The position numbers and the translations under genes were made by a program. This document shows, piece after piece, positions 1-64,000 of a stretch of DNA of 64,000 bases. The notes beneath the pieces are model-generated. The model ran no database searches and was not told the origin of the DNA. It was given only the letters and a program-made list of their open reading frames with translations. The DNA is from a virus (lineage: Duplodnaviria; Caudoviricetes). The stretch lies in IMG/VR virus record IMGVR_UViG_3300020151_001109, positions 35,535-99,534 of that record; one strand, written 5' to 3'. Numbering within the stretch: the first letter of the stretch is position 1; each line of letters starts with the position of its first letter.

Positions 1-46
1 AAACTCCTCAAAAGGGTGCCGTAAAGCCTAGTGAGGATTATTTCCT

Positions 47-643
47 ATGACAGCTAGTTTTTCTAAAAAAACCGCTAAAGCAGCTTTTAAAAAACACTAC
101 CCATATGAAGTAGTTTCTAACGTAAATGACTCAAAACTTTTAGCAAATGCGTTAAGTAATACAAGCCGGTACCAATATACCATGGAGGTTACGGTTGTTG
201 GTAACTCAGATATTAGGCCTTACGACCCCATTTATCTAGACAACCTTCCTAACGAGCTTTCTGGATATTGGACCGTGCTATCTGTATCCCACCAATTTAA
301 TGGTAGAAAAGGATATTACCTACTTGACCTAGTTGTTGGGGCAGAAACTCTCGGAGACGTTAATCCAAATGCGTATAAAGCAACTCAATACAGAGATGTA
401 GAGGGGGAGCTTTCTGGACAGTCGTTAACTGTGGCGGAGTCTCAACTAACCGAGATATCTCTTTCTCCCAACAGTTCTGAATTTCAAGATGTTGATTATG
501 ACGGAGTAGGCCCAAAAATAACTCAACCGTCAAACTCATTCTCTAACTTAGCTACTAATCCCTACCTAATCAAACCCCCATCACTTAAAGGCGTAAAAAA
601 TAAGGTGGCGTGGTCTGCAAAGAAGGGTAGTAAAATAATCTAA
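47..643 (+). CDS. Baseplate hub / late control D-like protein (C-terminal part of the fold)
   Basis: VVGNSDIRPYDPIYL..L...LSGYWTVLSVSHQF motif typical of gpD/hub C-termini; ATGA overlap with an upstream ORF ending at 50; directly precedes spike and gp25 genes. Confidence 0.6.
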   Translation: MTASFSKKTAKAAFKKHYPYEVVSNVNDSKLLANALSNTSRYQYTMEVTVVGNSDIRPYDPIYLDNLPNELSGYWTVLSVSHQFNGRKGYYLLDLVVGAETLGDVNPNAYKATQYRDVEGELSGQSLTVAESQLTEISLSPNSSEFQDVDYDGVGPKITQPSNSFSNLATNPYLIKPPSLKGVKNKVAWSAKKGSKII

Positions 644-1146
644 TGAATGATTACAGCAATAGTTCATATGGAGTAGATCCACTTGGACGCCCTAGATTTT
701 TTGGTGTGTACGTGGGCAAGGTGCTAGATATTGATGACCCACTAAAAAAAAGCCGTATTAAGATTTCTGTAAATCAACCTACAGGCGGGTCTAAAACCGG
801 GTGGGCTGAAGCTTGTCTGCCTGTAACTAGTAACGCAAACCACCCGGATCACAAAGAACATGCCGCCTCTGAAATTGCTGCCTTGTTAACTACGCAAGCT
901 GATAGCACAGGAAGTGGGGGCGGTTTAGACTCACACTCACATTCCATACCCGCATTAACTATTGTAGCCAAGTCTGGGGCAGCTTCTCTAGACCATGAGC
1001 GAAAAGTAACGTCAGATCCGCAAGAGACTAACATTACAGATGAACATACACCGCATAGACTTGTACCTAGAAAATATCAAGAAGTTTGGGTCATGTACGT
1101 TGCCGGAGACCCTGAATTCCCTATATGGATTGGAGTTAGAGCCTAA
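643..1146 (+). CDS. Baseplate spike Gp5/VgrG N-terminal OB-fold protein
   Basis: FGVYVGKV.DIDDP.K.SRIK...WAE...P...QEVWVMYVAGDPEFPIWIG is the Gp5-OB signature. Confidence 0.8.
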   Translation: MNDYSNSSYGVDPLGRPRFFGVYVGKVLDIDDPLKKSRIKISVNQPTGGSKTGWAEACLPVTSNANHPDHKEHAASEIAALLTTQADSTGSGGGLDSHSHSIPALTIVAKSGAASLDHERKVTSDPQETNITDEHTPHRLVPRKYQEVWVMYVAGDPEFPIWIGVRA

Positions 1147-1562
1147 TGCAAGCCATTGCCTACCCATATACCGTAGACGTTTCAGGTGAAGTTCTTTCCA
1201 CAACCTCTAATGGAAAAATTTACCTAGACCGTCTTGCTAATCTAATGAGCACACCCTTAGGTCAACGCCCGATGCTACAAAACTACGGGGTTGATTTAAA
1301 ACGAGCTTTATTTGAGAATGAATACATACACGACGGCGGTGAAGTTGTTTCTTTTAAAAAAGCTGTAGAACAGGCCGTAAGAGAAGCGATCAATACTTGG
1401 ATGAGAGAAGTTGAGATCCGACAAATTGAAATCCTTCCCCCATTAGAAAACGGAACTAGCGAGATTAAAGTTGTTATATTGGTTCCTGGGGATGAACAAG
1501 TTAGTTTAACTACATCAACGGCAATTTTTGGAAACGATGGGACGGTTAGTAATACACAATGA
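1146..1562 (+). CDS. Gp25/GPW-like baseplate wedge protein
   Basis: LMSTPLGQRPM..NYGV.L...LFE and AINTWMREVEI; canonical gene position. Confidence 0.85.
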   Translation: MQAIAYPYTVDVSGEVLSTTSNGKIYLDRLANLMSTPLGQRPMLQNYGVDLKRALFENEYIHDGGEVVSFKKAVEQAVREAINTWMREVEIRQIEILPPLENGTSEIKVVILVPGDEQVSLTTSTAIFGNDGTVSNTQ

Positions 1563-3106
1563 GCGAAATTCAAATTGACTATACTTCTAGAGACTACTCT
1601 GCACTTAAAAATGAGTTAGTCAACTTAGTTAACCTAAAGACGGGGGGTTCTTGGAACCCAACAGACCCCTCAGATCTTGGAAATGCGTTGCTAGAAGCTT
1701 TTGCATATATGGGTGACATTATGTCCTATTACATTGACCGTGTTGCTAATGAGACTCAAGTAGAAACAGCCGTAAAACTAGAAACTCTGTTAAATTTTGC
1801 ATCCCTATATGGCTACCGCCCGTCAGGTCCTACGCCAGCTACAGTGACAGTATCATTTACAAACGATAGTGATGCTCCTATAAGCTTGCCTGTTGGAACT
1901 CAAGTTATGGCTCCCCTTAACTACGGCCCATTCTCTCAAGCATACTTTGAAACTACACAGCCTTATACGGCTATTGCCCCAAATGCAACAGTAAACGTAG
2001 TTTGTGTTGAAGGAAAGACTGTAAACACAGACAAAGAAGACTATATCGATCCCGTATACCATAAGCCTTTGCCGTCTAGTATTGGAACCTCTACCGGAAG
2101 CGCAAACCAATCTTTCCAAATTCTTGAAAGCGGAATTATTGACGCCTCTCTTGTTGTCTACGTAGGTCAGGGTGTGGCGTTCGCTCCTTGGCAATATGTT
2201 GATAACCTTGTAGAGTATGGCCCAAATGACCTAGTATTTACGGCAAATCAAAATACAGATGGAACTCTAAACGTATTATTTGGTGACGGCATTAACGGAT
2301 CTATACCTCCTGCTTCACAAGCAATTAGTGCTACTTACAAAATTAGCGTAGGTCGTTATGGAAATGTTATTTCCGGTGCGGTAAGTGAAGTCTCATTTAT
2401 TCCTGGAAATATTGATCCGGAAGCAATTTCATTCTTTACTGTAAATAACTCTGCCGCTGCAACTGGTGGGGCAGACGCGGACAGCCAAACTCAGATTAGA
2501 TCAAAAATTAAAGGCGCAATTATTTCACGAAATCGTGCCGTAACTCTAGATGACTACAGATATCTATCATCTTTAGTTCCTCTTGTAGGAAAAACAAACT
2601 CTGCTTCTGCAGTGTATTCCTTAGTTAATGTATACCTTCAAGTACAAAATGACGGAAGCGCTACCCCGGGAATTATTTCAGGTTCAGTAACCCCTTCTTG
2701 GACAAGCCTTAAGCGAGATGTAGAGCAGTACATGAGTGATAAGGTTCCTGTAGGCGTAACCCTAAACGTGTTGCCTCCTCAATACATGCCATTACGACTA
2801 GCGGTCACTGTGCTTATAAAAGATACATATAAGAGAAGTACCGCACAGCTAGACGTCTACAAGGCACTTCTTGCCGGAGATACTGGTCTTTTTTCTTATG
2901 AAAAAAATACCTTTGGTAGAAAAATACCACTTTCATCAATAATTTCTGTGTTATCTCCATTAACTGGGGTAACTTCAGTATCTATAACAAAGTTAAACGT
3001 TGATGGCGGGGCATCTGCTCTAGACATCTCCCTAGAGCCAAATCAAATTCCGTACCTAATTCCAGCTAACCTGGAAATTACGGTATCTGGCGGAATCAAC
3101 ATATAA
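1559..3106 (+). CDS. Baseplate J / T4 gp6-like wedge protein
   Basis: IDYTSRDY, SYYIDRVANE, FGDGINGSIP, GGADADS, NRAVTLDDY motifs. Confidence 0.9.
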   Translation: MSEIQIDYTSRDYSALKNELVNLVNLKTGGSWNPTDPSDLGNALLEAFAYMGDIMSYYIDRVANETQVETAVKLETLLNFASLYGYRPSGPTPATVTVSFTNDSDAPISLPVGTQVMAPLNYGPFSQAYFETTQPYTAIAPNATVNVVCVEGKTVNTDKEDYIDPVYHKPLPSSIGTSTGSANQSFQILESGIIDASLVVYVGQGVAFAPWQYVDNLVEYGPNDLVFTANQNTDGTLNVLFGDGINGSIPPASQAISATYKISVGRYGNVISGAVSEVSFIPGNIDPEAISFFTVNNSAAATGGADADSQTQIRSKIKGAIISRNRAVTLDDYRYLSSLVPLVGKTNSASAVYSLVNVYLQVQNDGSATPGIISGSVTPSWTSLKRDVEQYMSDKVPVGVTLNVLPPQYMPLRLAVTVLIKDTYKRSTAQLDVYKALLAGDTGLFSYEKNTFGRKIPLSSIISVLSPLTGVTSVSITKLNVDGGASALDISLEPNQIPYLIPANLEITVSGGINI

Positions 3107-3122
3107 AGAGATAGGTGAAAAA

Positions 3123-3686
3123 ATGACCGCTTCCTTCCCGTCCTCCGTACGCCAACTACAGGCTAAAATTGATATTCAAGATACAGTTTTAGCGGATCAC
3201 ATTAACGTAATCCAAGATGAAGTACGCGCTATTGAAACCTCTCTTGGTGCTTCAGTCAATGACACCAGTATTTTGGTCTCTAACTACTCCGGAACATTTG
3301 TTCAGGACATTAACTGGAACTCTTTGGGTGCTCGATTAAAGAATATTGAAGCTGGCCTAGTAAACGGAACAGGAAGCTCCGCAAACTACGTGGCTAAAAC
3401 AGGAGATAACATTTCTCCTATTGCCGGAAGAACTGGCTTAACCATAACAGCCCGCACTGGAAACTTATTTAATCTATTTGAAACTAGGGATTCATCAACC
3501 GCTCTAGGATTTAACGTAGATAATACAGGTAAGCCTAAAGTTGGAACTTTAAATGTTCTTTATGTAAGCAGCACGGACTATGTTACACTAACTAACTCTA
3601 TTACTGCTGCGGCAGCTCAAGCCGCAACAGCTACAGCAATAGCTAACGCGGCGTCAATTAGCCCATTCTTATTTGCGGGGATGTAA
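3123..3686 (+). CDS. Small tail/baseplate structural protein
   Basis: VLADHINVIQDEVRAIET motif, ISPFLFAGM C-terminus, tail-module context. Confidence 0.6.
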   Translation: MTASFPSSVRQLQAKIDIQDTVLADHINVIQDEVRAIETSLGASVNDTSILVSNYSGTFVQDINWNSLGARLKNIEAGLVNGTGSSANYVAKTGDNISPIAGRTGLTITARTGNLFNLFETRDSSTALGFNVDNTGKPKVGTLNVLYVSSTDYVTLTNSITAAAAQAATATAIANAASISPFLFAGM

Positions 3687-3695
3687 ATTTAAAAC

Positions 3696-6600
3696 ATGGC
3701 AAAATATAGTATTGCGACGTATGGTGTATCGAAATACGGCGAGCGTGAAGTAAGCAGAACTTACTACGCCTCTGGTATTAGATCCTGGTCGTACAACTTT
3801 AACTCTATCTCTATAGCTTGGGGATCAATTACCCCTTCTCCAGAGGATTCTGAGCCTACCCACTGGAGGCTTGTAAGAGGTTTTTCTGGTGTTCCTGACA
3901 CCCCATTTGACGGAATTTATTTGGATGGAGACGTAATCTCTGCTTTTAGAACTACGTATATTGACAACGACGTATCAACAGAAAATAGAGAAGTTAACTA
4001 TTCAATTTGGGTTTTTGGCGCAAATGCAATAACAGGTGTAAAACGTTGGATTTTTTGCGGAGATACCGACATAATTGTAACGCAACAAACAGATACCCTA
4101 TCTAAATTAATTAACTGGCTTCCTCGTATTTGGTTTAATACTGTTAATGGTGTTGGAGACGCTGTTGGAGAAGCGGAAACAAATGATCTTTCTAGGACTC
4201 TGTCAGCGTACACATTTATGTATGACAAGCTTAATGCTGAAGCAGAACTAATATCTAAGGCATCTTCAAATATAATACCTAGCGCCTTGCTAGAGTCTCA
4301 AGTTTTAGATTTAGGGTTTAATTACGAGCCCGCACTAGGGGACAGCTACCACAGATCTCTTTATAGAGCAGGAAACGTAATTAATTCTGTCAAGGGAACA
4401 AAGGGCGCAGTTTCCGGTTATATTACCGGCCTTACTCACCTAAGCTCTAAAATTAAACTTGGTCACAACCTTATGCTAGATTACAATGATTCTTCTTTTG
4501 AGGAATCTACGGGTCGTTGGCACATTACCCGCGGAACTAAGGCAACAGTAAAATTTGCTACATCAGCAGCAACTCTGGGCACAGCTATTACTCCTCCTAA
4601 AGCTTGGGTAAATGATTCTTTGTATCCACCAAAAGAATCTGGATTTGGTGTGTTTACTGTTTCTGAAAGTACGTCTACAGTCTCACCCGCTACACTTCAA
4701 TTACCTATTGCTAATGCCAATATGCCGCTTTTAGGCATACCGGTTGAGGGAAACAAAGAATACCTATATACCGGTTGGTTTAGGCAAATTGACGGTAATG
4801 CGTTTACCCTCTCTGTAAAAATTAACTGGTGGAACTACTTAGGAGAAACCCTAAGTTCTACAACCCTAACCTCCCCAATCACATCTTCAAACTCTTGGCA
4901 GGAATTTACTTCAGGATCTTCTGCCGGAAGACTTGGGCGCGTTTCCCCCCTAGATGCGGCGTATGCCTCTATAGAGCTATTAATAACTCCTAGTACGCTT
5001 TCTGAAACAAAAGTTCTTCTAGATAAAACACAATTTTCTGAGTCTAAATACAGCTTAGCTTTTGAAGACGCTAAACAAGTAAATGTATATGTACAGGGTT
5101 CTAAAGAAAATCTAATTCCAAACCCGTCATTTGAAGATGGGGTGGGGGGTTGGTTGTCCTCAACTAACTCAAACTTTATTTCTAAGTCTTTTGTTTCGTC
5201 TAATGCTATCTTTTTTGGATCATCTGTTGGTGCCCTTACAGCCTTAAACTCCTCGCAAATGTACGTTTCCAGCGACTGGATTGAAGCAGACCCCGGACAA
5301 AACTATACCTTTAGTGCCTATGTCAGTACTGACTCAACAATTATTAACAAAGCAATAATTAAACTAGAGTTTTCAAATAGAGAGTCTATCGAACAGCAAA
5401 CCTTAATTTTAAGTGACACTGATGGGGAATATTATGACTCAACTATATACGCAGTACAGTCTGCTGAAACAGCTTTAACAAATACCCTAGTAAGTTCGCA
5501 AAGAGTACCTACTAGAACAAGGATCTCTATATCTGCTATTGCCCCCGCATATACTAGAGACTCGGGTAATCCTGTAGTAAAAGTGTCTTTTATATTCCCA
5601 ACCTGTGCTGCTGGTGAGTCTGCGTATATTGACTCATGTTTACTACAGCCAACTGCCCTTTCGCTCCCATTTTTTGATGGATCTAGCGCCCCAGTATCAA
5701 GCACGCCGGTTACTCAACCTTACTTCTTTCCTGGCGACTGTTTGTGGGAATACAAGGATGTATATAACTTTATTCAAGAACCTTCTTTTGAAACCATCTC
5801 AACTTGGACAGCTAATGTGGGCACATTAACTATGGACTCAACGTCAGGAACAACCCTGGTGCCTGTAAAGAATTCTAATGGCACATTGGGAACCCCAACA
5901 AACGGAACTTACACAGCAAAATACGGATCTAAAATGGGTAAGTTGACCTATGTTGCCGCAACTGGTGGAAACATATCTACTACCGTTGTTCTTCCATCCC
6001 CTGCAAAAGGTGGAGAAGACTTCGTTGTATCTGCCTATGTTCGTGCAGCTGAGGGATCCTATACACTTACTGTAGGAAGCAGCACATTCCAATCAGTTAC
6101 AAGAGTTTCTGATAAAGATAAATATCAGTGGACTAGAATCTCTGCTGTAAAACAATTAGCAGTAGGAGAAACAACTTTTACTGTAACTATTAAAATTGAT
6201 CCCCCTTCTGCGGGATATGTGGGGACCCCAACTACGTTCTTCCATATTGACGGAGTTCAGGCTGAGTATGGAAAAATCCCAAGTGTTTATATTAACCCAG
6301 CTTCTACAACCAGCTCTGTAGTTCCTATATCAGGCAGCTCTAACACCTATCTTGTAGATAGAGTTTTAAACTCTAATGCTAGCCGTAGCTCTTATTTTCC
6401 TAACTATGAGGTTAAGTTTTCTAGACTTCGTAACTCACTTGCGTTAGTAATGCCTCACGGTAGCAGCTGGGCTGTTAAGCCTGGATTGGAGTCTGGTGAG
6501 TACCCTGAGTTAATTGAGTCTTTAATTCCGTCAGCTTCTTTTGAAAATAACCTAGATAAGTGGGTTCCAGAAAACTCATCTCTTATTAGAAAAACATCTA

Positions 6601-7070
6601 AGGGGTCTCTATTTGGGGATCAGATTACTCATGGAACATCTTGGTGTGAAGTAACTACCTCAGGAACATCTAATGCAACCAAGGTGTTTGGCTTAACTTC
6701 TGGAACTGTCCCAGTAGTTTCTGGTCAGGGATACTACGCATCTATTGCTATTAAACCAAAGAATGCCGCCTCTGCTGGAACTTACAAACTTAAAGCAACT
6801 TTTTATACACCTACGGGATCTATCTTGCCGGTCCTAATTCAAGATCCTGCATTTCCTAGCGATCCTACAAAGGTACTTGACGTAACAGCTCAGTACATGG
6901 AAAAGTCAGTTACGGTAACCAGAACTGATCGATGGGCTTACATATCAAATACCTTCCCATCTTTGGCTACTTTAAACGCCGCTTCGGCAAAATTGACAAT
7001 TACATTTATACCGAGTACCTTTGATGCAACCCAAAGTTTTAACATCGATAGGGTTGTATTTAGAGAGTAG
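3696..7070 (+). CDS. Tail protein with gpI-like segment and repeated carbohydrate-binding (CBM4_9-like) modules
   Basis: KGT motif after LGFNY; repeated NL(I/M)..PSFE....W units and YTFSAYV / DGVQAE motifs. Confidence 0.7.
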   Translation: MAKYSIATYGVSKYGEREVSRTYYASGIRSWSYNFNSISIAWGSITPSPEDSEPTHWRLVRGFSGVPDTPFDGIYLDGDVISAFRTTYIDNDVSTENREVNYSIWVFGANAITGVKRWIFCGDTDIIVTQQTDTLSKLINWLPRIWFNTVNGVGDAVGEAETNDLSRTLSAYTFMYDKLNAEAELISKASSNIIPSALLESQVLDLGFNYEPALGDSYHRSLYRAGNVINSVKGTKGAVSGYITGLTHLSSKIKLGHNLMLDYNDSSFEESTGRWHITRGTKATVKFATSAATLGTAITPPKAWVNDSLYPPKESGFGVFTVSESTSTVSPATLQLPIANANMPLLGIPVEGNKEYLYTGWFRQIDGNAFTLSVKINWWNYLGETLSSTTLTSPITSSNSWQEFTSGSSAGRLGRVSPLDAAYASIELLITPSTLSETKVLLDKTQFSESKYSLAFEDAKQVNVYVQGSKENLIPNPSFEDGVGGWLSSTNSNFISKSFVSSNAIFFGSSVGALTALNSSQMYVSSDWIEADPGQNYTFSAYVSTDSTIINKAIIKLEFSNRESIEQQTLILSDTDGEYYDSTIYAVQSAETALTNTLVSSQRVPTRTRISISAIAPAYTRDSGNPVVKVSFIFPTCAAGESAYIDSCLLQPTALSLPFFDGSSAPVSSTPVTQPYFFPGDCLWEYKDVYNFIQEPSFETISTWTANVGTLTMDSTSGTTLVPVKNSNGTLGTPTNGTYTAKYGSKMGKLTYVAATGGNISTTVVLPSPAKGGEDFVVSAYVRAAEGSYTLTVGSSTFQSVTRVSDKDKYQWTRISAVKQLAVGETTFTVTIKIDPPSAGYVGTPTTFFHIDGVQAEYGKIPSVYINPASTTSSVVPISGSSNTYLVDRVLNSNASRSSYFPNYEVKFSRLRNSLALVMPHGSSWAVKPGLESGEYPELIESLIPSASFENNLDKWVPENSSLIRKTSKGSLFGDQITHGTSWCEVTTSGTSNATKVFGLTSGTVPVVSGQGYYASIAIKPKNAASAGTYKLKATFYTPTGSILPVLIQDPAFPSDPTKVLDVTAQYMEKSVTVTRTDRWAYISNTFPSLATLNAASAKLTITFIPSTFDATQSFNIDRVVFRE

Positions 7071-7079
7071 GATAGTTAT

Positions 7080-7355
7080 ATGACAACAGTTTTTATTGCT
7101 TCACTTGCTGTTGCGTGTGTTTTGTCTGCCGTAGAGAGTTTAATACTATCTATAGGTAAATGGAGAGGTTTATTAGCTTTAGCCCTTTCTGTCCCTTTTT
7201 GTCTACTTTTAGGTTCTAGCCTGCAAGTTCTGCTCGTCTATTCTTTGGCGGCAACTTTTTTGGGTTTGACAATGTCAATAGTCGTAGAGCAAACTTTCAC
7301 CGGAATATCAGTTCGAGAATTTAGGGGACTACCCCAAAAGGTTGATAAGATCTAA
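7080..7355 (+). CDS. Small membrane protein
   Basis: Three hydrophobic segments. Confidence 0.6.
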   Translation: MTTVFIASLAVACVLSAVESLILSIGKWRGLLALALSVPFCLLLGSSLQVLLVYSLAATFLGLTMSIVVEQTFTGISVREFRGLPQKVDKI

Positions 7356-7374
7356 AAATTAAGAAAGAGGGCAA

Positions 7375-8328
7375 ATGCACGCACCAAATACAAACCCACA
7401 CCTGTCGGGATTAGCCAGGGCTACGTGGATGTTATTTGCCACTGTGGGAAGAGTTATGTCTTCTAGTGAGATTCAAGAAGGCAACTACATGAACGAGGGC
7501 CGAGACGCAATCAGATCGGCTATGACCGAGCTTAAACGCGCCGGATATATAAAGGCCGTGAAAGAGCAGACATCTAACGGTCGATGGGTTACGTCCCTTA
7601 AATTTACGGAGATTGGTAAAAAGTACGTCGACTTATTTAACTGGAATTACCAGCCAGTACCGACGCCTGATTTACCGACGCCTGGAATACCGTACGTCGG
7701 TGAACCAGTCACTACTAGTAGTAAGTCATTAGAGAGCTATAAAGAATTAGAATTACTACGTAATTCTAATCAATCGGGTGCCCCGATAACCAAGGAGGTT
7801 GAAATGGGTTGGCCAATTCTGGAAGAAGGCGAAGAGCCTAAGAAGAAAAAGCGTGGCTTTGTAGAAGACTCAGATTCTGGTGCTGTTGGAAAGATCCAGG
7901 ATAAGCAGGCTAAGATTAACTTGAAGTACAAAGCAACAACCTTTGAAGCCGTCCCGGCATCTATGCGCAGATATGAACGCCTAGAAGACAACTGGACTAC
8001 AGATGATTTGATTGCTGAGTTCTACGACAAGATCCGCGAACACTGTCCCGGCACTCCAGGACAAGTCAACGGCAAATCTTTAATTAGCTGGATGAATAAA
8101 CTTGTGGGCCAGGGAGTTCACAGAACTTCAATCCTAAAAGGGATCCGTATGTTCTTTGCTGATCCTAGAAATTTACACAACTCCGGAATAGGAACACCAA
8201 TGTGGCGTCGCTTCATTGCCTACTACCCAACAATCCACGGGTTGACAACAAAGTCTGAGGTCGAGTATGTTGACGACAACTTCTTGGCACACCAAGAAAA
8301 AATGTTAAAACTACTTGGAGGCAACTAA
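7375..8328 (+). CDS. Putative replication initiator (N-terminal winged HTH)
   Basis: EGRDAIRSAMTELKRAGYI wHTH motif; coupled to a DnaC-like loader; internal iteron-like repeats. Confidence 0.65.
   Translation: MHAPNTNPHLSGLARATWMLFATVGRVMSSSEIQEGNYMNEGRDAIRSAMTELKRAGYIKAVKEQTSNGRWVTSLKFTEIGKKYVDLFNWNYQPVPTPDLPTPGIPYVGEPVTTSSKSLESYKELELLRNSNQSGAPITKEVEMGWPILEEGEEPKKKKRGFVEDSDSGAVGKIQDKQAKINLKYKATTFEAVPASMRRYERLEDNWTTDDLIAEFYDKIREHCPGTPGQVNGKSLISWMNKLVGQGVHRTSILKGIRMFFADPRNLHNSGIGTPMWRRFIAYYPTIHGLTTKSEVEYVDDNFLAHQEKMLKLLGGN
7658..7722. repeat. Iteron-like repeats (TACCGACGCCTG x2 plus a degenerate third copy) and palindrome ACTACTAGTAGT
   Basis: Exact 12-mers at 7658-7669 and 7673-7684; TACCGTACGTCGGT at 7688-7701; AT-rich tract downstream. 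Confidence 0.55.
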
Positions 8329-9017
8329 TGTACGACCTTAGCCAAGAACGCCCAAGCACTAGAAGTCGGCTCACACGTTCAGGTGTCCCAGTAAAAACCC
8401 TGGGTATGGAATTTTCAGATCTAGACGATTCTGATACCAAAACCCAAGTCATGGCTTGGACGGAGTCAGTTCTATCTGGAAAGGTCATTAGAACCCCTGG
8501 ATCCCCGATTTGCGGCCTTGGCATCCTTTTAGTAGGTAAACCGGGTCACGGGAAGACCACCATAGCCTCTGTGGCCCTTCAAAGCCTTATTAGGGGTATC
8601 CCCGATCGTTTATACGGTCCAACGGAAGCCCTGCCTCCACGCCTAGGGGCTTTTATGGACTATCCAAAGCTTTTGCGTACTCAGAAGGCTCAGTTCAATG
8701 AGGAGAACGACTCTGACCAGCGAGAGATCGATGCAATCTTTGGAGACCTAAGCGCTACCGAGAACCTACAGCTGTTTGTGTTGGACGACATTGGCAAGGA
8801 ATACCGGACCGCTACAGGCTGGGCCGAGAATACATTTGACGCCCTGCTACGTTCCCGGTTTAATTCTGGCTTACCAACCATCATTACAACAAACGTCCCG
8901 ACGAAAGATTGGGAAACTGTGTATGGTGAGCCTATGTCCAGTTTTATACACGAAGCATTTATACCATTAGTCGTAAATGCTCCAAAAGGAGATCGGAGAA
9001 GAAATGAAAAAGAATAA
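8328..9017 (+). CDS. DnaC/IstB-like helicase loader ATPase
   Basis: Walker A GKPGHGKT, Walker B LFVLDDIGKE, LLRSRFNSGLPTIITTN. Confidence 0.9.
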   Translation: MYDLSQERPSTRSRLTRSGVPVKTLGMEFSDLDDSDTKTQVMAWTESVLSGKVIRTPGSPICGLGILLVGKPGHGKTTIASVALQSLIRGIPDRLYGPTEALPPRLGAFMDYPKLLRTQKAQFNEENDSDQREIDAIFGDLSATENLQLFVLDDIGKEYRTATGWAENTFDALLRSRFNSGLPTIITTNVPTKDWETVYGEPMSSFIHEAFIPLVVNAPKGDRRRNEKE

Positions 9018-9312
9018 CTTTAGAAAGTCACAACTTCCGGGTTGGAAAACAATACAGTTTTTTATCTTTAGCTCAGGAGTAAGCGAAGTTCAGATCTTTA
9101 CTGACTCTAGCCTTAGATGTTCTTGTGATGGGTTTGAGACCAGAGGATTTTGTAGGCACGTAAACTGGTGCAAGTCACGCCTTAGTGATGGCATGTACCC
9201 GATAGAGATTACTTCTAAAGTAATTCCCAGAGAAGAAATTGATGCGGCTGAGGTTTCAGTAGACGCGTTTAGAGAATTAATTTTGAAATACGGAAAACCT
9301 TTGGTATTGTAA
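9004..9312 (+). CDS. SWIM-type zinc finger protein
   Basis: CSCDGF..RGFCRH; ATG at 9004 preferred over track start. Confidence 0.65.
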   Translation: MKKNNFRKSQLPGWKTIQFFIFSSGVSEVQIFTDSSLRCSCDGFETRGFCRHVNWCKSRLSDGMYPIEITSKVIPREEIDAAEVSVDAFRELILKYGKPLVL

Positions 9313-9316
9313 TGAT

Positions 9317-9727
9317 ATGCAAAAAGGAGACATATCTAACGAAGTACCACTTCGTGTAGTAGTAACTCTTGATTGCATCTTAAATAAAAGACCAGCTGTA
9401 AAGAAAACCTTAGCTGGTTTAATTACTCTCCACACAGAAGAAGTTACTTATAATCGAGTAGCGTTATCTTTATTCTGGAGATTTGCTCAGAAAAATGATT
9501 TCAGTATGGAACTTGTGGGTTTTGGATACACAAGAAAAGAAATGAAAGAAATCATGGAGGATCTAGATAATCTAGGTACTAATCCGTTTAACTATACAAA
9601 TAGTTATCCTGTAGTGGCGGACCTAGTTGGAGAACTCCCATATAGACCAGAGCTTAAATATGTGGTAGACATACCTAGTAGAAGCCTTAGATACGGCGGG
9701 AAATATTTAGATATGGGGAGAATGTAA
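9317..9727 (+). CDS. Hypothetical protein (possible degenerate HAD-like fold)
   Basis: Coupled to dnaB; VVVTLDCIL resembles HAD motif I without the first Asp. Confidence 0.5.
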   Translation: MQKGDISNEVPLRVVVTLDCILNKRPAVKKTLAGLITLHTEEVTYNRVALSLFWRFAQKNDFSMELVGFGYTRKEMKEIMEDLDNLGTNPFNYTNSYPVVADLVGELPYRPELKYVVDIPSRSLRYGGKYLDMGRM

Positions 9728-10947
9728 TGGCTGCAGATAATGAAGTGAGGCTAATATCTCGTGCTATTCGCACTAGAGATATCTCCCCTCTTTTAGAGCG
9801 CGGTGTTGAGAGCAATTGGTTTTTTAATGAGGACAGCAGAGTTATTTGGGATTTCTTAAGAAATCATTGGACTAAGTATCAAGAAGTACCTACAGCAACA
9901 ACGGTTCTAGATAACTTCCCAACTTATAAACTGTTAGCTGTAGACGACTCACTGGATTATTTATTAGATCAATTAATTGAATTTAGAAAACGCCAAAAGT
10001 CTATTGAAGTTGTACAACAAGCTGCAGATGCTATCGCTGTTGGTGATCACAACTCTGCAATTAAAATTATGGGCCAGGGCTTTGCAACCCTTATAGATGA
10101 AGGATCATATTCCCCAACTGAAATTGATTTGACTAAAGATGCTATGGGTCGTTACCAAGAGTATCTAGATATTAAAACTCGTCCTAACGGTCTACTCGGT
10201 CTTGCTACAGGATTCCAGGTTATGGATATGGCTACAGCAGGATTACAGCCAGGACAACTTGTAACTATCATTGCCCCACCAAAGACCGGTAAATCTGTAC
10301 TTGCAATGCAGATGGCCGTTAACGTACATAATGACGGCTTTGTCCCTATGTTCCAGTCTTTCGAGATGAGTAACCTTGAGCAACAGCATCGTCACGACGC
10401 TATGCGAGCGCACATATCTCATGGTCGTATGGTTCGTGGAGCACTTAATCCTTCTGAGGAAACGCGCTATCAAAAGATGCTCACCGATATGGAAGGCATG
10501 CACAAGTTTTATCTAACCGAATCTATATCCGGCGCAACAGTTTCTCAGTTAGCCATAAAGCTTGAGAAGCTTCGCCCGCAGATCTTGTTTGTAGACGGTG
10601 TGTATTTGATGTTTGACGAGATAAGTCAAGAACGCGGAACACCGCTTGCTCTTAAGAACATTACTCAGTCAATGAAACGTTTAGCTCAGAAATATTCAAT
10701 ACCAATTGTTCAGAGCACACAGGTTTTAAGTTATAAGATGAAGAAAGGCCAGGTAACCGCTGACTCTATTGGTTACTCATCTTCCTTCCACCAAGACTCT
10801 GACGTTATCTTTGCTCTGCAGAGACAAGATGAAGAAGATGACAGCTCTCGTTTGCTAAGGATTGTTGCAAGCCGTAATTGTGGCCCAGCGGAGGTTGAAT
10901 TGCTTTGGGATTGGGAAGAGGGGAAGTTTCAAGAATATGGAGCTTAA
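9727..10947 (+). CDS. dnaB: Replicative DNA helicase DnaB-like
   Basis: GLQPGQL, APPKTGKS, SFEMS, LFVDGVYLM, QDSDVI motifs. Confidence 0.95.
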   Translation: MAADNEVRLISRAIRTRDISPLLERGVESNWFFNEDSRVIWDFLRNHWTKYQEVPTATTVLDNFPTYKLLAVDDSLDYLLDQLIEFRKRQKSIEVVQQAADAIAVGDHNSAIKIMGQGFATLIDEGSYSPTEIDLTKDAMGRYQEYLDIKTRPNGLLGLATGFQVMDMATAGLQPGQLVTIIAPPKTGKSVLAMQMAVNVHNDGFVPMFQSFEMSNLEQQHRHDAMRAHISHGRMVRGALNPSEETRYQKMLTDMEGMHKFYLTESISGATVSQLAIKLEKLRPQILFVDGVYLMFDEISQERGTPLALKNITQSMKRLAQKYSIPIVQSTQVLSYKMKKGQVTADSIGYSSSFHQDSDVIFALQRQDEEDDSSRLLRIVASRNCGPAEVELLWDWEEGKFQEYGA

Positions 10948-11200
10948 TATTGAGTATTCAGACTATCCGTTTAACGGAACTCAGCTATGTAATGATTTAA
11001 ATTCTAATCTTTTCTTTCCTGAGGAGTACACCGACCCAGAGGCACTTAGAGAAGCTAAAAGCATTTGTTCTTCTTGTCCGCTCGTTAATCAATGCCTGGA
11101 GTACGCCATAAAGACTCCGTGGCTAGACGGAATTTGGGGCGGAACCACTCCTCGTCAAAGAATACGAATGCGTGGAGCTAAAAATAGGGCTAATAGATGA
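10937..11200 (+). CDS. whiB: WhiB family transcription factor (copy 1)
   Basis: C..LFFP..AKSICSSCP...CLEYA...GIWGGTTPRQR; ATG at 10937. Confidence 0.92.
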   Translation: MELNIEYSDYPFNGTQLCNDLNSNLFFPEEYTDPEALREAKSICSSCPLVNQCLEYAIKTPWLDGIWGGTTPRQRIRMRGAKNRANR

Positions 11201-11415
11201 GTAAATCCTTTAGGCAATTAAAGCCTGATTACACAGGGACTATGGAATACGAAAATGTCGTATGCCACGAATGCCCCCATTGTGAATCTAATCTTTGGCG
11301 CATACACGCCAGTTTTGACGATTACGAGATATCGCAGTATCTTTTAGACATGGAGTGCGCAATTTGTGGTACATACGCAAAAGCTCCAACGCCGTTAGAT
11401 AGGGGAAATATATGA
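11197..11415 (+). CDS. Zinc-ribbon protein
   Basis: CPHC...CAICGT; ATGA coupling. Confidence 0.65.
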   Translation: MSKSFRQLKPDYTGTMEYENVVCHECPHCESNLWRIHASFDDYEISQYLLDMECAICGTYAKAPTPLDRGNI

Positions 11416-11687
11416 GTCCAGAAATAGTTACGCTAGAGCATTCAGATATGGTCTTTAAACGCGCCCATTCTAAAGGGTCTTGTAGAGGCCCATACTGCAC
11501 AATCCATAATCGTTCTGATCATCACATGCGATCATTCCCTCAAATTTGGAATCCCATGATTTTCTGTATGCAACGCGTATGTTCTCACGGAGTAGGCCAT
11601 CCGGATCCAGATGAAATCAATAACGATATTGTCGTCAAAATAGATCATGAGACGAACTGTTGTGGTTGCTGTGTACCGCGAGGGTGA
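11412..11687 (+). CDS. Cys/His-rich hypothetical protein
   Basis: CTIH..SDHHM, RVCSHGVGHPDPD, CCGCC. Confidence 0.6.
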   Translation: MSPEIVTLEHSDMVFKRAHSKGSCRGPYCTIHNRSDHHMRSFPQIWNPMIFCMQRVCSHGVGHPDPDEINNDIVVKIDHETNCCGCCVPRG

Positions 11688-12660
11688 AGTTCAAAAAGCT
11701 CTTTTAAAGCTTGGCATAGACTGCTCAGAGGTTCGCAATGAACTACAGGGCCACTGTCCTTTACACAAAGAGCGTACCGGCAGAGAAGATATAAACCCTT
11801 CTTGGTCCATGAATCAAGAGACCGGTGTTCATCACTGTTTTTCTTGCGGATACCGGGGAACACTTTTAAGTCTGGTAGCCGAGTTAAAAGAGTTTAAGAC
11901 TTCTTTCGGTTTATTAGATTTTGAGGCGGCAAAGGGCTGGCTTACTTCTCATGTAGATGTTGACTTAGCTCAGCTAGTACGTCAAATGGAAGATGCAAAA
12001 AACAGTTATGTACGTTTACGTCAACCGGTTGCTATGGGTGAAGCAAGATTAGCTGTGTTCACTGATCCTATAGATTCCGCGTTATCTGCGCGAGGATTAA
12101 CTCTTGAGGCCTGTAAAACTTACTCAGTTAAGTGGGATAACAAAAAATCTATCTGGATTATTCCCATAAGAAATGCTGATACCGGAGGATTAATGGGTTG
12201 GCAGGAAAAAGGTCAGGGACACAAGCATTTCTTTAACCGACCACCGGGAATACAAAAATCTAAAACTTTGTTTGGAATAACGGAGTGGGCTGGCCCAACT
12301 ATGGTTGTTGTCGAATCCCCATTAGATGCCGTCAAGGTGGGGGTCTGTCGAAATTCGACAGAGGGCGTCGCTTTGTGTGGTGTTACGGTAAGCGCAGCTC
12401 AGATAGATATAATGAAGCGAGCAGATAAACTCATACTAGCTTTTGATAACCCCAACGTTGATTCTGCAGGCAAAGCCGCTCTTGAGGCTTTTGTAGCCGT
12501 AGCTAGAAGCAATGGGATTGAGTTTTGGGCGTTTAACTATGGGGACTCAACCGCTAAAGATATTGGAGAAATGACCCCAGATGAGGTAGTATTTGGAATA
12601 GAGCATGCAACGCATTGCGTTATGTTGAGGGGATCATTAAATGTCAAAAGTAGGAACTAA
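11647..12660 (+). CDS. dnaG: DNA primase (CHC2 zinc finger + TOPRIM)
   Basis: CPLH...HCFSC; VVESPLDA; LAFDN..D.AG; KDIG. Confidence 0.9.
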   Translation: MRRTVVVAVYREGEVQKALLKLGIDCSEVRNELQGHCPLHKERTGREDINPSWSMNQETGVHHCFSCGYRGTLLSLVAELKEFKTSFGLLDFEAAKGWLTSHVDVDLAQLVRQMEDAKNSYVRLRQPVAMGEARLAVFTDPIDSALSARGLTLEACKTYSVKWDNKKSIWIIPIRNADTGGLMGWQEKGQGHKHFFNRPPGIQKSKTLFGITEWAGPTMVVVESPLDAVKVGVCRNSTEGVALCGVTVSAAQIDIMKRADKLILAFDNPNVDSAGKAALEAFVAVARSNGIEFWAFNYGDSTAKDIGEMTPDEVVFGIEHATHCVMLRGSLNVKSRN

Positions 12661-12763
12661 AGGGTATTGCAGTGATTGCGGTGATTGGGCAACGGACTGT
12701 AAGACACTAATTATAGCCAGCATCCCAGAAAAAGTTTGTAAGAATTGCAGGGATAAGCGATGA
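12641..12763 (+). CDS. 40-aa zinc-binding microprotein (not in ORF track)
   Basis: MSKVGTKGYCSDC...VCKNCRDKR; GAGGGG SD; ATGA overlap with next gene. Confidence 0.55.
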   Translation: MSKVGTKGYCSDCGDWATDCKTLIIASIPEKVCKNCRDKR

Positions 12764-13293
12764 TTATTGGGCTTACCGGTTACGCTCAGTCTGGAAAAGA
12801 CTCCGTAGCAAACATCCTTGTAGAGAATTACGGGTATCAACGAATCGCTTTTGCTGACCCCATACGTGACCTATTATATGCCACCAATCCAATGCTTAAA
12901 GAAGGGTATAGAGTTAAGGGATTGGTTGACGTATACGGGTGGGACAGAGTTAAAGTCGATTATCCCGAAGCTCGACGCCTTCTTCAAGAATTAGGTGTTG
13001 GTGCCCGTAAAGTTTTTGGTGATATGTTCTGGGTAAAACAAGCTCTACGCCAACTTGAAGTTGAGGGTAACTTTGTAATAACAGACGTTAGATATCCAAA
13101 TGAAGCTAAAGCAATCAGGGAACATCAAGGCTCTCAAATTTGGCGTGTAAAGCGTTCCGGTGTTGATGCTGTAAACTCTCATGATTCCGAATCCGCTATG
13201 GATGGGGAAAAGGTCGACCAGATCTTCGTTAATAACGGAACTTTGGAAGATCTCAAAGTTTTAATTAATACAAGAATGCGAGCATACATATGA
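12760..13293 (+). CDS. Deoxynucleoside monophosphate kinase
   Basis: IIGLTGYAQSGKD, FADPIR, RRLLQELG, VITDVRYPNE, HDSE. Confidence 0.92.
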   Translation: MIIGLTGYAQSGKDSVANILVENYGYQRIAFADPIRDLLYATNPMLKEGYRVKGLVDVYGWDRVKVDYPEARRLLQELGVGARKVFGDMFWVKQALRQLEVEGNFVITDVRYPNEAKAIREHQGSQIWRVKRSGVDAVNSHDSESAMDGEKVDQIFVNNGTLEDLKVLINTRMRAYI

Positions 13294-13529
13294 TTATGGA
13301 GTATGGGTCTTGGGTCCTAGCCGTTATAGGTGTTGCTGGAATTTATTTTGTTGGGCGTAAAACTATCTGGGGATGGCTAGTTCTTCTTTTTAATGAGGTT
13401 TTGTGGATTGGGTATGCATTAACTACTGACCAGTACGGCTTTATTTTCTCTGCTCTTGCCTACGCTCTTGTTTATATCAGATCTTATATTCACTGGTCTA
13501 AAGACAGAGTTAACGAGATTCCGTTGTGA
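13290..13529 (+). CDS. PnuC-like small membrane protein
   Basis: Three TM segments with GW....NEVLW..Y.....QYGF pattern. Confidence 0.55.
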   Translation: MIMEYGSWVLAVIGVAGIYFVGRKTIWGWLVLLFNEVLWIGYALTTDQYGFIFSALAYALVYIRSYIHWSKDRVNEIPL

Positions 13530-15145
13530 CCTTTACAGGAACTCTTCTACCGTATCAAGTAGATGCCGTAGACGCGATGATTGCTCGTAAAAAGATGCTC
13601 GTCGCATATGATTTAGGGCTAGGAAAGACAGTGTTAACTATCTCTGCTATAGAATCGCTTAAGGATAGCGGTTCAATCCGGGAGCCGGGAGTTATAATCT
13701 GTCTTTCCAGCCTTAAGTATCAGTGGGCTGATCAAATCAGGAAGTTTACAGATGGATCTGCAACACCTTTGGTTATTGACGGAACGCCGAAACAGCGAGC
13801 TGAACAATATCAGCAAGCCCTCGACTGGGGGCATACACTCGTTGATTACGTCATTATTAACTACGAGCAAGTTGTTAACGACTGGGAGTATGTACGACAG
13901 CTCGCTACGGGATTCATTGTCTGTGACGAAGCAACCGCAATCAAAAGCTTTAGATCCAAACGTTCCAAGTACGTAAAAAAACTTGAAAGCCCCGTTAAGT
14001 TTGCTCTTACTGGTACACCGGTTGAAAACGGAAAACCAGAAGAGCTTTACTCTATTATGCAGTTCGTTGACGCAAAGGTCCTAGGTAGATTTGATCTTTT
14101 TGACTCCACGTTTATTATTAGAAATAAATTTGGCGGGGTAGAACGCTACCGGAATCTACCGCTACTAAACAAAACCCTATTAAATGCCTGCGTAAGAAAG
14201 AAACAGTCTGACCCTGATGTGTCCCCTTTCTTGCCGGAGACTATTCACTCTGAGCCCATATATGTTCAATTTGATCGGGCTGGAAGAAAACTTTATACCC
14301 ACATAGTTAGAGACCTTCTGCTTAATCTAGAAGAGGCCCTAGATACTTTTGGAACCTCGTTTAACATATTTTCTCATTACGGTCAGCAAAGCGATCAAGG
14401 TGGGCATATGGATGAGCTTAGGGGTTTAATAATGTCAAAGATGACGTGTCTACGGCTTCTTTGCGATGACCCACAGCTACTAGCACTCAGCGCAAACAAG
14501 TTTGAAGACGGCGCAGTCGTGGTTGACGGTAACACTATAAACATACCGGGATTCCACGGAGGATCAGGATACGCAGCAGAGTTAAAAACTCTGGGGCTTT
14601 TAGACGGGTTAAAATCAAGTCCTAAATTGACAGTATTAAAGCAGTACGTTGAGGACTTCTTGTCTCAGTATGATGGAAACAAGATAGTGATCTTTTCAAG
14701 TTTTGTTGGTATGACTAAGCTTATACAAGAATGCTTACCTTATGAGTCAGTTACCTATACCGGTCAACTTAATGCTAAACAAAAAGAAGAAGCAAAAGAG
14801 AAGTTTCAAACAGACCCTAATTGCCGTTTGTTTATATCCTCTGATGCGGGAGGCTACGGGGTAGACTTGCCTCAAGCCAATCTACTTATTAACTATGATT
14901 TACCTTGGAATGCCGGGTTAGCCGTACAAAGAAATGGTAGAATTAAGCGAGCATCCAGCACTTGGAAAAAGATTGTAATTCAGGATATCCTTATGGAGAA
15001 TTCTCTAGAACAACGCCAAAGAGAGATGTTAATACAGAAAACTGCCATATCTGATGCGGTATTGGATGGGCAGGGCATAAATGATCGGGGCGGAGTTACC
15101 CTCTCAGTAGGCACACTTCGAGCTTTTCTGCAAGTCAATAGCTAA
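13526..15145 (+). CDS. SNF2-family helicase
   Basis: DLGLGKT, DEAT, LTGTPVEN, GVDL, YDLPWN, QRNGRIKR. Confidence 0.92.
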   Translation: MTFTGTLLPYQVDAVDAMIARKKMLVAYDLGLGKTVLTISAIESLKDSGSIREPGVIICLSSLKYQWADQIRKFTDGSATPLVIDGTPKQRAEQYQQALDWGHTLVDYVIINYEQVVNDWEYVRQLATGFIVCDEATAIKSFRSKRSKYVKKLESPVKFALTGTPVENGKPEELYSIMQFVDAKVLGRFDLFDSTFIIRNKFGGVERYRNLPLLNKTLLNACVRKKQSDPDVSPFLPETIHSEPIYVQFDRAGRKLYTHIVRDLLLNLEEALDTFGTSFNIFSHYGQQSDQGGHMDELRGLIMSKMTCLRLLCDDPQLLALSANKFEDGAVVVDGNTINIPGFHGGSGYAAELKTLGLLDGLKSSPKLTVLKQYVEDFLSQYDGNKIVIFSSFVGMTKLIQECLPYESVTYTGQLNAKQKEEAKEKFQTDPNCRLFISSDAGGYGVDLPQANLLINYDLPWNAGLAVQRNGRIKRASSTWKKIVIQDILMENSLEQRQREMLIQKTAISDAVLDGQGINDRGGVTLSVGTLRAFLQVNS

Positions 15146-15155
15146 GGAGTCACGC

Positions 15156-15299
15156 ATGCCTAATCTACCTAAAACCCCTACCCGCACAATCCGGGTTGCC
15201 CCAGAACTTTGGTCTGCCGTAAAGGAAAAAGCCGCTATAGAGGGCCGAACCGTTACAGACGTAATTATCACTGCCTTGAAGGATTATGTAGCTAAATAG
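15156..15299 (+). CDS. Ribbon-helix-helix DNA-binding protein, 47 aa (not in ORF track)
   Basis: TPTRTIRVAPELWSAVKEKAAIEGRTVTDVIITALKDY; AAGGAG SD. Confidence 0.75.
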   Translation: MPNLPKTPTRTIRVAPELWSAVKEKAAIEGRTVTDVIITALKDYVAK

Positions 15300-15305
15300 G
15301 TCTCA

Positions 15306-15314
15306 TGCTACACT
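15306..15314 (+). promoter_or_regulatory. Extended -10 promoter TGCTACACT, probably leaderless
   Basis: TGnTAnnnT with a 6-nt spacer before ATG 15321. Confidence 0.45.
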
Positions 15315-15320
15315 AACCCT

Positions 15321-15464
15321 ATGAAATTGCTGGGGTTAGAAATACGCAGGGTGCCGCCTCTCCGAGGAAGGCTTGAAACCGTGTCCTGCTATCGTTGCGC
15401 CCAAACCTTTCAAGTATCTAAATCTAATCTTAGGGTCTATAACTACTGCTCTTCCTGCAAGTAA
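15321..15464 (+). CDS. 47-aa zinc-ribbon microprotein (not in ORF track)
   Basis: CYRC...YCSSCK. Confidence 0.5.
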   Translation: MKLLGLEIRRVPPLRGRLETVSCYRCAQTFQVSKSNLRVYNYCSSCK

Positions 15465-15541
15465 ACCCCCAATCTTCCAGTTTTGATTTGTCGTACCCGT
15501 GTGTTAGGGTGTACCTACACATACTCTAAAGGAGGGTACAC

Positions 15542-15985
15542 ATGGCAACAATAGAGCCGCCATCAAGAGCAGTACGCATAGAAACTAATTCATTAATGGC
15601 CCAAGTACGTGAGTTTATTGGGTTTAAGAAACGCATTGATGATTTAACAAAGCAACAGTCCGTAATTAAAGTTGAATTAATGGATCTTGTTGAGCAAGAA
15701 GGAATTGAAGATGACAAAGGCCATTTTTGGTTAGAACTTCCAGAAGAAGTTGAGGGTTATGTTTCTTTACAACGTCAGCGCCGAGCTTCTCAAAAAATTA
15801 ATACAGAAGTAGCGCTTCACTTACTTAAAGCTAGAGGATTAGCAGATCGTTGCATCAAGACTATTGAAGTTGTAGATGAAGACGAAATTATGGCGTGTCT
15901 ATATGAAGATTTGTTATCTGAAAAAGACATAGATGATATGCTTACCCGCACTGTTACCTGGGCATTCGTGCCAAGTAAGAAGTAG
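15542..15985 (+). CDS. Conserved phage hypothetical protein (coiled coil)
   Basis: Strong AAGGAGG SD; replication-block context. Confidence 0.65.
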   Translation: MATIEPPSRAVRIETNSLMAQVREFIGFKKRIDDLTKQQSVIKVELMDLVEQEGIEDDKGHFWLELPEEVEGYVSLQRQRRASQKINTEVALHLLKARGLADRCIKTIEVVDEDEIMACLYEDLLSEKDIDDMLTRTVTWAFVPSKK

Positions 15986-15987
15986 CC

Positions 15988-16176
15988 ATGAAAGAAATGC
16001 GAATTAAAAATGTCTGGGTTCAAACAGGCTTTTATAGAAAAAGCTTTGGGCTTGGAGTATTTATATCTAGCATCCAGTGTTCATTAGATCTAGGAATATT
16101 TTTTATACAAATAGAATTGCCGGCACGTCCATCCCGTCGACTAAAGAAATATGAGAAGCAATCTAAAAATGGCTGA
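15988..16176 (+). CDS. Hypothetical protein
   Basis: Fills gap in operon. Confidence 0.45.
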   Translation: MKEMRIKNVWVQTGFYRKSFGLGVFISSIQCSLDLGIFFIQIELPARPSRRLKKYEKQSKNG

Positions 16177-16633
16177 TGATGTTATAGACTCTATGTTTAA
16201 TGGCTTGGGGGATTATTACCCAGGATCAAAACGTAAACGTAAGTCGATTGACCCTGCTAAAAAGAAAGAATTACCAAAAGAAGGCTGGGACGCTAAACCC
16301 CAGGTAAAGACTCTTCCAAATGGTAAGACTATCGAGTTGTATAGTGCCGGATCTCTTTGCGAAGCATTGAAGAGGCCCCTAGTTACTATACGTCTTTGGG
16401 AGCGCAAGGGGTATATTCCCCGAGCCCCATACAGGCTTAGATCTATCGTCGTAGACGGTAAGAAAAAACCTGGGTGGAGAATGTATAGTCGTGCTATTAT
16501 TGAGTCCACAATACAAAGCTTTCAATCCCGGGGTCTTATAGACTCTAAGAGGATTGATTGGAATCGACATCCAGATCTTTCAATTGAATTATTGGAAAAC
16601 TGGACTAAGATTCATGAAAACGAAACCAACTAA
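16169..16633 (+). CDS. MerR-like HTH DNA-binding protein
   Basis: YSAGSLCEALKRPLVTIRLWERKGYIP...WRMYS. Confidence 0.7.
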   Translation: MADDVIDSMFNGLGDYYPGSKRKRKSIDPAKKKELPKEGWDAKPQVKTLPNGKTIELYSAGSLCEALKRPLVTIRLWERKGYIPRAPYRLRSIVVDGKKKPGWRMYSRAIIESTIQSFQSRGLIDSKRIDWNRHPDLSIELLENWTKIHENETN

Positions 16634-16636
16634 CCT

Positions 16637-17365
16637 ATGGCAAATGGCTATGGCAATATGAAAGGAAACACCGTGTCACAAGCACCTAATGTCTCTTCTT
16701 ATCTAGGAGCAGACCCAGTATCACCAGTAATGACCGAAGTAGAAGAAGATCTGTTTATTGAGGACAGCGAATCTGATTTTCCAGATCGCTCCTCTGTTAT
16801 TCAAACGGGATGGGCCGCAGCAAAGCGTGCAGTTTCCGAAGCAAGCAAATCATTCACAACTGATTTTCGGTTTGATGAAGATGTGCAGTTAGTAAAATTC
16901 CTTTCCGCAGAACCAATGAGCTTTTTGCAACACTGGGTAAATCGTCCAGGCAAGAAGTCTTTTGTTGGTTGGGATAACGATCCGCTATCTCGTGTTGGAA
17001 ATAAGCCTGAGCGCAAGTTTGCATTCAGTGTTGTTAACCTCTCTGATGAAGTTCCTCAGATTCAACTTATGACTGTTGGCGTACGTTTGTGCGGACAACT
17101 CGAGAAGTTAAATGCTGATAAGAAAATTGGACCTATTGATCGTGCCGATATTTATTGGGCGGTTAGCAAGTCCGGTATTGGAACAAAAACTTCATACTCA
17201 ATCATGCCAGTCAAAGAACGCGACTTGGCAGAGGACTGGGATCTTGATCCCGTTACCCTCTCTAGTGTAATTTCTAAAATGAAGCCTCTAGGACCTGATG
17301 CACTCCGTGTATCGACTGGTGCTGAGCTTGAAGAAATTGCGAGAGAACTGCTGGCTGGCCAGTAA
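16637..17365 (+). CDS. Putative single-stranded DNA-binding protein (gp32-like)
   Basis: VKFL....QHWV, VSKSGIGTKTSYSI motifs; directly upstream of DNA polymerase. Confidence 0.55.
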   Translation: MANGYGNMKGNTVSQAPNVSSYLGADPVSPVMTEVEEDLFIEDSESDFPDRSSVIQTGWAAAKRAVSEASKSFTTDFRFDEDVQLVKFLSAEPMSFLQHWVNRPGKKSFVGWDNDPLSRVGNKPERKFAFSVVNLSDEVPQIQLMTVGVRLCGQLEKLNADKKIGPIDRADIYWAVSKSGIGTKTSYSIMPVKERDLAEDWDLDPVTLSSVISKMKPLGPDALRVSTGAELEEIARELLAGQ

Positions 17366-17378
17366 CTCTCGATTCCCC

Positions 17379-17429
17379 GGTTGGGGAGTTTTGCTGTTTT
17401 TGCCTCCTTCTTGGCAGAACTCCCCAACC
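17379..17429 (+). terminator. Long intergenic hairpin (terminator or processing site)
   Basis: GGTTGGGGAGTTTTGC / GCAGAACTCCCCAACC inverted repeat. Confidence 0.55.
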
Positions 17430-17449
17430 TCTACACTAAGGAGGTAGAT

Positions 17450-19429
17450 ATGAATATAATAACTACGAAGGATAAGTTACAAGATCTTGTTGATCACTAT
17501 AGTGACAAGCCTGCGTTTGCTTTTGACGTAGAAACTATGGGCGATCATCGAGGAGATCCACGACAGAATCGCGTTGTTTGGATAGCTTTAGCAACAGATG
17601 ATCGTGTAGACGTTATACCTATGGGTCACCCAAATGGTAATTTTCTACGCACTGATTTTCCCCTATTACCTTCTGCTATTGCTAGACAAGAGAGTGGGAT
17701 GGAACTTCGTCCTCAGGATTATAGTAAAGACGAAAAGAAGGCTACTAAGGTCTTCACAGCACCTCCAGAGCAACTAACTCCGGCAGAGGTATTCTCAGCT
17801 CTTAAACCTTTACTTAACAGTTCTAAGGTAAAGGTTGGACACAACTTAAAATTTGATTTACAGAGCGTAACAAAGTATAATAAGTCCCTTCCCTTAGGGC
17901 CCTTCTTCTGCACCTTAAACGCCGCATTTATTCTAGATAATAGAAACCGAATATCCCTAGGACTTGACGATTGCCTAAAGCGTGAGTTTGGGTACGAAAT
18001 GGTCAAGGGTGTTGGAAAAGAAATTGAAGCTTATTCTTTTGGTGAGGTGGCTACCTATGCCGCATTAGATGCTGAGTGGACTTGGAAACTTTATAAGTCC
18101 TATGAAGAAAAGCTTAAGGTTGACGGCCTAACCCCAATATTTAATTTAGAGATGGATGTTTTAAACGTCATTTGCCACATGGAATTACGTGGCGCAGACA
18201 TAGATGTTGAGCAGTTAGCGGAATTAAAAGATGATCTAGAGGGTCAGATTGAAGACACCCGTGGAAAGATCTTTGCTTTAGCTAAGCGCCCCTTTAACTT
18301 AAACTCTGTTCCAGAAAAACAAGAGATTCTGTTTACTCCTAGAAAAGATGGGGGTAGGGGTCTTAAACCAAAACTTATGACACCCGCAGGAGAGAAACGC
18401 TCTTCTGACCCTAATTACGTGTCAAACTTTAGGGACTATTCCGTATCGGAGCCCGCACTAGATGCTTTCCGAGGAAGAGACTCACTTGTAGATCAGTTAC
18501 TTATTTACTCTGATTTAAATAAGCTTATGACTACTTATGTAATTCCTTACCTTGGTGGGGATATTACTCGCACATTAGCCGGTAAATCAAAGACGGTTGT
18601 TAAAGAGAGCATTATGTATAGAGACAGAATCCATACAGACTTCGTCCAGTATGGCGCAGAGACTGGCCGTTTCTCTAGTAGAAATCCAAATTTGCAGAAT
18701 GTTCCCGCACCCCACACTAAAAATGGTAAAGCTATTAGAAACTTATTTATTGCTCCTGAGGGACATAAGCTTATAGTTGCAGACTACTCTCAAATTGAGC
18801 CTAGAGTAATTGCTAGTTTTAGTGGTGACCGGGTTATGGTAGAGGCGTATAAAAATGGAGAAGACATATATACGACTATTGGAAATACTATGGGCGTAGA
18901 TCGAAAAGCCGGAAAGGTTCTTGTTCTTTCTCTAGCCTATGGTGTTGGTCCAGATAAGATTGCTAAAGAGATAGGTTGTAGCTTAAATGAGGCAAAGAAC
19001 TTATTAGATATGTTTATCAGGAAGTTTCCCGCTGTTGCTAGGTATAAGAGGCAAGTTGTCTCTGAGTGTCGCCGTCAAATACCTATTCCATACGTAAGCA
19101 CCCTTTTAAAGCGTAGACGTTACTTGCCGGAGCTTAGAGCAAAAGATCAGTGGGCTAGGGCTAGAGCAGAGCGTCAAGCATTCAATACGATGATTCAAGG
19201 ATCTGCTGCAGATTTAATTAAGGTTGCTATGGTTAGAGCACAAGCTTTGCTTCCTAAAGAGGCGAGCCTAATATTAACCGTACACGATGAGTTGGTTGTA
19301 GTAACCCCAGATCATCTGGCCGAAGTATCCACTGCCGCCGTAAGAGAGGCTATGGAGGGTATAAATGTGCTGTCAGTACCTTTAATTGCAGATGTTACAC
19401 TTGTCTCTCGTTGGGGAGAGGCAAAATAA
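17450..19429 (+). CDS. polA: DNA polymerase family A (3'-5' exonuclease + polymerase)
   Basis: FDVET, HNLKFD, TGRFSSRNPNLQN, ADYSQIE, IQGSAAD, VHDE; ATG 17450 after AAGGAGG. Confidence 0.97.
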   Translation: MNIITTKDKLQDLVDHYSDKPAFAFDVETMGDHRGDPRQNRVVWIALATDDRVDVIPMGHPNGNFLRTDFPLLPSAIARQESGMELRPQDYSKDEKKATKVFTAPPEQLTPAEVFSALKPLLNSSKVKVGHNLKFDLQSVTKYNKSLPLGPFFCTLNAAFILDNRNRISLGLDDCLKREFGYEMVKGVGKEIEAYSFGEVATYAALDAEWTWKLYKSYEEKLKVDGLTPIFNLEMDVLNVICHMELRGADIDVEQLAELKDDLEGQIEDTRGKIFALAKRPFNLNSVPEKQEILFTPRKDGGRGLKPKLMTPAGEKRSSDPNYVSNFRDYSVSEPALDAFRGRDSLVDQLLIYSDLNKLMTTYVIPYLGGDITRTLAGKSKTVVKESIMYRDRIHTDFVQYGAETGRFSSRNPNLQNVPAPHTKNGKAIRNLFIAPEGHKLIVADYSQIEPRVIASFSGDRVMVEAYKNGEDIYTTIGNTMGVDRKAGKVLVLSLAYGVGPDKIAKEIGCSLNEAKNLLDMFIRKFPAVARYKRQVVSECRRQIPIPYVSTLLKRRRYLPELRAKDQWARARAERQAFNTMIQGSAADLIKVAMVRAQALLPKEASLILTVHDELVVVTPDHLAEVSTAAVREAMEGINVLSVPLIADVTLVSRWGEAK

Positions 19430-19854
19430 TGGGCTTGTTTAAGAAAAAGAAAAAGATAACTAAGATACTTAATATATCTATGCCTACCTTAATTCGTGAA
19501 GCAATATTTGATTCCATATTTGACGACGTTGCCGCACTAGGCGCTTCCATGGGCTTACCACCAATCTCAGATGAGGTGGCTGATATGGAAGAGCAAGCAA
19601 GTCAAAAGCGCCTTGAGCGTTTCTCAAACCTTTTGCCTTTAATCGAGGCACACGCAGATATTGCGGCAAGGATTGCTGCAGCTGCTTATGAACTTGAGAT
19701 GTTAGGGGAGCACCCTGAAAGCAAGCCTTTGATTGAGGAAGACTTAATCCATATTATAGAGTTGTTTAAGATTGTCTCGCTATCATCCTCTATATCTGTA
19801 ATATCAACCCTTATTAATTTAGATCTATTAGAAACAGGAGTAAAAGATGAGTAA
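19429..19854 (+). CDS. Hypothetical protein
   Basis: TAATG coupling to polA. Confidence 0.6.
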   Translation: MGLFKKKKKITKILNISMPTLIREAIFDSIFDDVAALGASMGLPPISDEVADMEEQASQKRLERFSNLLPLIEAHADIAARIAAAAYELEMLGEHPESKPLIEEDLIHIIELFKIVSLSSSISVISTLINLDLLETGVKDE

Positions 19855-20233
19855 TGCTGATTGGTACGCAAGAAAGTTGGGTTCACAAAAACCAACTTCT
19901 CCTGCACCACAAACTTCCCCAAACCCTATGATGCCCTACCGACAGGTACAGCAGACTCCAAATGTTCCTGTAGCCTATGATCAAAAAACTGACCAAGTAG
20001 TTGTAAAAGCACAGAGTGCACAGAATCCTGAAAATTGCCCCGGCTGCTTTTCTGGTAACTACTTTGCCCCATTAGGTACTCAAAGAAAACGCTGCTATGA
20101 TTGCGGCTATCCGATAGTTCAAGCAGGTAGTGGCGTAAGCGGCACCGGTAATGGTGGAGCACCTATTGCAGCAAAACAAGTCGGACAATCTGGCGGATTT
20201 AATCCAACGACAATTGTAGGAAGGTTAGAGTAA
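19847..20233 (+). CDS. Zinc-ribbon hypothetical protein
   Basis: CPGC.SGNY...RCYDCGYP. Confidence 0.65.
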   Translation: MSNADWYARKLGSQKPTSPAPQTSPNPMMPYRQVQQTPNVPVAYDQKTDQVVVKAQSAQNPENCPGCFSGNYFAPLGTQRKRCYDCGYPIVQAGSGVSGTGNGGAPIAAKQVGQSGGFNPTTIVGRLE

Positions 20234-21300
20234 TGGTTTCAACAATAAACTCTGAAGCACTAAAAGTAATGGCTCAAATTAATAAGAAGAGCGGCGCAAA
20301 TACTGTTGTATTCGCAAGCCAAATAAACATTGCTAAACGTATTACTACCGGCTCTTTAACCTTTGATACTGTCCTAGGTGGCGGTTGGCCCATGAATCAT
20401 TGGGTTGAAATTGTTGGGGAAGCATCCCACGGTAAGACCGCTATTGCCCTTAAAACAATTGGAGCAAATCAAAAGCTTAACCCAGACTTCACTGTTGTCT
20501 GGATTGCGGCTGAGCAGTTTGATCCAGAATACGCAAAGATGTGTGGCGTAGATGTTAATCGAGTATTACTTGTTGAAACTAATAGTATGGAGGAAGCTTT
20601 TGAATCGGTTATTCAATTTATGGAAAGTAAGTCTGTGGACATGGTCGTTATCGATTCTCTTCCTGCCCTGGTCCCTAGCGCAGAAGATGAAAAGAATATG
20701 GACGAATTTACTGTGGGTCGTGGCGCACTTATTACCAATAAGTTCTTTAGAAAAGTGGCGTCAGCTACCAAGCGAGACCTCGTCGAAGAAGAAAGACCAG
20801 TTCTAGGAATAATGATTAATCAGTACCGGATGAAGATCGGGGTAATGCACGGCGACCCTAGAACTACTCCAGGTGGCTTAGGCAAGGACTATGCCTACAG
20901 CGTTCGGTGCGAGGTAAAGCGAGATGACTGGCTAGAGACTGGCACAGGAGAGAGCAAGCGCCGTGTAGGACAGACTATACGAGTCAGAACTATCAAAAAT
21001 AAGACTTATCCCCCACAACAAACCGCTTATATGGACTTCTACTTTGCCGATGGCGGGGCTATTGATGCCGGGGACTATGACTTTGGCAAGGAGATCGTGG
21101 CTATGTCTATCCTGAACGGGGTAGTTGAAAGGCGCGGCGGATGGTTGTATTATAAGGATCGTAAATGGCAGGGTGCAGTGAACCTGATTAGCTCAATCCG
21201 TGAAGAGGTTGATCTAAAGGAAGAACTTTCCCACGCTGTAATGGATACCTTAAAACATGGAGCACCACTTCAGGTAGAGATACTTGACGATGAAGAGTGA
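20233..21300 (+). CDS. recA: RecA recombinase
   Basis: TTGSL.FD..LGGGWP, GEASHGKT, VIDSLPALVP, INQYRMKIGVMHGDPRTTPGG. Confidence 0.96.
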   Translation: MVSTINSEALKVMAQINKKSGANTVVFASQINIAKRITTGSLTFDTVLGGGWPMNHWVEIVGEASHGKTAIALKTIGANQKLNPDFTVVWIAAEQFDPEYAKMCGVDVNRVLLVETNSMEEAFESVIQFMESKSVDMVVIDSLPALVPSAEDEKNMDEFTVGRGALITNKFFRKVASATKRDLVEEERPVLGIMINQYRMKIGVMHGDPRTTPGGLGKDYAYSVRCEVKRDDWLETGTGESKRRVGQTIRVRTIKNKTYPPQQTAYMDFYFADGGAIDAGDYDFGKEIVAMSILNGVVERRGGWLYYKDRKWQGAVNLISSIREEVDLKEELSHAVMDTLKHGAPLQVEILDDEE

Positions 21301-21607
21301 AGGCCAGAAACAATCTCTTAAGCATGAAAAACGTTTAGAAAAAATCCTTGGCGGACAAAGAAGCGCCGGTTCCGGAGCTTTTTGGTCTCGCAAGGGAGAT
21401 GTCAGAACTGATGATCTTTTAATAGAGCATAAGTGGACAGGTAAAAAAACAGTAACGATCAAGTCAGAAGTCTTGAAAAAGATAACAAAAGAAGCAATTT
21501 TAGACAGCCGTACTCCGGTACTAGGCATTCATCTCGACGGTGAAAATTACGTTCTTCTGGGAGAGGAGGATTTTTTTGAGTTACGTAATTATGTTAGAGG
21601 TGAATAG
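21290..21607 (+). CDS. PD-(D/E)xK Holliday junction resolvase-like nuclease
   Basis: E...GSGA...KGDV....LIEHK. Confidence 0.8.
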   Translation: MKSEGQKQSLKHEKRLEKILGGQRSAGSGAFWSRKGDVRTDDLLIEHKWTGKKTVTIKSEVLKKITKEAILDSRTPVLGIHLDGENYVLLGEEDFFELRNYVRGE

Positions 21608-21925
21608 TTGTCAGACGTTAACAACCCGTCTTGGGCTTGGAGATATGAAGCAAAGTGTCGAGGAGAAGACACTGAGATATTCTTCCCACCACGGGATAAA
21701 AAATTATACAAACCCATAGCTGACTCAGCTAAGGCAATTTGCTACGGTCGAGACGGCAGGCCCCCCTGCCCCGTAAGAAAGCAGTGCCTAAAAGAGTCTA
21801 TTAAGAATGATGAGCTTCATGGTATCTTTGGTGGCATGAGCCATCGGGAACGAAACGCTCTTAAACGAAAGTACACCAAACTGGGATATACCTTGGAAAA
21901 ATGGCTAGAGGAGAAGGAAAAATAA
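21608..21925 (+). CDS. whiB: WhiB family transcription factor (copy 2)
   Basis: AKCRGEDTEIFFP..AKAIC..CPVRKQC..GIFGGMSHRER. Confidence 0.92.
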   Translation: MSDVNNPSWAWRYEAKCRGEDTEIFFPPRDKKLYKPIADSAKAICYGRDGRPPCPVRKQCLKESIKNDELHGIFGGMSHRERNALKRKYTKLGYTLEKWLEEKEK

Positions 21926-21927
21926 CA

Positions 21928-22788
21928 ATGGAAAATAACGTCATATCTAGTATTAAATTAAAAAACTATCTTGATACTAAAAAAAGAGATACTAGATTGA
22001 TGGGCGCCATTGAGCGACACATTTTATCAAAAGATTTCGATAATAGAGATCAAACTGTGTTGCATCCTTCTGATATAATTAAGCCGGAGTGGTGTGCTCT
22101 CGCTTCCTATCACGCATTGAATGGTAATTATGTAGAAACTAGGGAGCGCCCCACTCTACGTTTGCAGTCTATCTTTGATGCAGGACACGGAGCTCACGCT
22201 AAGTGGCAAACTTATTTGCGTGAGATGGGCGTGCTTTACGGCGTTTGGGGCGATAAGACCGGTACGTCTTGGGGTATTTCTTCAGACATTCATAAAAGCG
22301 TTGACTATAAAGAAGTCCCCCTAGTAAGTAAGCGACACAGAATTTCTGGCCATTCTGATGGTTGGGTTAAGGGTTTAGGTGATGATTTCTTAATTGAAAT
22401 TAAAACCATAGGGTCCGGAACCATTCGTATGGAAGCTCCGGGGTTATTTAACGGAGCACAGGACGTAGAGTCCGCTTGGCGCAACATTCGCCAACCTTTT
22501 CCAAGCCACATCCTACAAGGGCAGGTATATCTACACCTTGCCCATATTATGGTTGAGGATGGATTACTAGAGTCAGCACCATCTGAGATCGTTTACATAT
22601 ATGAGTTAAAAGCAAACCAAGATTACAAAGAATTTTCTGTAGCATACAACCCTGAGCATTCAGCCCAGTTTTTTGACTCAGCGCTAGATGTTGTTTGGGC
22701 TCTAGAGAATAATCGCCCTCCTCAGTGCAATATTGATTCTGTGATAGGCTGCTCCCGCTGTAAACCATTTAGGGGAGAAAATGCCTGA
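21928..22788 (+). CDS. Cas4/RecB-like exonuclease
   Basis: HPSD...WC, GH..H, GHSDG, IEIKT, Q...Y, C-terminal C......CSRC. Confidence 0.8.
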   Translation: MENNVISSIKLKNYLDTKKRDTRLMGAIERHILSKDFDNRDQTVLHPSDIIKPEWCALASYHALNGNYVETRERPTLRLQSIFDAGHGAHAKWQTYLREMGVLYGVWGDKTGTSWGISSDIHKSVDYKEVPLVSKRHRISGHSDGWVKGLGDDFLIEIKTIGSGTIRMEAPGLFNGAQDVESAWRNIRQPFPSHILQGQVYLHLAHIMVEDGLLESAPSEIVYIYELKANQDYKEFSVAYNPEHSAQFFDSALDVVWALENNRPPQCNIDSVIGCSRCKPFRGENA

Positions 22789-22951
22789 TTACGAATACAA
22801 GTGCAGTAAGTGTCAAGAGATAACTGAAAGCTTTTTTCCAATTGCGGATGGCCCCTCTCCGGCAGTAGTATGCAAGTGTGGGGGAGAGGCATTTCGCCTG
22901 TACTCGACATTTGGGATCCAATTAAAAGGCGGAGGGTGGGGCGGTCAATGA
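22781..22951 (+). CDS. FmdB-family zinc ribbon protein, 56 aa (not in ORF track)
   Basis: MPDYEYKCSKC...CKCGG...LKGGGW. Confidence 0.85.
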   Translation: MPDYEYKCSKCQEITESFFPIADGPSPAVVCKCGGEAFRLYSTFGIQLKGGGWGGQ

Positions 22952-23430
22952 GTATCAGCAATAACGTTTTAAAGTCTTTAGGTGAGTTGGGGTTTACTCT
23001 TTCACCTAAACCGGTATATGAGATTCCAGCATTACCGTTAGATATAACCGAACTAGATGACGAGGCTCTTATGGAACTGTTCGTCCAGTTTACTCAGTGG
23101 AATGATCATCTTTCTGGGGCTAGGGCTATTGCAATCATTAATGAGCGCGAAGCAGAGCGCAGCCTAGATGCTGTAGAAGCTCAGTGCATGTTAGATAACT
23201 GGCAGGGTGGTAAGGGAGACCGAGTAGCCGTAGTTAAAGCCGCTATTACAACAAATCCACTTGTTGAAAAATGCAAGCATGAGTTAGACGTTCAATATGC
23301 TTTTCGTAAACTATTAGAGATGCGTGCAGAAAACGTAGAGCGAGACTCCCAACTAGTTTCTAGAGAGTTAACTCGCCGCACATCCGATGGGGGTAGTTTT
23401 CGCAGTAGGACGCGTAAGTTCACGACATGA
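22948..23430 (+). CDS. Helical hypothetical protein (possible recombination mediator)
   Basis: ATGA coupling; ends VSRELTRR; recombination block. Confidence 0.55.
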   Translation: MSISNNVLKSLGELGFTLSPKPVYEIPALPLDITELDDEALMELFVQFTQWNDHLSGARAIAIINEREAERSLDAVEAQCMLDNWQGGKGDRVAVVKAAITTNPLVEKCKHELDVQYAFRKLLEMRAENVERDSQLVSRELTRRTSDGGSFRSRTRKFTT

Positions 23431-24014
23431 CCGCCTATAAAGGAAAGTTAAAGGTTATAGACGGTGGGCTAGACCTTACCGATAGATCTAAAAAGTACAT
23501 AGGTCTTGATCAGTCATATACAGGATTTGCTATAACTGTAATTAATGAAGACGGTAAATATAAGACTTTTGTGTATAAGTCCGCAGGACACGGAGTAGAG
23601 CGTTTACTGGACATATATCACTTTATGGGTTCAGAGGTATTTGAGGTTGCCTTAAATGTTGTTGACTCAGCTATGGAAGGCTATGCCTATAACAGCACAA
23701 TGGCTCATATGGCTGGCGAACTTGGCGGCCTAGTTAAGATTGAGCTTCGTCATTGGTTTTATGATTCTGAGGCTAAATACCCTTACATTGTCGCTCCAGC
23801 GATGCTTAAGAAGTATATTACTGGTAAAGGGACTGGGGTACAGAAAAACCAGATATTGCTGAATGTGTACAAGAAATGGGGCATAGAGTTTAATGACGAT
23901 AATGCCGCAGACTCCTATGGATTAGCTCGAATAGCCGCCGGTATGGGGGAGCTAACCTATGAAAAGGAGATAATTAAAAAGCTTTTAGACCCTAAATTTA
24001 AAGAAAAACCCTGA
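23427..24014 (+). CDS. ruvC: RuvC-like Holliday junction resolvase
   Basis: IGLDQSYTG, MEGYAY, LKKYITGKG, DNAADSYGLA. Confidence 0.88.
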   Translation: MTAYKGKLKVIDGGLDLTDRSKKYIGLDQSYTGFAITVINEDGKYKTFVYKSAGHGVERLLDIYHFMGSEVFEVALNVVDSAMEGYAYNSTMAHMAGELGGLVKIELRHWFYDSEAKYPYIVAPAMLKKYITGKGTGVQKNQILLNVYKKWGIEFNDDNAADSYGLARIAAGMGELTYEKEIIKKLLDPKFKEKP

Positions 24015-24063
24015 TACTTATTCCTGAGGGCACTACAAATCGAACCCAAAGGAATACTACATC

Positions 24064-24336
24064 GTGTCAGAAGAAGAAAAATTTTTACGTGTTGGGGCTG
24101 GATCAAACGCCCAATCGGTGGGGTCGGCAATTGCCCACGCCCTATATGAATCCCCTCAAGTTAAACTTAGAGCTGTAGGTGCTTCGGCTGTAAATCAAGC
24201 TGTAAAAGCTATCGCTATCGCTAGAGGCTATGTTGCCCCTCGAGGACTAGACTTAACTTGCCGACCTGGATTTACCACTGTTGACTCAAGAGATGGTCAG
24301 ATTAGCGCCATAGTTTTTACAATTAGCGTAAACTAA
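24064..24336 (+). CDS. spoVS: SpoVS family protein
   Basis: SVGSAIA...AVGASAVNQAVKAIAIARGYVAP.G.DL.C.PGF matches the SpoVS signature. Confidence 0.9.
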   Translation: MSEEEKFLRVGAGSNAQSVGSAIAHALYESPQVKLRAVGASAVNQAVKAIAIARGYVAPRGLDLTCRPGFTTVDSRDGQISAIVFTISVN

Positions 24337-24371
24337 TCTCGAGATCTCAACTCTACCTTAAGGAAGTAAAA

Positions 24372-24677
24372 ATGGCCAAAGAACGTAAGACTATGGGTAA
24401 AGAGGGTGCGAAGTTTACTTCCCCTTCAGCATCACCCAAGGCAGGAACTCTTATTAAGAAAAAGGGCGCACAAGCTGCTGATCCTTATGCACAACCTCTA
24501 AACAAGCGTGGAACCATCGCTCCAGACCATGATGGTGCTGCTCACCGAATTACTGTTAAGTACATGCCTCAAACTTCACCAGAAGCCGCTAATACCCAGG
24601 CTAATGGTCGAGTCATGAGTCCAAGCATCAAGCGAAGCAACGATAGCTTCGGTCAAGGAATGAGCACGTCCTACTAA
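24372..24677 (+). CDS. Hypothetical basic protein
   Basis: AAGGAAG SD. Confidence 0.6.
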   Translation: MAKERKTMGKEGAKFTSPSASPKAGTLIKKKGAQAADPYAQPLNKRGTIAPDHDGAAHRITVKYMPQTSPEAANTQANGRVMSPSIKRSNDSFGQGMSTSY

Positions 24678-24690
24678 TTTAGTGTATGCT

Positions 24691-24720
24691 CTCTACTAGG
24701 CCTTAACGGGCTTAGTAGAG
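24691..24720 (+). terminator. Intergenic hairpin
   Basis: CTCTACTAGGCC / GGCTTAGTAGAG. Confidence 0.45.
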
Positions 24721-24734
24721 AGGTACTAAAAAGG

Positions 24735-24980
24735 ATGGGGCAGACAATGTTAGAAGATCTTTATGCAGTTGCAAAAGATGAAAGAAAAAACGCTTTATAT
24801 TGCGTAGTAGGACAGTGGGCCGCTTCTTTGCCACACAATGATCACGAAGCATTTGAAAAATCAATTAATGATGTAGACTTCTCAACTAGAAGTCTTTTTA
24901 AGTTGTATCAAAAAGCTGGAGCGCAATTTGGACTAACCTCATTGCTTACACACCGAAACGGAGATTGCGGATGTCCTTAA
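24735..24980 (+). CDS. Hypothetical protein
   Basis: C...HRNGDCGC; coupled to phosphoesterase. Confidence 0.6.
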   Translation: MGQTMLEDLYAVAKDERKNALYCVVGQWAASLPHNDHEAFEKSINDVDFSTRSLFKLYQKAGAQFGLTSLLTHRNGDCGCP

Positions 24981-26152
24981 GCGATGAATATAGCGACGCC
25001 ATAATTAAGGCGGGTCAAGAAGGATCGGACAAGTTAAATAAGAATATTCCCGAAACTTGGCGACCACGTTCTGAAATTGGAACAGACGGTGGTTTTGTTG
25101 TTTCTACTCCAAGACCAGATGGAAACACTCCCGGAGCAGAAGAGATTTTAAGAGAAGCTAACTTAGATCCTGCAGAGTGGGCTGTTGTTTCACATCGCCG
25201 ATCTCGTTGGCAGAAGTATGACGGAGAGTGGCTAGAGTCATTTAGAATTAACGTTGTTCCAGTAAACGGATCTACAGAAAAAGATTACGATCTTGTAGAA
25301 TTGCTTGACAATATAAATAAGTGGAAGCCAGGAAAAGTAATTGATAACGCGGGAGATTTAACTGCGGTATACAGCATCGGAGATACCCAATACGGTAAAG
25401 ATGATACTCCGGCTATTATTAACCGAGTTCTTTTATCTTTAGACGAAGCAGTAGAACATCAAAAGTATTTATCAAAGAAATATAAGATCGGTCAGATTGC
25501 ATTGCCACAACTTGGTGATTGCATTGAGGGAATGACAAGTCAAAAGGGCAAGGTTATGGGGCGCCACGACATTGGTGTTTCAGAGCAGGTTCGTGTAGGT
25601 AGGCGAATGCTTCTTGCACAGGTTAAGGCTTTTGCACCTTTGGCAAATAAGATTATTATTCCGGTAGTTCCAGGAAACCATGATGAGGTTCAACGTTTCT
25701 TAGTTGGTCGCCCTGAAGACTCATGGCAAATTGAAGTAGTTTCTCAAGTAGAAGATATCTGTAAAGAAAATGATTTCCTAAGAGATCGAGTTGAGTTTCG
25801 CTACCCTGCTGCAGATGACAGCACACTAACTGTTAATCTAAGCGGTGTTATGTACGGCATGGCTCACGGTCACCAAGCTCGTGACATGGTTAAGTGGTGG
25901 GCTGGTCAGGCTATGGGACGTTGTTCAGTAGCTCAAGCAGACATACTTAATGTTGGTCATTACCACCACTATCGTTCACAGAACGTGGGTCCAAGATTGT
26001 TTATTCAAAATCCAGCAATGGATAACGGATCTGCTTGGTTTAGGGATAAGTCCGGGCTTGAAAGCGCACCGGGAATTATTTCTTTAGTAGTTGGAGATGG
26101 ACTAGATCCACGAAGAGAACTTGTTGTACTTGGTGGTAAAAACGATCGTTAA
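24971..26152 (+). CDS. Calcineurin-like metallophosphoesterase
   Basis: GDTQYGK, LGDCIEG, PGNHD, AHGH, GHYHH. Confidence 0.88.
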   Translation: MSLSDEYSDAIIKAGQEGSDKLNKNIPETWRPRSEIGTDGGFVVSTPRPDGNTPGAEEILREANLDPAEWAVVSHRRSRWQKYDGEWLESFRINVVPVNGSTEKDYDLVELLDNINKWKPGKVIDNAGDLTAVYSIGDTQYGKDDTPAIINRVLLSLDEAVEHQKYLSKKYKIGQIALPQLGDCIEGMTSQKGKVMGRHDIGVSEQVRVGRRMLLAQVKAFAPLANKIIIPVVPGNHDEVQRFLVGRPEDSWQIEVVSQVEDICKENDFLRDRVEFRYPAADDSTLTVNLSGVMYGMAHGHQARDMVKWWAGQAMGRCSVAQADILNVGHYHHYRSQNVGPRLFIQNPAMDNGSAWFRDKSGLESAPGIISLVVGDGLDPRRELVVLGGKNDR

Positions 26153-26240
26153 CGCTCTGCCCACCACATCCCAAGGATAGTAATAACGACTAGCGTTACT
26201 ATTGCTATTCCTTGAAATGTGAAGTGGGTGAGGTAATACA

Positions 26241-26807
26241 TTACTTACCGCAGGTAGGGCAAACTTTCGCCTCTGCTTTAGGTTTTTCTGCGGCAACAGC
26301 TCCGGCACCCTTAAACTTAGGGCGACCAAAACCAACGATAGAGATCATAACGCCAGCTTTGTTTTTCTTGAAGGCACGAAGTTGTTTGCAAACTTCTCCG
26401 CCATTTCGTTGGCTTCCAGACTTCTTTGAAGATGTGTTGCCTTCTATACACCAGACTGTTCCATCTTCGTTGTCCTTAATAACAATTCCAACGTGACTAA
26501 TTCGGTCTACGCCATCTGATGGGAAATCAAAATAGGCGATATCACCTGGTTCAGGATCTGCAATGTCTCCATCAATCCAAGCCCCAGACTTCTTAAATGC
26601 TGCAGCTCCACCCGGAGTGTAAACAGTATTAGGAACCTTTACGCCAGCTTCGTTAGCGCACCAGTTTACGAAAGACCCACACCATGGCTGAAAATTAGCC
26701 TTTGTGTAAGCGCCGTACTTTGTTTCGTTATCTTTAGGGCCTTCAATTACGCCAATCTCAGCCTTAGCAACTTCAATGAGGCGTGCTACGGTTCCTTGAT
26801 CTGCCAT
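26241..26807 (-). CDS. CHAP-domain endolysin
   Basis: PWCGSFV, PGDI.YFD, SHVGIV, IEGNT, GFGRP; ATG at 26807. Confidence 0.88.
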   Translation of the reverse strand: MADQGTVARLIEVAKAEIGVIEGPKDNETKYGAYTKANFQPWCGSFVNWCANEAGVKVPNTVYTPGGAAAFKKSGAWIDGDIADPEPGDIAYFDFPSDGVDRISHVGIVIKDNEDGTVWCIEGNTSSKKSGSQRNGGEVCKQLRAFKKNKAGVMISIVGFGRPKFKGAGAVAAEKPKAEAKVCPTCGK

Positions 26808-27217
26808 TAGTCTTTGTCCCAATCTGTATCAACTGGTTGTTCCTCTGGCATTTGACCATTTGGCTTTGCAGCTAAGCGTGCAGCTGTAGCATCAATCTCT
26901 GCCTCAAGCTTCTTGTCTGCCTGTGTATTCTTGGCATCCATTTCTTTATTCTGAAGCTGGGCTGCCATAATATCCTTGGCGCCTGAGTTACCGATCAAAA
27001 TACCGGCAAGGGTTCCTGTAATAAAAGTAGCTATGCTGCCGAGCACATTAAAAAACATTTTGTCATTCTCTGACTGAGCTCCAATAGGTTGTGTTACGAA
27101 TAGGAGTCCGTACAAGATACCTAGAGCTGTAAAAAATAGGATGAGGCCAAGAATAGTTCCTAGCATAAACTTTAATCTGGAATCTAATTCGGCTGGGGTT
27201 AGGCGTGCTTTACTCAT
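26807..27217 (-). CDS. Two-TM membrane protein (holin/spanin-like)
   Basis: Two hydrophobic helices; coupled to endolysin. Confidence 0.6.
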   Translation of the reverse strand: MSKARLTPAELDSRLKFMLGTILGLILFFTALGILYGLLFVTQPIGAQSENDKMFFNVLGSIATFITGTLAGILIGNSGAKDIMAAQLQNKEMDAKNTQADKKLEAEIDATAARLAAKPNGQMPEEQPVDTDWDKD

Positions 27218-27434
27218 TTGGTGTTCCCGTTTCTGCTGTTGCTGTGGTTCCGTCTAGTGGGGCTGTTTTGACCAAGTCTACAGGACAAGTTTGTGCTGCA
27301 GTACATATAGGTGGTTTACACTCTGCTTTTTCCCAATTTGTTGGGTCTTGGCAGGGATATCGATAAAATCCGCTATAACCGCAGCTGGTCAATGACACAG
27401 CTAATACGGCGCATAGCAATAGTCTTTTAATCAT
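27210..27434 (-). CDS. Small lipoprotein
   Basis: Lipobox LTSC; YRYPCQDP.NW...EC.PP.C. Confidence 0.7.
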   Translation of the reverse strand: MIKRLLLCAVLAVSLTSCGYSGFYRYPCQDPTNWEKAECKPPICTAAQTCPVDLVKTAPLDGTTATAETGTPNE

Positions 27435-27601
27435 TCTTCGTCCTTTGGGTTTCTAAGTGGATATGTAATTGCCCAAGCAACCAAAGTAGCTATGATTGCA
27501 TATCCAACAACGGTCTTTGCGGATCCGTCAAGAACAACCCAGGCAATAAACATACCTAGAAGTGTCCATAGTTGGTCAATCATGTCTCTAATTATCTTCA
27601 T
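27431..27601 (-). CDS. 56-aa two-TM protein (not in ORF track)
   Basis: [28 protein letters not shown]; ATGA overlaps at both ends. Confidence 0.7.
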
Positions 27602-29904
27602 GGCTTACGTCTCCTTACGCCTTTACTATCTCCTGATGGACCTCCGCCACCAGAACTTCCGCCCCCTCCACCACTTGAACCACCGGTACTTGAACCAGCA
27701 GCTCCAGCAGCCGCACCGACCGCATTCATGGCAGCACCAGATGCAATTACAGCAGCAACTACCATTTCTTGTGCTTCTTCACGTTCTTCTGTAGACATAT
27801 CAGCGCCTATACTTCCAAGCGCTTGGAGGGCTTCTCCCGGATCACTGAATATTGCACCGATTAATTCCGCGGGGTTCTCTAATAGCACAAGGGCCGCAGC
27901 AACGTCTGCCGTAATTATAACTTCATTGCCGTTTTCATCCTGCCTAACCTCAACTGGGGTCTCTGCTGGCAAGTCCTTATACTCAATGCCGGCATCTTGA
28001 ATTTGCTCCGATGTAAGTGTTTCTCCAGGAGCTACGGACTCAATAAGAGCTTCTGCTACCAACTCTTTTTCGGCAGTAGTTAATTTTCCGTCTTCTGCTA
28101 AAGCTTCAGATAGAGCGGACACTTCCTCAGCGGTAACTTCTCCATCTGAGTTTAGGGCGTCCATGATGTCCTCAGAATCGGCAGCAGAAAGATTTCCGTC
28201 AGATAAGACATCTTCCACGGCGGCATCTACTTCCTCCTCAGGTGTGGTAGGCTCTGGGAATGATTCTTCTAACGGATTTTCTGGCTCTATTTCTGGTAAC
28301 TCTGGTTGTGGTTCTTCTTCCACGGGTGGTTCGACTTCCTCAACAGGCACCTCGGGCTCTTCGACTGGCTCTTCGGGCTCTACCGGTTCTTGTGGCTCTT
28401 CTATGGGTTGCTCTGGCTCTTCTGTGGAGGGCTCAGTAGGTGATTCGGGCTCGGGAGTTGGTTCAGGCTCTACAGGCTGCTCAGGAACAGGTTCTGGCTC
28501 TGGCTCAGGAACAGGCACGGGTGTTGGGTCTGGCTGCGGCGTTGGTTCAGGCTCAGGAGTCGGTGTTGGCTCAGGTTGAGGAACGGGTTGAGGTTCTGGA
28601 ACCGGGATGGGATCAGGGACCACTGGTTGAACTATAGGTGTTGGAACTTGCAAAGCAGCGACCGCTACTGCTACGCTAGCAGTTGCAGTATCTGCTAATT
28701 GATTTGCTGCAATAACCGCTGTATTAGCTGTTGATTGGAGGGTTGTCAATGTCTCAGTTTCTGTTGTTAGTGTGGTCTGAGCTGATGCAAGCGCTGTCTC
28801 TGCTACTTCTTTCACTTGCGTCTTATCTGTAACCACTTCTTCTGCAGTAGTAACCGCAGCAACAAGGGTTGGATTTTGTACCGTAACTGAAGTAGTTTCG
28901 TTGTGGCTTAAATACTCAGCTCCAACACCCGTATGAATTCCACTGTGTTGCCATGCTAGGTGCAGCATTGCGCCACCACCATTTTCGTAATACCAAACAG
29001 CAATATCCTTAGTGCGATCTGTAGTAAAGTCAAGCCAGTTACTAGCATAGCTCCAGGTAGGCCCTTGATCTACCCAGTTATTAACTACTAATTGGTTGTC
29101 TATGTATATTCTGGCGCCATCATCTGATAAGGCTAAGAATCTAATGCTATTTACTCCTTCTGGGGCTGTTACTTGACCCTCATAAGTGACAATCACATCT
29201 TCCGACCTGTTAGATCCGGCAACATTTCCGCCGCCCCACTGCTCATTAATCCCATTAGTATCTACGGCGGTGTGTACAGGAGCAGCTCCCTCAGGTAATA
29301 CCGGCGCGTTATTCTGACCCTGAACGTTATATACCTTTACAACAAGGCCCGGTTCTGTGGATACAACGGTTTCTGTCTCAATTAATGGGGCTGTAGCTAA
29401 TGTTGTTTGAGCTGTAGTCAGGTCAGTTTGAGCATTAGTTAAGTTAGTGGTAGCAACAGCAACCACGGCTGTAGCCGAATCTACCACTGTAGTTGCTGTA
29501 GCAACCACCGCTGTTTGAGAGTCAACAGCAGCCACAGCTACGGCCGCAACAGCTGTTGCCGATTCCGCAGCTACAATTGCTGTTTGAGCCTCAGCTACCG
29601 GTGTAGCTGCTGCAATAACCTGCTCTGGTGAAGCACTTGCAATGGCTGTGCTTAATGTTATAGTTGCCGTCTCAATTTGTGATTGAACGGAGGATACAGT
29701 TGGAGTCTCAACCTGAGGTGTCGAAAGAGCAGGAGTCGGAGTTGAATCGGGAGGCTGATCGCCAGTGGGCGGAGAAGAATCTGTGGAGGCAGGAGTAACT
29801 ACAACCGTTTCTGGAGTCGGTTCTTCTGCATAAGATGTATATTGGCCCAATATAAATAGGAATAGTGTAAGGATTAGTGCTGCGAATAGGCGCAGTAGAG
29901 TTAT
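27598..29904 (-). CDS. Secreted/anchored PA14-domain protein with Pro/Glu-rich stalk
   Basis: [10 protein letters not shown]...NWVDQG...[10 protein letters not shown]14 motif; PE repeats; in-frame signal peptide upstream of track start (29850), likely starting at ATA 29904. Confidence 0.75.
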
Positions 29905-30002
29905 TTTATCTCCTTCTTAACTATATCTTGTTACTTTATCATGACAAGTCGTATCTCGTGTATCATAGTTGCCCCTACAACTTGTTCTTTGGGAGATATT
30001 AG

Positions 30003-30203
30003 ATGTCAGCACAAGATTGGGCAGCTTTTTGCCTAACTTTAGTTTCGCTAATTGGTTCAATTGGCGTAATGGTTAGATATATGGTTAAACATTATTTAAG
30101 CGAACTTAAGCCCAATTCGGGAACAAGTTTACGCGATTCTGTCGATCGACTTGAAAAGCGTATTGATGAGCTTTTTGTAGCTCTAATAGACAAGAAAAAA
30201 TAA
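30003..30203 (+). CDS. Holin-like / membrane protein
   Basis: One TM then ELKPNSGTSLRD.VDRLE, common in actinophage lysis cassettes. Confidence 0.65.
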   Translation: MSAQDWAAFCLTLVSLIGSIGVMVRYMVKHYLSELKPNSGTSLRDSVDRLEKRIDELFVALIDKKK

Positions 30204-30213
30204 GGAGTAATAA

Positions 30214-30465
30214 ATGAAGTTAGATCCAAAGATCCTAGCAATGTTGTCCTCATACGGACGTTCATTCCTTGCAGCAGCTGTTGCACTATGGACTACCGGA
30301 AACACAGATCCAAAGGCCTTGCTTGCAGCTGGCCTAGCAGCAATTCTCCCCGTAGCCATCCGCGCATTGAATCCAAAAGATCCAGCATTCGGTATTGTTA
30401 CTGCGGCTTTGCCATCAGTTATGAAGTTTCTTTCTGACACCCAGAAAAAGGGTAAAAAGAAGTAA
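30214..30465 (+). CDS. Holin-like membrane protein
   Basis: SYGRSFLAA...RALNPKDPAFG; basic C-terminus. Confidence 0.65.
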   Translation: MKLDPKILAMLSSYGRSFLAAAVALWTTGNTDPKALLAAGLAAILPVAIRALNPKDPAFGIVTAALPSVMKFLSDTQKKGKKK

Positions 30466-30480
30466 AAAATTAAAAAGATT

Positions 30481-30511
30481 ATGGGGACAGACCTGTTTCT
30501 GTCCCCATTTT
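30481..30511 (+). terminator. Intrinsic terminator
   Basis: ATGGGGACAG / CTGTCCCCAT followed by T tract. Confidence 0.6.
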
Positions 30512-30527
30512 CATTTATACTGCCGAT

Positions 30528-31073
30528 ATGCCTCAATCCCATCAAAACTGGCAATACCTAGGATCTAACGGTTATGTAGGTGCGTACACCACAACCGGAG
30601 GTGGCGGTACCCCAGTTATTCCACGCAGTGATATGGATTACCTGCGCCTTGGAATTGGTAGAACCCCAGAGGCTGAATATCCAGATGGTTATTTAGGAAC
30701 TATACGCTCACGCCGCGATGATCGTGGACGAGCGGCTTCTGTTTCAGATACAGTATTAGATTCATTAAAGGCACGCCAGAATCAACGCGGATACCAACGA
30801 GGAGTTCACAAAGGTGAACGAATTGAGTCTAACCAATATTTTTGGCCGCCAGATTTCTTACCGGGCAGCAGATTAAAGCAGGAAAAATATACTGTTACTA
30901 ATATAGACGGCGGAATTAACATGTTAGTTAATCGTCATGCCCCTAAGTCTAATCTAGCTCCGGCACCACACCTAGTAAATGATGGAAAAGCAAATATTTC
31001 TGCAAATGTTCCTGGGGAATTTAACCCGACAATTGCACGTCAATTCTCACACCTAAAGCCGAAGTGGAACTAA
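30528..31073 (+). CDS. Conserved hypothetical protein, probably leaderless
   Basis: PEAEYPDGYLGTI..RR.D, YQRGVHKGERI; TATACT 6 nt before ATG. Confidence 0.65.
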   Translation: MPQSHQNWQYLGSNGYVGAYTTTGGGGTPVIPRSDMDYLRLGIGRTPEAEYPDGYLGTIRSRRDDRGRAASVSDTVLDSLKARQNQRGYQRGVHKGERIESNQYFWPPDFLPGSRLKQEKYTVTNIDGGINMLVNRHAPKSNLAPAPHLVNDGKANISANVPGEFNPTIARQFSHLKPKWN

Positions 31074-31074
31074 T

Positions 31075-31353
31075 ATGGCACGACCAACTAAAAAAGCCGC
31101 TGCCCCTAAAGAACCGGGTAGAGTTATTACTAACCCTAAACAAGTTGCCGCTATTTATGAAGTAGGCTTAAGTACTGTAAAGCGTAACATTGATAAGATT
31201 CCACATCAAAAGCGTCCTAAAGGTTTACAGGGGAGCCGTAACACGCACTTCTTTGATACCAATGAGATACGAGCTCATTTAGAAAGCATGGGCGCAAAGC
31301 CAGGGGATTCAAGATTAGCTAGACTTGATCGAGTTCATCGGGGTGAAGAATGA
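31075..31353 (+). CDS. Possible HTH (excisionase-like) protein
   Basis: KQVAAIYEVGLSTVKR. Confidence 0.5.
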   Translation: MARPTKKAAAPKEPGRVITNPKQVAAIYEVGLSTVKRNIDKIPHQKRPKGLQGSRNTHFFDTNEIRAHLESMGAKPGDSRLARLDRVHRGEE

Positions 31354-31712
31354 ACTCAGCAGACGGAGTCTACGACCACACCAAAGGTCGGCCTATTGTT
31401 GGTGATAGAAATGATGTCGAACCTCGCTACGATTATTTAGGGCCATACAAATCCGTTCAGGATTCATTAATCTCTCGAGCTTTAGCATCCGTTACTACTC
31501 CCGGAGCTGTGCTTCAAGAAATCGTTAGACCAAATCTCCCACAGGTTAATCTATTCCCGCCACGTTTTGGCTACAGATCTAGGGAGCTAAACATTAAAGA
31601 TGTAATGCACGTCAATGAGGACTCTAATGGCTTCCCATTACGAGCAGACACCTATGGCACTGCAAGCGCGGAGAGTACACTCAGAAACGCACAGGGCCAA
31701 GGGTTCTGGTAA
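31350..31712 (+). CDS. Hypothetical protein
   Basis: Translational coupling. Confidence 0.55.
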   Translation: MNSADGVYDHTKGRPIVGDRNDVEPRYDYLGPYKSVQDSLISRALASVTTPGAVLQEIVRPNLPQVNLFPPRFGYRSRELNIKDVMHVNEDSNGFPLRADTYGTASAESTLRNAQGQGFW

Positions 31713-32017
31713 TGAGTAATTTAGACCCAAATAAAATATACTCTGACCCACACGACGAAGAAAAAGCGTGGCAATCAGCAAAACGTTGGGTACCTAAAGG
31801 ACAAGATGAGAAAGAATTTCGTAAGCTACACAAGGAAAACTACCACCTTGGTTGTAAAGAATGCGGGCCAATTAAGGAGCACAATAGCTCTGTTAAACTA
31901 GGCATGAAATTTGACCACATAAAAGAACAAGTTCGACAAATTGAGGGGGCCAGAATGTCCGGTATTTGTGGCAAGTGCTCCTCTTTACGAAACACGGATG
32001 GAAGGTGCGGCTGTTGA
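31712..32017 (+). CDS. Cys-rich hypothetical protein
   Basis: CKEC, CGKC...CGC; coupling. Confidence 0.55.
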   Translation: MSNLDPNKIYSDPHDEEKAWQSAKRWVPKGQDEKEFRKLHKENYHLGCKECGPIKEHNSSVKLGMKFDHIKEQVRQIEGARMSGICGKCSSLRNTDGRCGC

Positions 32018-32193
32018 TGGACGAAAGCTACAACCTACCCACTATTTACGAGGGTTCTAGGCTCTGCCATAAGTGCGGGGATCTCATGGATCCGGTCACG
32101 GTAGCCTTTACAGGCGCTTTAGGGGTCTGCCCTGAGTGCCGGAATATAATGCATAAAAAAAGACTTAAAGAAGCCATGTCAAAGGGCCGATAA
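32017..32193 (+). CDS. Zinc-finger microprotein
   Basis: CHKCG...CPEC; TGATG coupling. Confidence 0.55.
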   Translation: MDESYNLPTIYEGSRLCHKCGDLMDPVTVAFTGALGVCPECRNIMHKKRLKEAMSKGR

Positions 32194-32236
32194 AGCCCCT
32201 ACACTGTGTACTTAGGATTTATCTGAAAGGAATGCC

Positions 32237-32752
32237 ATGAAGACAGCTGTTGCGTCTCCAGACGAAGGACCAGACAAGAAGAAGTACGGTATTCCGCCTA
32301 AGGATAAAAAAGGCCTGGGTAAAAAGACTGAGTATGAATACAAGAGTGAGCGCGTACCAAAAAGTGATCCGCGTAACCGTGCGCGATTGCAGTACGAGGG
32401 TCCTTATAAACCTAAACCTAAACGAGTTGAGGGTGAATACAAAAAAGGTTATTCTAAGCCAAGTCAAATGCAAGAAAATCTTAAGCGTCCCGTTAAAAAA
32501 CCAAAAGAAAATTATGAGCCTAAGCCTAAACCTTCAGATCCAGTTAAGAAATACGCAATAGAAGAATTAAAAAAACGACGTGAAATGCGTAAATCCAAGT
32601 TGGAAGAAACTATTAAAGTTAAAAAAGACTACAAGGTAGTTGAGAATAAGATTAAGAAGCCTGAAGATAAAGAAAAAGAAAAGTCAAACAAGCTTCGTAG
32701 AACAGCTAGCCGTTCAAAGACCTCTATACGTATGAAGAAGAAAGCTAAGTAA
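32237..32752 (+). CDS. Lys-rich hypothetical protein
   Basis: Highly basic; GAAAGGA SD. Confidence 0.6.
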   Translation: MKTAVASPDEGPDKKKYGIPPKDKKGLGKKTEYEYKSERVPKSDPRNRARLQYEGPYKPKPKRVEGEYKKGYSKPSQMQENLKRPVKKPKENYEPKPKPSDPVKKYAIEELKKRREMRKSKLEETIKVKKDYKVVENKIKKPEDKEKEKSNKLRRTASRSKTSIRMKKKAK

Positions 32753-33255
32753 TGAGTATTCGTAGAGAACGTGATTCTAGACGTGTAGCTAAATCTGTTC
32801 GCACCTGGGAAAAGACCATGGATGCTTATTCTAACGCCACAGGTTGGGCACGAATTAACACCCATGCTTTTGACGCCTACAATGACACTAGAGGTAATCC
32901 CGAGACGCCTACCGATGTAAACGCTATTTTTCCCTCAGCTAAAGATAATAATAGAAGTTCTGGAAATGTTTTTACTGCAAAAGAGCATAACCCACGTGCA
33001 AAAGTAGAATTTAAAGCTATTATGGACGATCCCAGTGAAAAAAGTAGAATGGGCCATACTCTTGGAAAAGGTCACGTAGCTACAACAGATAGCGACGGAA
33101 ATGCTATTAGAAAAGCACATACAGATACGCATAAGGGACACTATTGGAAACCATCAAAAGGCGGTTTCATGACTAAATCTAAGTGCACCGGTTGCGGAGC
33201 TAGCTCTACGGAGCATTACAAAGACTTAAATAATGGCCAAGTTGGCTGGAAATAG
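32752..33255 (+). CDS. Hypothetical protein with shared MSIRRERD N-terminal leader
   Basis: N-terminal ~26 aa near-identical to the next gene. Confidence 0.6.
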   Translation: MSIRRERDSRRVAKSVRTWEKTMDAYSNATGWARINTHAFDAYNDTRGNPETPTDVNAIFPSAKDNNRSSGNVFTAKEHNPRAKVEFKAIMDDPSEKSRMGHTLGKGHVATTDSDGNAIRKAHTDTHKGHYWKPSKGGFMTKSKCTGCGASSTEHYKDLNNGQVGWK

Positions 33256-33269
33256 GAAAAGGATAAATA

Positions 33270-33686
33270 ATGAGTATTCGTAGAGAGCGCGACGCTAAGC
33301 GTGTAGCTAAATCTGTTCGCACCTGGGACGCTACTATGGCTGCTTACGATAGACAAATAACTACTCCAATGAAGTATTTAGACAGCAACCATTGGCCCCC
33401 AGCAAGGACGGGAGATTTTCGTCCAGTAGGTCATGGAGACGAAATGATTACTCCTGGCATGGGTCACGTCACAACTTACAAGGTTAATATGGCACCTGGT
33501 GGTAGATATCGCGGTATTGATTTAACTCGTAGAGGTACCGCGGGAATAGGCGACAAAAATAACCGATCTGATTTTTATAATCACGAAAATAAATACATTA
33601 GAAAATCAGTTGATAAAATACTAAAAAAAATTGATAACGATCGTAAAAACCACCCCCTCAATAAGGAGAAAAATAATGGCGACTAA
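33270..33686 (+). CDS. Hypothetical protein with shared MSIRRERD N-terminal leader
   Basis: See 32752. Confidence 0.6.
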   Translation: MSIRRERDAKRVAKSVRTWDATMAAYDRQITTPMKYLDSNHWPPARTGDFRPVGHGDEMITPGMGHVTTYKVNMAPGGRYRGIDLTRRGTAGIGDKNNRSDFYNHENKYIRKSVDKILKKIDNDRKNHPLNKEKNNGD

Positions 33687-33957
33687 TGAATCAGGCTCAT
33701 TAAACGAAAGTTTAAACGAAGGAGCAACTGACGGTAAGTACCGTAAAGTACGTCCTAACACAACTATTGATCCAGGCATGGGTGACGATATCGTACGCGC
33801 CAACCGCCGTGGACTAAATCCTTACATGAACTATGACTTCATTGATCAGGAAACACCTGCAAAGGTAAACCCAGGCAAGATGACAGCTAATAGCTCTTCT
33901 CGCCCAGCATCAGATGTATTTAACGTATCTGAAAAGCAAATGGGAGCTAATTACTAG
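33676..33957 (+). CDS. Hypothetical protein
   Basis: AAGGAG SD; EGATDGKYRKVRP. Confidence 0.6.
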   Translation: MATNESGSLNESLNEGATDGKYRKVRPNTTIDPGMGDDIVRANRRGLNPYMNYDFIDQETPAKVNPGKMTANSSSRPASDVFNVSEKQMGANY

Positions 33958-34094
33958 TGTGGAAGATAAAGTAACCCGTCGCAATCGACAATTAGAGAGC
34001 TTTAAAGCTCAAAAAGCTAAGATTATTAAAGAGAGAGAATTTAAGGCTTCTCTCCCTAAAAGTGTTACTTATTTACCGGATAAGATGAAAAAAA

Positions 34095-35060
34095 ATGGCT
34101 AAGAAGAGCGTTTTTGACGGCGGCGCATCTCAGAATTATGAACGATGCGTAGGCTCTGCGTGTAAGGGAAAAGACACTCCTGCCCGTAAACTTATGGGCG
34201 TAAACGTATTAGACGAGTCTGGTGGACGAATTATGTTTCACCCTGTCTGTAAAGATTGTGAATCAACCGCTAAATTAAACGCAGTAGCCCGCAGACTTCC
34301 AGACCCTAATTTTCAACCATTAACTAAAGAAAACGCCTACGTATACCGTGAACAGCAAGACGCGGAAGCTGAAGAACAATTTAAAAAATTAAGTAAAGGA
34401 AGAAAAGGTATGGCAGCGCCAACAAAAGCGTTGTCTAAAAAAGTAATTAATCCCGACTCACATGGTCGTATGGATCACGTTTACTTTGCTAGAGACTCAT
34501 TTGAAATGGAGCCTAAAAAAGCCGGTACCCAGGGCCAAGAAAAAATTGGTCAACGCCCTAGACAACAAGTTGGAACTGCAGCAAAAGTAAAGAAGCTATC
34601 TGAACAAGAAAAAGCTTTAGCTTTAGAAAAAGAAGCGGCGTCTTACGATTTAGGAAGAGATAAGGGTCCTTGGACACCCTTGACTCCCCGTAAGACTAAG
34701 GGCGGTAAGGATTCTGCACGTCTTCGTGGAAGAACTACTTGGACAGGAAACCCAGATCCTGGAATTCGTAGACCTACCAAAGAAACCGGAGAGTTGTGGA
34801 AAAGCCCAGAAAAGATTATTTCCGTATATAACGCTAAAATTAGAGCTGCAGATCCTTCTGGAGCATTCTCTCTTGCATCTATTCTCGGACAAGGAGATTC
34901 TACATCTCTCCCAGAGCATTTAAAAAATGTAGAAAAAGCGTATACTGAGCGTGCTTTATTTACAGCAAACCTAGCAAAAGAAGAACGTGTTCGACGTTCT
35001 CCCGCAGTAGACTTAGAAGAAGGGAGTGCGCCACGTGCCAAAAAGAAGCGACAAAAATGA
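34095..35060 (+). CDS. Basic hypothetical protein with N-terminal Cys motifs
   Basis: C....C ... CKDC. Confidence 0.6.
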   Translation: MAKKSVFDGGASQNYERCVGSACKGKDTPARKLMGVNVLDESGGRIMFHPVCKDCESTAKLNAVARRLPDPNFQPLTKENAYVYREQQDAEAEEQFKKLSKGRKGMAAPTKALSKKVINPDSHGRMDHVYFARDSFEMEPKKAGTQGQEKIGQRPRQQVGTAAKVKKLSEQEKALALEKEAASYDLGRDKGPWTPLTPRKTKGGKDSARLRGRTTWTGNPDPGIRRPTKETGELWKSPEKIISVYNAKIRAADPSGAFSLASILGQGDSTSLPEHLKNVEKAYTERALFTANLAKEERVRRSPAVDLEEGSAPRAKKKRQK

Positions 35061-35583
35061 GCCCTATCGTGGTCAAGACGGTAAACCCCTAACTTTTAAA
35101 GCTAGTAAGGAACACCAATCTTTAACTAAGGAAGCTAATGTTGCCTGGGTATCTTCTATGTTGGCTAAACAGGTAGACATTACAGTAAAAGATGCTGATG
35201 GTAACTCTACTACTACATCCGTACCCTTTAATGAATTTGCTGCAGAAAAACAATTAAGGTATAAAAAATATGAGTTTACCTTCCCCGGCAGATCTAGAGC
35301 TAAGTTTTTAGCTGGTAAGCCTTACGAAGAGGTCTCCCCACCTAAACAGGTAAAGTCAGGTGAAAAGGTTAAAAGCGGTGACATAGAGCTTACAAAATCC
35401 GAGGCTTACACTGAACGGCGTTACGCTAAAAAACTAGAGAATATTGAAGATGAGTACGAAATAAATAGGCAAAAACTATATATGGAAAGTAAGCTTGTGC
35501 CTAAATCCAGCCCAAGTAAGCCTAAAAAGACAGAGCCTACTCTTGCTGAGCGAACCCGGGTTGGCCGGAAGGATATGGCCTAG
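35026..35583 (+). CDS. Basic hypothetical protein
   Basis: Operon context. Confidence 0.55.
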   Translation: MRHVPKRSDKNEPYRGQDGKPLTFKASKEHQSLTKEANVAWVSSMLAKQVDITVKDADGNSTTTSVPFNEFAAEKQLRYKKYEFTFPGRSRAKFLAGKPYEEVSPPKQVKSGEKVKSGDIELTKSEAYTERRYAKKLENIEDEYEINRQKLYMESKLVPKSSPSKPKKTEPTLAERTRVGRKDMA

Positions 35584-35620
35584 TAATCTGATAGACTCTC
35601 CTTATCGTTAAAGGAGTATT

Positions 35621-36187
35621 ATGTCTAATTTATTTGGCAATGCTAAGGGCCCCGCTGACCTAGGCGGAGAGTATGTTGAAGTAAAGGATGAAGGACCTAA
35701 AATCCGTCTACTTTACTGCTACCAATGTAAAACTATTGAAGAGCTTCCTGATTTTGAGGGGCGCCCAGAAGATGATACGCTACTAGAGCTTTTAATTGAA
35801 AAGCACGAGTCTGCGGGAGTCAAGCATATGGGGTTCTTGTCTAAGATAGGCGTAAAGCTTTGGACGCAAGAAAAGTTTAGAAAACAGATCATTGAAAACC
35901 TCCGTACAAAAGTCGGTGGAGGATTAGCTGATATAGATCCTGAGTACTACTTTACTAAAGCCACATTTGCAGACGACGCCATGAAGTGCTATTCTTTGCA
36001 CCTCAGGCCTACGGCGGGTTGCCCCGACTATGCTTCTGATAAGAAAAAACTAGTACCAAAGACACAGTCTGAAAGAAAAGAGTTGGGACTTAGCGCGGCT
36101 ACTAGTAGTATTTACCTGTGCGATTTCTGTCCAGTGAAGTCTCACGTAGTTACTCAACAACGTAAACAATCCGGAATGTATAAGTAA
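35621..36187 (+). CDS. Conserved Cys-containing hypothetical protein
   Basis: CYQC, C...H.RP..GC, YLCDFCPV; TGATAGACT promoter and AAGGAG SD. Confidence 0.65.
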   Translation: MSNLFGNAKGPADLGGEYVEVKDEGPKIRLLYCYQCKTIEELPDFEGRPEDDTLLELLIEKHESAGVKHMGFLSKIGVKLWTQEKFRKQIIENLRTKVGGGLADIDPEYYFTKATFADDAMKCYSLHLRPTAGCPDYASDKKKLVPKTQSERKELGLSAATSSIYLCDFCPVKSHVVTQQRKQSGMYK

Positions 36188-36203
36188 AGGAATAGGAAAA
36201 CAA

Positions 36204-36533
36204 ATGACAAACGAAGATAATACAGAAGACGCAATCGTAATCACGGATGCAGAATACGGCGCATCTCATACTGAGGAAGCTCCTGCCAAAGTAGAAGATC
36301 CTAAGATTGTTTTTGGCTTCGCAGTGTTGGTTGACGACAAGGGAAATCTATTCCTAGAGCGTACCCCACGAATTTTTAACGCCCCAGTAGAGCGTGAAGC
36401 AACCCTTATTGAAGTACGTCGTTACGCAGCGGACATTGTTATGGATATCCAAGCACAAGCTTCTGCAGAATACACGACTACTCGTATGAAGGCTATTAAG
36501 GAAGAGGAAGAAAACGGCAGTTCCCCTGCTTAA
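36204..36533 (+). CDS. Hypothetical protein
   Basis: Operon context. Confidence 0.6.
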   Translation: MTNEDNTEDAIVITDAEYGASHTEEAPAKVEDPKIVFGFAVLVDDKGNLFLERTPRIFNAPVEREATLIEVRRYAADIVMDIQAQASAEYTTTRMKAIKEEEENGSSPA

Positions 36534-36584
36534 TTTCCGCTAGTTTCGCTAGACATACACCTAGTTAGGAAGAACAATAGTCCT

Positions 36585-37514
36585 ATGGACCGCGATAAAT
36601 TAAGCAAATTTCAACAGATTGAGGACTTACACGAGTCTCAAACCTCTTACTTTAGCGCCCCAAATACGGACTTAGATCCTAATTTATTCTTTGGAAATAG
36701 AATTAAGCCTTGGGTTAGAAATAACATCTCTCGTCTTCTTTTTGATCATCTAGGAGTACGCTACTCGGCGCCAAATAAGTGGGTTCGTATTTGGTTAGCC
36801 GGGTCCGGCGTGTCCTATCAATGGTCAGCAGAAAGAGATCCAGGTGACTTGGATTGTCTAGTTGGCATTGACTACGTTGAGTTTAGAAAAGCAAATTACG
36901 AATATGCTGGGTTTTCTGATCAAGAAATTGCCAGTATGTTTAATGAGGGCTTTAATGCCGACTTGATGCCAAACACTAAAAACTGGAATGGCTACGAGTT
37001 AACTTACTACGTAAATGCAAGATCTGACATAAAGGATCTAAATCCTTATGCTGCCTATGATCTAACTAACGATACTTGGACTGTAGAGCCGGATAGATCT
37101 GCTCACGCCCCATACTCTCGCTCTTGGGAACAACAGAGCCAAAGAGATTACGATACCGCTTCAGAGTTAGTGGCTAGATACTCTTTAGCCCTGTCTGATA
37201 TCAAAACTGCTCCCAATGATGCTTACCGGCTTAACGCAGAAAGACGACTAAAGCTTTCTGTAGAGCAAGCCGTGTCTTTCTATGACGACATTCACAATGG
37301 AAGAAAAGCCGCATTTAGCGTTTCCGGATCAGGCTACTCAGACTTTAATAACTATCGCTGGCAAGCTGGCAAGAAAACTGGGGCTGTTCCGGCCCTAAGA
37401 GCTATTAAACAATACCAGGATGAGGTAAAAAAACAGGAACAATTAGACACCTATGGTGTAGAATTGCCTGATACACGAACTTTAATTCGAAGGGCAGCGC
37501 AAAAAAATCCATGA
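36585..37514 (+). CDS. Pol-beta-superfamily nucleotidyltransferase
   Basis: LAGSGVSYQWS...GDLDCLV (GS..DxD); YELTYYV. Confidence 0.75.
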   Translation: MDRDKLSKFQQIEDLHESQTSYFSAPNTDLDPNLFFGNRIKPWVRNNISRLLFDHLGVRYSAPNKWVRIWLAGSGVSYQWSAERDPGDLDCLVGIDYVEFRKANYEYAGFSDQEIASMFNEGFNADLMPNTKNWNGYELTYYVNARSDIKDLNPYAAYDLTNDTWTVEPDRSAHAPYSRSWEQQSQRDYDTASELVARYSLALSDIKTAPNDAYRLNAERRLKLSVEQAVSFYDDIHNGRKAAFSVSGSGYSDFNNYRWQAGKKTGAVPALRAIKQYQDEVKKQEQLDTYGVELPDTRTLIRRAAQKNP

Positions 37515-37975
37515 CAGCTTTGGTTTCACTAGACGGGGTTCTTAGAACCGAAGTTGGGAATCCAATTCATGAGGGATTAAAGTTGTTTAGAGTTTTAGCC
37601 CCAAGTTATCGAGTGGTTCTCGCTACAGACGGTACAAAAATGGAAGCCGAGCATTGGCTCAGGTCTAACATGATTTCCGGGTATGCAGACATTATTGATA
37701 ATACCTCAGGATATGAGGGACAAGATCTTAGAATACGTCAGCTTGATATCATGAAGACTTTAGCTACGGTAGAGCTATTTGTAGACTCTGACGTAGACCG
37801 TTGCGCATTGGCTTTTAAGAGTGGGATCACCTCGCTGTTATTTGCTTCCCCGAAGTTTGTTCGAACAAAGCGCCAAGTAAAGCCTTGGGAAGAGCTAAAG
37901 ACTGAGCTTGAAAAACAAAAGGAATTTAGAGCAAGTTTAATGTTAGATGACTTATCAGCACACAGGTGGGAGTAA
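37511..37975 (+). CDS. HAD-like protein (first catalytic Asp replaced: SLDGVL)
   Basis: LVSLDGVL, VLATD, LFVDSD. Confidence 0.6.
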   Translation: MTALVSLDGVLRTEVGNPIHEGLKLFRVLAPSYRVVLATDGTKMEAEHWLRSNMISGYADIIDNTSGYEGQDLRIRQLDIMKTLATVELFVDSDVDRCALAFKSGITSLLFASPKFVRTKRQVKPWEELKTELEKQKEFRASLMLDDLSAHRWE

Positions 37976-37977
37976 CG

Positions 37978-39450
37978 ATGGATATCGTATTTTTAGGCGG
38001 AGAGGTGCCTTCCCACAGAAAGCTACTGGTTGCTAACGGAGTAAAGCATATTGGCTTGAACTACTGGCGACTTGTAAAGCGTGGGTTGCCCAAGACCAAA
38101 GACTACCTGCTTTCTGAGTATTTCCCAGATGATGTATTTGTCTATGTAAATGCCAAGATCAATGATGAGTCAACTCTAACCACGGAAGAGCTCTTTGATT
38201 TTAATGCTGAGTACAACGACTGGGTATCTCTAAACGAGGATCGTATAGAGTTAGCTTTTGAGTTCAATTCGCCATCCCTAGGGCCAGAGCACCGCGAAAC
38301 TGAACGAAGTGTCTTCTGGGAAGACTTTGGCACAGATCGTTTCGTCCCTACCTGGGAGGCAAAAGACGGTCATCCAGAGCTTCACCGCCTTGCTAAGGCC
38401 TACCCACACATAGGTATTGTGGGCCACAGTATTGAAGAAGACAAGTCCTTAGCCGGCATTACACGAGCTTTAACTACCCAATTTGGAACTACCTTCCACG
38501 CTATTGGCTCAATGAGCCCAGAGAATCTACGCCAGATTACCTGCCTTACTGTAAGCACCCTAGCTTGGCTCTCCCCAATGATGCGTGGAGAAACTATCGT
38601 ATGGGACGGCTCACGCCTGCTTCGATATCCTAAGAGAATGAAGGCTCAGGCCCGAAGCCGATATAAAGCTGTTATTGAAAAGGCCGGTCTCGACTACGCA
38701 TTAATCATTGCAGATGATCCTAACGAAGTAACTCGTTTAGCCATTTGGTCCTTCCTTGAGCTAGAAGCATTCATTAATGAACGTAAAACAACCCCCCTGT
38801 TATCTGATAAGAGCGCGTACATAGATGACCCGGGAGATGCGGAAACAGGTGGTATAGAACCTGATAATAGACCCCCAGACGTGCGGAAAGATTTGCAACA
38901 AAGAGATCCTTTAGAACTTCGTCCATTGCCTGTTTTTGGGGTTTCAACTAAGACTATAATCGAAAAGGATGAGGCCGGAAGAGATGTTCTTAAGGACGTT
39001 TCGGTGTTATCTAGCTCATCCTCTTCACTGCGTCAGTGCAATACCTGCTTCGTGGCGACCAATTGTCCGGCCTTTAAGCCTGAAAATAGCTGTGCCTTTA
39101 ATCTCCCTGTAGAGGTAAAAACCAAGGAGCAATTAAAGGGATTATTGAATACAATCATTGAAATACAGGGTTCTAGAGTCGCTTTTGCCCGATATGCGGA
39201 GGAATTAAACGGCGGATACCCTGATCCAAACACTTCCCAAGAGATAGATCGATTATTTAAGATCGTCAAACAATTAAAGGAATTGGAGGAAAACAAGGAA
39301 TTCGTACGCATGACGGTAGAACGTCAGAGCTCTGGTGGAGTAATGTCTGCCCTGTTTGGGGACCGAGCGAATACGCTCAAGGAGCTCCCAAACCAAGGTT
39401 TGTCTGAGTCAGATGTATCAACTATACTCTCAGAAAAGCTGGAAAACTAG
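37978..39450 (+). CDS. Hypothetical protein, possibly degenerate TGT-like barrel plus C-terminal 4-Cys domain
   Basis: IVFLGGE..H, FVPTW, FHAIG, VSTLAWLS...RGET; CNTC.....CP......C. Confidence 0.45.
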   Translation: MDIVFLGGEVPSHRKLLVANGVKHIGLNYWRLVKRGLPKTKDYLLSEYFPDDVFVYVNAKINDESTLTTEELFDFNAEYNDWVSLNEDRIELAFEFNSPSLGPEHRETERSVFWEDFGTDRFVPTWEAKDGHPELHRLAKAYPHIGIVGHSIEEDKSLAGITRALTTQFGTTFHAIGSMSPENLRQITCLTVSTLAWLSPMMRGETIVWDGSRLLRYPKRMKAQARSRYKAVIEKAGLDYALIIADDPNEVTRLAIWSFLELEAFINERKTTPLLSDKSAYIDDPGDAETGGIEPDNRPPDVRKDLQQRDPLELRPLPVFGVSTKTIIEKDEAGRDVLKDVSVLSSSSSSLRQCNTCFVATNCPAFKPENSCAFNLPVEVKTKEQLKGLLNTIIEIQGSRVAFARYAEELNGGYPDPNTSQEIDRLFKIVKQLKELEENKEFVRMTVERQSSGGVMSALFGDRANTLKELPNQGLSESDVSTILSEKLEN

Positions 39451-39499
39451 TTTCACTCTTATCATATAACAGTTACTTTTACCAACGAATGGGGCCATT

Positions 39500-41542
39500 G
39501 TGTTTTCTTTTAAATTGACCGAAGAATTTATTAAATCTTACCGCGGAAAGAAGGTCCCTTGGGGATACGAAGACTGCGCAGGTAACTCTGTTGGTGAGAT
39601 CATCTTTCTTCGTACTTACAGTCGTTTAAAAGCTGATGGGACCAAAGAGACGTGGGTTGATGTCTGCGAGCGGGTTATCAATGGAATGTATTCCCTTCAG
39701 AAAGATCACGCTAAAACTAACCGGCTACCCTGGAATGATGCCAAGGCTCAGTCTTCAGCCAAGGAAGCTTTTGATCGTTTATTCAATCTGAAGTGGACCC
39801 CACCCGGCCGAGGCCTATGGGTTATGGGAACTCCAATTGTTAATGAGCAGCGAAACTCGGCTGCCCTACAAAACTGTGCTTTTGTATCTACAGGTTCTAT
39901 GACCAAGCTTGATCCAGCAAAACCATTCGCTTTCCTTATGGAAGCTTCAATGCTCGGTGTGGGCGTTGGCTTCGACGATAAAGGCGCAGATAAGGAGTTC
40001 ACAATTTATGGGCCACAACCCGACACCGCCCCTATCCTTGTTCCAGATACCCGAGAAGGATGGGTTGAATCAGTTTCGCTCGTCATCAACAGCTACCTTA
40101 AGCCAGATCAGAAGAGCCCAGTATTCGATTACTCACAGATCCGACCAGCCGGTACTCCGATTAAAACCTTTGGTGGAACCGCGGCCGGACACGAGCCGTT
40201 AGAAAAACTTCACAATCACGTTAGATCTATCTTCAAAGGCCGTGCCGGAGAAAAGCTTACCCGTAGAGATATAGCGGATCTTGGAAATCTTATCGGAGTC
40301 TGCGTAGTATCTGGAAACGTACGCCGTTCAGCAGAGCTACTTCTTGGAAGAATTGATGATCAAGACTTCTTGAACCTAAAAAATGCTGACGTATATCCTG
40401 AGCGTAACTCCTATGATCCTAAGTCTCCTGGATGGGGTTGGATGTCCAATAACTCAGTAGAGGTATCCGTTGGAACAGACCTATCCCCAATTATTGACGG
40501 CATCTCCCGAAATGGTGAGCCTGGTGTTGTCTGGATGGACTTAACTCGTAAGTATGGAAGACTGGCCGACCCAGAGAATAACAAAGACTGGCGAGCATCT
40601 GGCTACAATCCTTGCGCAGAACAATCTTTGGAGTCTTTCGAGTGCTGTACGCTTGTAGAAACCTACTTGAATCGTCACGATGATCTTGATGACTTCAAGC
40701 GCACCCTAAAGTTTGCTTATCTATATGCAAAGACCGTAACTCTTATCCCAACACACTGGGAGGAGACTAACGCGATCATGCAACGTAATCGCCGTATCGG
40801 AACCTCTGTATCTGGCGTAGCTAACTTTGCGGATAACAAGGGCCTCCCACTATTACGTACTTGGATGGATGAGGGCTATGCCGTTATTCAGCAATACGAC
40901 AAGTCTTACTCAGAATGGCTTGGAATCCGTGAGTCTATTAAGACCACAACAGTCAAGCCTTCAGGAACGGTATCTATTCTGGCCGGGGAATCTCCTGGAG
41001 TTCACTGGACACCGGGAGGAAAGTTCTTCCTGCGAGCTATCCGCTTCGGTAACTCAGATCCTATGCTTCCGCTATTCAAGATGGCTAAGTATCGTGTTGA
41101 GCCTGCTTCAGAATCCCCAGACACTACGTCCGTAGTGTTCTTCCCGATTAAATCTAACGCTAGGCGTTCCGAGAAGGAAGTCTCAATATACGAAAAGATG
41201 GCGCTCGCAGCAACTGCGCAGCGATACTGGTCCGACAACTCCGTCTCAGTAACCGTCTCATTCAACCCGGAGACTGAAGCATCTTCAATAGGAACTGCTC
41301 TCCATATGTATGACGGACAACTCAAGACTGTCTCGTTCCTCCCAATGACTACTGGGACATACGCCCAAATGCCTTACACTACTAGCAGTGAAGAAGAGTA
41401 TGAAGAGGGTAGAATGAATCTATTCCCAATTGACCTCAAAGGGGTCTACGAAGGAATGGCTTATGACGCAATTGGCGAGGCTTACTGCACAACAGATGCT
41501 TGTGAAGTTAAATTAATTCGAGAGGAAATGAAGAATGTCTAA
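39500..41542 (+). CDS. nrdJ: Class II (B12-dependent) monomeric ribonucleotide reductase
   Basis: RTYSR, PPGRGLW, LQNC, GNVRRSA, NPCAEQSL, TTVKPSGT, C-terminal CTTDAC. Confidence 0.95.
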   Translation: MFSFKLTEEFIKSYRGKKVPWGYEDCAGNSVGEIIFLRTYSRLKADGTKETWVDVCERVINGMYSLQKDHAKTNRLPWNDAKAQSSAKEAFDRLFNLKWTPPGRGLWVMGTPIVNEQRNSAALQNCAFVSTGSMTKLDPAKPFAFLMEASMLGVGVGFDDKGADKEFTIYGPQPDTAPILVPDTREGWVESVSLVINSYLKPDQKSPVFDYSQIRPAGTPIKTFGGTAAGHEPLEKLHNHVRSIFKGRAGEKLTRRDIADLGNLIGVCVVSGNVRRSAELLLGRIDDQDFLNLKNADVYPERNSYDPKSPGWGWMSNNSVEVSVGTDLSPIIDGISRNGEPGVVWMDLTRKYGRLADPENNKDWRASGYNPCAEQSLESFECCTLVETYLNRHDDLDDFKRTLKFAYLYAKTVTLIPTHWEETNAIMQRNRRIGTSVSGVANFADNKGLPLLRTWMDEGYAVIQQYDKSYSEWLGIRESIKTTTVKPSGTVSILAGESPGVHWTPGGKFFLRAIRFGNSDPMLPLFKMAKYRVEPASESPDTTSVVFFPIKSNARRSEKEVSIYEKMALAATAQRYWSDNSVSVTVSFNPETEASSIGTALHMYDGQLKTVSFLPMTTGTYAQMPYTTSSEEEYEEGRMNLFPIDLKGVYEGMAYDAIGEAYCTTDACEVKLIREEMKNV

Positions 41543-41717
41543 TGAAAAAGATCTTCCTGATTGGGACGAAAGTTTTGCAAAAGAACTTAGCCCGGAAGAT
41601 GATGTCGATTTTGCTTTAGAAATTGATGACGAAGACTTTGAAGACTGGGAAGATGACGATTTAGAGGAACTTCTCGAAGATGCTGAAGATATTGAATGGG
41701 ACGACGACGAAGAATAA
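41535..41717 (+). CDS. Extremely acidic 60-aa protein
   Basis: 33 of 60 residues D/E; GAGGA SD. Confidence 0.6.
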   Translation: MSNEKDLPDWDESFAKELSPEDDVDFALEIDDEDFEDWEDDDLEELLEDAEDIEWDDDEE

Positions 41718-41757
41718 GCCTAAGTTTGATTGGGCATACGTATCCGCCGCCGCCAAC

Positions 41758-41807
41758 ACAAACAATTCTTAACTTAAAACCCTTAATTTAAGTTAAGAAT
41801 TGTTTGT
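41758..41807. terminator. Perfect 21-bp inverted repeat at the convergence of the two transcription blocks
   Basis: ACAAACAATTCTTAACTTAAA / TTTAAGTTAAGAATTGTTTGT, 8-nt loop. Confidence 0.75.
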
Positions 41808-42080
41808 TTATTTAATGACATTCTTAAACTCATACTCCTCTTCTGAGCGTATACACTCAAGGCATACGACCTCTTCATCACCGTCTTCATCGGTAAATAC
41901 AAAGAAGGCTTCATCTATAAAGCTACAGTGATCACATATGTGAACTGTTGGATCCCTATCAAATATGTAACAGGCGTGGCATTGAACGCCATCTATATAC
42001 TCATCTGGATAGGTAAGATAATTACCGCAAATACAAAACCCAACGTATCCCGCAGGTAATTCAATTACTGGCTGGCTCAT
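41808..42080 (-). CDS. Cys-rich zinc-binding protein
   Basis: CICG, CHAC, CDHC, CLEC. Confidence 0.6.
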   Translation of the reverse strand: MSQPVIELPAGYVGFCICGNYLTYPDEYIDGVQCHACYIFDRDPTVHICDHCSFIDEAFFVFTDEDGDEEVVCLECIRSEEEYEFKNVIK

Positions 42081-42288
42081 GGCTTTTTTCCTTTTCTTCT
42101 ATCTCCCATACTTCGCTACCCTCAAACTCTAGCGGAGACGGCAGTGTTGGGCAGGAGTCCAATAGCTCAGAGAACTTATTAAATCCCTGATCTTGGGCAT
42201 CCCACATATCATTTGATTCGATTTCTACATCGTAGTAAACAGATGCTTTACATCTAACTGTAAAGGTGGTCATCTTCTTGTTCTCCAT
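42061..42288 (-). CDS. Small acidic hypothetical protein
   Basis: Operon context. Confidence 0.5.
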   Translation of the reverse strand: MENKKMTTFTVRCKASVYYDVEIESNDMWDAQDQGFNKFSELLDSCPTLPSPLEFEGSEVWEIEEKEKSHEPASN

Positions 42289-42487
42289 TCTCTATGAGCT
42301 TCATAGGCTCACCTGTATCGTAGTTATCTACTGAATGTATCATTGTCCAGCCTTCGTTCTTTCTTAGATCGCCGTATTCCCCGGCGTCTATTCTGTCTTG
42401 TATCTCTTCTTGAAGCCCTATAGATGAAACATCTTCAAGCAACATAGAGTAGAACTCAACTTTTTTTACAATAACTTCAACGTTCAC
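42254..42487 (-). CDS. Small acidic hypothetical protein
   Basis: AAGGAG SD. Confidence 0.55.
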   Translation of the reverse strand: MNVEVIVKKVEFYSMLLEDVSSIGLQEEIQDRIDAGEYGDLRKNEGWTMIHSVDNYDTGEPMKLIENGEQEDDHLYS

Positions 42488-42488
42488 T

Positions 42489-42944
42489 TTATTCTCCTTT
42501 CTTCTTAACTGGGGTTAGGGACTTGCCATCTTCCCTGGGCCATAGATAAGGTAAGTCATCTGGCACAGGAAACTTGTAGTGGTTGCTGTCTTTTCTTTTT
42601 AGATTTGATCTGTGGCTTCGGTGAAATCCTCTTTTACCTAACCACCAAGGTCGTTGGAACCTATCGCTTGGTATTTCTTTTGCAAGTTCTTTTGCTTGCT
42701 GTAGACAAGTATCTTGATAACCTAATTTAGTCCACCGATAGCAGATGGCTCGTATATAAAAGTAAAGTTGTCCTTCATATCCGCGCCACATTACAGCAGC
42801 TGGGTGGTTTCTCCAACCTTGAGTCTTACCTAGGTTAGCTTTAAGTATCTGTAAAGCTTCTACTCGTTGTTTTCCAAGTCGTTTTACATCTAAGGCTTCT
42901 GCTGATTTATCGTAGTCTGAAAATGGTAGAAATGTATTAACCAT
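42489..42944 (-). CDS. Pyrimidine-dimer DNA glycosylase / endonuclease V-like (MSMEG_6728-like)
   Basis: TFLP..D...SA..LD.KRLGKQRVEALQIL, W.NHPA..MWRGY, FHRSHRSNL.RKD. Confidence 0.85.
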   Translation of the reverse strand: MVNTFLPFSDYDKSAEALDVKRLGKQRVEALQILKANLGKTQGWRNHPAAVMWRGYEGQLYFYIRAICYRWTKLGYQDTCLQQAKELAKEIPSDRFQRPWWLGKRGFHRSHRSNLKRKDSNHYKFPVPDDLPYLWPREDGKSLTPVKKKGE

Positions 42945-43053
42945 CTTTACTCCAACAATCTGGGCAAGAAGTTACCATACGGACTTGTTCTTCTTTGTGC
43001 GGTTCTTCGTAAGAATCTCCGGCACAGTTTAAACAGATAAACAATATGCTCAT
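42937..43053 (-). CDS. 38-aa zinc-ribbon microprotein (not in ORF track)
   Basis: CLNC...CPDC; AGGA SD. Confidence 0.5.
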   Translation of the reverse strand: MSILFICLNCAGDSYEEPHKEEQVRMVTSCPDCWSKDG

Positions 43054-43057
43054 GTTT

Positions 43058-43309
43058 TTATCCTATACTGATGCCTTCTTTTTTAGCATCGTAGCCGACT
43101 TCTTTTAGGTTTTTTCTGATCTCCAAGATAGTTCGTCTATCTTTAGTTCTGCCTGAAGATAAGATTACTTGTTGTTTAGTTTGATTATTAAATACACGAA
43201 CGTGACCACGTGTAGTTACAGTTACTGAGAGCCCTGATTTTTGTAGGGATCTTACTAGTTTTCTCATGTTTTTATCTTTAAGTGCAAGAGCTGCAAAGTA
43301 AAGTTGCAT
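43058..43309 (-). CDS. HicA-like dsRBD-fold protein
   Basis: LVRSLQKSG.....TRGHVRV ... IRKNLKEVG. Confidence 0.5.
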   Translation of the reverse strand: MQLYFAALALKDKNMRKLVRSLQKSGLSVTVTTRGHVRVFNNQTKQQVILSSGRTKDRRTILEIRKNLKEVGYDAKKEGISIG

Positions 43310-43377
43310 GGGTGGTTTCCTCCTTTCTTATGCTGTGATATAGTTATGACACTCTGAAGAGAGTATCTCTGTCGAGA

Positions 43378-43425
43378 GAAAAACAGCCCCGCAAGGTATT
43401 TTCTGGATACCTTGCGGGGTTGTTT
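43378..43425 (-). terminator. Intrinsic terminator (leftward)
   Basis: CCCCGCAAGGTAT / ATACCTTGCGGGG stem followed by TGTTTTT on the minus strand. Confidence 0.7.
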
Positions 43426-43436
43426 GTGTTGGTGTG

Positions 43437-43628
43437 CTACTCAGGGACTTCTTCACATTCGAGTACTTTTATGTACTCACCCGGGCGAAGATACTCATCA
43501 TTAAGCGCGGTACGTATGAATTGGTCATAGAACCATAAGTCCCAGTTATGCTCTGCAGCATAGGGTGGTTCTATACGTCCTTCGTATACGCATACTTCAA
43601 ACGTTAGTTGAAGCTTTACCATTGCCAT
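43437..43628 (-). CDS. Hypothetical protein
   Basis: GGGAG SD. Confidence 0.5.
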   Translation of the reverse strand: MAMVKLQLTFEVCVYEGRIEPPYAAEHNWDLWFYDQFIRTALNDEYLRPGEYIKVLECEEVPE

Positions 43629-43631
43629 AGA

Positions 43632-44315
43632 TTACTCCCTTTCGTTGTCATCACCCCCATCTGACAAACCCAACCATAGATCTTGGAATTTGCCGAGATG
43701 AAGACTAATTTCCCTGAAGCTGCTGTCGTATTGACCGCGATTTTTAATCTCGCCGTTCATTCCTATAGCCCAGCCGCAGGTATTTTCTGAAGGAGCTTCG
43801 ATATCGAAGCTATAATGAAACATGATCTTTGGAAAGTCAATGCTCATTTTGTGGTAGATTCCACTTGGTGGTTTAATACAGGTATCAAATTCGAACACAG
43901 CTATTTTTTCTGGCTTTAGGTCGGTTCTGATTTTAATAGGTAGTCCTTTAAGTACTGGTTCGGTTAGTACGTGAGTAGCTACCTTAACATTGATTGGTTC
44001 TTTCGGGCTAGTCCAGTGTTCCTGTTTAAAGGCATAAGCGTCAAGAGCTTTGTACTTTTCCAGGACACTGGGCTTTATATTCAGGGGATTGAATGTCTTT
44101 AGCTCGTCAGGTATTGGCTTAACTTTGTTAAAGCTTAACTCCTTTGAGCCATCAGATAGGTATTGTATTACCAAGTCGACGTCAGCTATTGAGCCGATCA
44201 TAACCAGTTGGTTTTTACAGTCATAGTCAGAATGCCTATCTAGTTCAATCTGACAGTGACGCCGTTGCTCCTCCTCGGTTTTGCGGAGTTCAGCTCTTTG
44301 TTCATCATTCATCTT
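43632..44315 (-). CDS. DUF1281/YubB-like ferredoxin-fold protein
   Basis: CKNQL, LSFNKVKPIPDEL, HW, FEFDT...PP, DFP. Confidence 0.5.
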   Translation of the reverse strand, partial: KMNDEQRAELRKTEEEQRRHCQIELDRHSDYDCKNQLVMIGSIADVDLVIQYLSDGSKELSFNKVKPIPDELKTFNPLNIKPSVLEKYKALDAYAFKQEHWTSPKEPINVKVATHVLTEPVLKGLPIKIRTDLKPEKIAVFEFDTCIKPPSGIYHKMSIDFPKIMFHYSFDIEAPSENTCGWAIGMNGEIKNRGQYDSSFREISLHLGKFQDLWLGLSDGGDDNERE

Positions 44316-44574
44316 CATAGCCCCTCTCGGCTTTGTGTTTTTGTATGATTGCGGTCTCATAGGATTTGATTCTTTCTGTAGACCAGGTTAGCATTTCCAT
44401 TAACTTACCCTCATCTTCGATGGAGTCAACTAGAAATGCATTCATTGCACAGATCTGTTCTAATGCCATAGCTTTGAACGGTGCAGGTATTTTTGAGATG
44501 TCATAGTCTAAGTTGACATCTGTTAAGCTTGACAATGAGAAGTCATCCTCATCGTCATCATCGTGGTCGTGCAT
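44305..44574 (-). CDS. Acidic hypothetical protein
   Basis: AAGGAGG SD. Confidence 0.55.
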   Translation of the reverse strand: MHDHDDDDEDDFSLSSLTDVNLDYDISKIPAPFKAMALEQICAMNAFLVDSIEDEGKLMEMLTWSTERIKSYETAIIQKHKAERGYEDE

Positions 44575-44583
44575 GTTGCCTCC

Positions 44584-45153
44584 TTAATCGATCTGTTGGA
44601 CGATATTGAATTGATCTTTAAAACTAGGGATTAAAGAAGGCAAGTCCGAATAGAACTTGGCATCTATAAACTCATCGTCTGACTGATCAAACAAAGATAT
44701 GTATTGACATATTCTTTGATAACGGCTTGGATTGACATTACCTTTATTATCACTAGATGACAAAAAGGCTTGCTTTACCGCTTCGTGGAGCTTGCGCTTG
44801 TTTGTGTTGGCTTCTGACTTTTTGTAGGGATAGCCTTCTACTCGATGTAAGTTAATTCTTACGTCTATAGTTGCATCTGGTCTAGCGTAGTCATAGTGAT
44901 AGTGATAGTCAAACTTTAAGGCACCATCTTTATGAGATTGAGTTAACTGGTTAAGCACTGCTTCCCAGTTTGCCTCCATCCACACTACAACATCTGTTCC
45001 GCTAACTACCCCTTCGTCTTGAACTTCAAGGTGTTTTACTTCTTTGTAGGCTTCTTCTAACCACACCTTGTTATCTCTTAGCTTTTCGAGTATATTAACT
45101 CGTCGAACTAAGAACGGAGATGCTTCTATCTTCTTGGTTGCTGATGCCATCAT
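44584..45153 (-). CDS. Hypothetical protein
   Basis: GAGGAGG SD. Confidence 0.6.
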   Translation of the reverse strand: MMASATKKIEASPFLVRRVNILEKLRDNKVWLEEAYKEVKHLEVQDEGVVSGTDVVVWMEANWEAVLNQLTQSHKDGALKFDYHYHYDYARPDATIDVRINLHRVEGYPYKKSEANTNKRKLHEAVKQAFLSSSDNKGNVNPSRYQRICQYISLFDQSDDEFIDAKFYSDLPSLIPSFKDQFNIVQQID

Positions 45154-45346
45154 CTACCTCCTCTATAGTTTTAGATGTATTGTTCAAGAACCATTCTGTT
45201 GGGCTACACGCTTGGTGTATATCAAAGACTAGTCCTCTCTCATTAAGCCAATCGCTTGCCTCCATAGAGAAGGCAAGCGCTTGGTCTTCAGTTTCAAACG
45301 GTCCAACGCATTCCTGCGTTAGGAGATCAAGAGCTATGTAACTCAT
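45095..45346 (-). CDS. Hypothetical protein
   Basis: VGPFETEDQA motif; GGGGAG SD. Confidence 0.5.
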   Translation of the reverse strand: MSYIALDLLTQECVGPFETEDQALAFSMEASDWLNERGLVFDIHQACSPTEWFLNNTSKTIEEVDDGISNQEDRSISVLSSTS

Positions 45347-45348
45347 GA

Positions 45349-45807
45349 TTACTCCCCATGCTTTTCTACTAGTTGCTCATACATGTCGAGATTTATAAGA
45401 GCAGCTGCTAAGCCGCCTTCAGCTACCTCTTTACGTGTGGGGTATTCGACTTCGCCATCTGACATCTCGCTCATCATTGTTGCTTTGCCGATTGCCATTA
45501 ACACTGGGTGTGCTTCGCGGAGTGACATACCGCGAGTCAACGCTTCCTTACAGCGATTACTATTACGGTATTCGCCATCGAAGTAGTATTGAGAAGCCGC
45601 GATAGCATACAGACCTACCGCTAAGTTTGGGTTGGAAGAGTTTGTAACAACATCATCCGCCAACTCAAGCCACCAGTCAGGGTCATACTTTGTGAAGTTA
45701 GCATAGTCACAGAAGACTGGTTTGTAATCAATCAATACAATCATCTGCGCTATGTCTGCTTTCGCAGCATCTTTGCCTAACGCCTTGTCTAGAATTTCTC
45801 TAAACAT
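45349..45807 (-). CDS. Hypothetical protein
   Basis: GGGAGG SD. Confidence 0.6.
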   Translation of the reverse strand: MFREILDKALGKDAAKADIAQMIVLIDYKPVFCDYANFTKYDPDWWLELADDVVTNSSNPNLAVGLYAIAASQYYFDGEYRNSNRCKEALTRGMSLREAHPVLMAIGKATMMSEMSDGEVEYPTRKEVAEGGLAAALINLDMYEQLVEKHGE

Positions 45808-45820
45808 TGCTTTACCTCCC

Positions 45821-47794
45821 TTAGTTACCTAATTTGCGCTTTTTAATAGCGCCTACAACCACCGCTTTGGCAAGTTGTAGTAGATCTTTACCACCATTTA
45901 CACGGGAAAACAGTTCAGCACCATGGCTGAAGTCAGTCTTATCTCTAAGTGTTTGAGCGCTCTGATTTCTAGCAACAGACTCTAGATAGGATTGCTCATC
46001 CATTATTAGCACCATGACTGTAAGCACACCGCGTTTTGCTAGTCGCTCAATAATTGGGTTGTTTTGCTTACTGTCAAACTGACCGTCAGTAATCAAGAAC
46101 AACATTTTATTTGGGCGAGTAGACATCATAAAAGTCTTTTCTGATAGGATCAAGGACTGGTATGGATCTGTGCCGCCTTGACCATGAATAAACTTGTATG
46201 CTGTTCGGGCTGCTTTATCCTGCTTTCTATATGCAATTTCGTTCTTATCATCAAAGGCATAGACTGTTACAGAACAGTCAATGCTTTCCAAAGCACGCTT
46301 GACAGTCCAGCATGCTACTGATGCTTTTCTGTCGTTAGCTCCTGAGCTCATTGAAGATGATCGGTCGATAAGAATGACTGCCTCAATATTGGTTGAGTCA
46401 TCTCCTGTAGACCACGAATCGAATGCCTTATCAACATCACATCCACGCATAACGCGTGGCATGTTGAGTTTGCCAGCAACAGTTTCTCTTTCCCAGGCGG
46501 GCTCAGAGTCATCCTTTAGCTTTCGCAGTTCATTTGCAAACTTACGATAGTCAAGTAATGCTCTAGCAGGCACTGGGGCACTGGAGAATTTGCCTAGTTC
46601 AGAGTTATCGTCCCAGTTTTCATCACCATGGACAATAATGTTCTGTTTGCGTTTGACATCCTTAATAACATCCTTGCGGTTGTATATAGTCTGAATGTCT
46701 TGCTCCAAAAGGTTGTTTAGATCTTTAGGTAAACCGCCTTGACTCTTAACGTGAGAGTTACCCCAGGTATTGAGTTGAGTTGGCTTTTCCTTGTTCTCTT
46801 CGCGCTTTTGTAGCATTTCTTCTTGCGTCATAGATATTTCGGTATGTGTTTGTGTTGGGGGAGGAGTTCCATTGTTGGCACCCTCACCCGGTTGAGACTC
46901 ACCTTGTTGTGGTATAGGTTGAGACTCACCTGGAAAACAACCACCTTGTTGTGGCTGTGATCCTTGCGTTGTTTCTACCGGCTCCTTAGGTATGTAGAAT
47001 GACTCAGGCTTACCCATCGTAGATGCAATTCGTCCATCACGTTCTTGAGCTTTGCCTGGTTCAGGTCTACCTTTTTTGATTGGCGAACGAGCATCACAAC
47101 TTCCAAGACCACATTGAGGTGGTATATCCATTTGTGAAATAATCAACTCATGAAACTCTTTGACTAGTTTTTCTGCTCGTTTGTAGTCCCTAGGGAATGC
47201 TAAGCACCGATACTCATTCGTAATGCGTTGAATATCAGGGATTAGCTCGGGCTTGTAGAACAAGTCCCGAAATGCTTCGCGTATTTTTACGTTGATATGC
47301 CTACGACCAGCGATAAGCGGATAGTTAGTAAACGCAGCTTCGGGTGTAGTCTGCAACCAGATTAAGGCAGCAGATTGAAGATACGGACTAACACTGGGAT
47401 ATCTAGCACAGAGTAATGACTCGATGCGTTGATCTTCCAGTATGTTAAAGGATGTATAGTAACCTTGCTCTATTACATACTTCAGCAATGTAGTGCCTTC
47501 GCGGGGCGTATAGAAATGATGAGCTAGCTCGTGGTAATTTAACCCCGATACTTTGGTCAGCATCTCTAGTGATATCTCGCCGATGTGCTTTTGATTGATG
47601 TAGATATTCTCACCATCAGACCAGGTTACTGCTGGGCCATCCTCTACAACGTGAACGTTGATTGGATCGCCTGTCAGGATTCGGTCAGCACCTTCGTATA
47701 CTCGAGACAATGCAGATAATTGTAACGACCTCATCTGCATAGCCTCTTCACGAGCATTACCGTTTGTTAATATATTTTTATCTATATACGGCAT
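45821..47794 (-). CDS. vWA-domain protein with N-terminal HExxH domain (CobT-like partner of AAA+)
   Basis: YHELAHH...FNILEDQRIE; MIDAS IDRSSSM, GGT, LITDG. Confidence 0.85.
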   Translation of the reverse strand: MPYIDKNILTNGNAREEAMQMRSLQLSALSRVYEGADRILTGDPINVHVVEDGPAVTWSDGENIYINQKHIGEISLEMLTKVSGLNYHELAHHFYTPREGTTLLKYVIEQGYYTSFNILEDQRIESLLCARYPSVSPYLQSAALIWLQTTPEAAFTNYPLIAGRRHINVKIREAFRDLFYKPELIPDIQRITNEYRCLAFPRDYKRAEKLVKEFHELIISQMDIPPQCGLGSCDARSPIKKGRPEPGKAQERDGRIASTMGKPESFYIPKEPVETTQGSQPQQGGCFPGESQPIPQQGESQPGEGANNGTPPPTQTHTEISMTQEEMLQKREENKEKPTQLNTWGNSHVKSQGGLPKDLNNLLEQDIQTIYNRKDVIKDVKRKQNIIVHGDENWDDNSELGKFSSAPVPARALLDYRKFANELRKLKDDSEPAWERETVAGKLNMPRVMRGCDVDKAFDSWSTGDDSTNIEAVILIDRSSSMSSGANDRKASVACWTVKRALESIDCSVTVYAFDDKNEIAYRKQDKAARTAYKFIHGQGGTDPYQSLILSEKTFMMSTRPNKMLFLITDGQFDSKQNNPIIERLAKRGVLTVMVLIMDEQSYLESVARNQSAQTLRDKTDFSHGAELFSRVNGGKDLLQLAKAVVVGAIKKRKLGN

Positions 47795-47808
47795 GTTGTT
47801 TACCTACT

Positions 47809-49233
47809 CTAGTTCGTGTTCTTTGATTGTAGCCACGCATCAACTTCTTCGCTGATACTTTCTACACCATCAGTTGATTCACTTGGGGTAACTTCATTTA
47901 GATTGAAGTCTTCCTTGATGTTGAAATCATGAGTCATAAGAACTAATGCAACCTTTTCTTGCTCTTCCTTATCGAAGTGGGCAACAAAGTTAGCAATAGC
48001 GAACTCATAATTAAACGGAATGATTTGCTCTAGCTCCATCAACATATTAGTTGAGATAGGAGTTTCGAACTCACCTTTAGCTGCTTCAGTGCGTAGTTGC
48101 TTAGCAATTACGAGAAGAGCTTTTGACTTGATTAGCTTGGCTTCTACTTCATCGTCATAGTCCCAAGGGATTTGAACGCTGAAACGGTTACGCATCGCAA
48201 AGTTGAGAGGCGTAGTGCCGATATACTCTGGATTCATTGTGGCAAAGATAGTCAGGTCTGGATGAGCCTGGATAGTCTCGCCGTGGTGATCCAATAGAAT
48301 CAAGCAACGTCGTCCGTCAAGGAGTGAATAGAGAATTGTGTAGATTTTTGGAGAGATGAAGTTCAACTCATCGAGAATTAGAACACCACCATTACGAACT
48401 ACGTCAGTAATTGGACCGTCAATCCACTCAAAGCCACCGCTACCATCCGGTACATATTTACCGATTAGTTGGCTTGGCTCGAGAGCAGCATTGCCAGACA
48501 CAGCTGCAAGACGCAGTTGATTTTTAGCAGCCCACGCAACAATAGATGTTGTCTTACCAGGACCGGTAGGGCCGTAGATAAGAACTTCTCGCTTTGAGGC
48601 TCGTGCATAATCGAATACGGTAAAGTCAAGAACATTACCCGTTAGTTTGCGGTTAACATAGTTGTTTGCGTATTCAATTGGGGGAATACTTGCCAGGGCG
48701 ATCTTGAGATTGCCAGATGAATTAACCATCTCTTCACTCAAGTCTTCCTCGACAGCAGGCGCTGCCTCGGATGTTTGTGTTGGCTGTGTAATGAATGGCG
48801 TCTCGATAGAAGAACCATCTCTTTGGCGTCGTAAATCAGTAACATAGTCTTCCAATGTTGGATCACATACTGCAACTCTATCAATGAGAGCACTGATTCG
48901 TTGCTGCACTGAACCAAACTCTTCATCCTTTGGAGCCTTGTCATAAGCAGCCATTGCCTTGGTAGACAATACTGGAGACCAACCGTTTTCACGGAGAGCC
49001 TCTTCGTCTGCTGAAGTGACGTGGATACCAACAGGCTGAACAGTTAGGAATTCATTAGGAGACATAGCTGTATACAGTTCACTAACTGTTGTTTCGTCCC
49101 AGCGCTTGCCGGTAACTCCGTCAGTTAGTCTTGTATATACACGAGTAGATCCATCGTATGGGACAACAAGTATTTGACGCTTGCTCTCACTCATAGATGG
49201 TTCATAGGTCTCTACGAACATCGCTATATTCAT
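47809..49233 (-). CDS. MoxR/CbbQ/CobS-type AAA+ ATPase
   Basis: GPTGPGKT, WIDGP, LILDE, ATMNPEY.GT..LN.A..NRF. Confidence 0.9.
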   Translation of the reverse strand: MNIAMFVETYEPSMSESKRQILVVPYDGSTRVYTRLTDGVTGKRWDETTVSELYTAMSPNEFLTVQPVGIHVTSADEEALRENGWSPVLSTKAMAAYDKAPKDEEFGSVQQRISALIDRVAVCDPTLEDYVTDLRRQRDGSSIETPFITQPTQTSEAAPAVEEDLSEEMVNSSGNLKIALASIPPIEYANNYVNRKLTGNVLDFTVFDYARASKREVLIYGPTGPGKTTSIVAWAAKNQLRLAAVSGNAALEPSQLIGKYVPDGSGGFEWIDGPITDVVRNGGVLILDELNFISPKIYTILYSLLDGRRCLILLDHHGETIQAHPDLTIFATMNPEYIGTTPLNFAMRNRFSVQIPWDYDDEVEAKLIKSKALLVIAKQLRTEAAKGEFETPISTNMLMELEQIIPFNYEFAIANFVAHFDKEEQEKVALVLMTHDFNIKEDFNLNEVTPSESTDGVESISEEVDAWLQSKNTN

Positions 49234-49294
49234 TTGCCTTTTCCCTTTCAGTTAATACTGCACACGATGTGCAGCTCACCGTTTTACCGGCTAG

Positions 49295-49337
49295 TGTGCT
49301 AGACAAGAATCGAACTTGTCAATAGCCCAGGTAGCAC
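49295..49337 (-). ncRNA. tRNA minihelix-like element (acceptor + T arm only)
   Basis: GTGCTA-11nt-GACAAG TTCGATT CTTGTC-TAGCAC-A: 12-bp coaxial helix with a canonical T loop. Confidence 0.45.
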
Positions 49338-49346
49338 TGAAAGGAG

Positions 49347-49381
49347 AAAGACCGGCGCCGATAGCAGACACGCCGGTCTTT
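49347..49381. terminator. GC-rich hairpin, possibly bidirectional terminator
   Basis: AAAGACCGGCG / CGCCGGTCTTT. Confidence 0.55.
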
Positions 49382-49558
49382 CACCTACAATATGATTACT
49401 GTCGAATTTAGATACTAGGGTCATGCATGAGCATCACTCCACGCTATAGACACTGGGTTTAGAAATAAAGTCTCACCGATATCAGACATGACCACTTTAT
49501 TAATAGCACCAGAGCTGCTATGACTCGATCTTAAGTATCGCCGTTTTCTAGAGACAGC

Positions 49559-50233
49559 CTAACTTATTGTAGGTTCCTCATCATCTAGGATGAAGCCCGT
49601 TACAATATCTAGTCGTAACGGTTTCTTTCCATCCCACTCAGTTGGTATGGATTTACCACCCACCTGAATCTTTCCTGCTGTGCAATGAGCACAGTTTTGT
49701 TTTTCTCTGTGATCGTGATAACGAGTAACATCACTCTCATCTTTAGTGCACTTAGCCCGTATAAGTATGTCTTTACCAGTAAATGAGGTTAAATTTTTAT
49801 ACCCATCTAAACCATTACAAGTAAAGATATTAAATCCTTGACCACCACATGCAGAGCAACGCCTGAACTTTATTGGTTTCTTGCGGTCATTTTGTCTGTA
49901 GAGATAATACCTTCTTTTCTTATACTCTATAGATACTATGTTTGAGTAGTTAGCCATTGCTCTTCGTGTAGCGGGCCTTACTCTATGATATTGTGCTAAC
50001 GAAGGCAATATAACAACACCGTTTGGTTTATACGTAACTAAATGGAACGTAGATTGACTTGAAAAGGTAATTGCCATAGTTGTATCGTCAATCCTTCTAA
50101 CTACAAGTCCTCTATCATATAGAGGACGATATAGTTCTGGATTTTTTCCTGCAACTAAATAATCTACTGCTGAATTAAAGTCATGAACTTTATAGCCACG
50201 ATTTCTTTCCAGAAGTTGATCTTGTGTAACCAT
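49559..50233 (-). CDS. Hypothetical protein with DnaJ-type Cys motifs
   Basis: CSACGGQG, CAHCTAG. Confidence 0.6.
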   Translation of the reverse strand: MVTQDQLLERNRGYKVHDFNSAVDYLVAGKNPELYRPLYDRGLVVRRIDDTTMAITFSSQSTFHLVTYKPNGVVILPSLAQYHRVRPATRRAMANYSNIVSIEYKKRRYYLYRQNDRKKPIKFRRCSACGGQGFNIFTCNGLDGYKNLTSFTGKDILIRAKCTKDESDVTRYHDHREKQNCAHCTAGKIQVGGKSIPTEWDGKKPLRLDIVTGFILDDEEPTIS

Positions 50234-50242
50234 GATTCCTCC

Positions 50243-50554
50243 TTATCCTGTTTTTCTTCGGATTTCTAACCTTTGTTCTTCGGTTAAACCACCCCAGATA
50301 CCATAATCTTGATGGGTATCAAGAGCAAATTGCCTACACTTTTCCATTACAGGACACGCATTGCAATAAGAGACAGCCAACTCTATACGTCGAGTTTTTT
50401 CTGGCCCTCGTTCTAGTTCCTCATAGAAAAATACCTCCGAGTTTTTTAAGTCATTGCATAAGCCTTTTTCTTGCCACGCCCAGTTGTCATAAATGGGATT
50501 TGGCATATGCTTACTAAATTGACTAGGAGTATAAGCTTCTTTCTTTCTTGGCAT
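50243..50554 (-). CDS. whiB: WhiB family transcription factor (copy 3, WhiB3-like)
   Basis: W.WQEKGLC..VFF..ERG..CNACPV..CRQFAL...YGIWGGLTEEQR. Confidence 0.93.
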   Translation of the reverse strand: MPRKKEAYTPSQFSKHMPNPIYDNWAWQEKGLCNDLKNSEVFFYEELERGPEKTRRIELAVSYCNACPVMEKCRQFALDTHQDYGIWGGLTEEQRLEIRRKTG

Positions 50555-50695
50555 TGAACCTCCTTGGACATGAGTAATGAGCCGTTTAGCCTTGTCATGC
50601 TCAGGACAGGAAGCAGATATACCCCGATGCTTACGGGACGTGTTTTACCTTAGGTCTCGTCAGACCAAAGACACTCCTCCTTCTAGAGTGCGCCG

Positions 50696-50769
50696 TGCGC
50701 TGTGTAGGACTTGAACCTACGACGACCGAATTATGAGTTCGGGGCTCTAACCAACTGAGCTAACAGCGC
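50696..50769 (-). tRNA. tRNA with CAT anticodon (Ile2-lysidine or elongator Met); CCA not encoded
   Basis: GCGCTGT TAGCTCAGTTGGTTAGAGC, CCGAA-CTCATAA-TTCGG, GTAGG-TTCAAGT-CCTAC, ACAGCGC-A. Confidence 0.92.
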
Positions 50770-50799
50770 GGGCCAGCGAAATGTTTGTGTTGGCCGGAG

Positions 50800-50955
50800 T
50801 TATAGGGATTCTGTAAACTTTTCTACATCGCTTACTAATGTGGCTACTTGTTCTTGCAATAACTCAATGTGCTCAGCAAGAGAAGCCATTATTATATTTA
50901 AATCTTTTAACATCTCGTCGATGTTTATATCTTTTTTACCCTCATCTTCAGGCAT
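50800..50955 (-). CDS. Small coiled-coil protein
   Basis: GAGAGGA SD before MPEDEG. Confidence 0.5.
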   Translation of the reverse strand: MPEDEGKKDINIDEMLKDLNIIMASLAEHIELLQEQVATLVSDVEKFTESL

Positions 50956-51170
50956 TATCGATCCTCTCGTGTTGAGAATAAGCCGGAATGTTCCCACTTA
51001 TCTTTTGGTTCATATGAGTTACCCCATTTAAACTGACCGTTCTTGGCTTGAAAGTATCGACCAACAATTACGTGAGGATTTCTTGGATAGTCTGCAAGCC
51101 ATATCTGTGTTTTAAGGGGAAGTTTCCAGTATAGCCAAACAGGTATTGCTTTATGTAACCGTTCTTTCAT
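50955..51170 (-). CDS. Hypothetical protein
   Basis: TAATG coupling. Confidence 0.5.
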   Translation of the reverse strand: MKERLHKAIPVWLYWKLPLKTQIWLADYPRNPHVIVGRYFQAKNGQFKWGNSYEPKDKWEHSGLFSTREDR

Positions 51171-51340
51171 TACGCCATCTCCTTTACTGTTTTATATGTC
51201 TCCCGATTTTCGGCAAACAAGGCGCCATATGCTTTATCTTTGGTTAACCTTCGTAGTTCTATCATTAATGAACTAATGACGAGTTCTACTGGTATTGGAT
51301 TTTGAGAGGTAATACGGACAAGATGATGATATTCGTGCAT
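51170..51340 (-). CDS. 56-aa hypothetical protein (not in ORF track)
   Basis: AAGGAG SD; TAATG coupling. Confidence 0.5.
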   Translation of the reverse strand: MHEYHHLVRITSQNPIPVELVISSLMIELRRLTKDKAYGALFAENRETYKTVKEMA

Positions 51341-51350
51341 GAATTACTCC

Positions 51351-51857
51351 TTACTTAGCTCGTTTTGCTGTGCGCCACATGTGGGCATTTTCTGATTTAA
51401 CACCTATTGCAGTGAGTCCCATCTCAACTAATACATCGTCAATGTGGAACTTTAACTTCTCTAAGTCTTTAACGTCAAGCCTGACTAGGCAAGATGTGTC
51501 AAAGTCTTGGACAACGAGGAAGGCTGTGTTGTCTGTTTTACACCCTAATATGTATCCTGATTCTTTTCTGCATAGATCGCTTGATATGGTGTATTGACCT
51601 TCGGCAAGCAACTTATGTCGTGTAAAGGCATCTAGTAACGGAGTGTAACTGTCTTTGGAGCGGGCTTTGTTTGTGTTGGAGTTGGCTAACTTAATAGCCT
51701 CATCTTCGTGCTTAGTAACCGGATCTGATTCGACTTCTGGCACGGCATCTAACTTGGCTTTAGAGTCTTTGATTACGTCAGGGTTTGAATTGATATCTTC
51801 TAACTCTTCTGCAATTAACTCGTTTACTTTGCGGGGTGTTGTTTTCTTTTTAACCAC
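51351..51857 (-). CDS. Hypothetical protein
   Basis: 168-aa ORF in the leftward block. Confidence 0.55.
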   Translation of the reverse strand: MVKKKTTPRKVNELIAEELEDINSNPDVIKDSKAKLDAVPEVESDPVTKHEDEAIKLANSNTNKARSKDSYTPLLDAFTRHKLLAEGQYTISSDLCRKESGYILGCKTDNTAFLVVQDFDTSCLVRLDVKDLEKLKFHIDDVLVEMGLTAIGVKSENAHMWRTAKRAK

Positions 51858-51992
51858 GACGACTCTTCAATACTGTTACTACTGCTTTAGTGATTGCCAA
51901 TATAATGATAGTCACTAATAGAGTATCGATTGAGCCATCAGATAGGTCGAGATTGATTGTCATACCTTACCTTTCTACTTGATGGTTGTTGG

Positions 51993-52097
51993 AGACAGAG
52001 AAGGTATACCCAATACGCTGAGAGATGTAACGGATTTGCCCTCTGTACCGAGCAGGAATCATTGTCATGTTGGATCACGTGTAGACCTTCTCTGCCT
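51993..52097. ncRNA. Stem-closed non-coding cassette
   Basis: AGACAGAGAAGGT / ACCTTCTCTGCCT arms with nested inner helices. Confidence 0.45.
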
Positions 52098-52267
52098 AAA
52101 GATAAGAATCAGAATAAGTCGGCACTTGTCAAATACAGCTCCTCTAGCTTTTAATGCACATTCCTTCGAGTTCTGTATCTCAAGCCTATGTGGTCCGCGT
52201 AATTACCACGGTACTAAGTTCTTACACACCACTTGAGTCCTAGTTGATTCCTACCCTTTATCTGTCG

Positions 52268-52496
52268 AGAGACAGATAGGGAGCGCACTTACTATAAATG
52301 AATCTGTATGTATTCGTGAGGTTCTTCAAAGATGCATCTTTAATTACCGCCAGAAGTAACACATCTACTCAGCGTATATGCTCTGTTACCAAGTAGAAAC
52401 ACTCTTCCTTTTGCATGAATACACAGGCAAACCGCAAAGGTCTCTGACAGATGCGGTATCGATATTTACCTGTAAGTGCGCTTCCTACCTGCCTCT
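52268..52496. ncRNA. Stem-closed non-coding cassette
   Basis: 25-nt arms AGAGACAGATAGGGAGCGCACTTAC / GTAAGTGCGCTTCCTACCTGCCTCT; folded ~180-nt insert. Confidence 0.55.
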
Positions 52497-52602
52497 ATTT
52501 ATGTTCTTTCATATGATTTTGTAGGGTGAGATATGCAAAGGAAGAGCGAACTTCAATCTCTTTTTTGCATACCTCACACACTACTACCCTATTGCTAGGC
52601 AT
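52495..52602 (-). CDS. 35-aa single C2H2 zinc-finger microprotein (not in ORF track)
   Basis: MPSNRVVVCEVCKKEIEVRSSFAYLTLQNHMKEHK; TAATG coupling to 52602-52874. Confidence 0.6.
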   Translation of the reverse strand: MPSNRVVVCEVCKKEIEVRSSFAYLTLQNHMKEHK

Positions 52603-52874
52603 TAATAAGTTCTTTCAGCAAAACGATTAGCAGCATCGTTTATATTGTCGAAATATTCTCCCCATACACAAGAGCCGGTAGTATGATTGTAAGTCCATAC
52701 TACAAATGGGTGATAGGTAGATTCTGGGGCATAGCATAGGATTGTGTCACAATCCGTATTAGATGACTTTAGATTAAGAATCATAGCGCCTGTAGAGACG
52801 CCGCCATCGCCTTGCAACACTGTGCCAATCTTGATGGTCACAATGGTATTTTTAGGGGTCATTTTGTAATCCAC
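52602..52874 (-). CDS. Hypothetical protein
   Basis: HPFVVW.......WGEYF.....A...F.ER motif. Confidence 0.6.
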   Translation of the reverse strand: MDYKMTPKNTIVTIKIGTVLQGDGGVSTGAMILNLKSSNTDCDTILCYAPESTYHPFVVWTYNHTTGSCVWGEYFDNINDAANRFAERTY

Positions 52875-53068
52875 ACTCCTTGTTTTTTATCTAGAACGTG
52901 TTCCTGAATCACCCAGTCGCACTCTTCCCATCGGATTTGATCATCCATTATTGGGGCGATTTTGTCAATGAACTGATTCATGAACTCTTCAGCTTGCTTT
53001 TTGTTTTTCGCCTTGATTTCAATTATTGGGATTGAAAGGTCGGTCGAATAGTATTTCTCTTGACTCAC
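52859..53068 (-). CDS. Hypothetical protein
   Basis: AAGGGA SD before GTG (VSQEKYY). Confidence 0.5.
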   Translation of the reverse strand: MSQEKYYSTDLSIPIIEIKAKNKKQAEEFMNQFIDKIAPIMDDQIRWEECDWVIQEHVLDKKQGVWITK

Positions 53069-53112
53069 TGCATTTCCCTTCTGGCTGGCTGGTTGTTTGT
53101 GTTGGGGAAGCA

Positions 53113-53265
53113 TTACGGGCAATTACATATGCCGTATTGACACTCATAGTTTTTGAGGGCTTCAGAAGCCGTGAAACCATTGAGCCGTTCTTGCGCAATG
53201 AATAGGTCTTTCTCCAACTGCGCTATTGGATTTAGTGGGGTGGTTTTTTCTGTTTCCATTTCCAT
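53113..53265 (-). CDS. 50-aa hypothetical protein (not in ORF track)
   Basis: Ends CQYGICNCP. Confidence 0.35.
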   Translation of the reverse strand: MEMETEKTTPLNPIAQLEKDLFIAQERLNGFTASEALKNYECQYGICNCP

Positions 53266-53290
53266 CCTTACACTAGGACTTACCTCTGGG

Positions 53291-53575
53291 TTGAGATAAG
53301 TAGGAGATACACTGAATTACATACGGAATTACGGCGAGGCTCGCTCTCCGGTGATCTCTTGCATCGTTGATTTCTGCTTATAGTCGCGCATCTCAATAAG
53401 CTCAACGAACAGCGTGAGAGGGCTAACATTACCCGTGGGGTGTCTCTAAACCTCACGCTGGCCATCCAGATTACTTCTTCCATACTTCCCATCACTCCGA
53501 TATAGCCTCCAAAGTGATTTGTGTATCCTCAGTTATAATCGTGCTTCTCTCCAGTGTATCTCCTGCCTATCTCAA
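53291..53575. ncRNA. Stem-closed non-coding cassette with AGATACA arms
   Basis: TTGAGATAAGTAGGAGATACACTG / CAGTGTATCTCCTGCCTATCTCAA; inner helices GAGGCT/AGCCTC, CAGCGTGAG/CTCACGCTG, GCTTAT/ATAAGC. Confidence 0.6.
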
Positions 53576-53844
53576 ATCTTTTTCGGGGGAAATTTAGGGT
53601 GAGCAGTTTGTATTCCTCATACTCAGGAGGCGTCCCAAATAGCAGAAGGCCGGATCCGTGGTCTGGAACCCGCTGCGTTGGGCAACTATGGTGCGGGGGG
53701 ATGTTTGTGTTGGCTAGCCTTGTGATAATGCGTCGTCAATGCCCATACGATGAGCAAGACATATCAGGCAGGCGTAGGTGTCGTGGGTAGCGGGAACGCG
53801 GGTAAGATGTAGCCTAATAGATGCTACAAGTTCTTTATGTGTTG

Positions 53845-54045
53845 CTACTGCCACGACTCATCTACACAGTCTGTAACATATCGGTCTGTATAAATGACAA
53901 TCTGTCCATCATTATCAATCTCTGAACCACAGTAGTCTGCAAGTTCGGAGATCATATAATCGACAGTGATAAGTCTGCGGGAGATATACCAGGTGATGCC
54001 CGCAGTGAGCATCATAAGAAGCATAGTAAATCCGTTGAAGAACAT
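53845..54045 (-). CDS. Small membrane-anchored protein
   Basis: N-terminal TM segment. Confidence 0.5.
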   Translation of the reverse strand: MFFNGFTMLLMMLTAGITWYISRRLITVDYMISELADYCGSEIDNDGQIVIYTDRYVTDCVDESWQ

Positions 54046-54049
54046 ACTA

Positions 54050-54214
54050 TTATGAGCCTGACTTCAGACGAGGATTGGGGATGCGAATCATCTTGTGCCT
54101 GTTGCGTCGTTCATTGAACACCACAGTCCAGATGTATTTCTTCCAAGCCTTTCCGTTAGGACGATTTGCTCCTGTTTGAGCCTTCACAGGAGCTGGACTT
54201 GATTTCTTAGCCAC
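54050..54214 (-). CDS. 54-aa basic protein
   Basis: AAGGAGG SD then GTG at 54214 (track start 54406 unlikely). Confidence 0.6.
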   Translation of the reverse strand: MAKKSSPAPVKAQTGANRPNGKAWKKYIWTVVFNERRNRHKMIRIPNPRLKSGS

Positions 54215-54297
54215 TTGCCCTCCTTTATTAGGGGGCAGGCAACAAGGATTATCTTTACCCTGTATCTCAGGAACCTTGATGCCCGCCGATACTCCGC

Positions 54298-54394
54298 CGA
54301 GATGGGGAGTGAGAGATACACAGGCTAGAAAGCCATACAGTAAGAAGATGATAAAAACTGTATGGAACCTGTGTATCTTTCGCCACCCATATCG
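54298..54394. ncRNA. Stem-closed cassette with AGATACA arms
   Basis: GTGAGAGATACACAGG / CCTGTGTATCTTTCGC; inner CCATACAGT/ACTGTATGG. Confidence 0.55.
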
Positions 54395-54429
54395 AAGCCA
54401 GTCCACGATATTGAAATGGAAAAGGCAAT

Positions 54430-54467
54430 AAAAAAAAGGGGAGACCGTAATTACACAGTCTCCCCTT
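54430..54467 (-). terminator. Intrinsic terminator (leftward)
   Basis: GGGGAGAC..GTCTCCCC stem plus 8-T tract on the minus strand. Confidence 0.8.
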
Positions 54468-54468
54468 C

Positions 54469-55099
54469 AGACATACTAAGTGTGTAATGAAACACGGGCT
54501 GGAAGGTTGAAGCAGGTTATTTACACTTACCTGACGAGTGTTGATAACCAATTGAACCAGTGATAACTATTGTTAGAGTCAGGGCCATCGAATTGGCTAG
54601 TAGCAATAGAAACGAACGCACTACCCTATATGTGTTATTACACCCCTTAGTATGCCTTCCACTCTCAGATAGAGAGTGAGAGATACATAGTCTGTCTTGT
54701 AGCGAGAACGCCCAACTAACCTACGGGACTAGCCCTAGCCTATGTATCTTCCACCAACTATCTAATAGATACAGAGAGATACATAGTCTCTCCCAGATGC
54801 GGGTATTCCAAAGGCACTAGCGTTTTAGTAAGAACTAAGGAGGCTAGTGAGTCTGCAACCTTACAGAAATGAATCCGTTATAGGTTCGTTCCAACACCTT
54901 GAATAGCACCGACTGAGTAAGCCGCTTCACAGCATAGGTCTCAGAGGCTATGTATCTTCCTGCAACTACCTGATAACAAGCAGTCGAACCCCTCCCAAGC
55001 CTGGTGTTACAACTTGGGAGTGGTTTGCCTTCCCTGATAGTGGCTAAACAGCCATAACCAGACAGGGGTTTTATCCCCTGCCTGATTAGAGTGGTTTAG
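54469..55099. ncRNA. Tandem array of five stem-closed elements (54469-54657, 54667-54763, 54767-54971, ~54986-55026, 55044-55099)
   Basis: No credible ORF; abutting inverted repeats; exact direct repeats GAGAGATACATAGTCT (54678, 54774) and CTATGTATCTTCC (54740, 54948). Confidence 0.6.
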
Positions 55100-55117
55100 A
55101 CTCCTGCCGTGAGAGAA

Positions 55118-55684
55118 TTACTCAGAGAATGAACCCTTGAGTAATAGATAGATAGGGAACAAGAGGTTCTTAGCCTCTTGATCCATCTCTGCACCTAGTG
55201 AACTCTCCAACGCTGCTTTGAACGCTGGAGTAGTTGAAGCAAGTGATGCCGCTGCTGCTTCTTTAGCAGCCTTGAGAGCAGCCGCCTTCTCAGCGACAGC
55301 CGAAGCCTTGGCAGACAAGATGTCTACCGCGTCTGGGTTGCCGATGAGGGGCTTGATGTCTGTCCAGTCTACCTTTGTGAAGGCAGCAGCAATCTCAGCG
55401 TCTACGCCTGTGGCAATAAGAGCGCCGAGATAGATTGGCCGTTGGTAACCATTGGTGAGGAACTTCTTATCAACAGACTCTGTGTCTGTCTTATCACCAC
55501 GATTGGTCATAGCATCGACGACCAACTGACGAGTTGAAGCAAGTAATTCATCGACGCTACCGCCGTTGATAATAAAGTCCGCTACATTGCGGCGAACTTC
55601 TGGGGCAGCGAGGTTGGCATTACCTGCAACGAAAACACTATTTGACACGAGGTCAAGGGTGTTCGTCATTGTTTGTGTTGACAT
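55118..55684 (-). CDS. Hypothetical 188-aa protein, first gene of the leftward block
   Basis: TAGGTAG SD-like; biased codon usage; Ala-rich helical C-terminus. Confidence 0.7.
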   Translation of the reverse strand: MSTQTMTNTLDLVSNSVFVAGNANLAAPEVRRNVADFIINGGSVDELLASTRQLVVDAMTNRGDKTDTESVDKKFLTNGYQRPIYLGALIATGVDAEIAAAFTKVDWTDIKPLIGNPDAVDILSAKASAVAEKAAALKAAKEAAAASLASTTPAFKAALESSLGAEMDQEAKNLLFPIYLLLKGSFSE

Positions 55685-56196
55685 AACTACCTAACTAGGT
55701 CATACATACACCACCGCCTTGGTGGGTAGAGGTATGCCTGTGCGTGGCTAGGAATTGAACGCATAAGGGATATGCCGTGAAGTTTATTCTCCACACTAGA
55801 GGGTAATAGATACCCCGCCACCAGACACACGCTAAGGCAGGAAGAACGGCAAGAAGCCACATTGGTATTTATTTACTAGAAAATAAGTAAAAAAAATCCA
55901 CACGGATATTGCCCAAAATCTGGGCAGACTTATCCTGTGTGGTGTGGCGGGCTACATCATCACCGCCGTTCATTATGTATGGTATTGACCCCCGATAATG
56001 ACCCCTATGGGTTAGATGACCTTTATGAACCTTATCGCCAGGTGAGACAGGAAGCCATGACCTATATGGGGAAGGCAGTGGCCAAAAATTTTCAAGGTCG
56101 GGTGTATCTCAGGCAGTGGCTAAGGTCAAATTAGCCGGGGGGCTCAATGGCCGGGTATGGTATGCTTTACGGGCATCCAAACGAGAGGGCTTCACA

Positions 56197-56763
56197 TTGA
56201 CTACACTTGTGGCTATTCAGGGTAAAGGCTGGTCCGTCATTGGATGTGATTCACGGGCATCAGATGAAGATGGTCGTTTTATGGAGTTAGCAACATCAAA
56301 GGTCATCGATAACTCAGGTGTATTGATTGCTGTCTCTGGAGCATCTCGTGGTGGAAACATTACACAGTTCGGATGGAAACCTCCTAAGCCACGTGCAGGA
56401 GAAGATCTAGATGTGTTCATGACTAAGAAGTTCATCCCTAGTATGCGAAAAGCTTTTCAAGAAGCAGGCTATGAAGGTAAGGAAGACGGAGACTCAGCAT
56501 TCCAAGACTCTAATCTCATCGTCTCAGTAAGAGGAACTCTTTATCCGATCTTTAACGATTACTCTTGGGATAGAGAAGCCCGTAACGTCTACTATGCTGG
56601 ATCAGGTGGCGATATCGCACTTGGAGCCTTAGAAGCGCTAGACTATTCAAAAGCTAAGACGCCCGAAGCTGCTGAAAAAATTCTACGTCGTGCAATTGAA
56701 GCGGCGTGTAAGCATGACATCTATTCAGGTGGAGAGATTCACACCTTCGTACAAGAGGCGTAA
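56197..56763 (+). CDS. Proteasome-beta/HslV-like Ntn threonine protease
   Basis: (M)TTLVAI...CDSR...K...SG...AGSGG..ALGAL...AI..A..HDIYSGG; TTG start at 56197 puts Thr1 at the N-terminus. Confidence 0.85.
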   Translation: MTTLVAIQGKGWSVIGCDSRASDEDGRFMELATSKVIDNSGVLIAVSGASRGGNITQFGWKPPKPRAGEDLDVFMTKKFIPSMRKAFQEAGYEGKEDGDSAFQDSNLIVSVRGTLYPIFNDYSWDREARNVYYAGSGGDIALGALEALDYSKAKTPEAAEKILRRAIEAACKHDIYSGGEIHTFVQEA

Positions 56764-56834
56764 GTACAAAAAGGCCCCCAAAAAAGCCCGCGTTTGAACG
56801 ACTATATCTCTGCAAATCTGGGAGCATTCGTTAT

Positions 56835-57077
56835 ATGGAACTACGTGATAGTCAAATGGATCGTCGTAGGAGAAGTGCCGGCATGCTATGGGTCGGTGGA
56901 GTTTGGATCCCCACGTATTCTTTCTGGGGTGGCGGTGGATATCTAACGACTGCCCAATCAAATAATAATTCTAACTCAGGCAATACCGACAATTCAGAAG
57001 GAGACTCTAGTGCCCCAACTACAGGAGACGCCGCAGCTGGTGGAGATGCTTCCGCAGGAGCTACCGCCTCGTTGTGA
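56835..57077 (+). CDS. Low-complexity hypothetical protein
   Basis: Possible leaderless start; Gly/Asn/Ala-rich tail. Confidence 0.45.
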   Translation: MELRDSQMDRRRRSAGMLWVGGVWIPTYSFWGGGGYLTTAQSNNNSNSGNTDNSEGDSSAPTTGDAAAGGDASAGATASL

Positions 57078-57210
57078 CGGCTGCTCTGCCAGGGCGCTAA
57101 TTAAGTGCGATCTGCCTTTTGGCCCTCTTTATTTCTGCCAACACCACTACAATAAGCACGCCCTTGCGCTTACAGGCCAAGGTGGAGTTGCTAAACTTCT
57201 TACGTATTAA
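57010..57210 (+). CDS. Small actinobacterial-type Zn-binding protein
   Basis: RCDGCSARA......G.L.FCQHH..KH...L; AAGGAG SD. Confidence 0.6.
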   Translation: MPQLQETPQLVEMLPQELPPRCDGCSARALIKCDLPFGPLYFCQHHYNKHALALTGQGGVAKLLTY

Positions 57211-57234
57211 TACCGAAAGTTAGGATGTCTTTAC

Positions 57235-57930
57235 GTGCCAATAGGAAAAGGCGGCTGGACAGTTGAAGCCGGATCAAACTCAGGTAATGTTCTTGGCGGT
57301 TTAGGCCGAATGGCGAGAAATTTAAGTCGCGCAAAGCAAAATATTGAGGTATTTAATTATCAACAAGATCGTAGAGACGAAAGCACCGTAAAACGTTACG
57401 CAGCTGAGACGGCAGCTAAAGCTATGGATCGTCAACTAGAATTTGATTTAGCAGGTAAACATATCATGAGTCACGGAAGTGATTTTGTAACCGACCCATC
57501 TACAGGTAAAAGAAAAAGAGTTACCCGTAAAAATGTTAGGGCAGGCAACTACACTACCGGAGAAGCTGATGGCGCCAAAACTTATGGCGAAACACTTATT
57601 GAAAACACTAAACTTAAACAACAAATTACTGCAGACAAGCTTGAAGCAGCAAGGCTTAGGGCAGAAGAGCGTAAAAACTCAGGTGGTAAGACAAAGAAAA
57701 CTGCAGCTAAGAAAACTTCTGCTGGTAAGCCTCGTGTAAAGAAAGTAACTGCAACTAAAGAAACAACCGCTGATATAGCTGTTGATTCTACAGGTGCCGC
57801 TACTCGCATAGGCAAAGATGGAAAGATGCCACCTAAAAGATCTGGAAACGTAAAAAAGATAACCACCGGTGGGGGACTAACAGAAGTTAGAAACTCTAAT
57901 GTTGAAACTGGAAACAGGGGTAAGAAATAA
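57235..57930 (+). CDS. Basic hypothetical protein
   Basis: K/T/A-rich C-terminus. Confidence 0.6.
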   Translation: MPIGKGGWTVEAGSNSGNVLGGLGRMARNLSRAKQNIEVFNYQQDRRDESTVKRYAAETAAKAMDRQLEFDLAGKHIMSHGSDFVTDPSTGKRKRVTRKNVRAGNYTTGEADGAKTYGETLIENTKLKQQITADKLEAARLRAEERKNSGGKTKKTAAKKTSAGKPRVKKVTATKETTADIAVDSTGAATRIGKDGKMPPKRSGNVKKITTGGGLTEVRNSNVETGNRGKK

Positions 57931-59666
57931 TGGCGCGTACCGGCAATAGAGTAATGAAGCAGAAGACCGAAAAAGCCAAGGTCTATAATCGTGAGTCCCG
58001 TAAAGCGCGTGAGATTGGTCTTTCTACCCCAGAAGATTATCGTAAGAGCGCAGTTAATATTACAGAGCGCCCTAAGAAAAAAGAACGTGAAGCGCAGGCT
58101 GAAGCAGATGCAGCAAGTCGTGCTAAAGCATCTGAAAGAATTAGACCTGACGCTGCTCCTGTAGCCCCCCTAAAAATAGAGGCTAAAGATAGGGAACTAT
58201 CTAGCAGTGCTGGGCATCAAGATGTCGCCCCAGTTGTAAAAAAGAAAGCAATCCGTAGGATAGCAGAGCGCTCATTAGGTGTCGGACTTTCTCGAGTTAG
58301 TAAGTCTGGAGATATACGCCAGCTTGTAGGGGAAGAAAAACAAATAGCATTAAATGACCTAACTATAAATGATAAGCAGCTAGTTAAAGAAGCCGGTAAG
58401 CGTGCTCAGGTTAAAGAAGAAAAAGAGACTCAAGCTCGCGCTGACGTACCTAAGTCAGTAAAAGAACGCCGTACAGCTAAGCGTACAGCACAGGCTAAAG
58501 AAAAGATTGCTGCTGCTAAAGCTGCTCCAGTAGTCCCAGTTCCAGAATCAGAAGCTCCTTCAATGACTGTTCCAAAGGGAAAACTTATTCCTGGAGATAA
58601 TAGCTCAGCCGGTATCTTAAATCCAGGCGCTATTGCTCGAACAGCAGGAGATATTACAATTGGACGACGTAGACGAATTGAACGTAAGGCTCGCTACAAC
58701 GCTATGAAAGCTTTAGATCCTAAAGCATCTAGGGGGTACAAGGAAGCTGCAAAGGGTGGGGAAAGAACTTCTACCGTACTTAATGCAAGAAATGAGGAAA
58801 CTAGCAAAAAAACTGATACCCTTGCTAGAAGAAAAGCTGCTCGTTTTGATGCTAACAAAGATGCATTAAAGGGTAGCATGCTTAAGCGTGCTGAAAAAAT
58901 TGAGGATCCAAAAGAAAAATCAACTGTTATTGATAAGGCCGAATCTATTATTCGTGAGCCTAAGAAAGCAGATAAGAAGCTCAAGAGTGGTACTGTTGTT
59001 CGTGGAGAACGCCCAGGCCCAACTGTTTCGGTAACAAGAGCAGATGAGCGCGATTTAACTAAGTCTTACACACGAGACGTTCCTAAGGGAGCCCCTCGTC
59101 TGGGTGAACAAGTTTCTGCCATGGACTACCCAATTAAGATGACGCGTGCTGGAGAAATCTCAGCACAGGCTGATCGTCCTAAAGAGACTCCACATGGAGT
59201 TATGTACTCTCATGAAGACAGACTGCATGCATTGACTAAACTTATACGAGTACCTGTTGAAGGTAATCCAGTTAGACCTAAGGACCCTAAAAAACCGTAT
59301 GGACCCCAAGTAGGCGGTATTGATTTAGAACCACACCACCTTAGAAGCTTCTTAAAGACTACAGCACAAGAGCGCGGTGTTCGATACAATGAAAGAGACG
59401 TTGTAGCTTCTGTATTTGAGTCCATACAAAAGAATCCAAAAATGTTTGTTACAGAGATTAGTAAAAAGGCTAATCTTCATAGAACAAAGAGAATAGGTCA
59501 AGTTACGGAACAACGCGAGCGCGGTGCTGCAAAGGCTAAGGAAGCTAGAGCTTTGGCTAGCGAAGGTCGTGGAGGAAAGCGACGTCCAGCTAGAGCCCTA
59601 CGAGTTATGTCTAATGTCGCTAATAAGTTTACAGAAGTAAACAGCGATGGCAGCCAGAAGTCGTAA
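57930..59666 (+). CDS. Large Lys/Arg-rich hypothetical protein
   Basis: 578-aa ORF; TAATG coupling. Confidence 0.65.
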   Translation: MARTGNRVMKQKTEKAKVYNRESRKAREIGLSTPEDYRKSAVNITERPKKKEREAQAEADAASRAKASERIRPDAAPVAPLKIEAKDRELSSSAGHQDVAPVVKKKAIRRIAERSLGVGLSRVSKSGDIRQLVGEEKQIALNDLTINDKQLVKEAGKRAQVKEEKETQARADVPKSVKERRTAKRTAQAKEKIAAAKAAPVVPVPESEAPSMTVPKGKLIPGDNSSAGILNPGAIARTAGDITIGRRRRIERKARYNAMKALDPKASRGYKEAAKGGERTSTVLNARNEETSKKTDTLARRKAARFDANKDALKGSMLKRAEKIEDPKEKSTVIDKAESIIREPKKADKKLKSGTVVRGERPGPTVSVTRADERDLTKSYTRDVPKGAPRLGEQVSAMDYPIKMTRAGEISAQADRPKETPHGVMYSHEDRLHALTKLIRVPVEGNPVRPKDPKKPYGPQVGGIDLEPHHLRSFLKTTAQERGVRYNERDVVASVFESIQKNPKMFVTEISKKANLHRTKRIGQVTEQRERGAAKAKEARALASEGRGGKRRPARALRVMSNVANKFTEVNSDGSQKS

Positions 59667-59934
59667 AAAACGTCCACCAGTTAGTGATCTAGCTAAAAAG
59701 ACCACCAATCTTGGTGACGTTAAATGGAATAAGGCTGACCAGACTCATTCCTGGACTTGTGACAACTGCGGTGAGACATTAAAGGCTGCTCCTGACAAAT
59801 ACAATAAACGTCTATCTTTAAGTCAATTCTCTATGGAGAATAACACAAAGGTTATTTGGGGCAAGGCAATGGACCACGTTCGACGTAACTGTGCTCCAGA
59901 ACCTAAACCGGCATACCGGAAGGATCTAGACTAG
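59647..59934 (+). CDS. Zinc-finger-like hypothetical protein
   Basis: CDNC...HVRRNC. Confidence 0.55.
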   Translation: MAARSRKKRPPVSDLAKKTTNLGDVKWNKADQTHSWTCDNCGETLKAAPDKYNKRLSLSQFSMENNTKVIWGKAMDHVRRNCAPEPKPAYRKDLD

Positions 59935-60557
59935 TGACGACTGAAGGACGTAAAGATGCCTTTAAAAACTCTTTATCTGGCATACACGTAACCGCTGCAG
60001 TAGAGCCCGGGTATTTTGATAAATACGACGATCCCATTAAAAAACTTGGGCAGCTTCAAATCCATGCTAGAAATATTACAACAGACCTTCTTTCTAGATC
60101 TGGGGCATCTCCTGAGCAGTTAAAAGGAGTAAACTCTGTAGTACTTCATTCAAAAGATGCTTTACGTCCTGGAACTAAAGGTGCTTACGTTAAAAATGAT
60201 TCTTCTATCCACGTAAACATTGCCAGTCCAAAAGCATCGTCTGCAATTACTCATGAGCTTGGGCACCATGTAAATGAACACTCAACCCCAGAGGAGCTCC
60301 AAAGCAAGGGGCAAAGAAAAAAAGCCATATTAACTAACGTTGGCGGCTCTGAGGCAGAAGCAGACCATTTTTCAAGCCCAAACGGCGCAGCTAAAAACCT
60401 GTACTCCCATGCCGTAACCCACCATTTAACAGGTTCCTGTAAAAAATCCCACGGGGACTATTCTCATAGAATGCTTAAAGCAATAGGTAAAGGATATTCA
60501 GATAGAATGAAGACCATAAACCCAGGAATTCATAAACAATTGACCGGAGGTAAATAA
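59934..60557 (+). CDS. HExxH zincin-like metallopeptidase
   Basis: GAY....IHVN.......ITHELGHH ... SEAEAD. Confidence 0.65.
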   Translation: MTTEGRKDAFKNSLSGIHVTAAVEPGYFDKYDDPIKKLGQLQIHARNITTDLLSRSGASPEQLKGVNSVVLHSKDALRPGTKGAYVKNDSSIHVNIASPKASSAITHELGHHVNEHSTPEELQSKGQRKKAILTNVGGSEAEADHFSSPNGAAKNLYSHAVTHHLTGSCKKSHGDYSHRMLKAIGKGYSDRMKTINPGIHKQLTGGK

Positions 60558-60835
60558 TGCCTACAACTAAAAAGAAATCCGCAGCTTGGACTCGCAAAGA
60601 GGGCCAAAATGCTAATGGCGGATTAAATGCTAAAGGTCGAGCATCCTATAAGCGTGAAACTGGCGGAACATTAAAACCTCCTGTAAAAAAAGAAGAAGCA
60701 GCTAAATCTAAGAAATCTGCTGCTCGTCGTAAATCTTACTGTGCCAGATCTGCTGGGCAAGCTAAGATGTTTCCTAAAGCAGCTAAAGATCCTAATAGTC
60801 GCTTAAATAAAGCACGCAGAGCTTGGGATTGCTAA
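60557..60835 (+). CDS. Conserved basic phage protein (DUF6321-like)
   Basis: AWTRKEG.N..GGLN.KGR.SY ... RRKSYCAR ... DPNSRLNKARRAWDC. Confidence 0.65.
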   Translation: MPTTKKKSAAWTRKEGQNANGGLNAKGRASYKRETGGTLKPPVKKEEAAKSKKSAARRKSYCARSAGQAKMFPKAAKDPNSRLNKARRAWDC

Positions 60836-61236
60836 TGCCTTTTGAATATCGAGTTAAAAAGTTACTTAACGTAGTTGATGGAGATACTATTGACGTTGAG
60901 ATTGACTTAGGTTTTAGTATATTTTATACCTCCCGAGTTCGCCTTGCCGGAATAGACACCCCAGAATCTCGTACAAAAGACCTTGAAGAAAAAAAACTAG
61001 GACTTGAGGTTAAAGAGTATTTAAAACATCGGATTGAAAACGCAAAAAACCTCATCATTCAAACAGAAAAACCAGATAGCTCTGAAAAGTATGGGCGTAT
61101 CCTCGGAACCTTGTTCTCAGAAGGGGTAAGCCTAAACCAAGAACTTGTTGATAAAGGATATGCTTGGGGTTACGATGGCGGCACTAAAGTAAAAGATTTT
61201 GAAAGTTTAAAGACTAAAAGAGGGCTGGTTATTTAA
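60835..61236 (+). CDS. Thermonuclease (SNase-like)
   Basis: VVDGDTIDV.IDLGF, RVRLAGIDTPESRT, KYGRILG. Confidence 0.9.
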   Translation: MPFEYRVKKLLNVVDGDTIDVEIDLGFSIFYTSRVRLAGIDTPESRTKDLEEKKLGLEVKEYLKHRIENAKNLIIQTEKPDSSEKYGRILGTLFSEGVSLNQELVDKGYAWGYDGGTKVKDFESLKTKRGLVI

Positions 61237-62139
61237 TGCCTAAAATTAAAGTCGGCGGTGCTGACCACGTAGTCAAGAAAAATAAAAAAGGTGAGATAAT
61301 TGTGGATCATGCTGCCAGCGCTAAAGCCGGCAAGTACGATAAGATCAATCTTACTAAGAAAGCTGGGGCTAAGACAGTCAAGGAAGGCGTAAAAGCCACC
61401 AAAGACTGGCATAAGAAGAATCCCCACAAGAAAGGCAAATAATGGCTACCAAGAAGAAAGCTTTCTGGGACAAGAAAGATCCGAAACCAGAATCTACAAG
61501 TAAACTAACCAAATCGCAGAAAGCGTCTGCAAAGGCAAAAGCTAAGGCCGCTGGTCGTCCTTACCCAAACCTTGTAGATAATGCTGCTGCTTCGAGAAAG
61601 AAGAAGAAATAATATGTGTAAAAAATGTGGGAAGCCAGGATGTAAGGGTACTTGCAAGAAGACTGTAAAGAAGACTGCAAAGAAGATGTCTCCAAAGCAG
61701 AAGAAGCTTGATGTAGATAAAGACGGCAAGCTAGAAAGATCTGACTTCGCTGCTCTACGAAAGAAGAAGAAGTAATGTGCGCTACCTGTGGCTGTGGTAA
61801 GCCAAAAGATAAGCATGGCATGAAGACAATACAAGCTGCAAACAAGAAGTTTGCTAAAAAAGCGTCTACAAAGGCTCCGGCTAAGAAGACCACTATGAAC
61901 AGAAAAAAGGGCATGTAATGGCTGCTATGGGATTTATGTCAGGAAAGTACACCGAGTCTAAAGACAAGAAGAAAGACGCTGCAATGCTTAAGAAGGCGGC
62001 TTTTGGTAAAGAAGACAAGAAGGCCTTTGAAAAGGCTGACAAGGCTCATGGCAAGAAGAAGAAGCCTAAGACTATGGCTGAAGATAAGAAGAAAGACGCC
62101 AAGATCATTAAGAAGATTAAGAAGGATAAAAAGAAGTAA
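61236..62139 (+). CDS. Run of five coupled Lys-rich microproteins (61236-61442, 61442-61612, 61614-61775, 61775-61918, 61918-62139)
   Basis: TAATG overlaps; motifs GRPYPNLVDN, CKKCGKPGC + LDVDKDGK, CATCGC. Confidence 0.6.
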
Positions 62140-62432
62140 TGTCTGAAGTTAAGAAGTTTGGTCCGTATAAGGGGTCCGCTGCTAATGGCGGACGCCCTAT
62201 ATACGTCTACAAGAAAAAGGTAGGCGGTAAGTGGGTCACGACTTCTAAGAACAAAGCTAGAGCTGACTACGAGGCAAAAAACGGTAAACTTAAGTCTAAG
62301 GACACTACGGTGGACCATAAAGACAATAACCACAATAATGACTCTAAGGGCAACCTAAGGGCCATCTCTCGTAGTAAGAACACAGCCAAAGAGAACAAGC
62401 GCCGAGCCGGCAAGAAAGAGAACGAGAAATGA
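62139..62432 (+). CDS. Minimal HNH endonuclease
   Basis: VDHKDNNHNNDSKGNLRAISRSKN. Confidence 0.75.
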   Translation: MSEVKKFGPYKGSAANGGRPIYVYKKKVGGKWVTTSKNKARADYEAKNGKLKSKDTTVDHKDNNHNNDSKGNLRAISRSKNTAKENKRRAGKKENEK

Positions 62433-62686
62433 AAACCAACCCACCGTCAAACGTAAGAAACCGCAAGCTTGAAGCCCAGGAGGCTGATGAGTACGGTTTT
62501 CCTGCTAATGGTGATTGGAGTGCTCTTGAGGCCCAGGCACAGCAAGATATGGCTAAGAACAAAGAAGACATTGATAAAGGCCGTACTGGTGGGGGCGACC
62601 ACCTAACTCGCGCTTGGGACAACCCTGGTCCGGAAACACCTAGTTCCTCTGACCTATATCCGACTGGCAAGAAGTCACGTCGCTAG
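62429..62686 (+). CDS. Hypothetical protein
   Basis: ATGA coupling. Confidence 0.55.
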   Translation: MKTNPPSNVRNRKLEAQEADEYGFPANGDWSALEAQAQQDMAKNKEDIDKGRTGGGDHLTRAWDNPGPETPSSSDLYPTGKKSRR

Positions 62687-62775
62687 TTAAGCAGTACGTA
62701 TTTTAAAAAAATCGGGATACTAAGACCTACGCCCCGATCAGGCGAAATTACACCTCTCTAGAGAAAAAGGACATA

Positions 62776-63864
62776 ATGTCAAGTTATAGCTCACCCGCGG
62801 CTGTTGGTTCCGCCAACGCCACCGGAGCAGAATCCATTGAAATTGGAAACACTGCCGCAACAACTAACAATAACGGCAATCTTACTGACTCAGCAGGAAA
62901 CCTACAGACAGATTTCGTCTGGGGTAACTTCCCCGCTCAACCTAATGACGAGCGTGCTGATGGAACACCAACAGCTACAGAAACATACGGAGCCTCACAA
63001 AATGGGCAATGGACATCTAAGTCAACTATCGCATCTGCTCGCCTAAACGCATCACTTGGAAATCACTCAGATATTGAAGCTGAGTGGGCAAACTTCCCTT
63101 CATATGTAGAAGCAGCAGGTAACTATATGGTTACAGCAGCTTCAGGTAACGGAACAACAGTTACTTACACATCACAAAATAATCTTTCAGCTGGCGACGT
63201 TGTAAACATCACAGGTCTTACAGCTTCAGCTTACAACCTTTCATCAGCAACTGTTGCTACAGCCAATAAGCTCAAGTTCACAGTAACTAATGCAGCAAGC
63301 GCTGGAGAAATTACAGGACAGTGGTATGGCAAGGTACAGCTAGCAACTGCTGCATCAGCAGCTGATGGCGCAGGAATTGGTTACATCAACGTACCTAACG
63401 TTGTTGGTAACACTACAGCAGTAGCCCTTGACACACTTAAGGATGCTGGTTACGAAGCAGCTAATATCACTACAGCTACAGCAGCTACAAACTTGCGTAC
63501 AGATATTACTCGTTTCAACGCAACAAGTACAACAGCAGCAACAATTTACGCAACTAGCGCAAATACCAACTACCCAGTTGGTACATATGTCACAGTTGTT
63601 GCAGGAACACCAGCTGCCTCATCTCCAGTCAACCCTCCAGCTTACGCAGTTGGTACCTTTAGAGTTACCGCAGTTGCAGCTGGAGCAATTACAGTTTCTG
63701 GTACAGGATTTACAGTTGCAGATACCACTGGTATCAACTCAACTCTAAACCTTGCTGGTCTTGCTGGAACACTCAAGTCTCAATCAGTTGCAGCTGGAAC
63801 AGCTTCAGTTGCCTCAACAGCTACAATCACAATTACACCTTACGCAGCAGCAACAACTTCATAA
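62776..63864 (+). CDS. Ala/Thr-rich structural protein with beta-barrel repeats and a PASTA-like segment
   Basis: DFVWGNFP.QPND.R; NVPNVVG.TTAVALDTLKDAG; strongly biased codons; own terminator. Confidence 0.6.
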   Translation: MSSYSSPAAVGSANATGAESIEIGNTAATTNNNGNLTDSAGNLQTDFVWGNFPAQPNDERADGTPTATETYGASQNGQWTSKSTIASARLNASLGNHSDIEAEWANFPSYVEAAGNYMVTAASGNGTTVTYTSQNNLSAGDVVNITGLTASAYNLSSATVATANKLKFTVTNAASAGEITGQWYGKVQLATAASAADGAGIGYINVPNVVGNTTAVALDTLKDAGYEAANITTATAATNLRTDITRFNATSTTAATIYATSANTNYPVGTYVTVVAGTPAASSPVNPPAYAVGTFRVTAVAAGAITVSGTGFTVADTTGINSTLNLAGLAGTLKSQSVAAGTASVASTATITITPYAAATTS

Positions 63865-63880
63865 TCCTCTCAACACAAAC

Positions 63881-63914
63881 AAAAACCCCCCGGCTAATAA
63901 CCGGGGGGTTTTTT
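63881..63914 (+). terminator. Intrinsic terminator
   Basis: AAAAACCCCCCGG / CCGGGGGGTTTTTT. Confidence 0.85.
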
Positions 63915-64000
63915 ATATTAAATTTTATATTTTAGGGAATTTTTCAAAAAACTCCGCGTATCGTGAACCGTTGTCTTTTCCAGGATATATCTTCCAAGAA

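Follow-up and report, generated by a model that had tools for sequence, protein, structure and literature searches.

An asymmetric, transcription-polar 12-base repeat as a probable punctuation signal in a clade of freshwater phages

The stretch of DNA considered here (the window) comes from a virus record of 99,534 bp, of which it forms the final 64 kb. One of its gene blocks is marked by exact repeats of YCAACACAAACA, an asymmetric word of 12 bases that recurs in one direction about every 1.4 kb. An exact scan of the window for CAACACAAACA recovered 12 copies, the same 12 that had been found by eye in the original prediction. The scan of the full genome, proposed there as a check, gave 14 exact copies in the whole record and three one-mismatch variants, each altered at the last base alone. 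The word is invariably preceded by C or T and mostly followed by A or T; beyond these two adjoining bases no conserved flanking positions were found. The sites in the window, together with the gene for a candidate reader of the motif, are as follows.

1999..2009, minus strand: CAACACAAACT, which departs from the motif at one base and runs antisense to the baseplate wedge gene; G001 has an exact copy at the homologous site
8773..8783, minus strand: antisense copy within a rightward 229-aa ORF, common to G001 only
15156-15299, plus strand: gene for a 47-aa Arc-like ribbon-helix-helix (RHH) protein, candidate motif reader, in the replication module
41753..41764, plus strand: inverted copy where the rightward RNR operon ends; a bidirectional terminator (41759-41806) has the 3' half of this copy as its base; kept in relatives
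43421..43432, minus strand: last array copy, 5 nt past a TAG stop, abutting a strong terminator hairpin (43387-43419)
44799..44810, minus strand: array copy within a 189-aa ORF, frame 2
46847..46858, minus strand: array copy midway through the vWA ORF (45821-47794)
48772..48783, minus strand: array copy that codes for PTQT in a CobS-like ORF (47809-49233), within the linker joining the N-terminal domain to the AAA domain
50782..50793, minus strand: array copy, 12 nt 5' of tRNA-Met (50695-50769), with a TAA stop 7 nt before it
51668..51679, minus strand: array copy within a 168-aa ORF, frame 2
53094..53105, minus strand: array copy, 8 nt past a TAA stop and ~22 nt ahead of an SD-ATG
53702..53713, minus strand: array copy, 1 nt past a TAG stop, followed by ~200 nt without a credible ORF (a structured noncoding stretch)
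55670..55681, minus strand: first array copy, TCAACACAAACA, with an in-frame ATG on either side, where a 188-aa gene starts, ~200 nt from the divergent region
63870..63881, plus strand: copy 6 nt past the stop of a 362-aa gene, followed by AAAA and a bidirectional terminator (63885-63908); found in G001, G002 and G008, deleted in G012

This map agrees with the spacing of 0.6-2.0 kb predicted for the array in this phage, as well as with the placing of three copies at terminator hairpins, of one just 5' of the tRNA (an arrangement also present in G006, with a gap of 7 nt) and of one after the first ATG of the block, which is flanked by an ATG on both sides. The copy predicted at 8773 is present and exact, but has to be corrected to antisense with respect to its gene.

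Shuffled sequences contained 0.03 copies on average, the value originally given for random expectation, and never more than one, and the motif ranks first in over-representation among all 9-12-mers of the full genome. It consists of A and C alone, so that neither self-pairing nor wobble pairs are possible. An even and bidirectional spread, which had been named as the contrary case, was not found, as the copies are clustered in the leftward block and are polar. The remaining 85 kb of the G000 genome hold five copies (four on the plus strand, one antisense). A conserved NPNTN peptide is encoded at the copies in structural genes outside the window (e.g., at genome position 32441), which are perhaps incidental.

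The same exact word, in the same architecture, recurs in over 20 IMG/VR records of related phages; the conservation in relatives on which the prediction depended is thus present. This architecture comprises 6-11 co-oriented copies, 0.6-2.7 kb apart, in the leftward WhiB/CobS-like/vWA block, a single inverted copy at the convergent terminator closing the RNR operon, and a single copy ahead of the terminator downstream of the 362-aa gene. Most complete relatives possess 7-15 copies, and genomes of the G012 type three. The claimed polarity relative to transcription holds across these phages, 115 of 125 sites being in the sense orientation of the local genes (automatic rule) and only three clearly antisense. 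Furthermore, spacing within the arrays is more regular than under random placement (coefficient of variation 0.34 versus 0.87; matched by none of 5000 simulations). The motif-rich stretch forms one block of 10-14 kb, which is by far the most variable region of the genome, and the motif is nonetheless retained there. Copies lie 1-8 nt past stop codons, including those at the ends of rightward operons, or just upstream of SD-start codons, with the SD beginning as little as 3 nt past the motif. A strong hairpin follows immediately after 12 of the 63 copies located outside ORFs, whereas none of the strong terminators of G000 has a copy downstream of its U-tract.

The copies inside ORFs show that selection acts at the nucleotide level and not on the encoded peptide, as the prediction had concluded from the use of different frames within genes. 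The 38 such copies use mostly frame 1 (22 copies) or frame 2 (15), frame 0 occurring once, and the vWA gene has its site at one and the same place but, depending on the lineage, in frame 1 or frame 2. In the CobS-like gene, PTQT is the sole constant part of a variable linker and is kept in all ten aligned motif-bearing genomes; in G009, the CobS homologue is without the N-terminal domain. In-ORF copies thus lie at places where two units appear to have fused.

The motif is confined to one clade. The sister clade, which has the same genome plan, contains no copy in its 11 large records and no substitute motif was found in it, so the system is dispensable; primase and helicase are common to both clades. 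Streptomyces phage BRock possesses neither the motif nor the RHH gene. Furthermore, the repeated motif is absent from 401 Actinomycetia genomes (genomes of 1.3-1.5 Mb included), of which 33 hold any copy, mostly one; the only cluster among them corresponds to a repeated gene module of high GC in G246. There is therefore no enrichment in these 401 genomes of the kind expected for a host-wide polar motif (Chi, KOPS, uptake sequences). The terminase of the family is encoded on more than 575 IMG/VR contigs; these phages are common in lake metagenomes, and their hosts are probably uncultured freshwater Actinobacteria. We conclude that the motif is a real, selected signal, and that the best explanation for it is a punctuation site, cis-acting and transcription-polar, whose origin lies in a single clade of ~100-kb lytic freshwater actinophages.

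The original prediction had seen neither a repressor nor an integrase. The latter holds, but a putative repressor is present, as the RHH ORF, itself among the candidates listed there, matches the Arc-like repressor family PHROG 6506 (E 1e-13). The ORF has the RHH layout (an N-terminal beta-strand, then two helices) and matches the Pfam RHH families TacA1 and NikA weakly. Its best PDB look-alike is the omega repressor of pSM19035 (Arc/MetJ type), over the whole RHH domain, although this match is not significant (E 0.3). The N-terminal arm and beta-strand MPNxPKTPTRTIRV are invariant across the family, and the strand TRTIRV resembles KTVRVR of omega; the Thr and Arg in these strands are presumably the base-reading positions. 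Omega requires at least two adjacent 7-bp heptads (WATCACW) at promoters, whereas the sites described here are single 12-bp units, 0.6-2.7 kb apart and not at recognisable promoters. The RHH gene is present in all eight fetched motif-bearing genomes, four further complete RHH-positive genomes have 8-13 motif copies each, and 80 helicase loci from the sister clade lack the gene at the syntenic position. Among the 11 core ORFs specific to the clade it alone has a recognisable nucleic-acid-binding fold. The RHH protein is thus, as far as can be judged from its sequence and distribution, the best candidate reader. However, the distribution fits the ten other clade-specific ORFs as well, the link to the motif amounts to essentially one evolutionary gain (two outgroups), and no motif copy lies beside the RHH gene. 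The G012-type genomes, with an intact RHH gene and three copies only, count against it.

The original prediction had compared the motif with the stoperators of mycobacteriophage L5 (cluster A). The repressor gp71 of this phage reportedly binds asymmetric 13-bp sites that are oriented with transcription, lie mostly in short intergenic gaps near stops and starts, with some inside genes, and are shared by related actinobacterial phages. L5 is said to be temperate, its sites silencing the prophage and one of them being a true operator at the early promoter. The geometry of the comparison stands, since the present sites are also short (12 bp), asymmetric, repeated many times, transcription-oriented, mostly located in short intergenic gaps near stop or start codons, sometimes intragenic, and conserved among related phages of Actinobacteria. 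The analogy also gains a candidate reader, because the RHH gene is clade-specific together with the motif. Other features speak against it. Neither tyrosine integrase nor serine recombinase or resolvase was found in the 99.5-kb genome, and the phage looks lytic from its gene content, which leaves no place for the biological role that stoperators are known to have. No copy is situated at or overlaps a recognisable promoter (no promoter could be placed with confidence), the first array copy lying ~200 nt inside the block, beside the first long ORF. Furthermore, the L5 reader is a helix-turn-helix repressor rather than a 47-aa Arc-like RHH protein, and the present sites are concentrated in one block, quasi-regularly spaced at 1.4 kb, essentially invariant and often abutting terminator hairpins.

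The reading that we favour, with modest confidence, is that the motif may be a duplex-DNA operator for the RHH protein, acting as a stoperator-like polar barrier in a lytic phage. Once made, the protein would sit on sites every ~1.4 kb along the leftward accessory block, which is probably early, and would form an orientation-dependent barrier to RNA polymerase, so that the block is shut down or insulated; at convergent junctions it would strengthen termination. Its purpose in a lytic cycle would be temporal control, not prophage silencing. However, roadblocks 1-8 nt after the stops of rightward operons would truncate those mRNAs, because a polymerase halted upstream of the bound protein would not reach the stop codons. 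A hairpin right after a copy is unneeded by a roadblock, and near-absolute exactness across 11 bases is stricter than in most operator sets; both count against an operator.

We consider a signal at the RNA level nearly or about as likely as the RHH operator. The motif could conceivably serve as a single-stranded platform in the transcript, made of A and C only, free of self-pairing and wobble, and read by a protein. This reader might be a phage endoribonuclease like RegB of T4, cutting polycistronic RNA into ~1.4-kb units and stripping protective 3' hairpins, a protective or translation-enhancing binder that sets transcript ends like chloroplast PPR10, or the KH domains of host NusA, tuning pausing and termination. 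Nearly all copies are mRNA-sense and, in G000, none follows the U-tract of a strong terminator; they stand at the boundaries of RNA units, ahead of SD-starts, the structured noncoding stretch and terminator hairpins, 7-12 nt ahead of tRNA-Met in two diverged lineages and, within ORFs, at the apparent unit fusions. The RegB- and PPR10-type systems likewise involve sense-strand signals in intergenic parts of a (here probably early) block, beside ribosome-binding sites and 3' hairpins, and are dispensable and clade-limited. RegB, however, reads only four bases (GGAG), PPR proteins are large and helical-repeat, with no such protein found in this phage, and the clade-specific proteins show no recognisable RNase or RNA-binding domain. 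Exact 11-base specificity is also unusual for RNA-binding proteins, and at the 41754 copy the terminator stem takes up half of the motif. As for NusA, the rrn leader of small actinobacterial genomes contains GAGAACUCAACAGCGUG, which has YCAACA in common with the motif and lies in what is presumably the NusA-binding boxC of mycobacteria, but the overlap comprises 6-7 bases only and the full motif is absent from those leaders. A wider reading, also entertained with modest confidence, is a new kind of transcript or genome punctuation instead of a repressor site, being either an exact 12-nt single-strand signal (RNA or non-template DNA) or an array of strand-specific nick sites. In the former case, an unrecognised clade-specific protein would read each unit boundary and set RNA ends, termination or decay block-wide; in the latter, the orientation would be forced by transcription.

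Site- and strand-specific nicking, as in the virion DNA of T5, phiKMV or tf, is unlikely as such. All-or-none exactness is typical of nucleases, these phages have a handful to a dozen exact, strand-specific, non-essential sites per genome, and the system is absent from the sister clade (T5 nicks are dispensable, too). A nick in the template strand would block transcription, so that confining nicks to the non-template strand would account for the polarity, and RHH proteins act as accessory factors of nicking relaxases (the NikA match has E 0.07). However, no nickase, HNH protein or relaxase was recognised among the clade-specific genes, the orientation of the sites flips with gene direction, and their clustering in one block, regular spacing and adjacency to hairpins have no obvious reason under nicking. 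Persistence of the motif in a hypervariable block might suggest a cassette-boundary mark for module exchange, and one homology breakpoint in G001 lies 4 nt from a copy; the same breakpoint in G000 is 141 nt away, ordinary homologous recombination needs more than 11 bases, and no recombinase was found. Likewise, the array, opposed by an inverted copy, looks like a fork trap, but a polar replication or translocation signal (Ter-like barrier, priming, entry) is at odds with the primase and helicase shared with the motif-less clade and with the few G000 copies outside the block, and we regard both variants as rather improbable. A promoter or initiator for a modified host RNA polymerase is very improbable. 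Co-oriented, exact and regularly spaced copies just upstream of SD-starts and the tRNA recall the internal promoters of T7 (class II) or T4 (late), but neither a T7-type RNA polymerase nor a sigma70-family protein was found in the genome, which argues against a promoter. Six-frame searches with PF00940 and PF04542 gave no match (PF00940 being a weak test, silent in 14 of 14 control genomes), nor did Pfam and PHROG scans of large ORFs reveal a polymerase. Moreover, there is no second element at a fixed distance, and with an SD as near as 3 nt initiation would need to fall within the motif, which, to our knowledge, known bacterial sigma-type promoters do not do. At convergent junctions, copies placed directly ahead of bidirectional terminators would drive transcription into antisense DNA, and the sister clade manages the same genome plan without a substitute.

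An invariant, polar and regularly spaced 12-mer with a candidate reader provides a directly testable handle on gene regulation in these lake-abundant phages. Should the RHH protein bind the motif, control of the stoperator type would reach beyond temperate mycobacteriophages to lytic phages and to another protein fold; otherwise, the element would be a new class of punctuation signal. In either case, the motif is a simple marker for the clade and its hypervariable accessory block in metagenomes.

Twelve copies of the polar 12-mer CCAACACAAACAA (scanned as CAACACAAACA) are present in the window, in the number and at the places originally noted, against a mean of 0.03 copies and a maximum of one in dinucleotide-preserving shuffles of the window. 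An exact and one-mismatch scan of the full 99,534-bp record, whose final 64 kb are the window, revealed 14 exact copies (10 on the minus and four on the plus strand) and three one-mismatch variants, in each of which the last base alone is changed. This word is the most over-represented 9-12-mer of the whole genome. The information profile of 32 non-redundant sites consists of Y at -1, 11 invariant bases and A/T at +12, with no other feature and no flank conservation within 70 nt on either side. As the profile has no conserved flanks, the unit is a stand-alone YCAACACAAACA(W) of ~12-13 nt. Among repeated 10-mers, (G)AAGTTACCCCA, with seven occurrences, ranks directly behind the motif and the collagen-like repeats.

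The phage (G000) encodes three WhiB-like proteins, a MoxR/CobS-like AAA protein with a vWA partner, a class II-type RNR, a TGT/DpdA-like enzyme, PolA, DnaB, a DnaG-like primase, RecA and SpoVS; its structural genes include those for a baseplate wedge protein and collagen-like fibres. An actinobacterial host is suggested by the WhiB genes, and the nearest cultured relatives are BRock-type Streptomyces phages (72-74% major capsid identity); megablast against cultured phages gave no match. Six-frame searches of the phage genome detected no integrase, resolvase or sigma70-family protein, and no T7-type RNA polymerase, the latter being a weak negative (PF00940 gave no signal in any control). Genes run rightward nearly throughout. 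A leftward block of 14 kb (41.8-55.9 kb) carries nine motif copies along with small unknown ORFs, a WhiB gene, the AAA/vWA pair, a tRNA-Met gene, a pyrimidine-dimer glycosylase gene and several long noncoding stretches.

Features of the phage genome (window coordinates unless stated)
10862-11200, plus strand: WhiB-like paralogue, one of three in this genome
15156-15299: ribbon-helix-helix (RHH) protein, 47 aa, Arc-like
21608-21925, plus strand: WhiB-like paralogue
24064-24336, plus strand: SpoVS homologue (Pfam E 5e-27)
37966-39450, plus strand: TGT/DpdA-like queuine tRNA-ribosyltransferase homologue, adjoining RNR
45095-45346: 83-aa ORF
47809-49233, minus strand: CobS/MoxR-like AAA protein
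50243-50554, minus strand: WhiB-like paralogue of the leftward block
54430-55117, minus strand: stretch of ~650 nt without credible ORF, following the gene for a 188-aa protein
2965, 46756, 47884, 51017, 62920 and genome 18017, 18158, both orientations: (G)AAGTTACCCCA, no pattern seen

Several of these features deserve mention in their own right. The leftward-block WhiB evolves fastest of the three paralogues (26-84% identity among relatives). Few small proteins of the family are as conserved as the SpoVS homologue (88-99% identity in relatives, 80% even in the sister clade). The TGT/DpdA-like homologue may be a sign that the phage DNA carries a 7-deazaguanine modification. The stretch without ORF closes with a very strong terminator (54435-54468), has no homologous counterpart in G001, a relative 91% identical to G000, and has no match in Rfam. 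Furthermore, the record ends (genome 1-190; window 63871-64000, i.e., genome 99405-99534) carry copies, ~85% similar, of one terminator together with a leftward gene's 3' end. The sequences upstream are unlike each other, and the motif precedes the right-hand copy only; these end copies could be two paralogues, or the assembly could have wrapped onto a strain variant.

The family comprises at least 575 IMG/VR contigs with its terminase, and more than 30 records were fetched or scanned. Throughout one clade, the motif is conserved as the identical word in an identical layout: 6-11 co-oriented copies are arrayed in the WhiB/AAA/vWA block, one inverted copy accompanies the convergent terminator of the RNR operon, and usually one copy lies ahead of the terminator after the gene for a 362-aa protein. 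Core genes within the clade are 70-95% identical. The leftward block is the most variable region of the genome, with many genes replaced or only 25-60% identical, yet the motif there is unchanged.

Site properties were determined for 125 sites from 16 records, 101 of these sites being in non-redundant genomes. By an automatic rule, 115 of the 125 are in sense orientation; seven of the other ten are array sites that the rule misjudged owing to spurious ORFs on the opposite strand, and three (two of them mutually homologous) are truly antisense. Outside long open frames there are 63 sites, 31 of which are located at most 8 nt past the end of an ORF (at least 40 codons), with a start codon 0-65 nt beyond the copy and often a Shine-Dalgarno sequence in the gap. 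A strong hairpin (≤ -19 kcal/mol) directly follows 12 of the 63 (8 of 1500 for random 45-mers). In G000, the motif precedes three of the approximately nine strong terminators, and the copy 5' of the block's tRNA-Met is separated from it by 12 nt (11 nt in G001 and 7 nt in the relative G006). The 59 intervals between sites range from 608 to 2667 nt (mean 1370, CV 0.34; not fully independent, the genomes being related), compared with a CV of 0.87 for random placement, and the observed range was matched in none of 5000 simulations. The copy at genome 32441 lies on a conserved NPNTN peptide, where relatives have one-mismatch versions; some copies outside the leftward block may be incidental.

The sites within long open frames (38) are distributed over frame 1 (22), frame 2 (15) and frame 0 (one). 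The proposal that selection acts on nucleotides rather than on a peptide is borne out directly by the vWA gene, where the copy at one and the same place falls in frame 1 or in frame 2, depending on the lineage. The CobS-like gene has a copy in 10 of 10 aligned genomes; translated as PTQT or STQT, it is the one part that stays constant in a linker of variable length joining the N-terminal and AAA domains. The clade's CobS/MoxR-like protein has this N-terminal domain (~150 aa) as an extra on the variable linker. Since this domain is missing from the homologous 289-aa ORF of the motif-less phage G009, the CobS site looks like a former gene boundary that is now read through.

Eleven core ORFs are clade-specific, i.e., present in all motif-bearing genomes and absent from both G009 and BRock, and only one of them, the RHH protein, has a recognisable nucleic-acid-binding fold. 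It is an Arc-like repressor (PHROG 6506, E 1e-13) with weak matches to the Pfam RHH families TacA1 and NikA; in the PDB it most resembles the omega repressor, again weakly (E 0.3). Its gene follows that of an SNF2-like helicase in all eight fetched clade genomes; at 80 helicase loci of the sister clade there is no RHH gene, and the next gene comes directly after the helicase. The N-terminal arm and β-strand (MPNxPKTPTRTIRV) are invariant and the helices variable; a partial re-check of this invariance agreed, but was biased by its search patterns. In RHH proteins, the arm and strand are the DNA-reading part. Four more complete RHH-positive genomes possess 8-13 motif copies each. As a putative motif reader, the protein is a lead and not proof, the co-occurrence covering essentially one evolutionary event. 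No gene sets motif-rich genomes apart from the three-copy G012. The 83-aa ORF, promising at first, failed in a tblastn comparison with more genomes. The other clade-specific proteins gave nothing in Pfam, PHROG, PDB, Atlas or the single AlphaFold model (147 aa, helical, pLDDT 67).

The motif is missing in the sister clade, which has the same genome plan (zero copies in G009 and in another ten records, which span 54-95 kb and include two complete ones), and in BRock. G012-type genomes have three copies only, in the CobS linker, one other ORF and at the RNR terminator; at the terminator of their 362-aa gene, the flanks align and the motif is cleanly gone. No substitute dispersed word can be found in G009, G012 or BRock, where collagen-like repeats or tRNA arms rank highest among the k-mers. 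Actinomycetia are not enriched in the 12-mer either: 33 of 401 genomes (many of them 1.2-1.5 Mb, the size expected for freshwater hosts) have any copy, nearly always one, as in G287 and G031 (flagged unpublished). The inspected single copies in small actinobacterial genomes are in coding DNA, none near rRNA. An actinobacterial chromosome of 5.4 Mb and 69% GC carries seven co-oriented copies (G246:C1:2854728-2899637, L165-L167), each within a copy of one repeat longer than 120 nt; the repeats are probably modules of one large gene. This cluster, in a repeated 69%-GC gene module, is unrelated to the phage signal.

How might the motif work? We rank first, tentatively, a DNA-level reading by analogy with the polar repressor sites (stoperators) of mycobacteriophage L5. 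RHH would be made together with the replication genes and would then occupy the motif sites, which would block or insulate leftward-block transcription in an orientation-dependent manner. The strengths of this stoperator-like reading are a geometry close to that of L5 and a concrete candidate protein, and among known systems the motif would in its working be most like a stoperator array. The analogy suggested originally holds for geometry but not for prophage silencing by an immunity repressor, a defining feature of L5-type stoperators in a temperate phage: the phage has no integrase and looks lytic. The candidate RHH also differs in fold from the stoperator reader. Furthermore, none of the sites is at a recognisable promoter, RHH is kept in G012 despite few sites, and the strong link to downstream hairpins is left unexplained. 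Sites also lie 1-8 nt past stop codons, at rightward operon ends too, where a halted polymerase would miss the stop codon.

Just as credible, and equally tentative, is a signal at the RNA level, where cleavage or binding could determine where transcripts end, strip off 3' hairpins or influence termination. This is consistent with copies that are nearly all on the sense strand and at RNA-unit boundaries, none of which in G000 comes after the U-tract of a terminator, as well as with an A/C-only, intrinsically unstructured word; the clade-specific proteins include no recognised RNA-binding protein or RNase. The rrn leader of small-genome actinobacteria carries GAGAACUCAACAGCGUG, in a region which we take to be the NusA-binding boxC in mycobacteria, but is a weak lead because YCAACA is all it shares with the motif; mimicry of the leader was rejected for the same reason. 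In four actinobacterial genomes of 1.3-1.4 Mb (L175-L178), the rrn leaders have a common CCGTACCTTGAGAACTCAACAGCGTGCCATAAGTC ~230 nt 5' of the 16S gene, which includes YCAACA, the first half of the motif; the region is probably an antitermination (boxC-like) one. The 16S rRNA has no site complementary to the motif, and Rfam matches only the tRNA. Pairing with antisense or small RNAs was rejected, there being just 1-2 antisense copies per genome, with none in a real gene in the relatives G002 and G008. Strand-specific nick sites restricted to the non-template strand are improbable, and a recombination, replication or DNA-translocation signal slightly more so; recombination breakpoints at the motif were rejected, as G000 and G001 disagree. 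Least probable is a promoter array, since there is no conserved second element and neither a sigma factor nor (a weak negative) an RNA polymerase was found.

Searched in full texts, the word and its complement returned primers and unrelated matches only, without a published description. There is a substantial, though minor, probability that the motif is a new type of punctuation signal. It is neither a host-wide signal nor a core promoter class. Absent from the sister clade and BRock and not enriched in the sampled Actinomycetia genomes, the motif system is therefore a clade-specific, dispensable phage innovation.

Follow-up and report, generated by a model that had tools for sequence, protein, structure and literature searches.

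A family of stem-closed cassettes, swapped between phages, with a clamp stem predicted to form in RNA

The virus record IMGVR_UViG_3300020151_001109 (Duplodnaviria; Caudoviricetes; 99,534 bp) contains, next to a gene for a 188-residue protein, a stretch in which long inverted repeats with similar arms enclose different inserts, raising the question of what kind of element these repeats form and what it does for the phage. We analysed a 64,000-nucleotide (nt) stretch of the record (positions 35,535 to 99,534; hereafter referred to as the window, in which all coordinates are given). A sequence-only reading of the window had interpreted the repeats as cassettes that release small RNAs early in infection, possibly guides or decoys partnered with the 188-residue protein. 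Here we report that the cassettes belong to a real, uncatalogued family that is swapped between phages, and we propose from sequence comparisons that the job of this family is probably release by a double-strand RNase. Three WhiB genes in the phage point to an actinobacterium as its host.

Cassette array and clamp stem

Inspection of the sequence, along with a repeat search, confirmed three inverted-repeat pairs where the sequence-only reading had placed cassettes with shared arms (c1, c2 and c3; Table 1). Their left arms are mutually alike, as are their right arms (repeat families D1 and D2). A 10-nt arm core occurs three times in forward and three times in reverse orientation in the whole 99,534-bp record, always in this region, and the reversed pattern, used as a control, has no match in the record. 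An arm 13-mer with two mismatches allowed gives 10 matches, against 2.6 expected. Besides c1–c3, the window carries at least four further, more diverged cassettes, and all copies in the window are confined to a leftward small-gene region at 51.9–55.0 kb.

The same reading had found no credible open reading frame (ORF) between the stop codon of the 188-residue gene and a leftward terminator; the longest ORF there does not exceed 39 residues, and the terminator was recovered. Its description of the region as tiled by cassettes holds for c1–c3, and the segment that it left undescribed, 54468–54662, proved to be a fourth cassette, X, in which the terminator stands, in this phage, in place of the outer 3′ arm. 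An 838-nt stretch of the region folds far better than shuffled sequences on both strands (z = −7.6 and −8.9). The structured 3′ untranslated region (UTR) between the 188-residue gene and the first cassette is 96% identical in the relative L003, and L010, L011 and L013 share about 80% identity with its last 45 nt; its third hairpin and the following segment are partly kept in distant relatives. The flanking genes and the terminator share a strand with the sense orientation of the cassettes, which lie between cistrons, within presumed polycistronic transcripts of the small-gene region, as had been suggested.

Table 1. Positions of the cassettes and neighbouring features in the window.
Feature	Coordinates	Strand	Description
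First gene of leftward operon, 188 aa	55118–55684	−	ORF; all-helical phage-only protein
Structured 3′ UTR, three hairpins	54976–55117	−	Predicted fold; leads into first cassette
Cassette c3	54752–54985	−	Arms 54943–54975 (5′ on RNA) and 54759–54791 (3′), 33 nt, 76% complementary, spacing 151 nt; cargo 54792–54942, ~150 nt
Cassette c2	54655–54772	−	Arms 54662–54693 and 54737–54768, 32 nt, 75% complementary, spacing 43 nt; predicted clamp stem around 43-nt cargo 54694–54736
Hairpin B of c2	54660–54678	−	Predicted; distal c2 3′ arm and start of next unit
Cassette X	54468–54662	−	Structured cargo, ~170 nt; own long closing stem
Intrinsic terminator of leftward transcript	54435–54468	−	15-bp stem, 7 G–C pairs, T run
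Cassette c1	54298–54394	−	Arms 54298–54324 and 54368–54394, 27 nt, 81% complementary, spacing 43 nt; predicted clamp stem around 43-nt hairpin cargo 54325–54367
Small basic protein gene, 54 aa	54050–54214	−	Downstream of c1; GTG start, strong ribosome-binding site
Related-arm cassette	53291–53575	−	Arms 24 nt, 92% complementary; 237-nt non-coding structured cargo
Probable diverged relative	52268–52496	−	Arms 25 nt, 88% complementary; 179-nt cargo; membership by eye
Probable diverged relative	51993–52097	−	Arms 17 nt; 71-nt cargo; membership by eye

The 54-residue gene downstream of c1 is conserved in L003, L045 and L065. The probable relative at 52268–52496 is 96% identical in L003; as read from the sequence, its 5′ arm is rich in purines, its 3′ arm is rich in pyrimidines and a local hairpin follows. 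Some 30 nt separate the one at 51993–52097 from the start of a downstream gene for a 37-residue membrane protein.

Related viral and metagenome contigs brought the collection to 55 unique cassettes. Over 24 of these, the arms define a consensus clamp stem of about 27 pairs that is 86.6% paired, as compared with 34–55% in slid controls. The stem consists of an 8-bp lower helix, a 2 × 2 internal loop, a 5-bp middle helix, a conserved 1 × 1 mismatch (in most cases A facing C) and an 11-bp upper helix. Twelve stem pairs have changes on both sides among the 24 cassettes, which is reached in 0 of 500 shuffles; the cassettes are linked by descent and exchange, so that such shuffle statistics, like Wilcoxon P values, make them look more independent than they are. 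Read in the sense orientation, the arms form 150 G–U as against 68 A–C pairs, and for 43 of 52 cassettes the arms are more stable as sense than as antisense RNA (mean difference 3.8 kcal/mol). The compensatory changes and the bias of G–U pairs to the gene-sense (minus) strand indicate that the clamp stem is an RNA structure in this strand, consistent with the earlier description of a constant scaffold with variable cargo in a structured sense-strand RNA.

The dimensions of the predicted stem, with its 27 pairs and its 2 × 2 and 1 × 1 loops, match those of RNase III hairpins, which contain continuous double-stranded RNA of at least about two helical turns and, in many cases, an internal loop where they are cut. 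The upper stem is kept in sequence as well as in pairing, with 18 invariant alignment columns, and the conservation of the arms peaks at their inner end, not at the tips. This sequence conservation could reflect a sequence-specific protein or frequent gene conversion.

Cargo modules and their exchange

The 55 cassettes cluster into at least 15 recurring cargo types of 28–260 nt. Cargo types I and II contain covarying inner hairpins and invariant unpaired blocks; their first and last three bases can be paired by eye, a pairing that the consensus fold does not predict. The c3 cargo has an 80% identical copy within variant arms in another phage (L034, 4182–4321), and that of c2 seems, by eye, to be related to the cargoes of L016 and L028. 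Cassette X is 87–88% identical in L010, L011 and L039, with a further copy in L066, and its alignment folds at −55 kcal/mol. The c3 and X cargoes recur at 80–88% identity in phages whose neighbouring protein shares no more than about 55% identity or has no detectable homology. For the 237-nt cargo, a coding role was rejected, as the overlapping 71-residue frame is broken in L003, and a 7-bp helix carries compensatory substitutions relative to L003. A pattern scan for cargo type I outside clamp arms found only cassettes with covarying arm variants. Inspection by eye of types I–III revealed no fit to a kink-turn or to the hammerhead, twister or pistol ribozymes. Thus, the inserts, which had been called unrelated, appear from these comparisons to be conserved, internally structured modules, each of a type found in other phages, and not hypervariable sequences.

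The conservation of the cargoes bears on the proposal that they are guide or decoy RNAs working with the 188-residue protein. The gene and the array do adjoin in the window and in L003, L010–L015 and L026, where arms were found beside homologues of the protein. However, canonical cassettes also lie beside first genes with no detectable homology to the 188-residue family (hhalign probability of 1% for these positional analogues), and the cargoes behave as conserved modules, not as fast-changing spacers. The protein has 11 homologues, and a profile search found a tiny family of 7 representative clusters. Its AlphaFold model (pLDDT 81) is all-helical and has no match in the PDB or among viral structures, and none to nucleic-acid-binding folds; Pfam gave a weak match to DUF7917, PHROGs gave nothing and the ESM Atlas gave only phage hypothetical proteins. 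Moreover, the seven window cargoes have no antisense target above shuffled sequences in the 64-kb window. A guide function or a partnership with the 188-residue protein is therefore highly improbable, and the protein is a neighbour, its role as a partner being not supported. A CRISPR- or TIGR-type guide array was also rejected, as the repeats are inverted around each insert, the inserts are conserved structured modules, and the arms and the neighbouring protein are not conserved together.

Cargo is shuffled among sites, phages and downstream genes. In an alignment of relatives, the c1 site has conserved flanks and three different cargoes, and four cargo types were found ahead of one and the same downstream leader. 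L010 and L011 are 96–99% identical yet differ by whole cassettes: one difference is a clean 146-nt insertion without a target duplication, and the breakpoints of the changes in cassette number fall inside the repeated arms. These alignments show cargo exchange by recombination within the arms. Where the window has cassettes, L003 has two Cys-rich ORFs, and the region as a whole is a hyperplastic small-gene region.

These features could also belong to a DNA-level element, in which the arms would be protein-binding or promoter-like sites, or homology handles for the shuffling of small genes, and RNA folding would be incidental. The near-invariant upper-stem sequence, the arm-internal breakpoints between near-identical phages and the Cys-rich ORFs that replace cassettes in L003 would all fit such an element. 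Besides the ESAS inverted repeats discussed below, a precedent is provided by the promoter/stem-loop cassettes (PeSLs) of T4-type phages, which combine a sigma-70 promoter with a terminator hairpin (PMC2839356, PMC4122927). Like the cassettes, PeSLs are repeated regulatory units in hyperplastic small-gene regions, and through their mutual homology modules are inserted, deleted and replaced when close relatives are compared. However, PeSLs differ from the cassettes, which show no consensus promoter, have long-range arms around a cargo and show signs of selection at the RNA level. Pairing in the cassettes is kept by G–U pairs of one strand, the sense strand is the more stable one, and compensatory changes occur in the cargo helices as well as in the 12 stem pairs. 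Between 51500 and 56300 the scan found only three weak sigma-70-like sites, where shuffled sequences would lead one to expect 8; one of the three (54375–54348; 9/12) overlaps c1. Furthermore, recombination in the arms is expected of any repeated sequence and gives no function by itself. We therefore consider a purely DNA-level element unlikely.

A miniature inverted-repeat transposable element (MITE), another transposon or an integron-type site inserted in the phage would account for terminal inverted repeats, variable interiors and presence/absence polymorphism. The Correia elements of Neisseria are such repeats: they are co-transcribed with their neighbours, and their hairpins can bind RNase III and be cleaved or protected by it, altering the expression of adjacent genes (PMC2649163). 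The cassettes are likewise inverted repeats within the presumed transcripts of neighbouring genes. Whereas Correia elements are chromosomal MITEs that occur in high copy number, share one core and have target duplications, the cassettes are low-copy and phage-only, carry many cargoes and lack duplications, as the 146-nt insertion illustrates. Only one or two canonical copies occur per complete genome, the window copies are clustered, and a search of 185,579 prokaryote species genomes for the arms yielded just 2 chance matches. The arms are most conserved inward instead of at the tips, and the phage has no gene for a Y1 transposase, integrase or reverse transcriptase. An inserted mobile element is thus largely refuted. 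Among the specific candidates, a retron and an integron attC site were rejected by the absence of PF00078 (reverse transcriptase) and PF00589 (integrase), respectively, from the complete 99.5-kb record, and an IS200-type element by the missing Y1 transposase marker. A Ro60/Y-RNA system was also rejected: the large nearby proteins are an AAA_5 ATPase and a vWA protein, and Pfam found no TROVE domain in eight nearby proteins.

The family has no counterpart in the collections searched. A blastn comparison of the region with 50,697 phage records gave no match, and Rfam 15 contains no family matching the cassettes of the window, 11 loci and 15 short contigs. The Rfam matches at gathering score were tRNAs only (window and 11 loci), and E-value searches gave merely chance-level matches of the microRNA hairpin type. 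The view that the element is neither a terminator, nor CRISPR, nor a described Rfam family is borne out by these searches.

Leader position and possible functions

The 3′ arm of the clamp stem can alternatively pair with the next segment to form a hairpin, hairpin B, adjoining the ribosome-binding site of a small gene. Hairpin B was found in 35 of 35 cassettes examined, with double-sided changes at three positions, its pairs being tabulated from per-sequence folds, an approach that leans towards finding it. In single cassettes it abuts the ribosome-binding site, and in most cassettes its conserved 3′ half directly precedes the Shine–Dalgarno sequence, so that the motif lies upstream of the site and not on it. 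A start codon with a Shine–Dalgarno-like word lies within about 60 nt of the stem end in approximately 35 of 53 cassettes; tandem arrays of two or three cassettes also occur.

Based on these features, we propose that the cassettes are parts of a leftward (minus-strand) polycistronic RNA of an actinobacterial phage. The long clamp stem would form first, during transcription, and would be cut by a double-strand-specific endonuclease, most likely host RNase III. The cut would free the cargo on a stem stub, yielding a small stable RNA, and the left-over 3′ arm would refold with the downstream segment into a 5′-terminal hairpin beside the ribosome-binding site. This hairpin would protect and insulate the small-gene mRNA. 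We infer cleavage, cargo release and refolding from the sequences, and the position of the cassettes suggests early expression. We assign a rough probability of 0.5 to the reading of the cassettes as a stalk for processing and stabilisation, on which exchangeable small RNAs are mounted and which host RNase III probably cuts. Several considerations count against the stalk: the phage has no RNase III gene, RNase III alone needs no sequence conservation in the upper stem, elaborate cargo would be superfluous at a simple processing site and, conversely, the antisense search gave no target for the window cargoes.

RNase III sites R0.3–R1.3 of phage T7 are processing hairpins of a polycistronic early RNA, and RNase III also processes the stalks of rRNA precursors and excises the intervening sequences of 23S rRNA. 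The T7 sites and the rRNA stalks are likewise long, imperfect helices with conserved internal loops, located between the cistrons of one transcript. Sister sites within T7 are alike, as here, and in the rRNA stalks and intervening sequences a helix surrounds a large variable interior, as in the cassettes. In contrast to these systems, cleavage here is a proposal, and one stem sequence is shared across many phages with at least 15 exchanged cargoes. Small stable RNAs are also known from phage tRNA regions, such as species 1 and 2 of T4 and the stable RNAs of T5. These are phage-only, small and structured, like the cassettes; however, the cassettes sit in mRNA leaders by ribosome-binding sites.

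The position of the cassettes would also suit a purely cis-acting leader, in which the stem and hairpin B would set the stability or translation of the small gene and the cargo would merely cap or extend the helix. Cassettes lie just upstream of ribosome-binding sites, hairpin B abuts the Shine–Dalgarno sequence and, on reading the sequences, the 5′ arm is similar to the ribosome-binding region downstream of the cassette. A parallel in actinobacteriophages is offered by SAS/ESAS (PMC3203893, PMC7302621), known from mycobacteriophages of Cluster K and Microbacterium phages of Cluster EF: an asymmetric start-associated motif is conserved at the ribosome-binding site, a few bases ahead of the start codon, and inverted repeats lie on its upstream side. 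Like the cassettes, SAS/ESAS are specific to actinobacteriophages and not found in the hosts, lie near the ribosome-binding sites of a subset of genes and combine an imperfect inverted repeat with a variable spacer. ESAS repeats, however, are 17 bp long with spacers of mostly 4–13 bp, their departures from the consensus do not support RNA pairing, and their authors favour DNA-binding sites (PMC3203893, PMC7302621), whereas the arms of the cassettes are about 27 nt long, their structured spacers span 28–260 nt and RNA pairing is backed by covariation. On reading, we noticed no similarity to the SAS 13-mer consensus (PMC3203893) in the cassette sequences. Tandem arrays are at odds with an action purely in cis, and the c3–c2–X array stops at the terminator with no gene behind it. 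Moreover, invariant unpaired blocks and multi-helix folds of up to 237 nt are needless for capping a helix, and one gene can be served by different cargoes. We consider a purely cis-acting leader doubtful.

The two covarying alternative partners of the 3′ arm also recall the layout of a switch, with the cargo as aptamer, the clamp stem as P1 helix and hairpin B as expression platform; consistent with such a sensor, every occurrence of cargo type VI precedes a gene of the same small membrane-protein family. However, most cargo types are not bound to one gene family, as the four cargoes before one leader and the three at one site illustrate, and known aptamers in Rfam are unmatched. Judging from the folds, a stem of about 27 pairs would be too stable for ligand-dependent switching, and on reading the sequences the Shine–Dalgarno sequence is hidden in neither conformation. 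Riboswitch-like sensors are therefore very unlikely.

Returning to the processing stalk, cargo is swapped at fixed sites whichever gene lies downstream, which suggests that it acts in trans, for example in host takeover or counter-defence. More tentatively, the cassettes may form a swappable library of trans-acting small RNAs on a universal stalk in early leaders, in which one cut would both free the RNA and mature the downstream mRNA. Such a library, possible as it is, would be reshuffled between co-infecting phages under conflict, and its members might, for example, act as decoys for, or inhibitors of, host defence or takeover targets.

Implications

As a mere leader hairpin, the element would add modestly to the known signals of phage gene expression. 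If the stalk is a processing signal, it would provide a testable rule for how uncultured freshwater-type phages mature many small early mRNAs and make small RNAs. The cassettes offer an RNA-level reading for the unexplained start-associated repeats of actinobacteriophages, and the stem with its hairpin could be used as a naturally occurring insulator when genes are expressed in Actinobacteria. The conserved, structured cargo types, present in no catalogue searched, are candidates for new classes of functional RNA, and such swapping at fixed sites is what one would expect of accessory functions driven by conflict.

Cassettes in the window and their genomic setting

Each cassette is a clamp stem, made of two conserved inverted arms, closed around a cargo. 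The three cassettes proposed by the sequence-only reading (c1, c2 and c3) lie where it had placed them, and a segment that it had left blank holds a fourth and larger one (X), confirming and extending that observation. The 10-nt arm core occurs six times genome-wide, three times forward and three times reverse and always at cassettes, and a control pattern occurs nowhere. The roughly 650 nt between the 188-aa gene and the leftward terminator, described earlier as lacking a credible open reading frame, contain none longer than 39 aa, and the folding of the cassette stretch is 7.5 to 9 standard deviations stronger than that of shuffled sequences.

The IMG/VR virus record is complete at 99,534 bp, with the window as its last 64 kb, and encodes baseplate, DNA polymerase, helicase, ribonucleotide reductase and CobS-like genes. 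Three WhiB-like proteins encoded by the phage make an actinobacterial host very probable, as this marker turned up in 14 control genomes only in the actinobacterium. From about 42.5 to 55.7 kb, genes lie on the minus strand. No cassette adjoins the tRNA-Met gene of this region. The third of the hairpins following the 188-aa gene has a loop with ACCAGG, and this hairpin is recognizable in distant relatives just ahead of the first cassette.

Features of the cassette region and other landmarks, in window positions
Feature	Position	Strand	Remark
HslV/proteasome-like peptidase gene	56116-56763	plus	opens rightward block, opposite 188-aa gene
188-aa gene	55118-55684	minus	opens leftward block, facing divergent intergenic region
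Three hairpins	54976-55117	minus	after stop codon of 188-aa gene; precede first cassette
Cassette c3	54752-54985	minus	
Cassette c2	54655-54772	minus	
Cassette X	54468-54662	minus	
Cassette c1	54298-54394	minus	
C-rich box	53575-53600	minus	
Diverged stem-closed element	53291-53575	minus	further down same operon
Diverged stem-closed element	52268-52496	minus	further down same operon
Diverged stem-closed element	51993-52097	minus	further down same operon
tRNA-Met (CAT)	50695-50769	minus	single; downstream end of same leftward region
WhiB-like gene	50264-50476	minus	protein likeness
WhiB-like gene	~21638-21862		protein likeness
WhiB-like gene	~10982-11167		protein likeness

Clamp stem and cargo types

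In an alignment of 24 cassettes, all sense-oriented (A2), the arms pair over 27 positions, arranged as an 8-bp lower helix, a 2 × 2 internal loop, a 5-bp middle helix, an unpaired position (in 23 of the 24, usually A opposite C) and an 11-bp upper helix. Standard pairs fill 86.6% of all stem cells, twelve pairs show both-sided changes, and the observed pairing values were reached by none of 500 shuffles and dropped to 34–55% when the partner was slid, although the cassettes are akin to one another and such statistics overstate independence. Arm variants that enclose cargo type I contribute additional compensated changes in the upper helix. The gene-sense orientation yields 150 G–U pairs versus 68 A–C oppositions, which would equal G–U pairs of the opposite strand, and in 43 of 52 cassettes the arms are more stable as sense than as antisense RNA, figures that kinship inflates likewise. 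The main signal for the opposite strand is the conserved A–C position, which we read as a conserved internal loop. The direction of the strand statistics is clear, favouring the gene sense and matching the orientation of the genes and the terminator.

The inserts, previously taken to be unrelated and variable, are neither random nor hypervariable and sort into recurring types. Type I has invariant unpaired ACUGAG and GUGUA flanking a covarying hairpin, and type II has ACUG and CUAUGAGG flanking a hairpin with compensatory changes; there are also types III to VIII, besides several singletons. None of the types matched a family in an Rfam search. By eye, the c2 cargo looks akin to those of the related contigs L016 and L028. 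The c3 cargo has an 80% identical copy in L034, inside variant arms upstream of another gene, and X, which folds as one multi-helix RNA, is 87–88% identical in L010, L011 and L039, with a further copy in L066. The 237-nt cargo of the element at 53291-53575 is non-coding: in the 92%-identical relative L003, indels disrupt its 71-aa frame, and paired substitutions alter a 7-bp helix.

This conservation, and a search within the window that found no antisense targets above the level of shuffled sequences, argue against the suggestion of the sequence-only reading that the inserts may be guide RNAs; its exclusion of CRISPR stands, and a CRISPR- or TIGR-like guide array was rejected, as the repeats are inverted, the inserts conserved and such targets missing. 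Riboswitches in the usual sense were also rejected: by our reading the stem would be too stable to switch and the Shine-Dalgarno sequence always stays free, and the cargo is untied from gene function. Cargo type VI (L021, L042, L056 and L064) is a possible exception. The gene downstream of it always encodes a small membrane protein (about 35 aa) from a single family, and, since no other type is tied to one gene partner, type VI may be a genuine cis-regulator.

Distribution and exchange of cassettes

Scans with arm-core patterns matched 16 and 18 contigs in IMG/VR and 31 in metagenomes, and 55 unique cassettes were gathered in total, with only one or two canonical copies per complete genome. 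In prokaryotes, sampled at one genome per species (185,579 species), the arm scan gave only two chance matches. The 188-aa protein belongs to a small family, and the same arms are present downstream of the family's gene in contigs L003 and L010-L015. Analysis of the protein gave no functional clue, and its proposed partnership with the RNAs finds no support, as in other phages the same arms adjoin first genes without detectable homology.

At the c1 site (alignment A5, four contigs), flanks and arms are conserved around three unrelated cargoes. L010 and L011 are 96–99% identical, yet two sites set them apart by whole cassettes, in one case through a clean 146-nt insertion whose ends fall within repeated 3′-arm sequence, with no target duplication. 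In L003, the place of window c3, c2 and X is taken by two small Cys-rich genes together with a different cassette, and elsewhere four different cargo types occur ahead of one and the same downstream leader. Together, these comparisons argue that recombination within the arms moves both cargo and cassettes, whichever gene is served. A miniature inverted-repeat transposable element, an integron site, a retron and an IS200-type end were rejected, as neither marker genes nor target duplications, dispersal or host copies were found. We conclude, with a probability of about 90%, that the cassettes are a family of real, selected RNA structures with swappable conserved cargo.

The Cys-rich genes of L003 (zinc-ribbon-like; 4730-4925 and 5070-5185), the second of which is kept in L010, L011 and L015, mark this locus as a hyperplastic small-gene region. 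Separately, eight contigs (L017, L018, L035, L053, L054, L059, L062 and L067) have a 14-nt leader, AGTAGAAAGCAGGT, that directly follows the second pairing described below, precedes the downstream start and may itself be a start-associated motif.

The nearest described elements are the start-associated sequences and extended inverted repeats of actinobacteriophages, which are absent from hosts, lie by start codons and are of unknown function (PMC3203893; PMC7302621). They share all three properties with the cassettes, but their repeats are shorter and their spacers tiny, and the authors considered RNA pairing unsupported (PMC3203893). Pieces of the family may be present in a set of about 10,000 anonymous viral RNA candidates compiled from IMG/VR (PMC10690425). 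The PeSL cassettes of T4-type phages resemble the present ones in evolutionary behaviour, and Correia elements are likewise co-transcribed inverted repeats, which bind RNase III, a role that is putative here.

A second pairing and putative processing

In about 35 of 53 cassettes, the stem end lies no more than about 60 nt ahead of a start codon preceded by a Shine-Dalgarno-like word; behind the others comes a further cassette, a weaker ribosome-binding site or a longer leader. Many cassettes begin about 10–25 nt from a T run or a conserved C-rich box, and would therefore be reached by read-through or stand at the extreme 5′ end of a transcript. The box (CCCCGC or CCCCCG, then an A- or T-run) lies about 10–30 nt upstream of many cassettes, including those in L010, L011, L013, L015, L021, L022, L034, L035, L042 and L056, and is sometimes preceded by the 11-mer CAACACAAACA. 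It may act as a phage-specific signal for transcription, and would then matter for locating the start of cassette transcripts.

The 3′ arm has a second potential partner: its distal half can pair with the next segment over about 5–8 bp (hairpin B), which holds for 35 of 35 cassettes, with both-sided changes at three positions. Where cassettes stand in arrays, the 5′ arm of the neighbouring cassette supplies this segment; where they stand alone, the segment runs into the ribosome-binding site. Hairpin B and the much stronger long stem use the same bases and compete.

The long stem would form ahead of hairpin B during transcription. Because the two pairings are mutually exclusive and both covary, the 5′ arm would have to be taken away at some step, most simply by an endonucleolytic cut of the long helix. 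T7 early sites and rRNA stalks are RNase III substrates, and the clamp helix resembles them in length and internal-loop layout; the phage itself lacks RNase III. RNase III leaves the near-invariance of the upper-helix sequence unexplained, which may instead reflect a sequence-specific factor or homogenization by recombination. The cut would leave an upstream RNA ending just past its terminator-like hairpin, and a leftover 3′ arm that would refold as a 5′-terminal hairpin beside the ribosome-binding site, a configuration that stabilizes and insulates mRNAs. We consider this processing-stalk mechanism the best-supported account, at about even odds. Its remaining product would be the cargo, freed on a helix stub, and a candidate trans function of this cargo is the interesting part of the finding.
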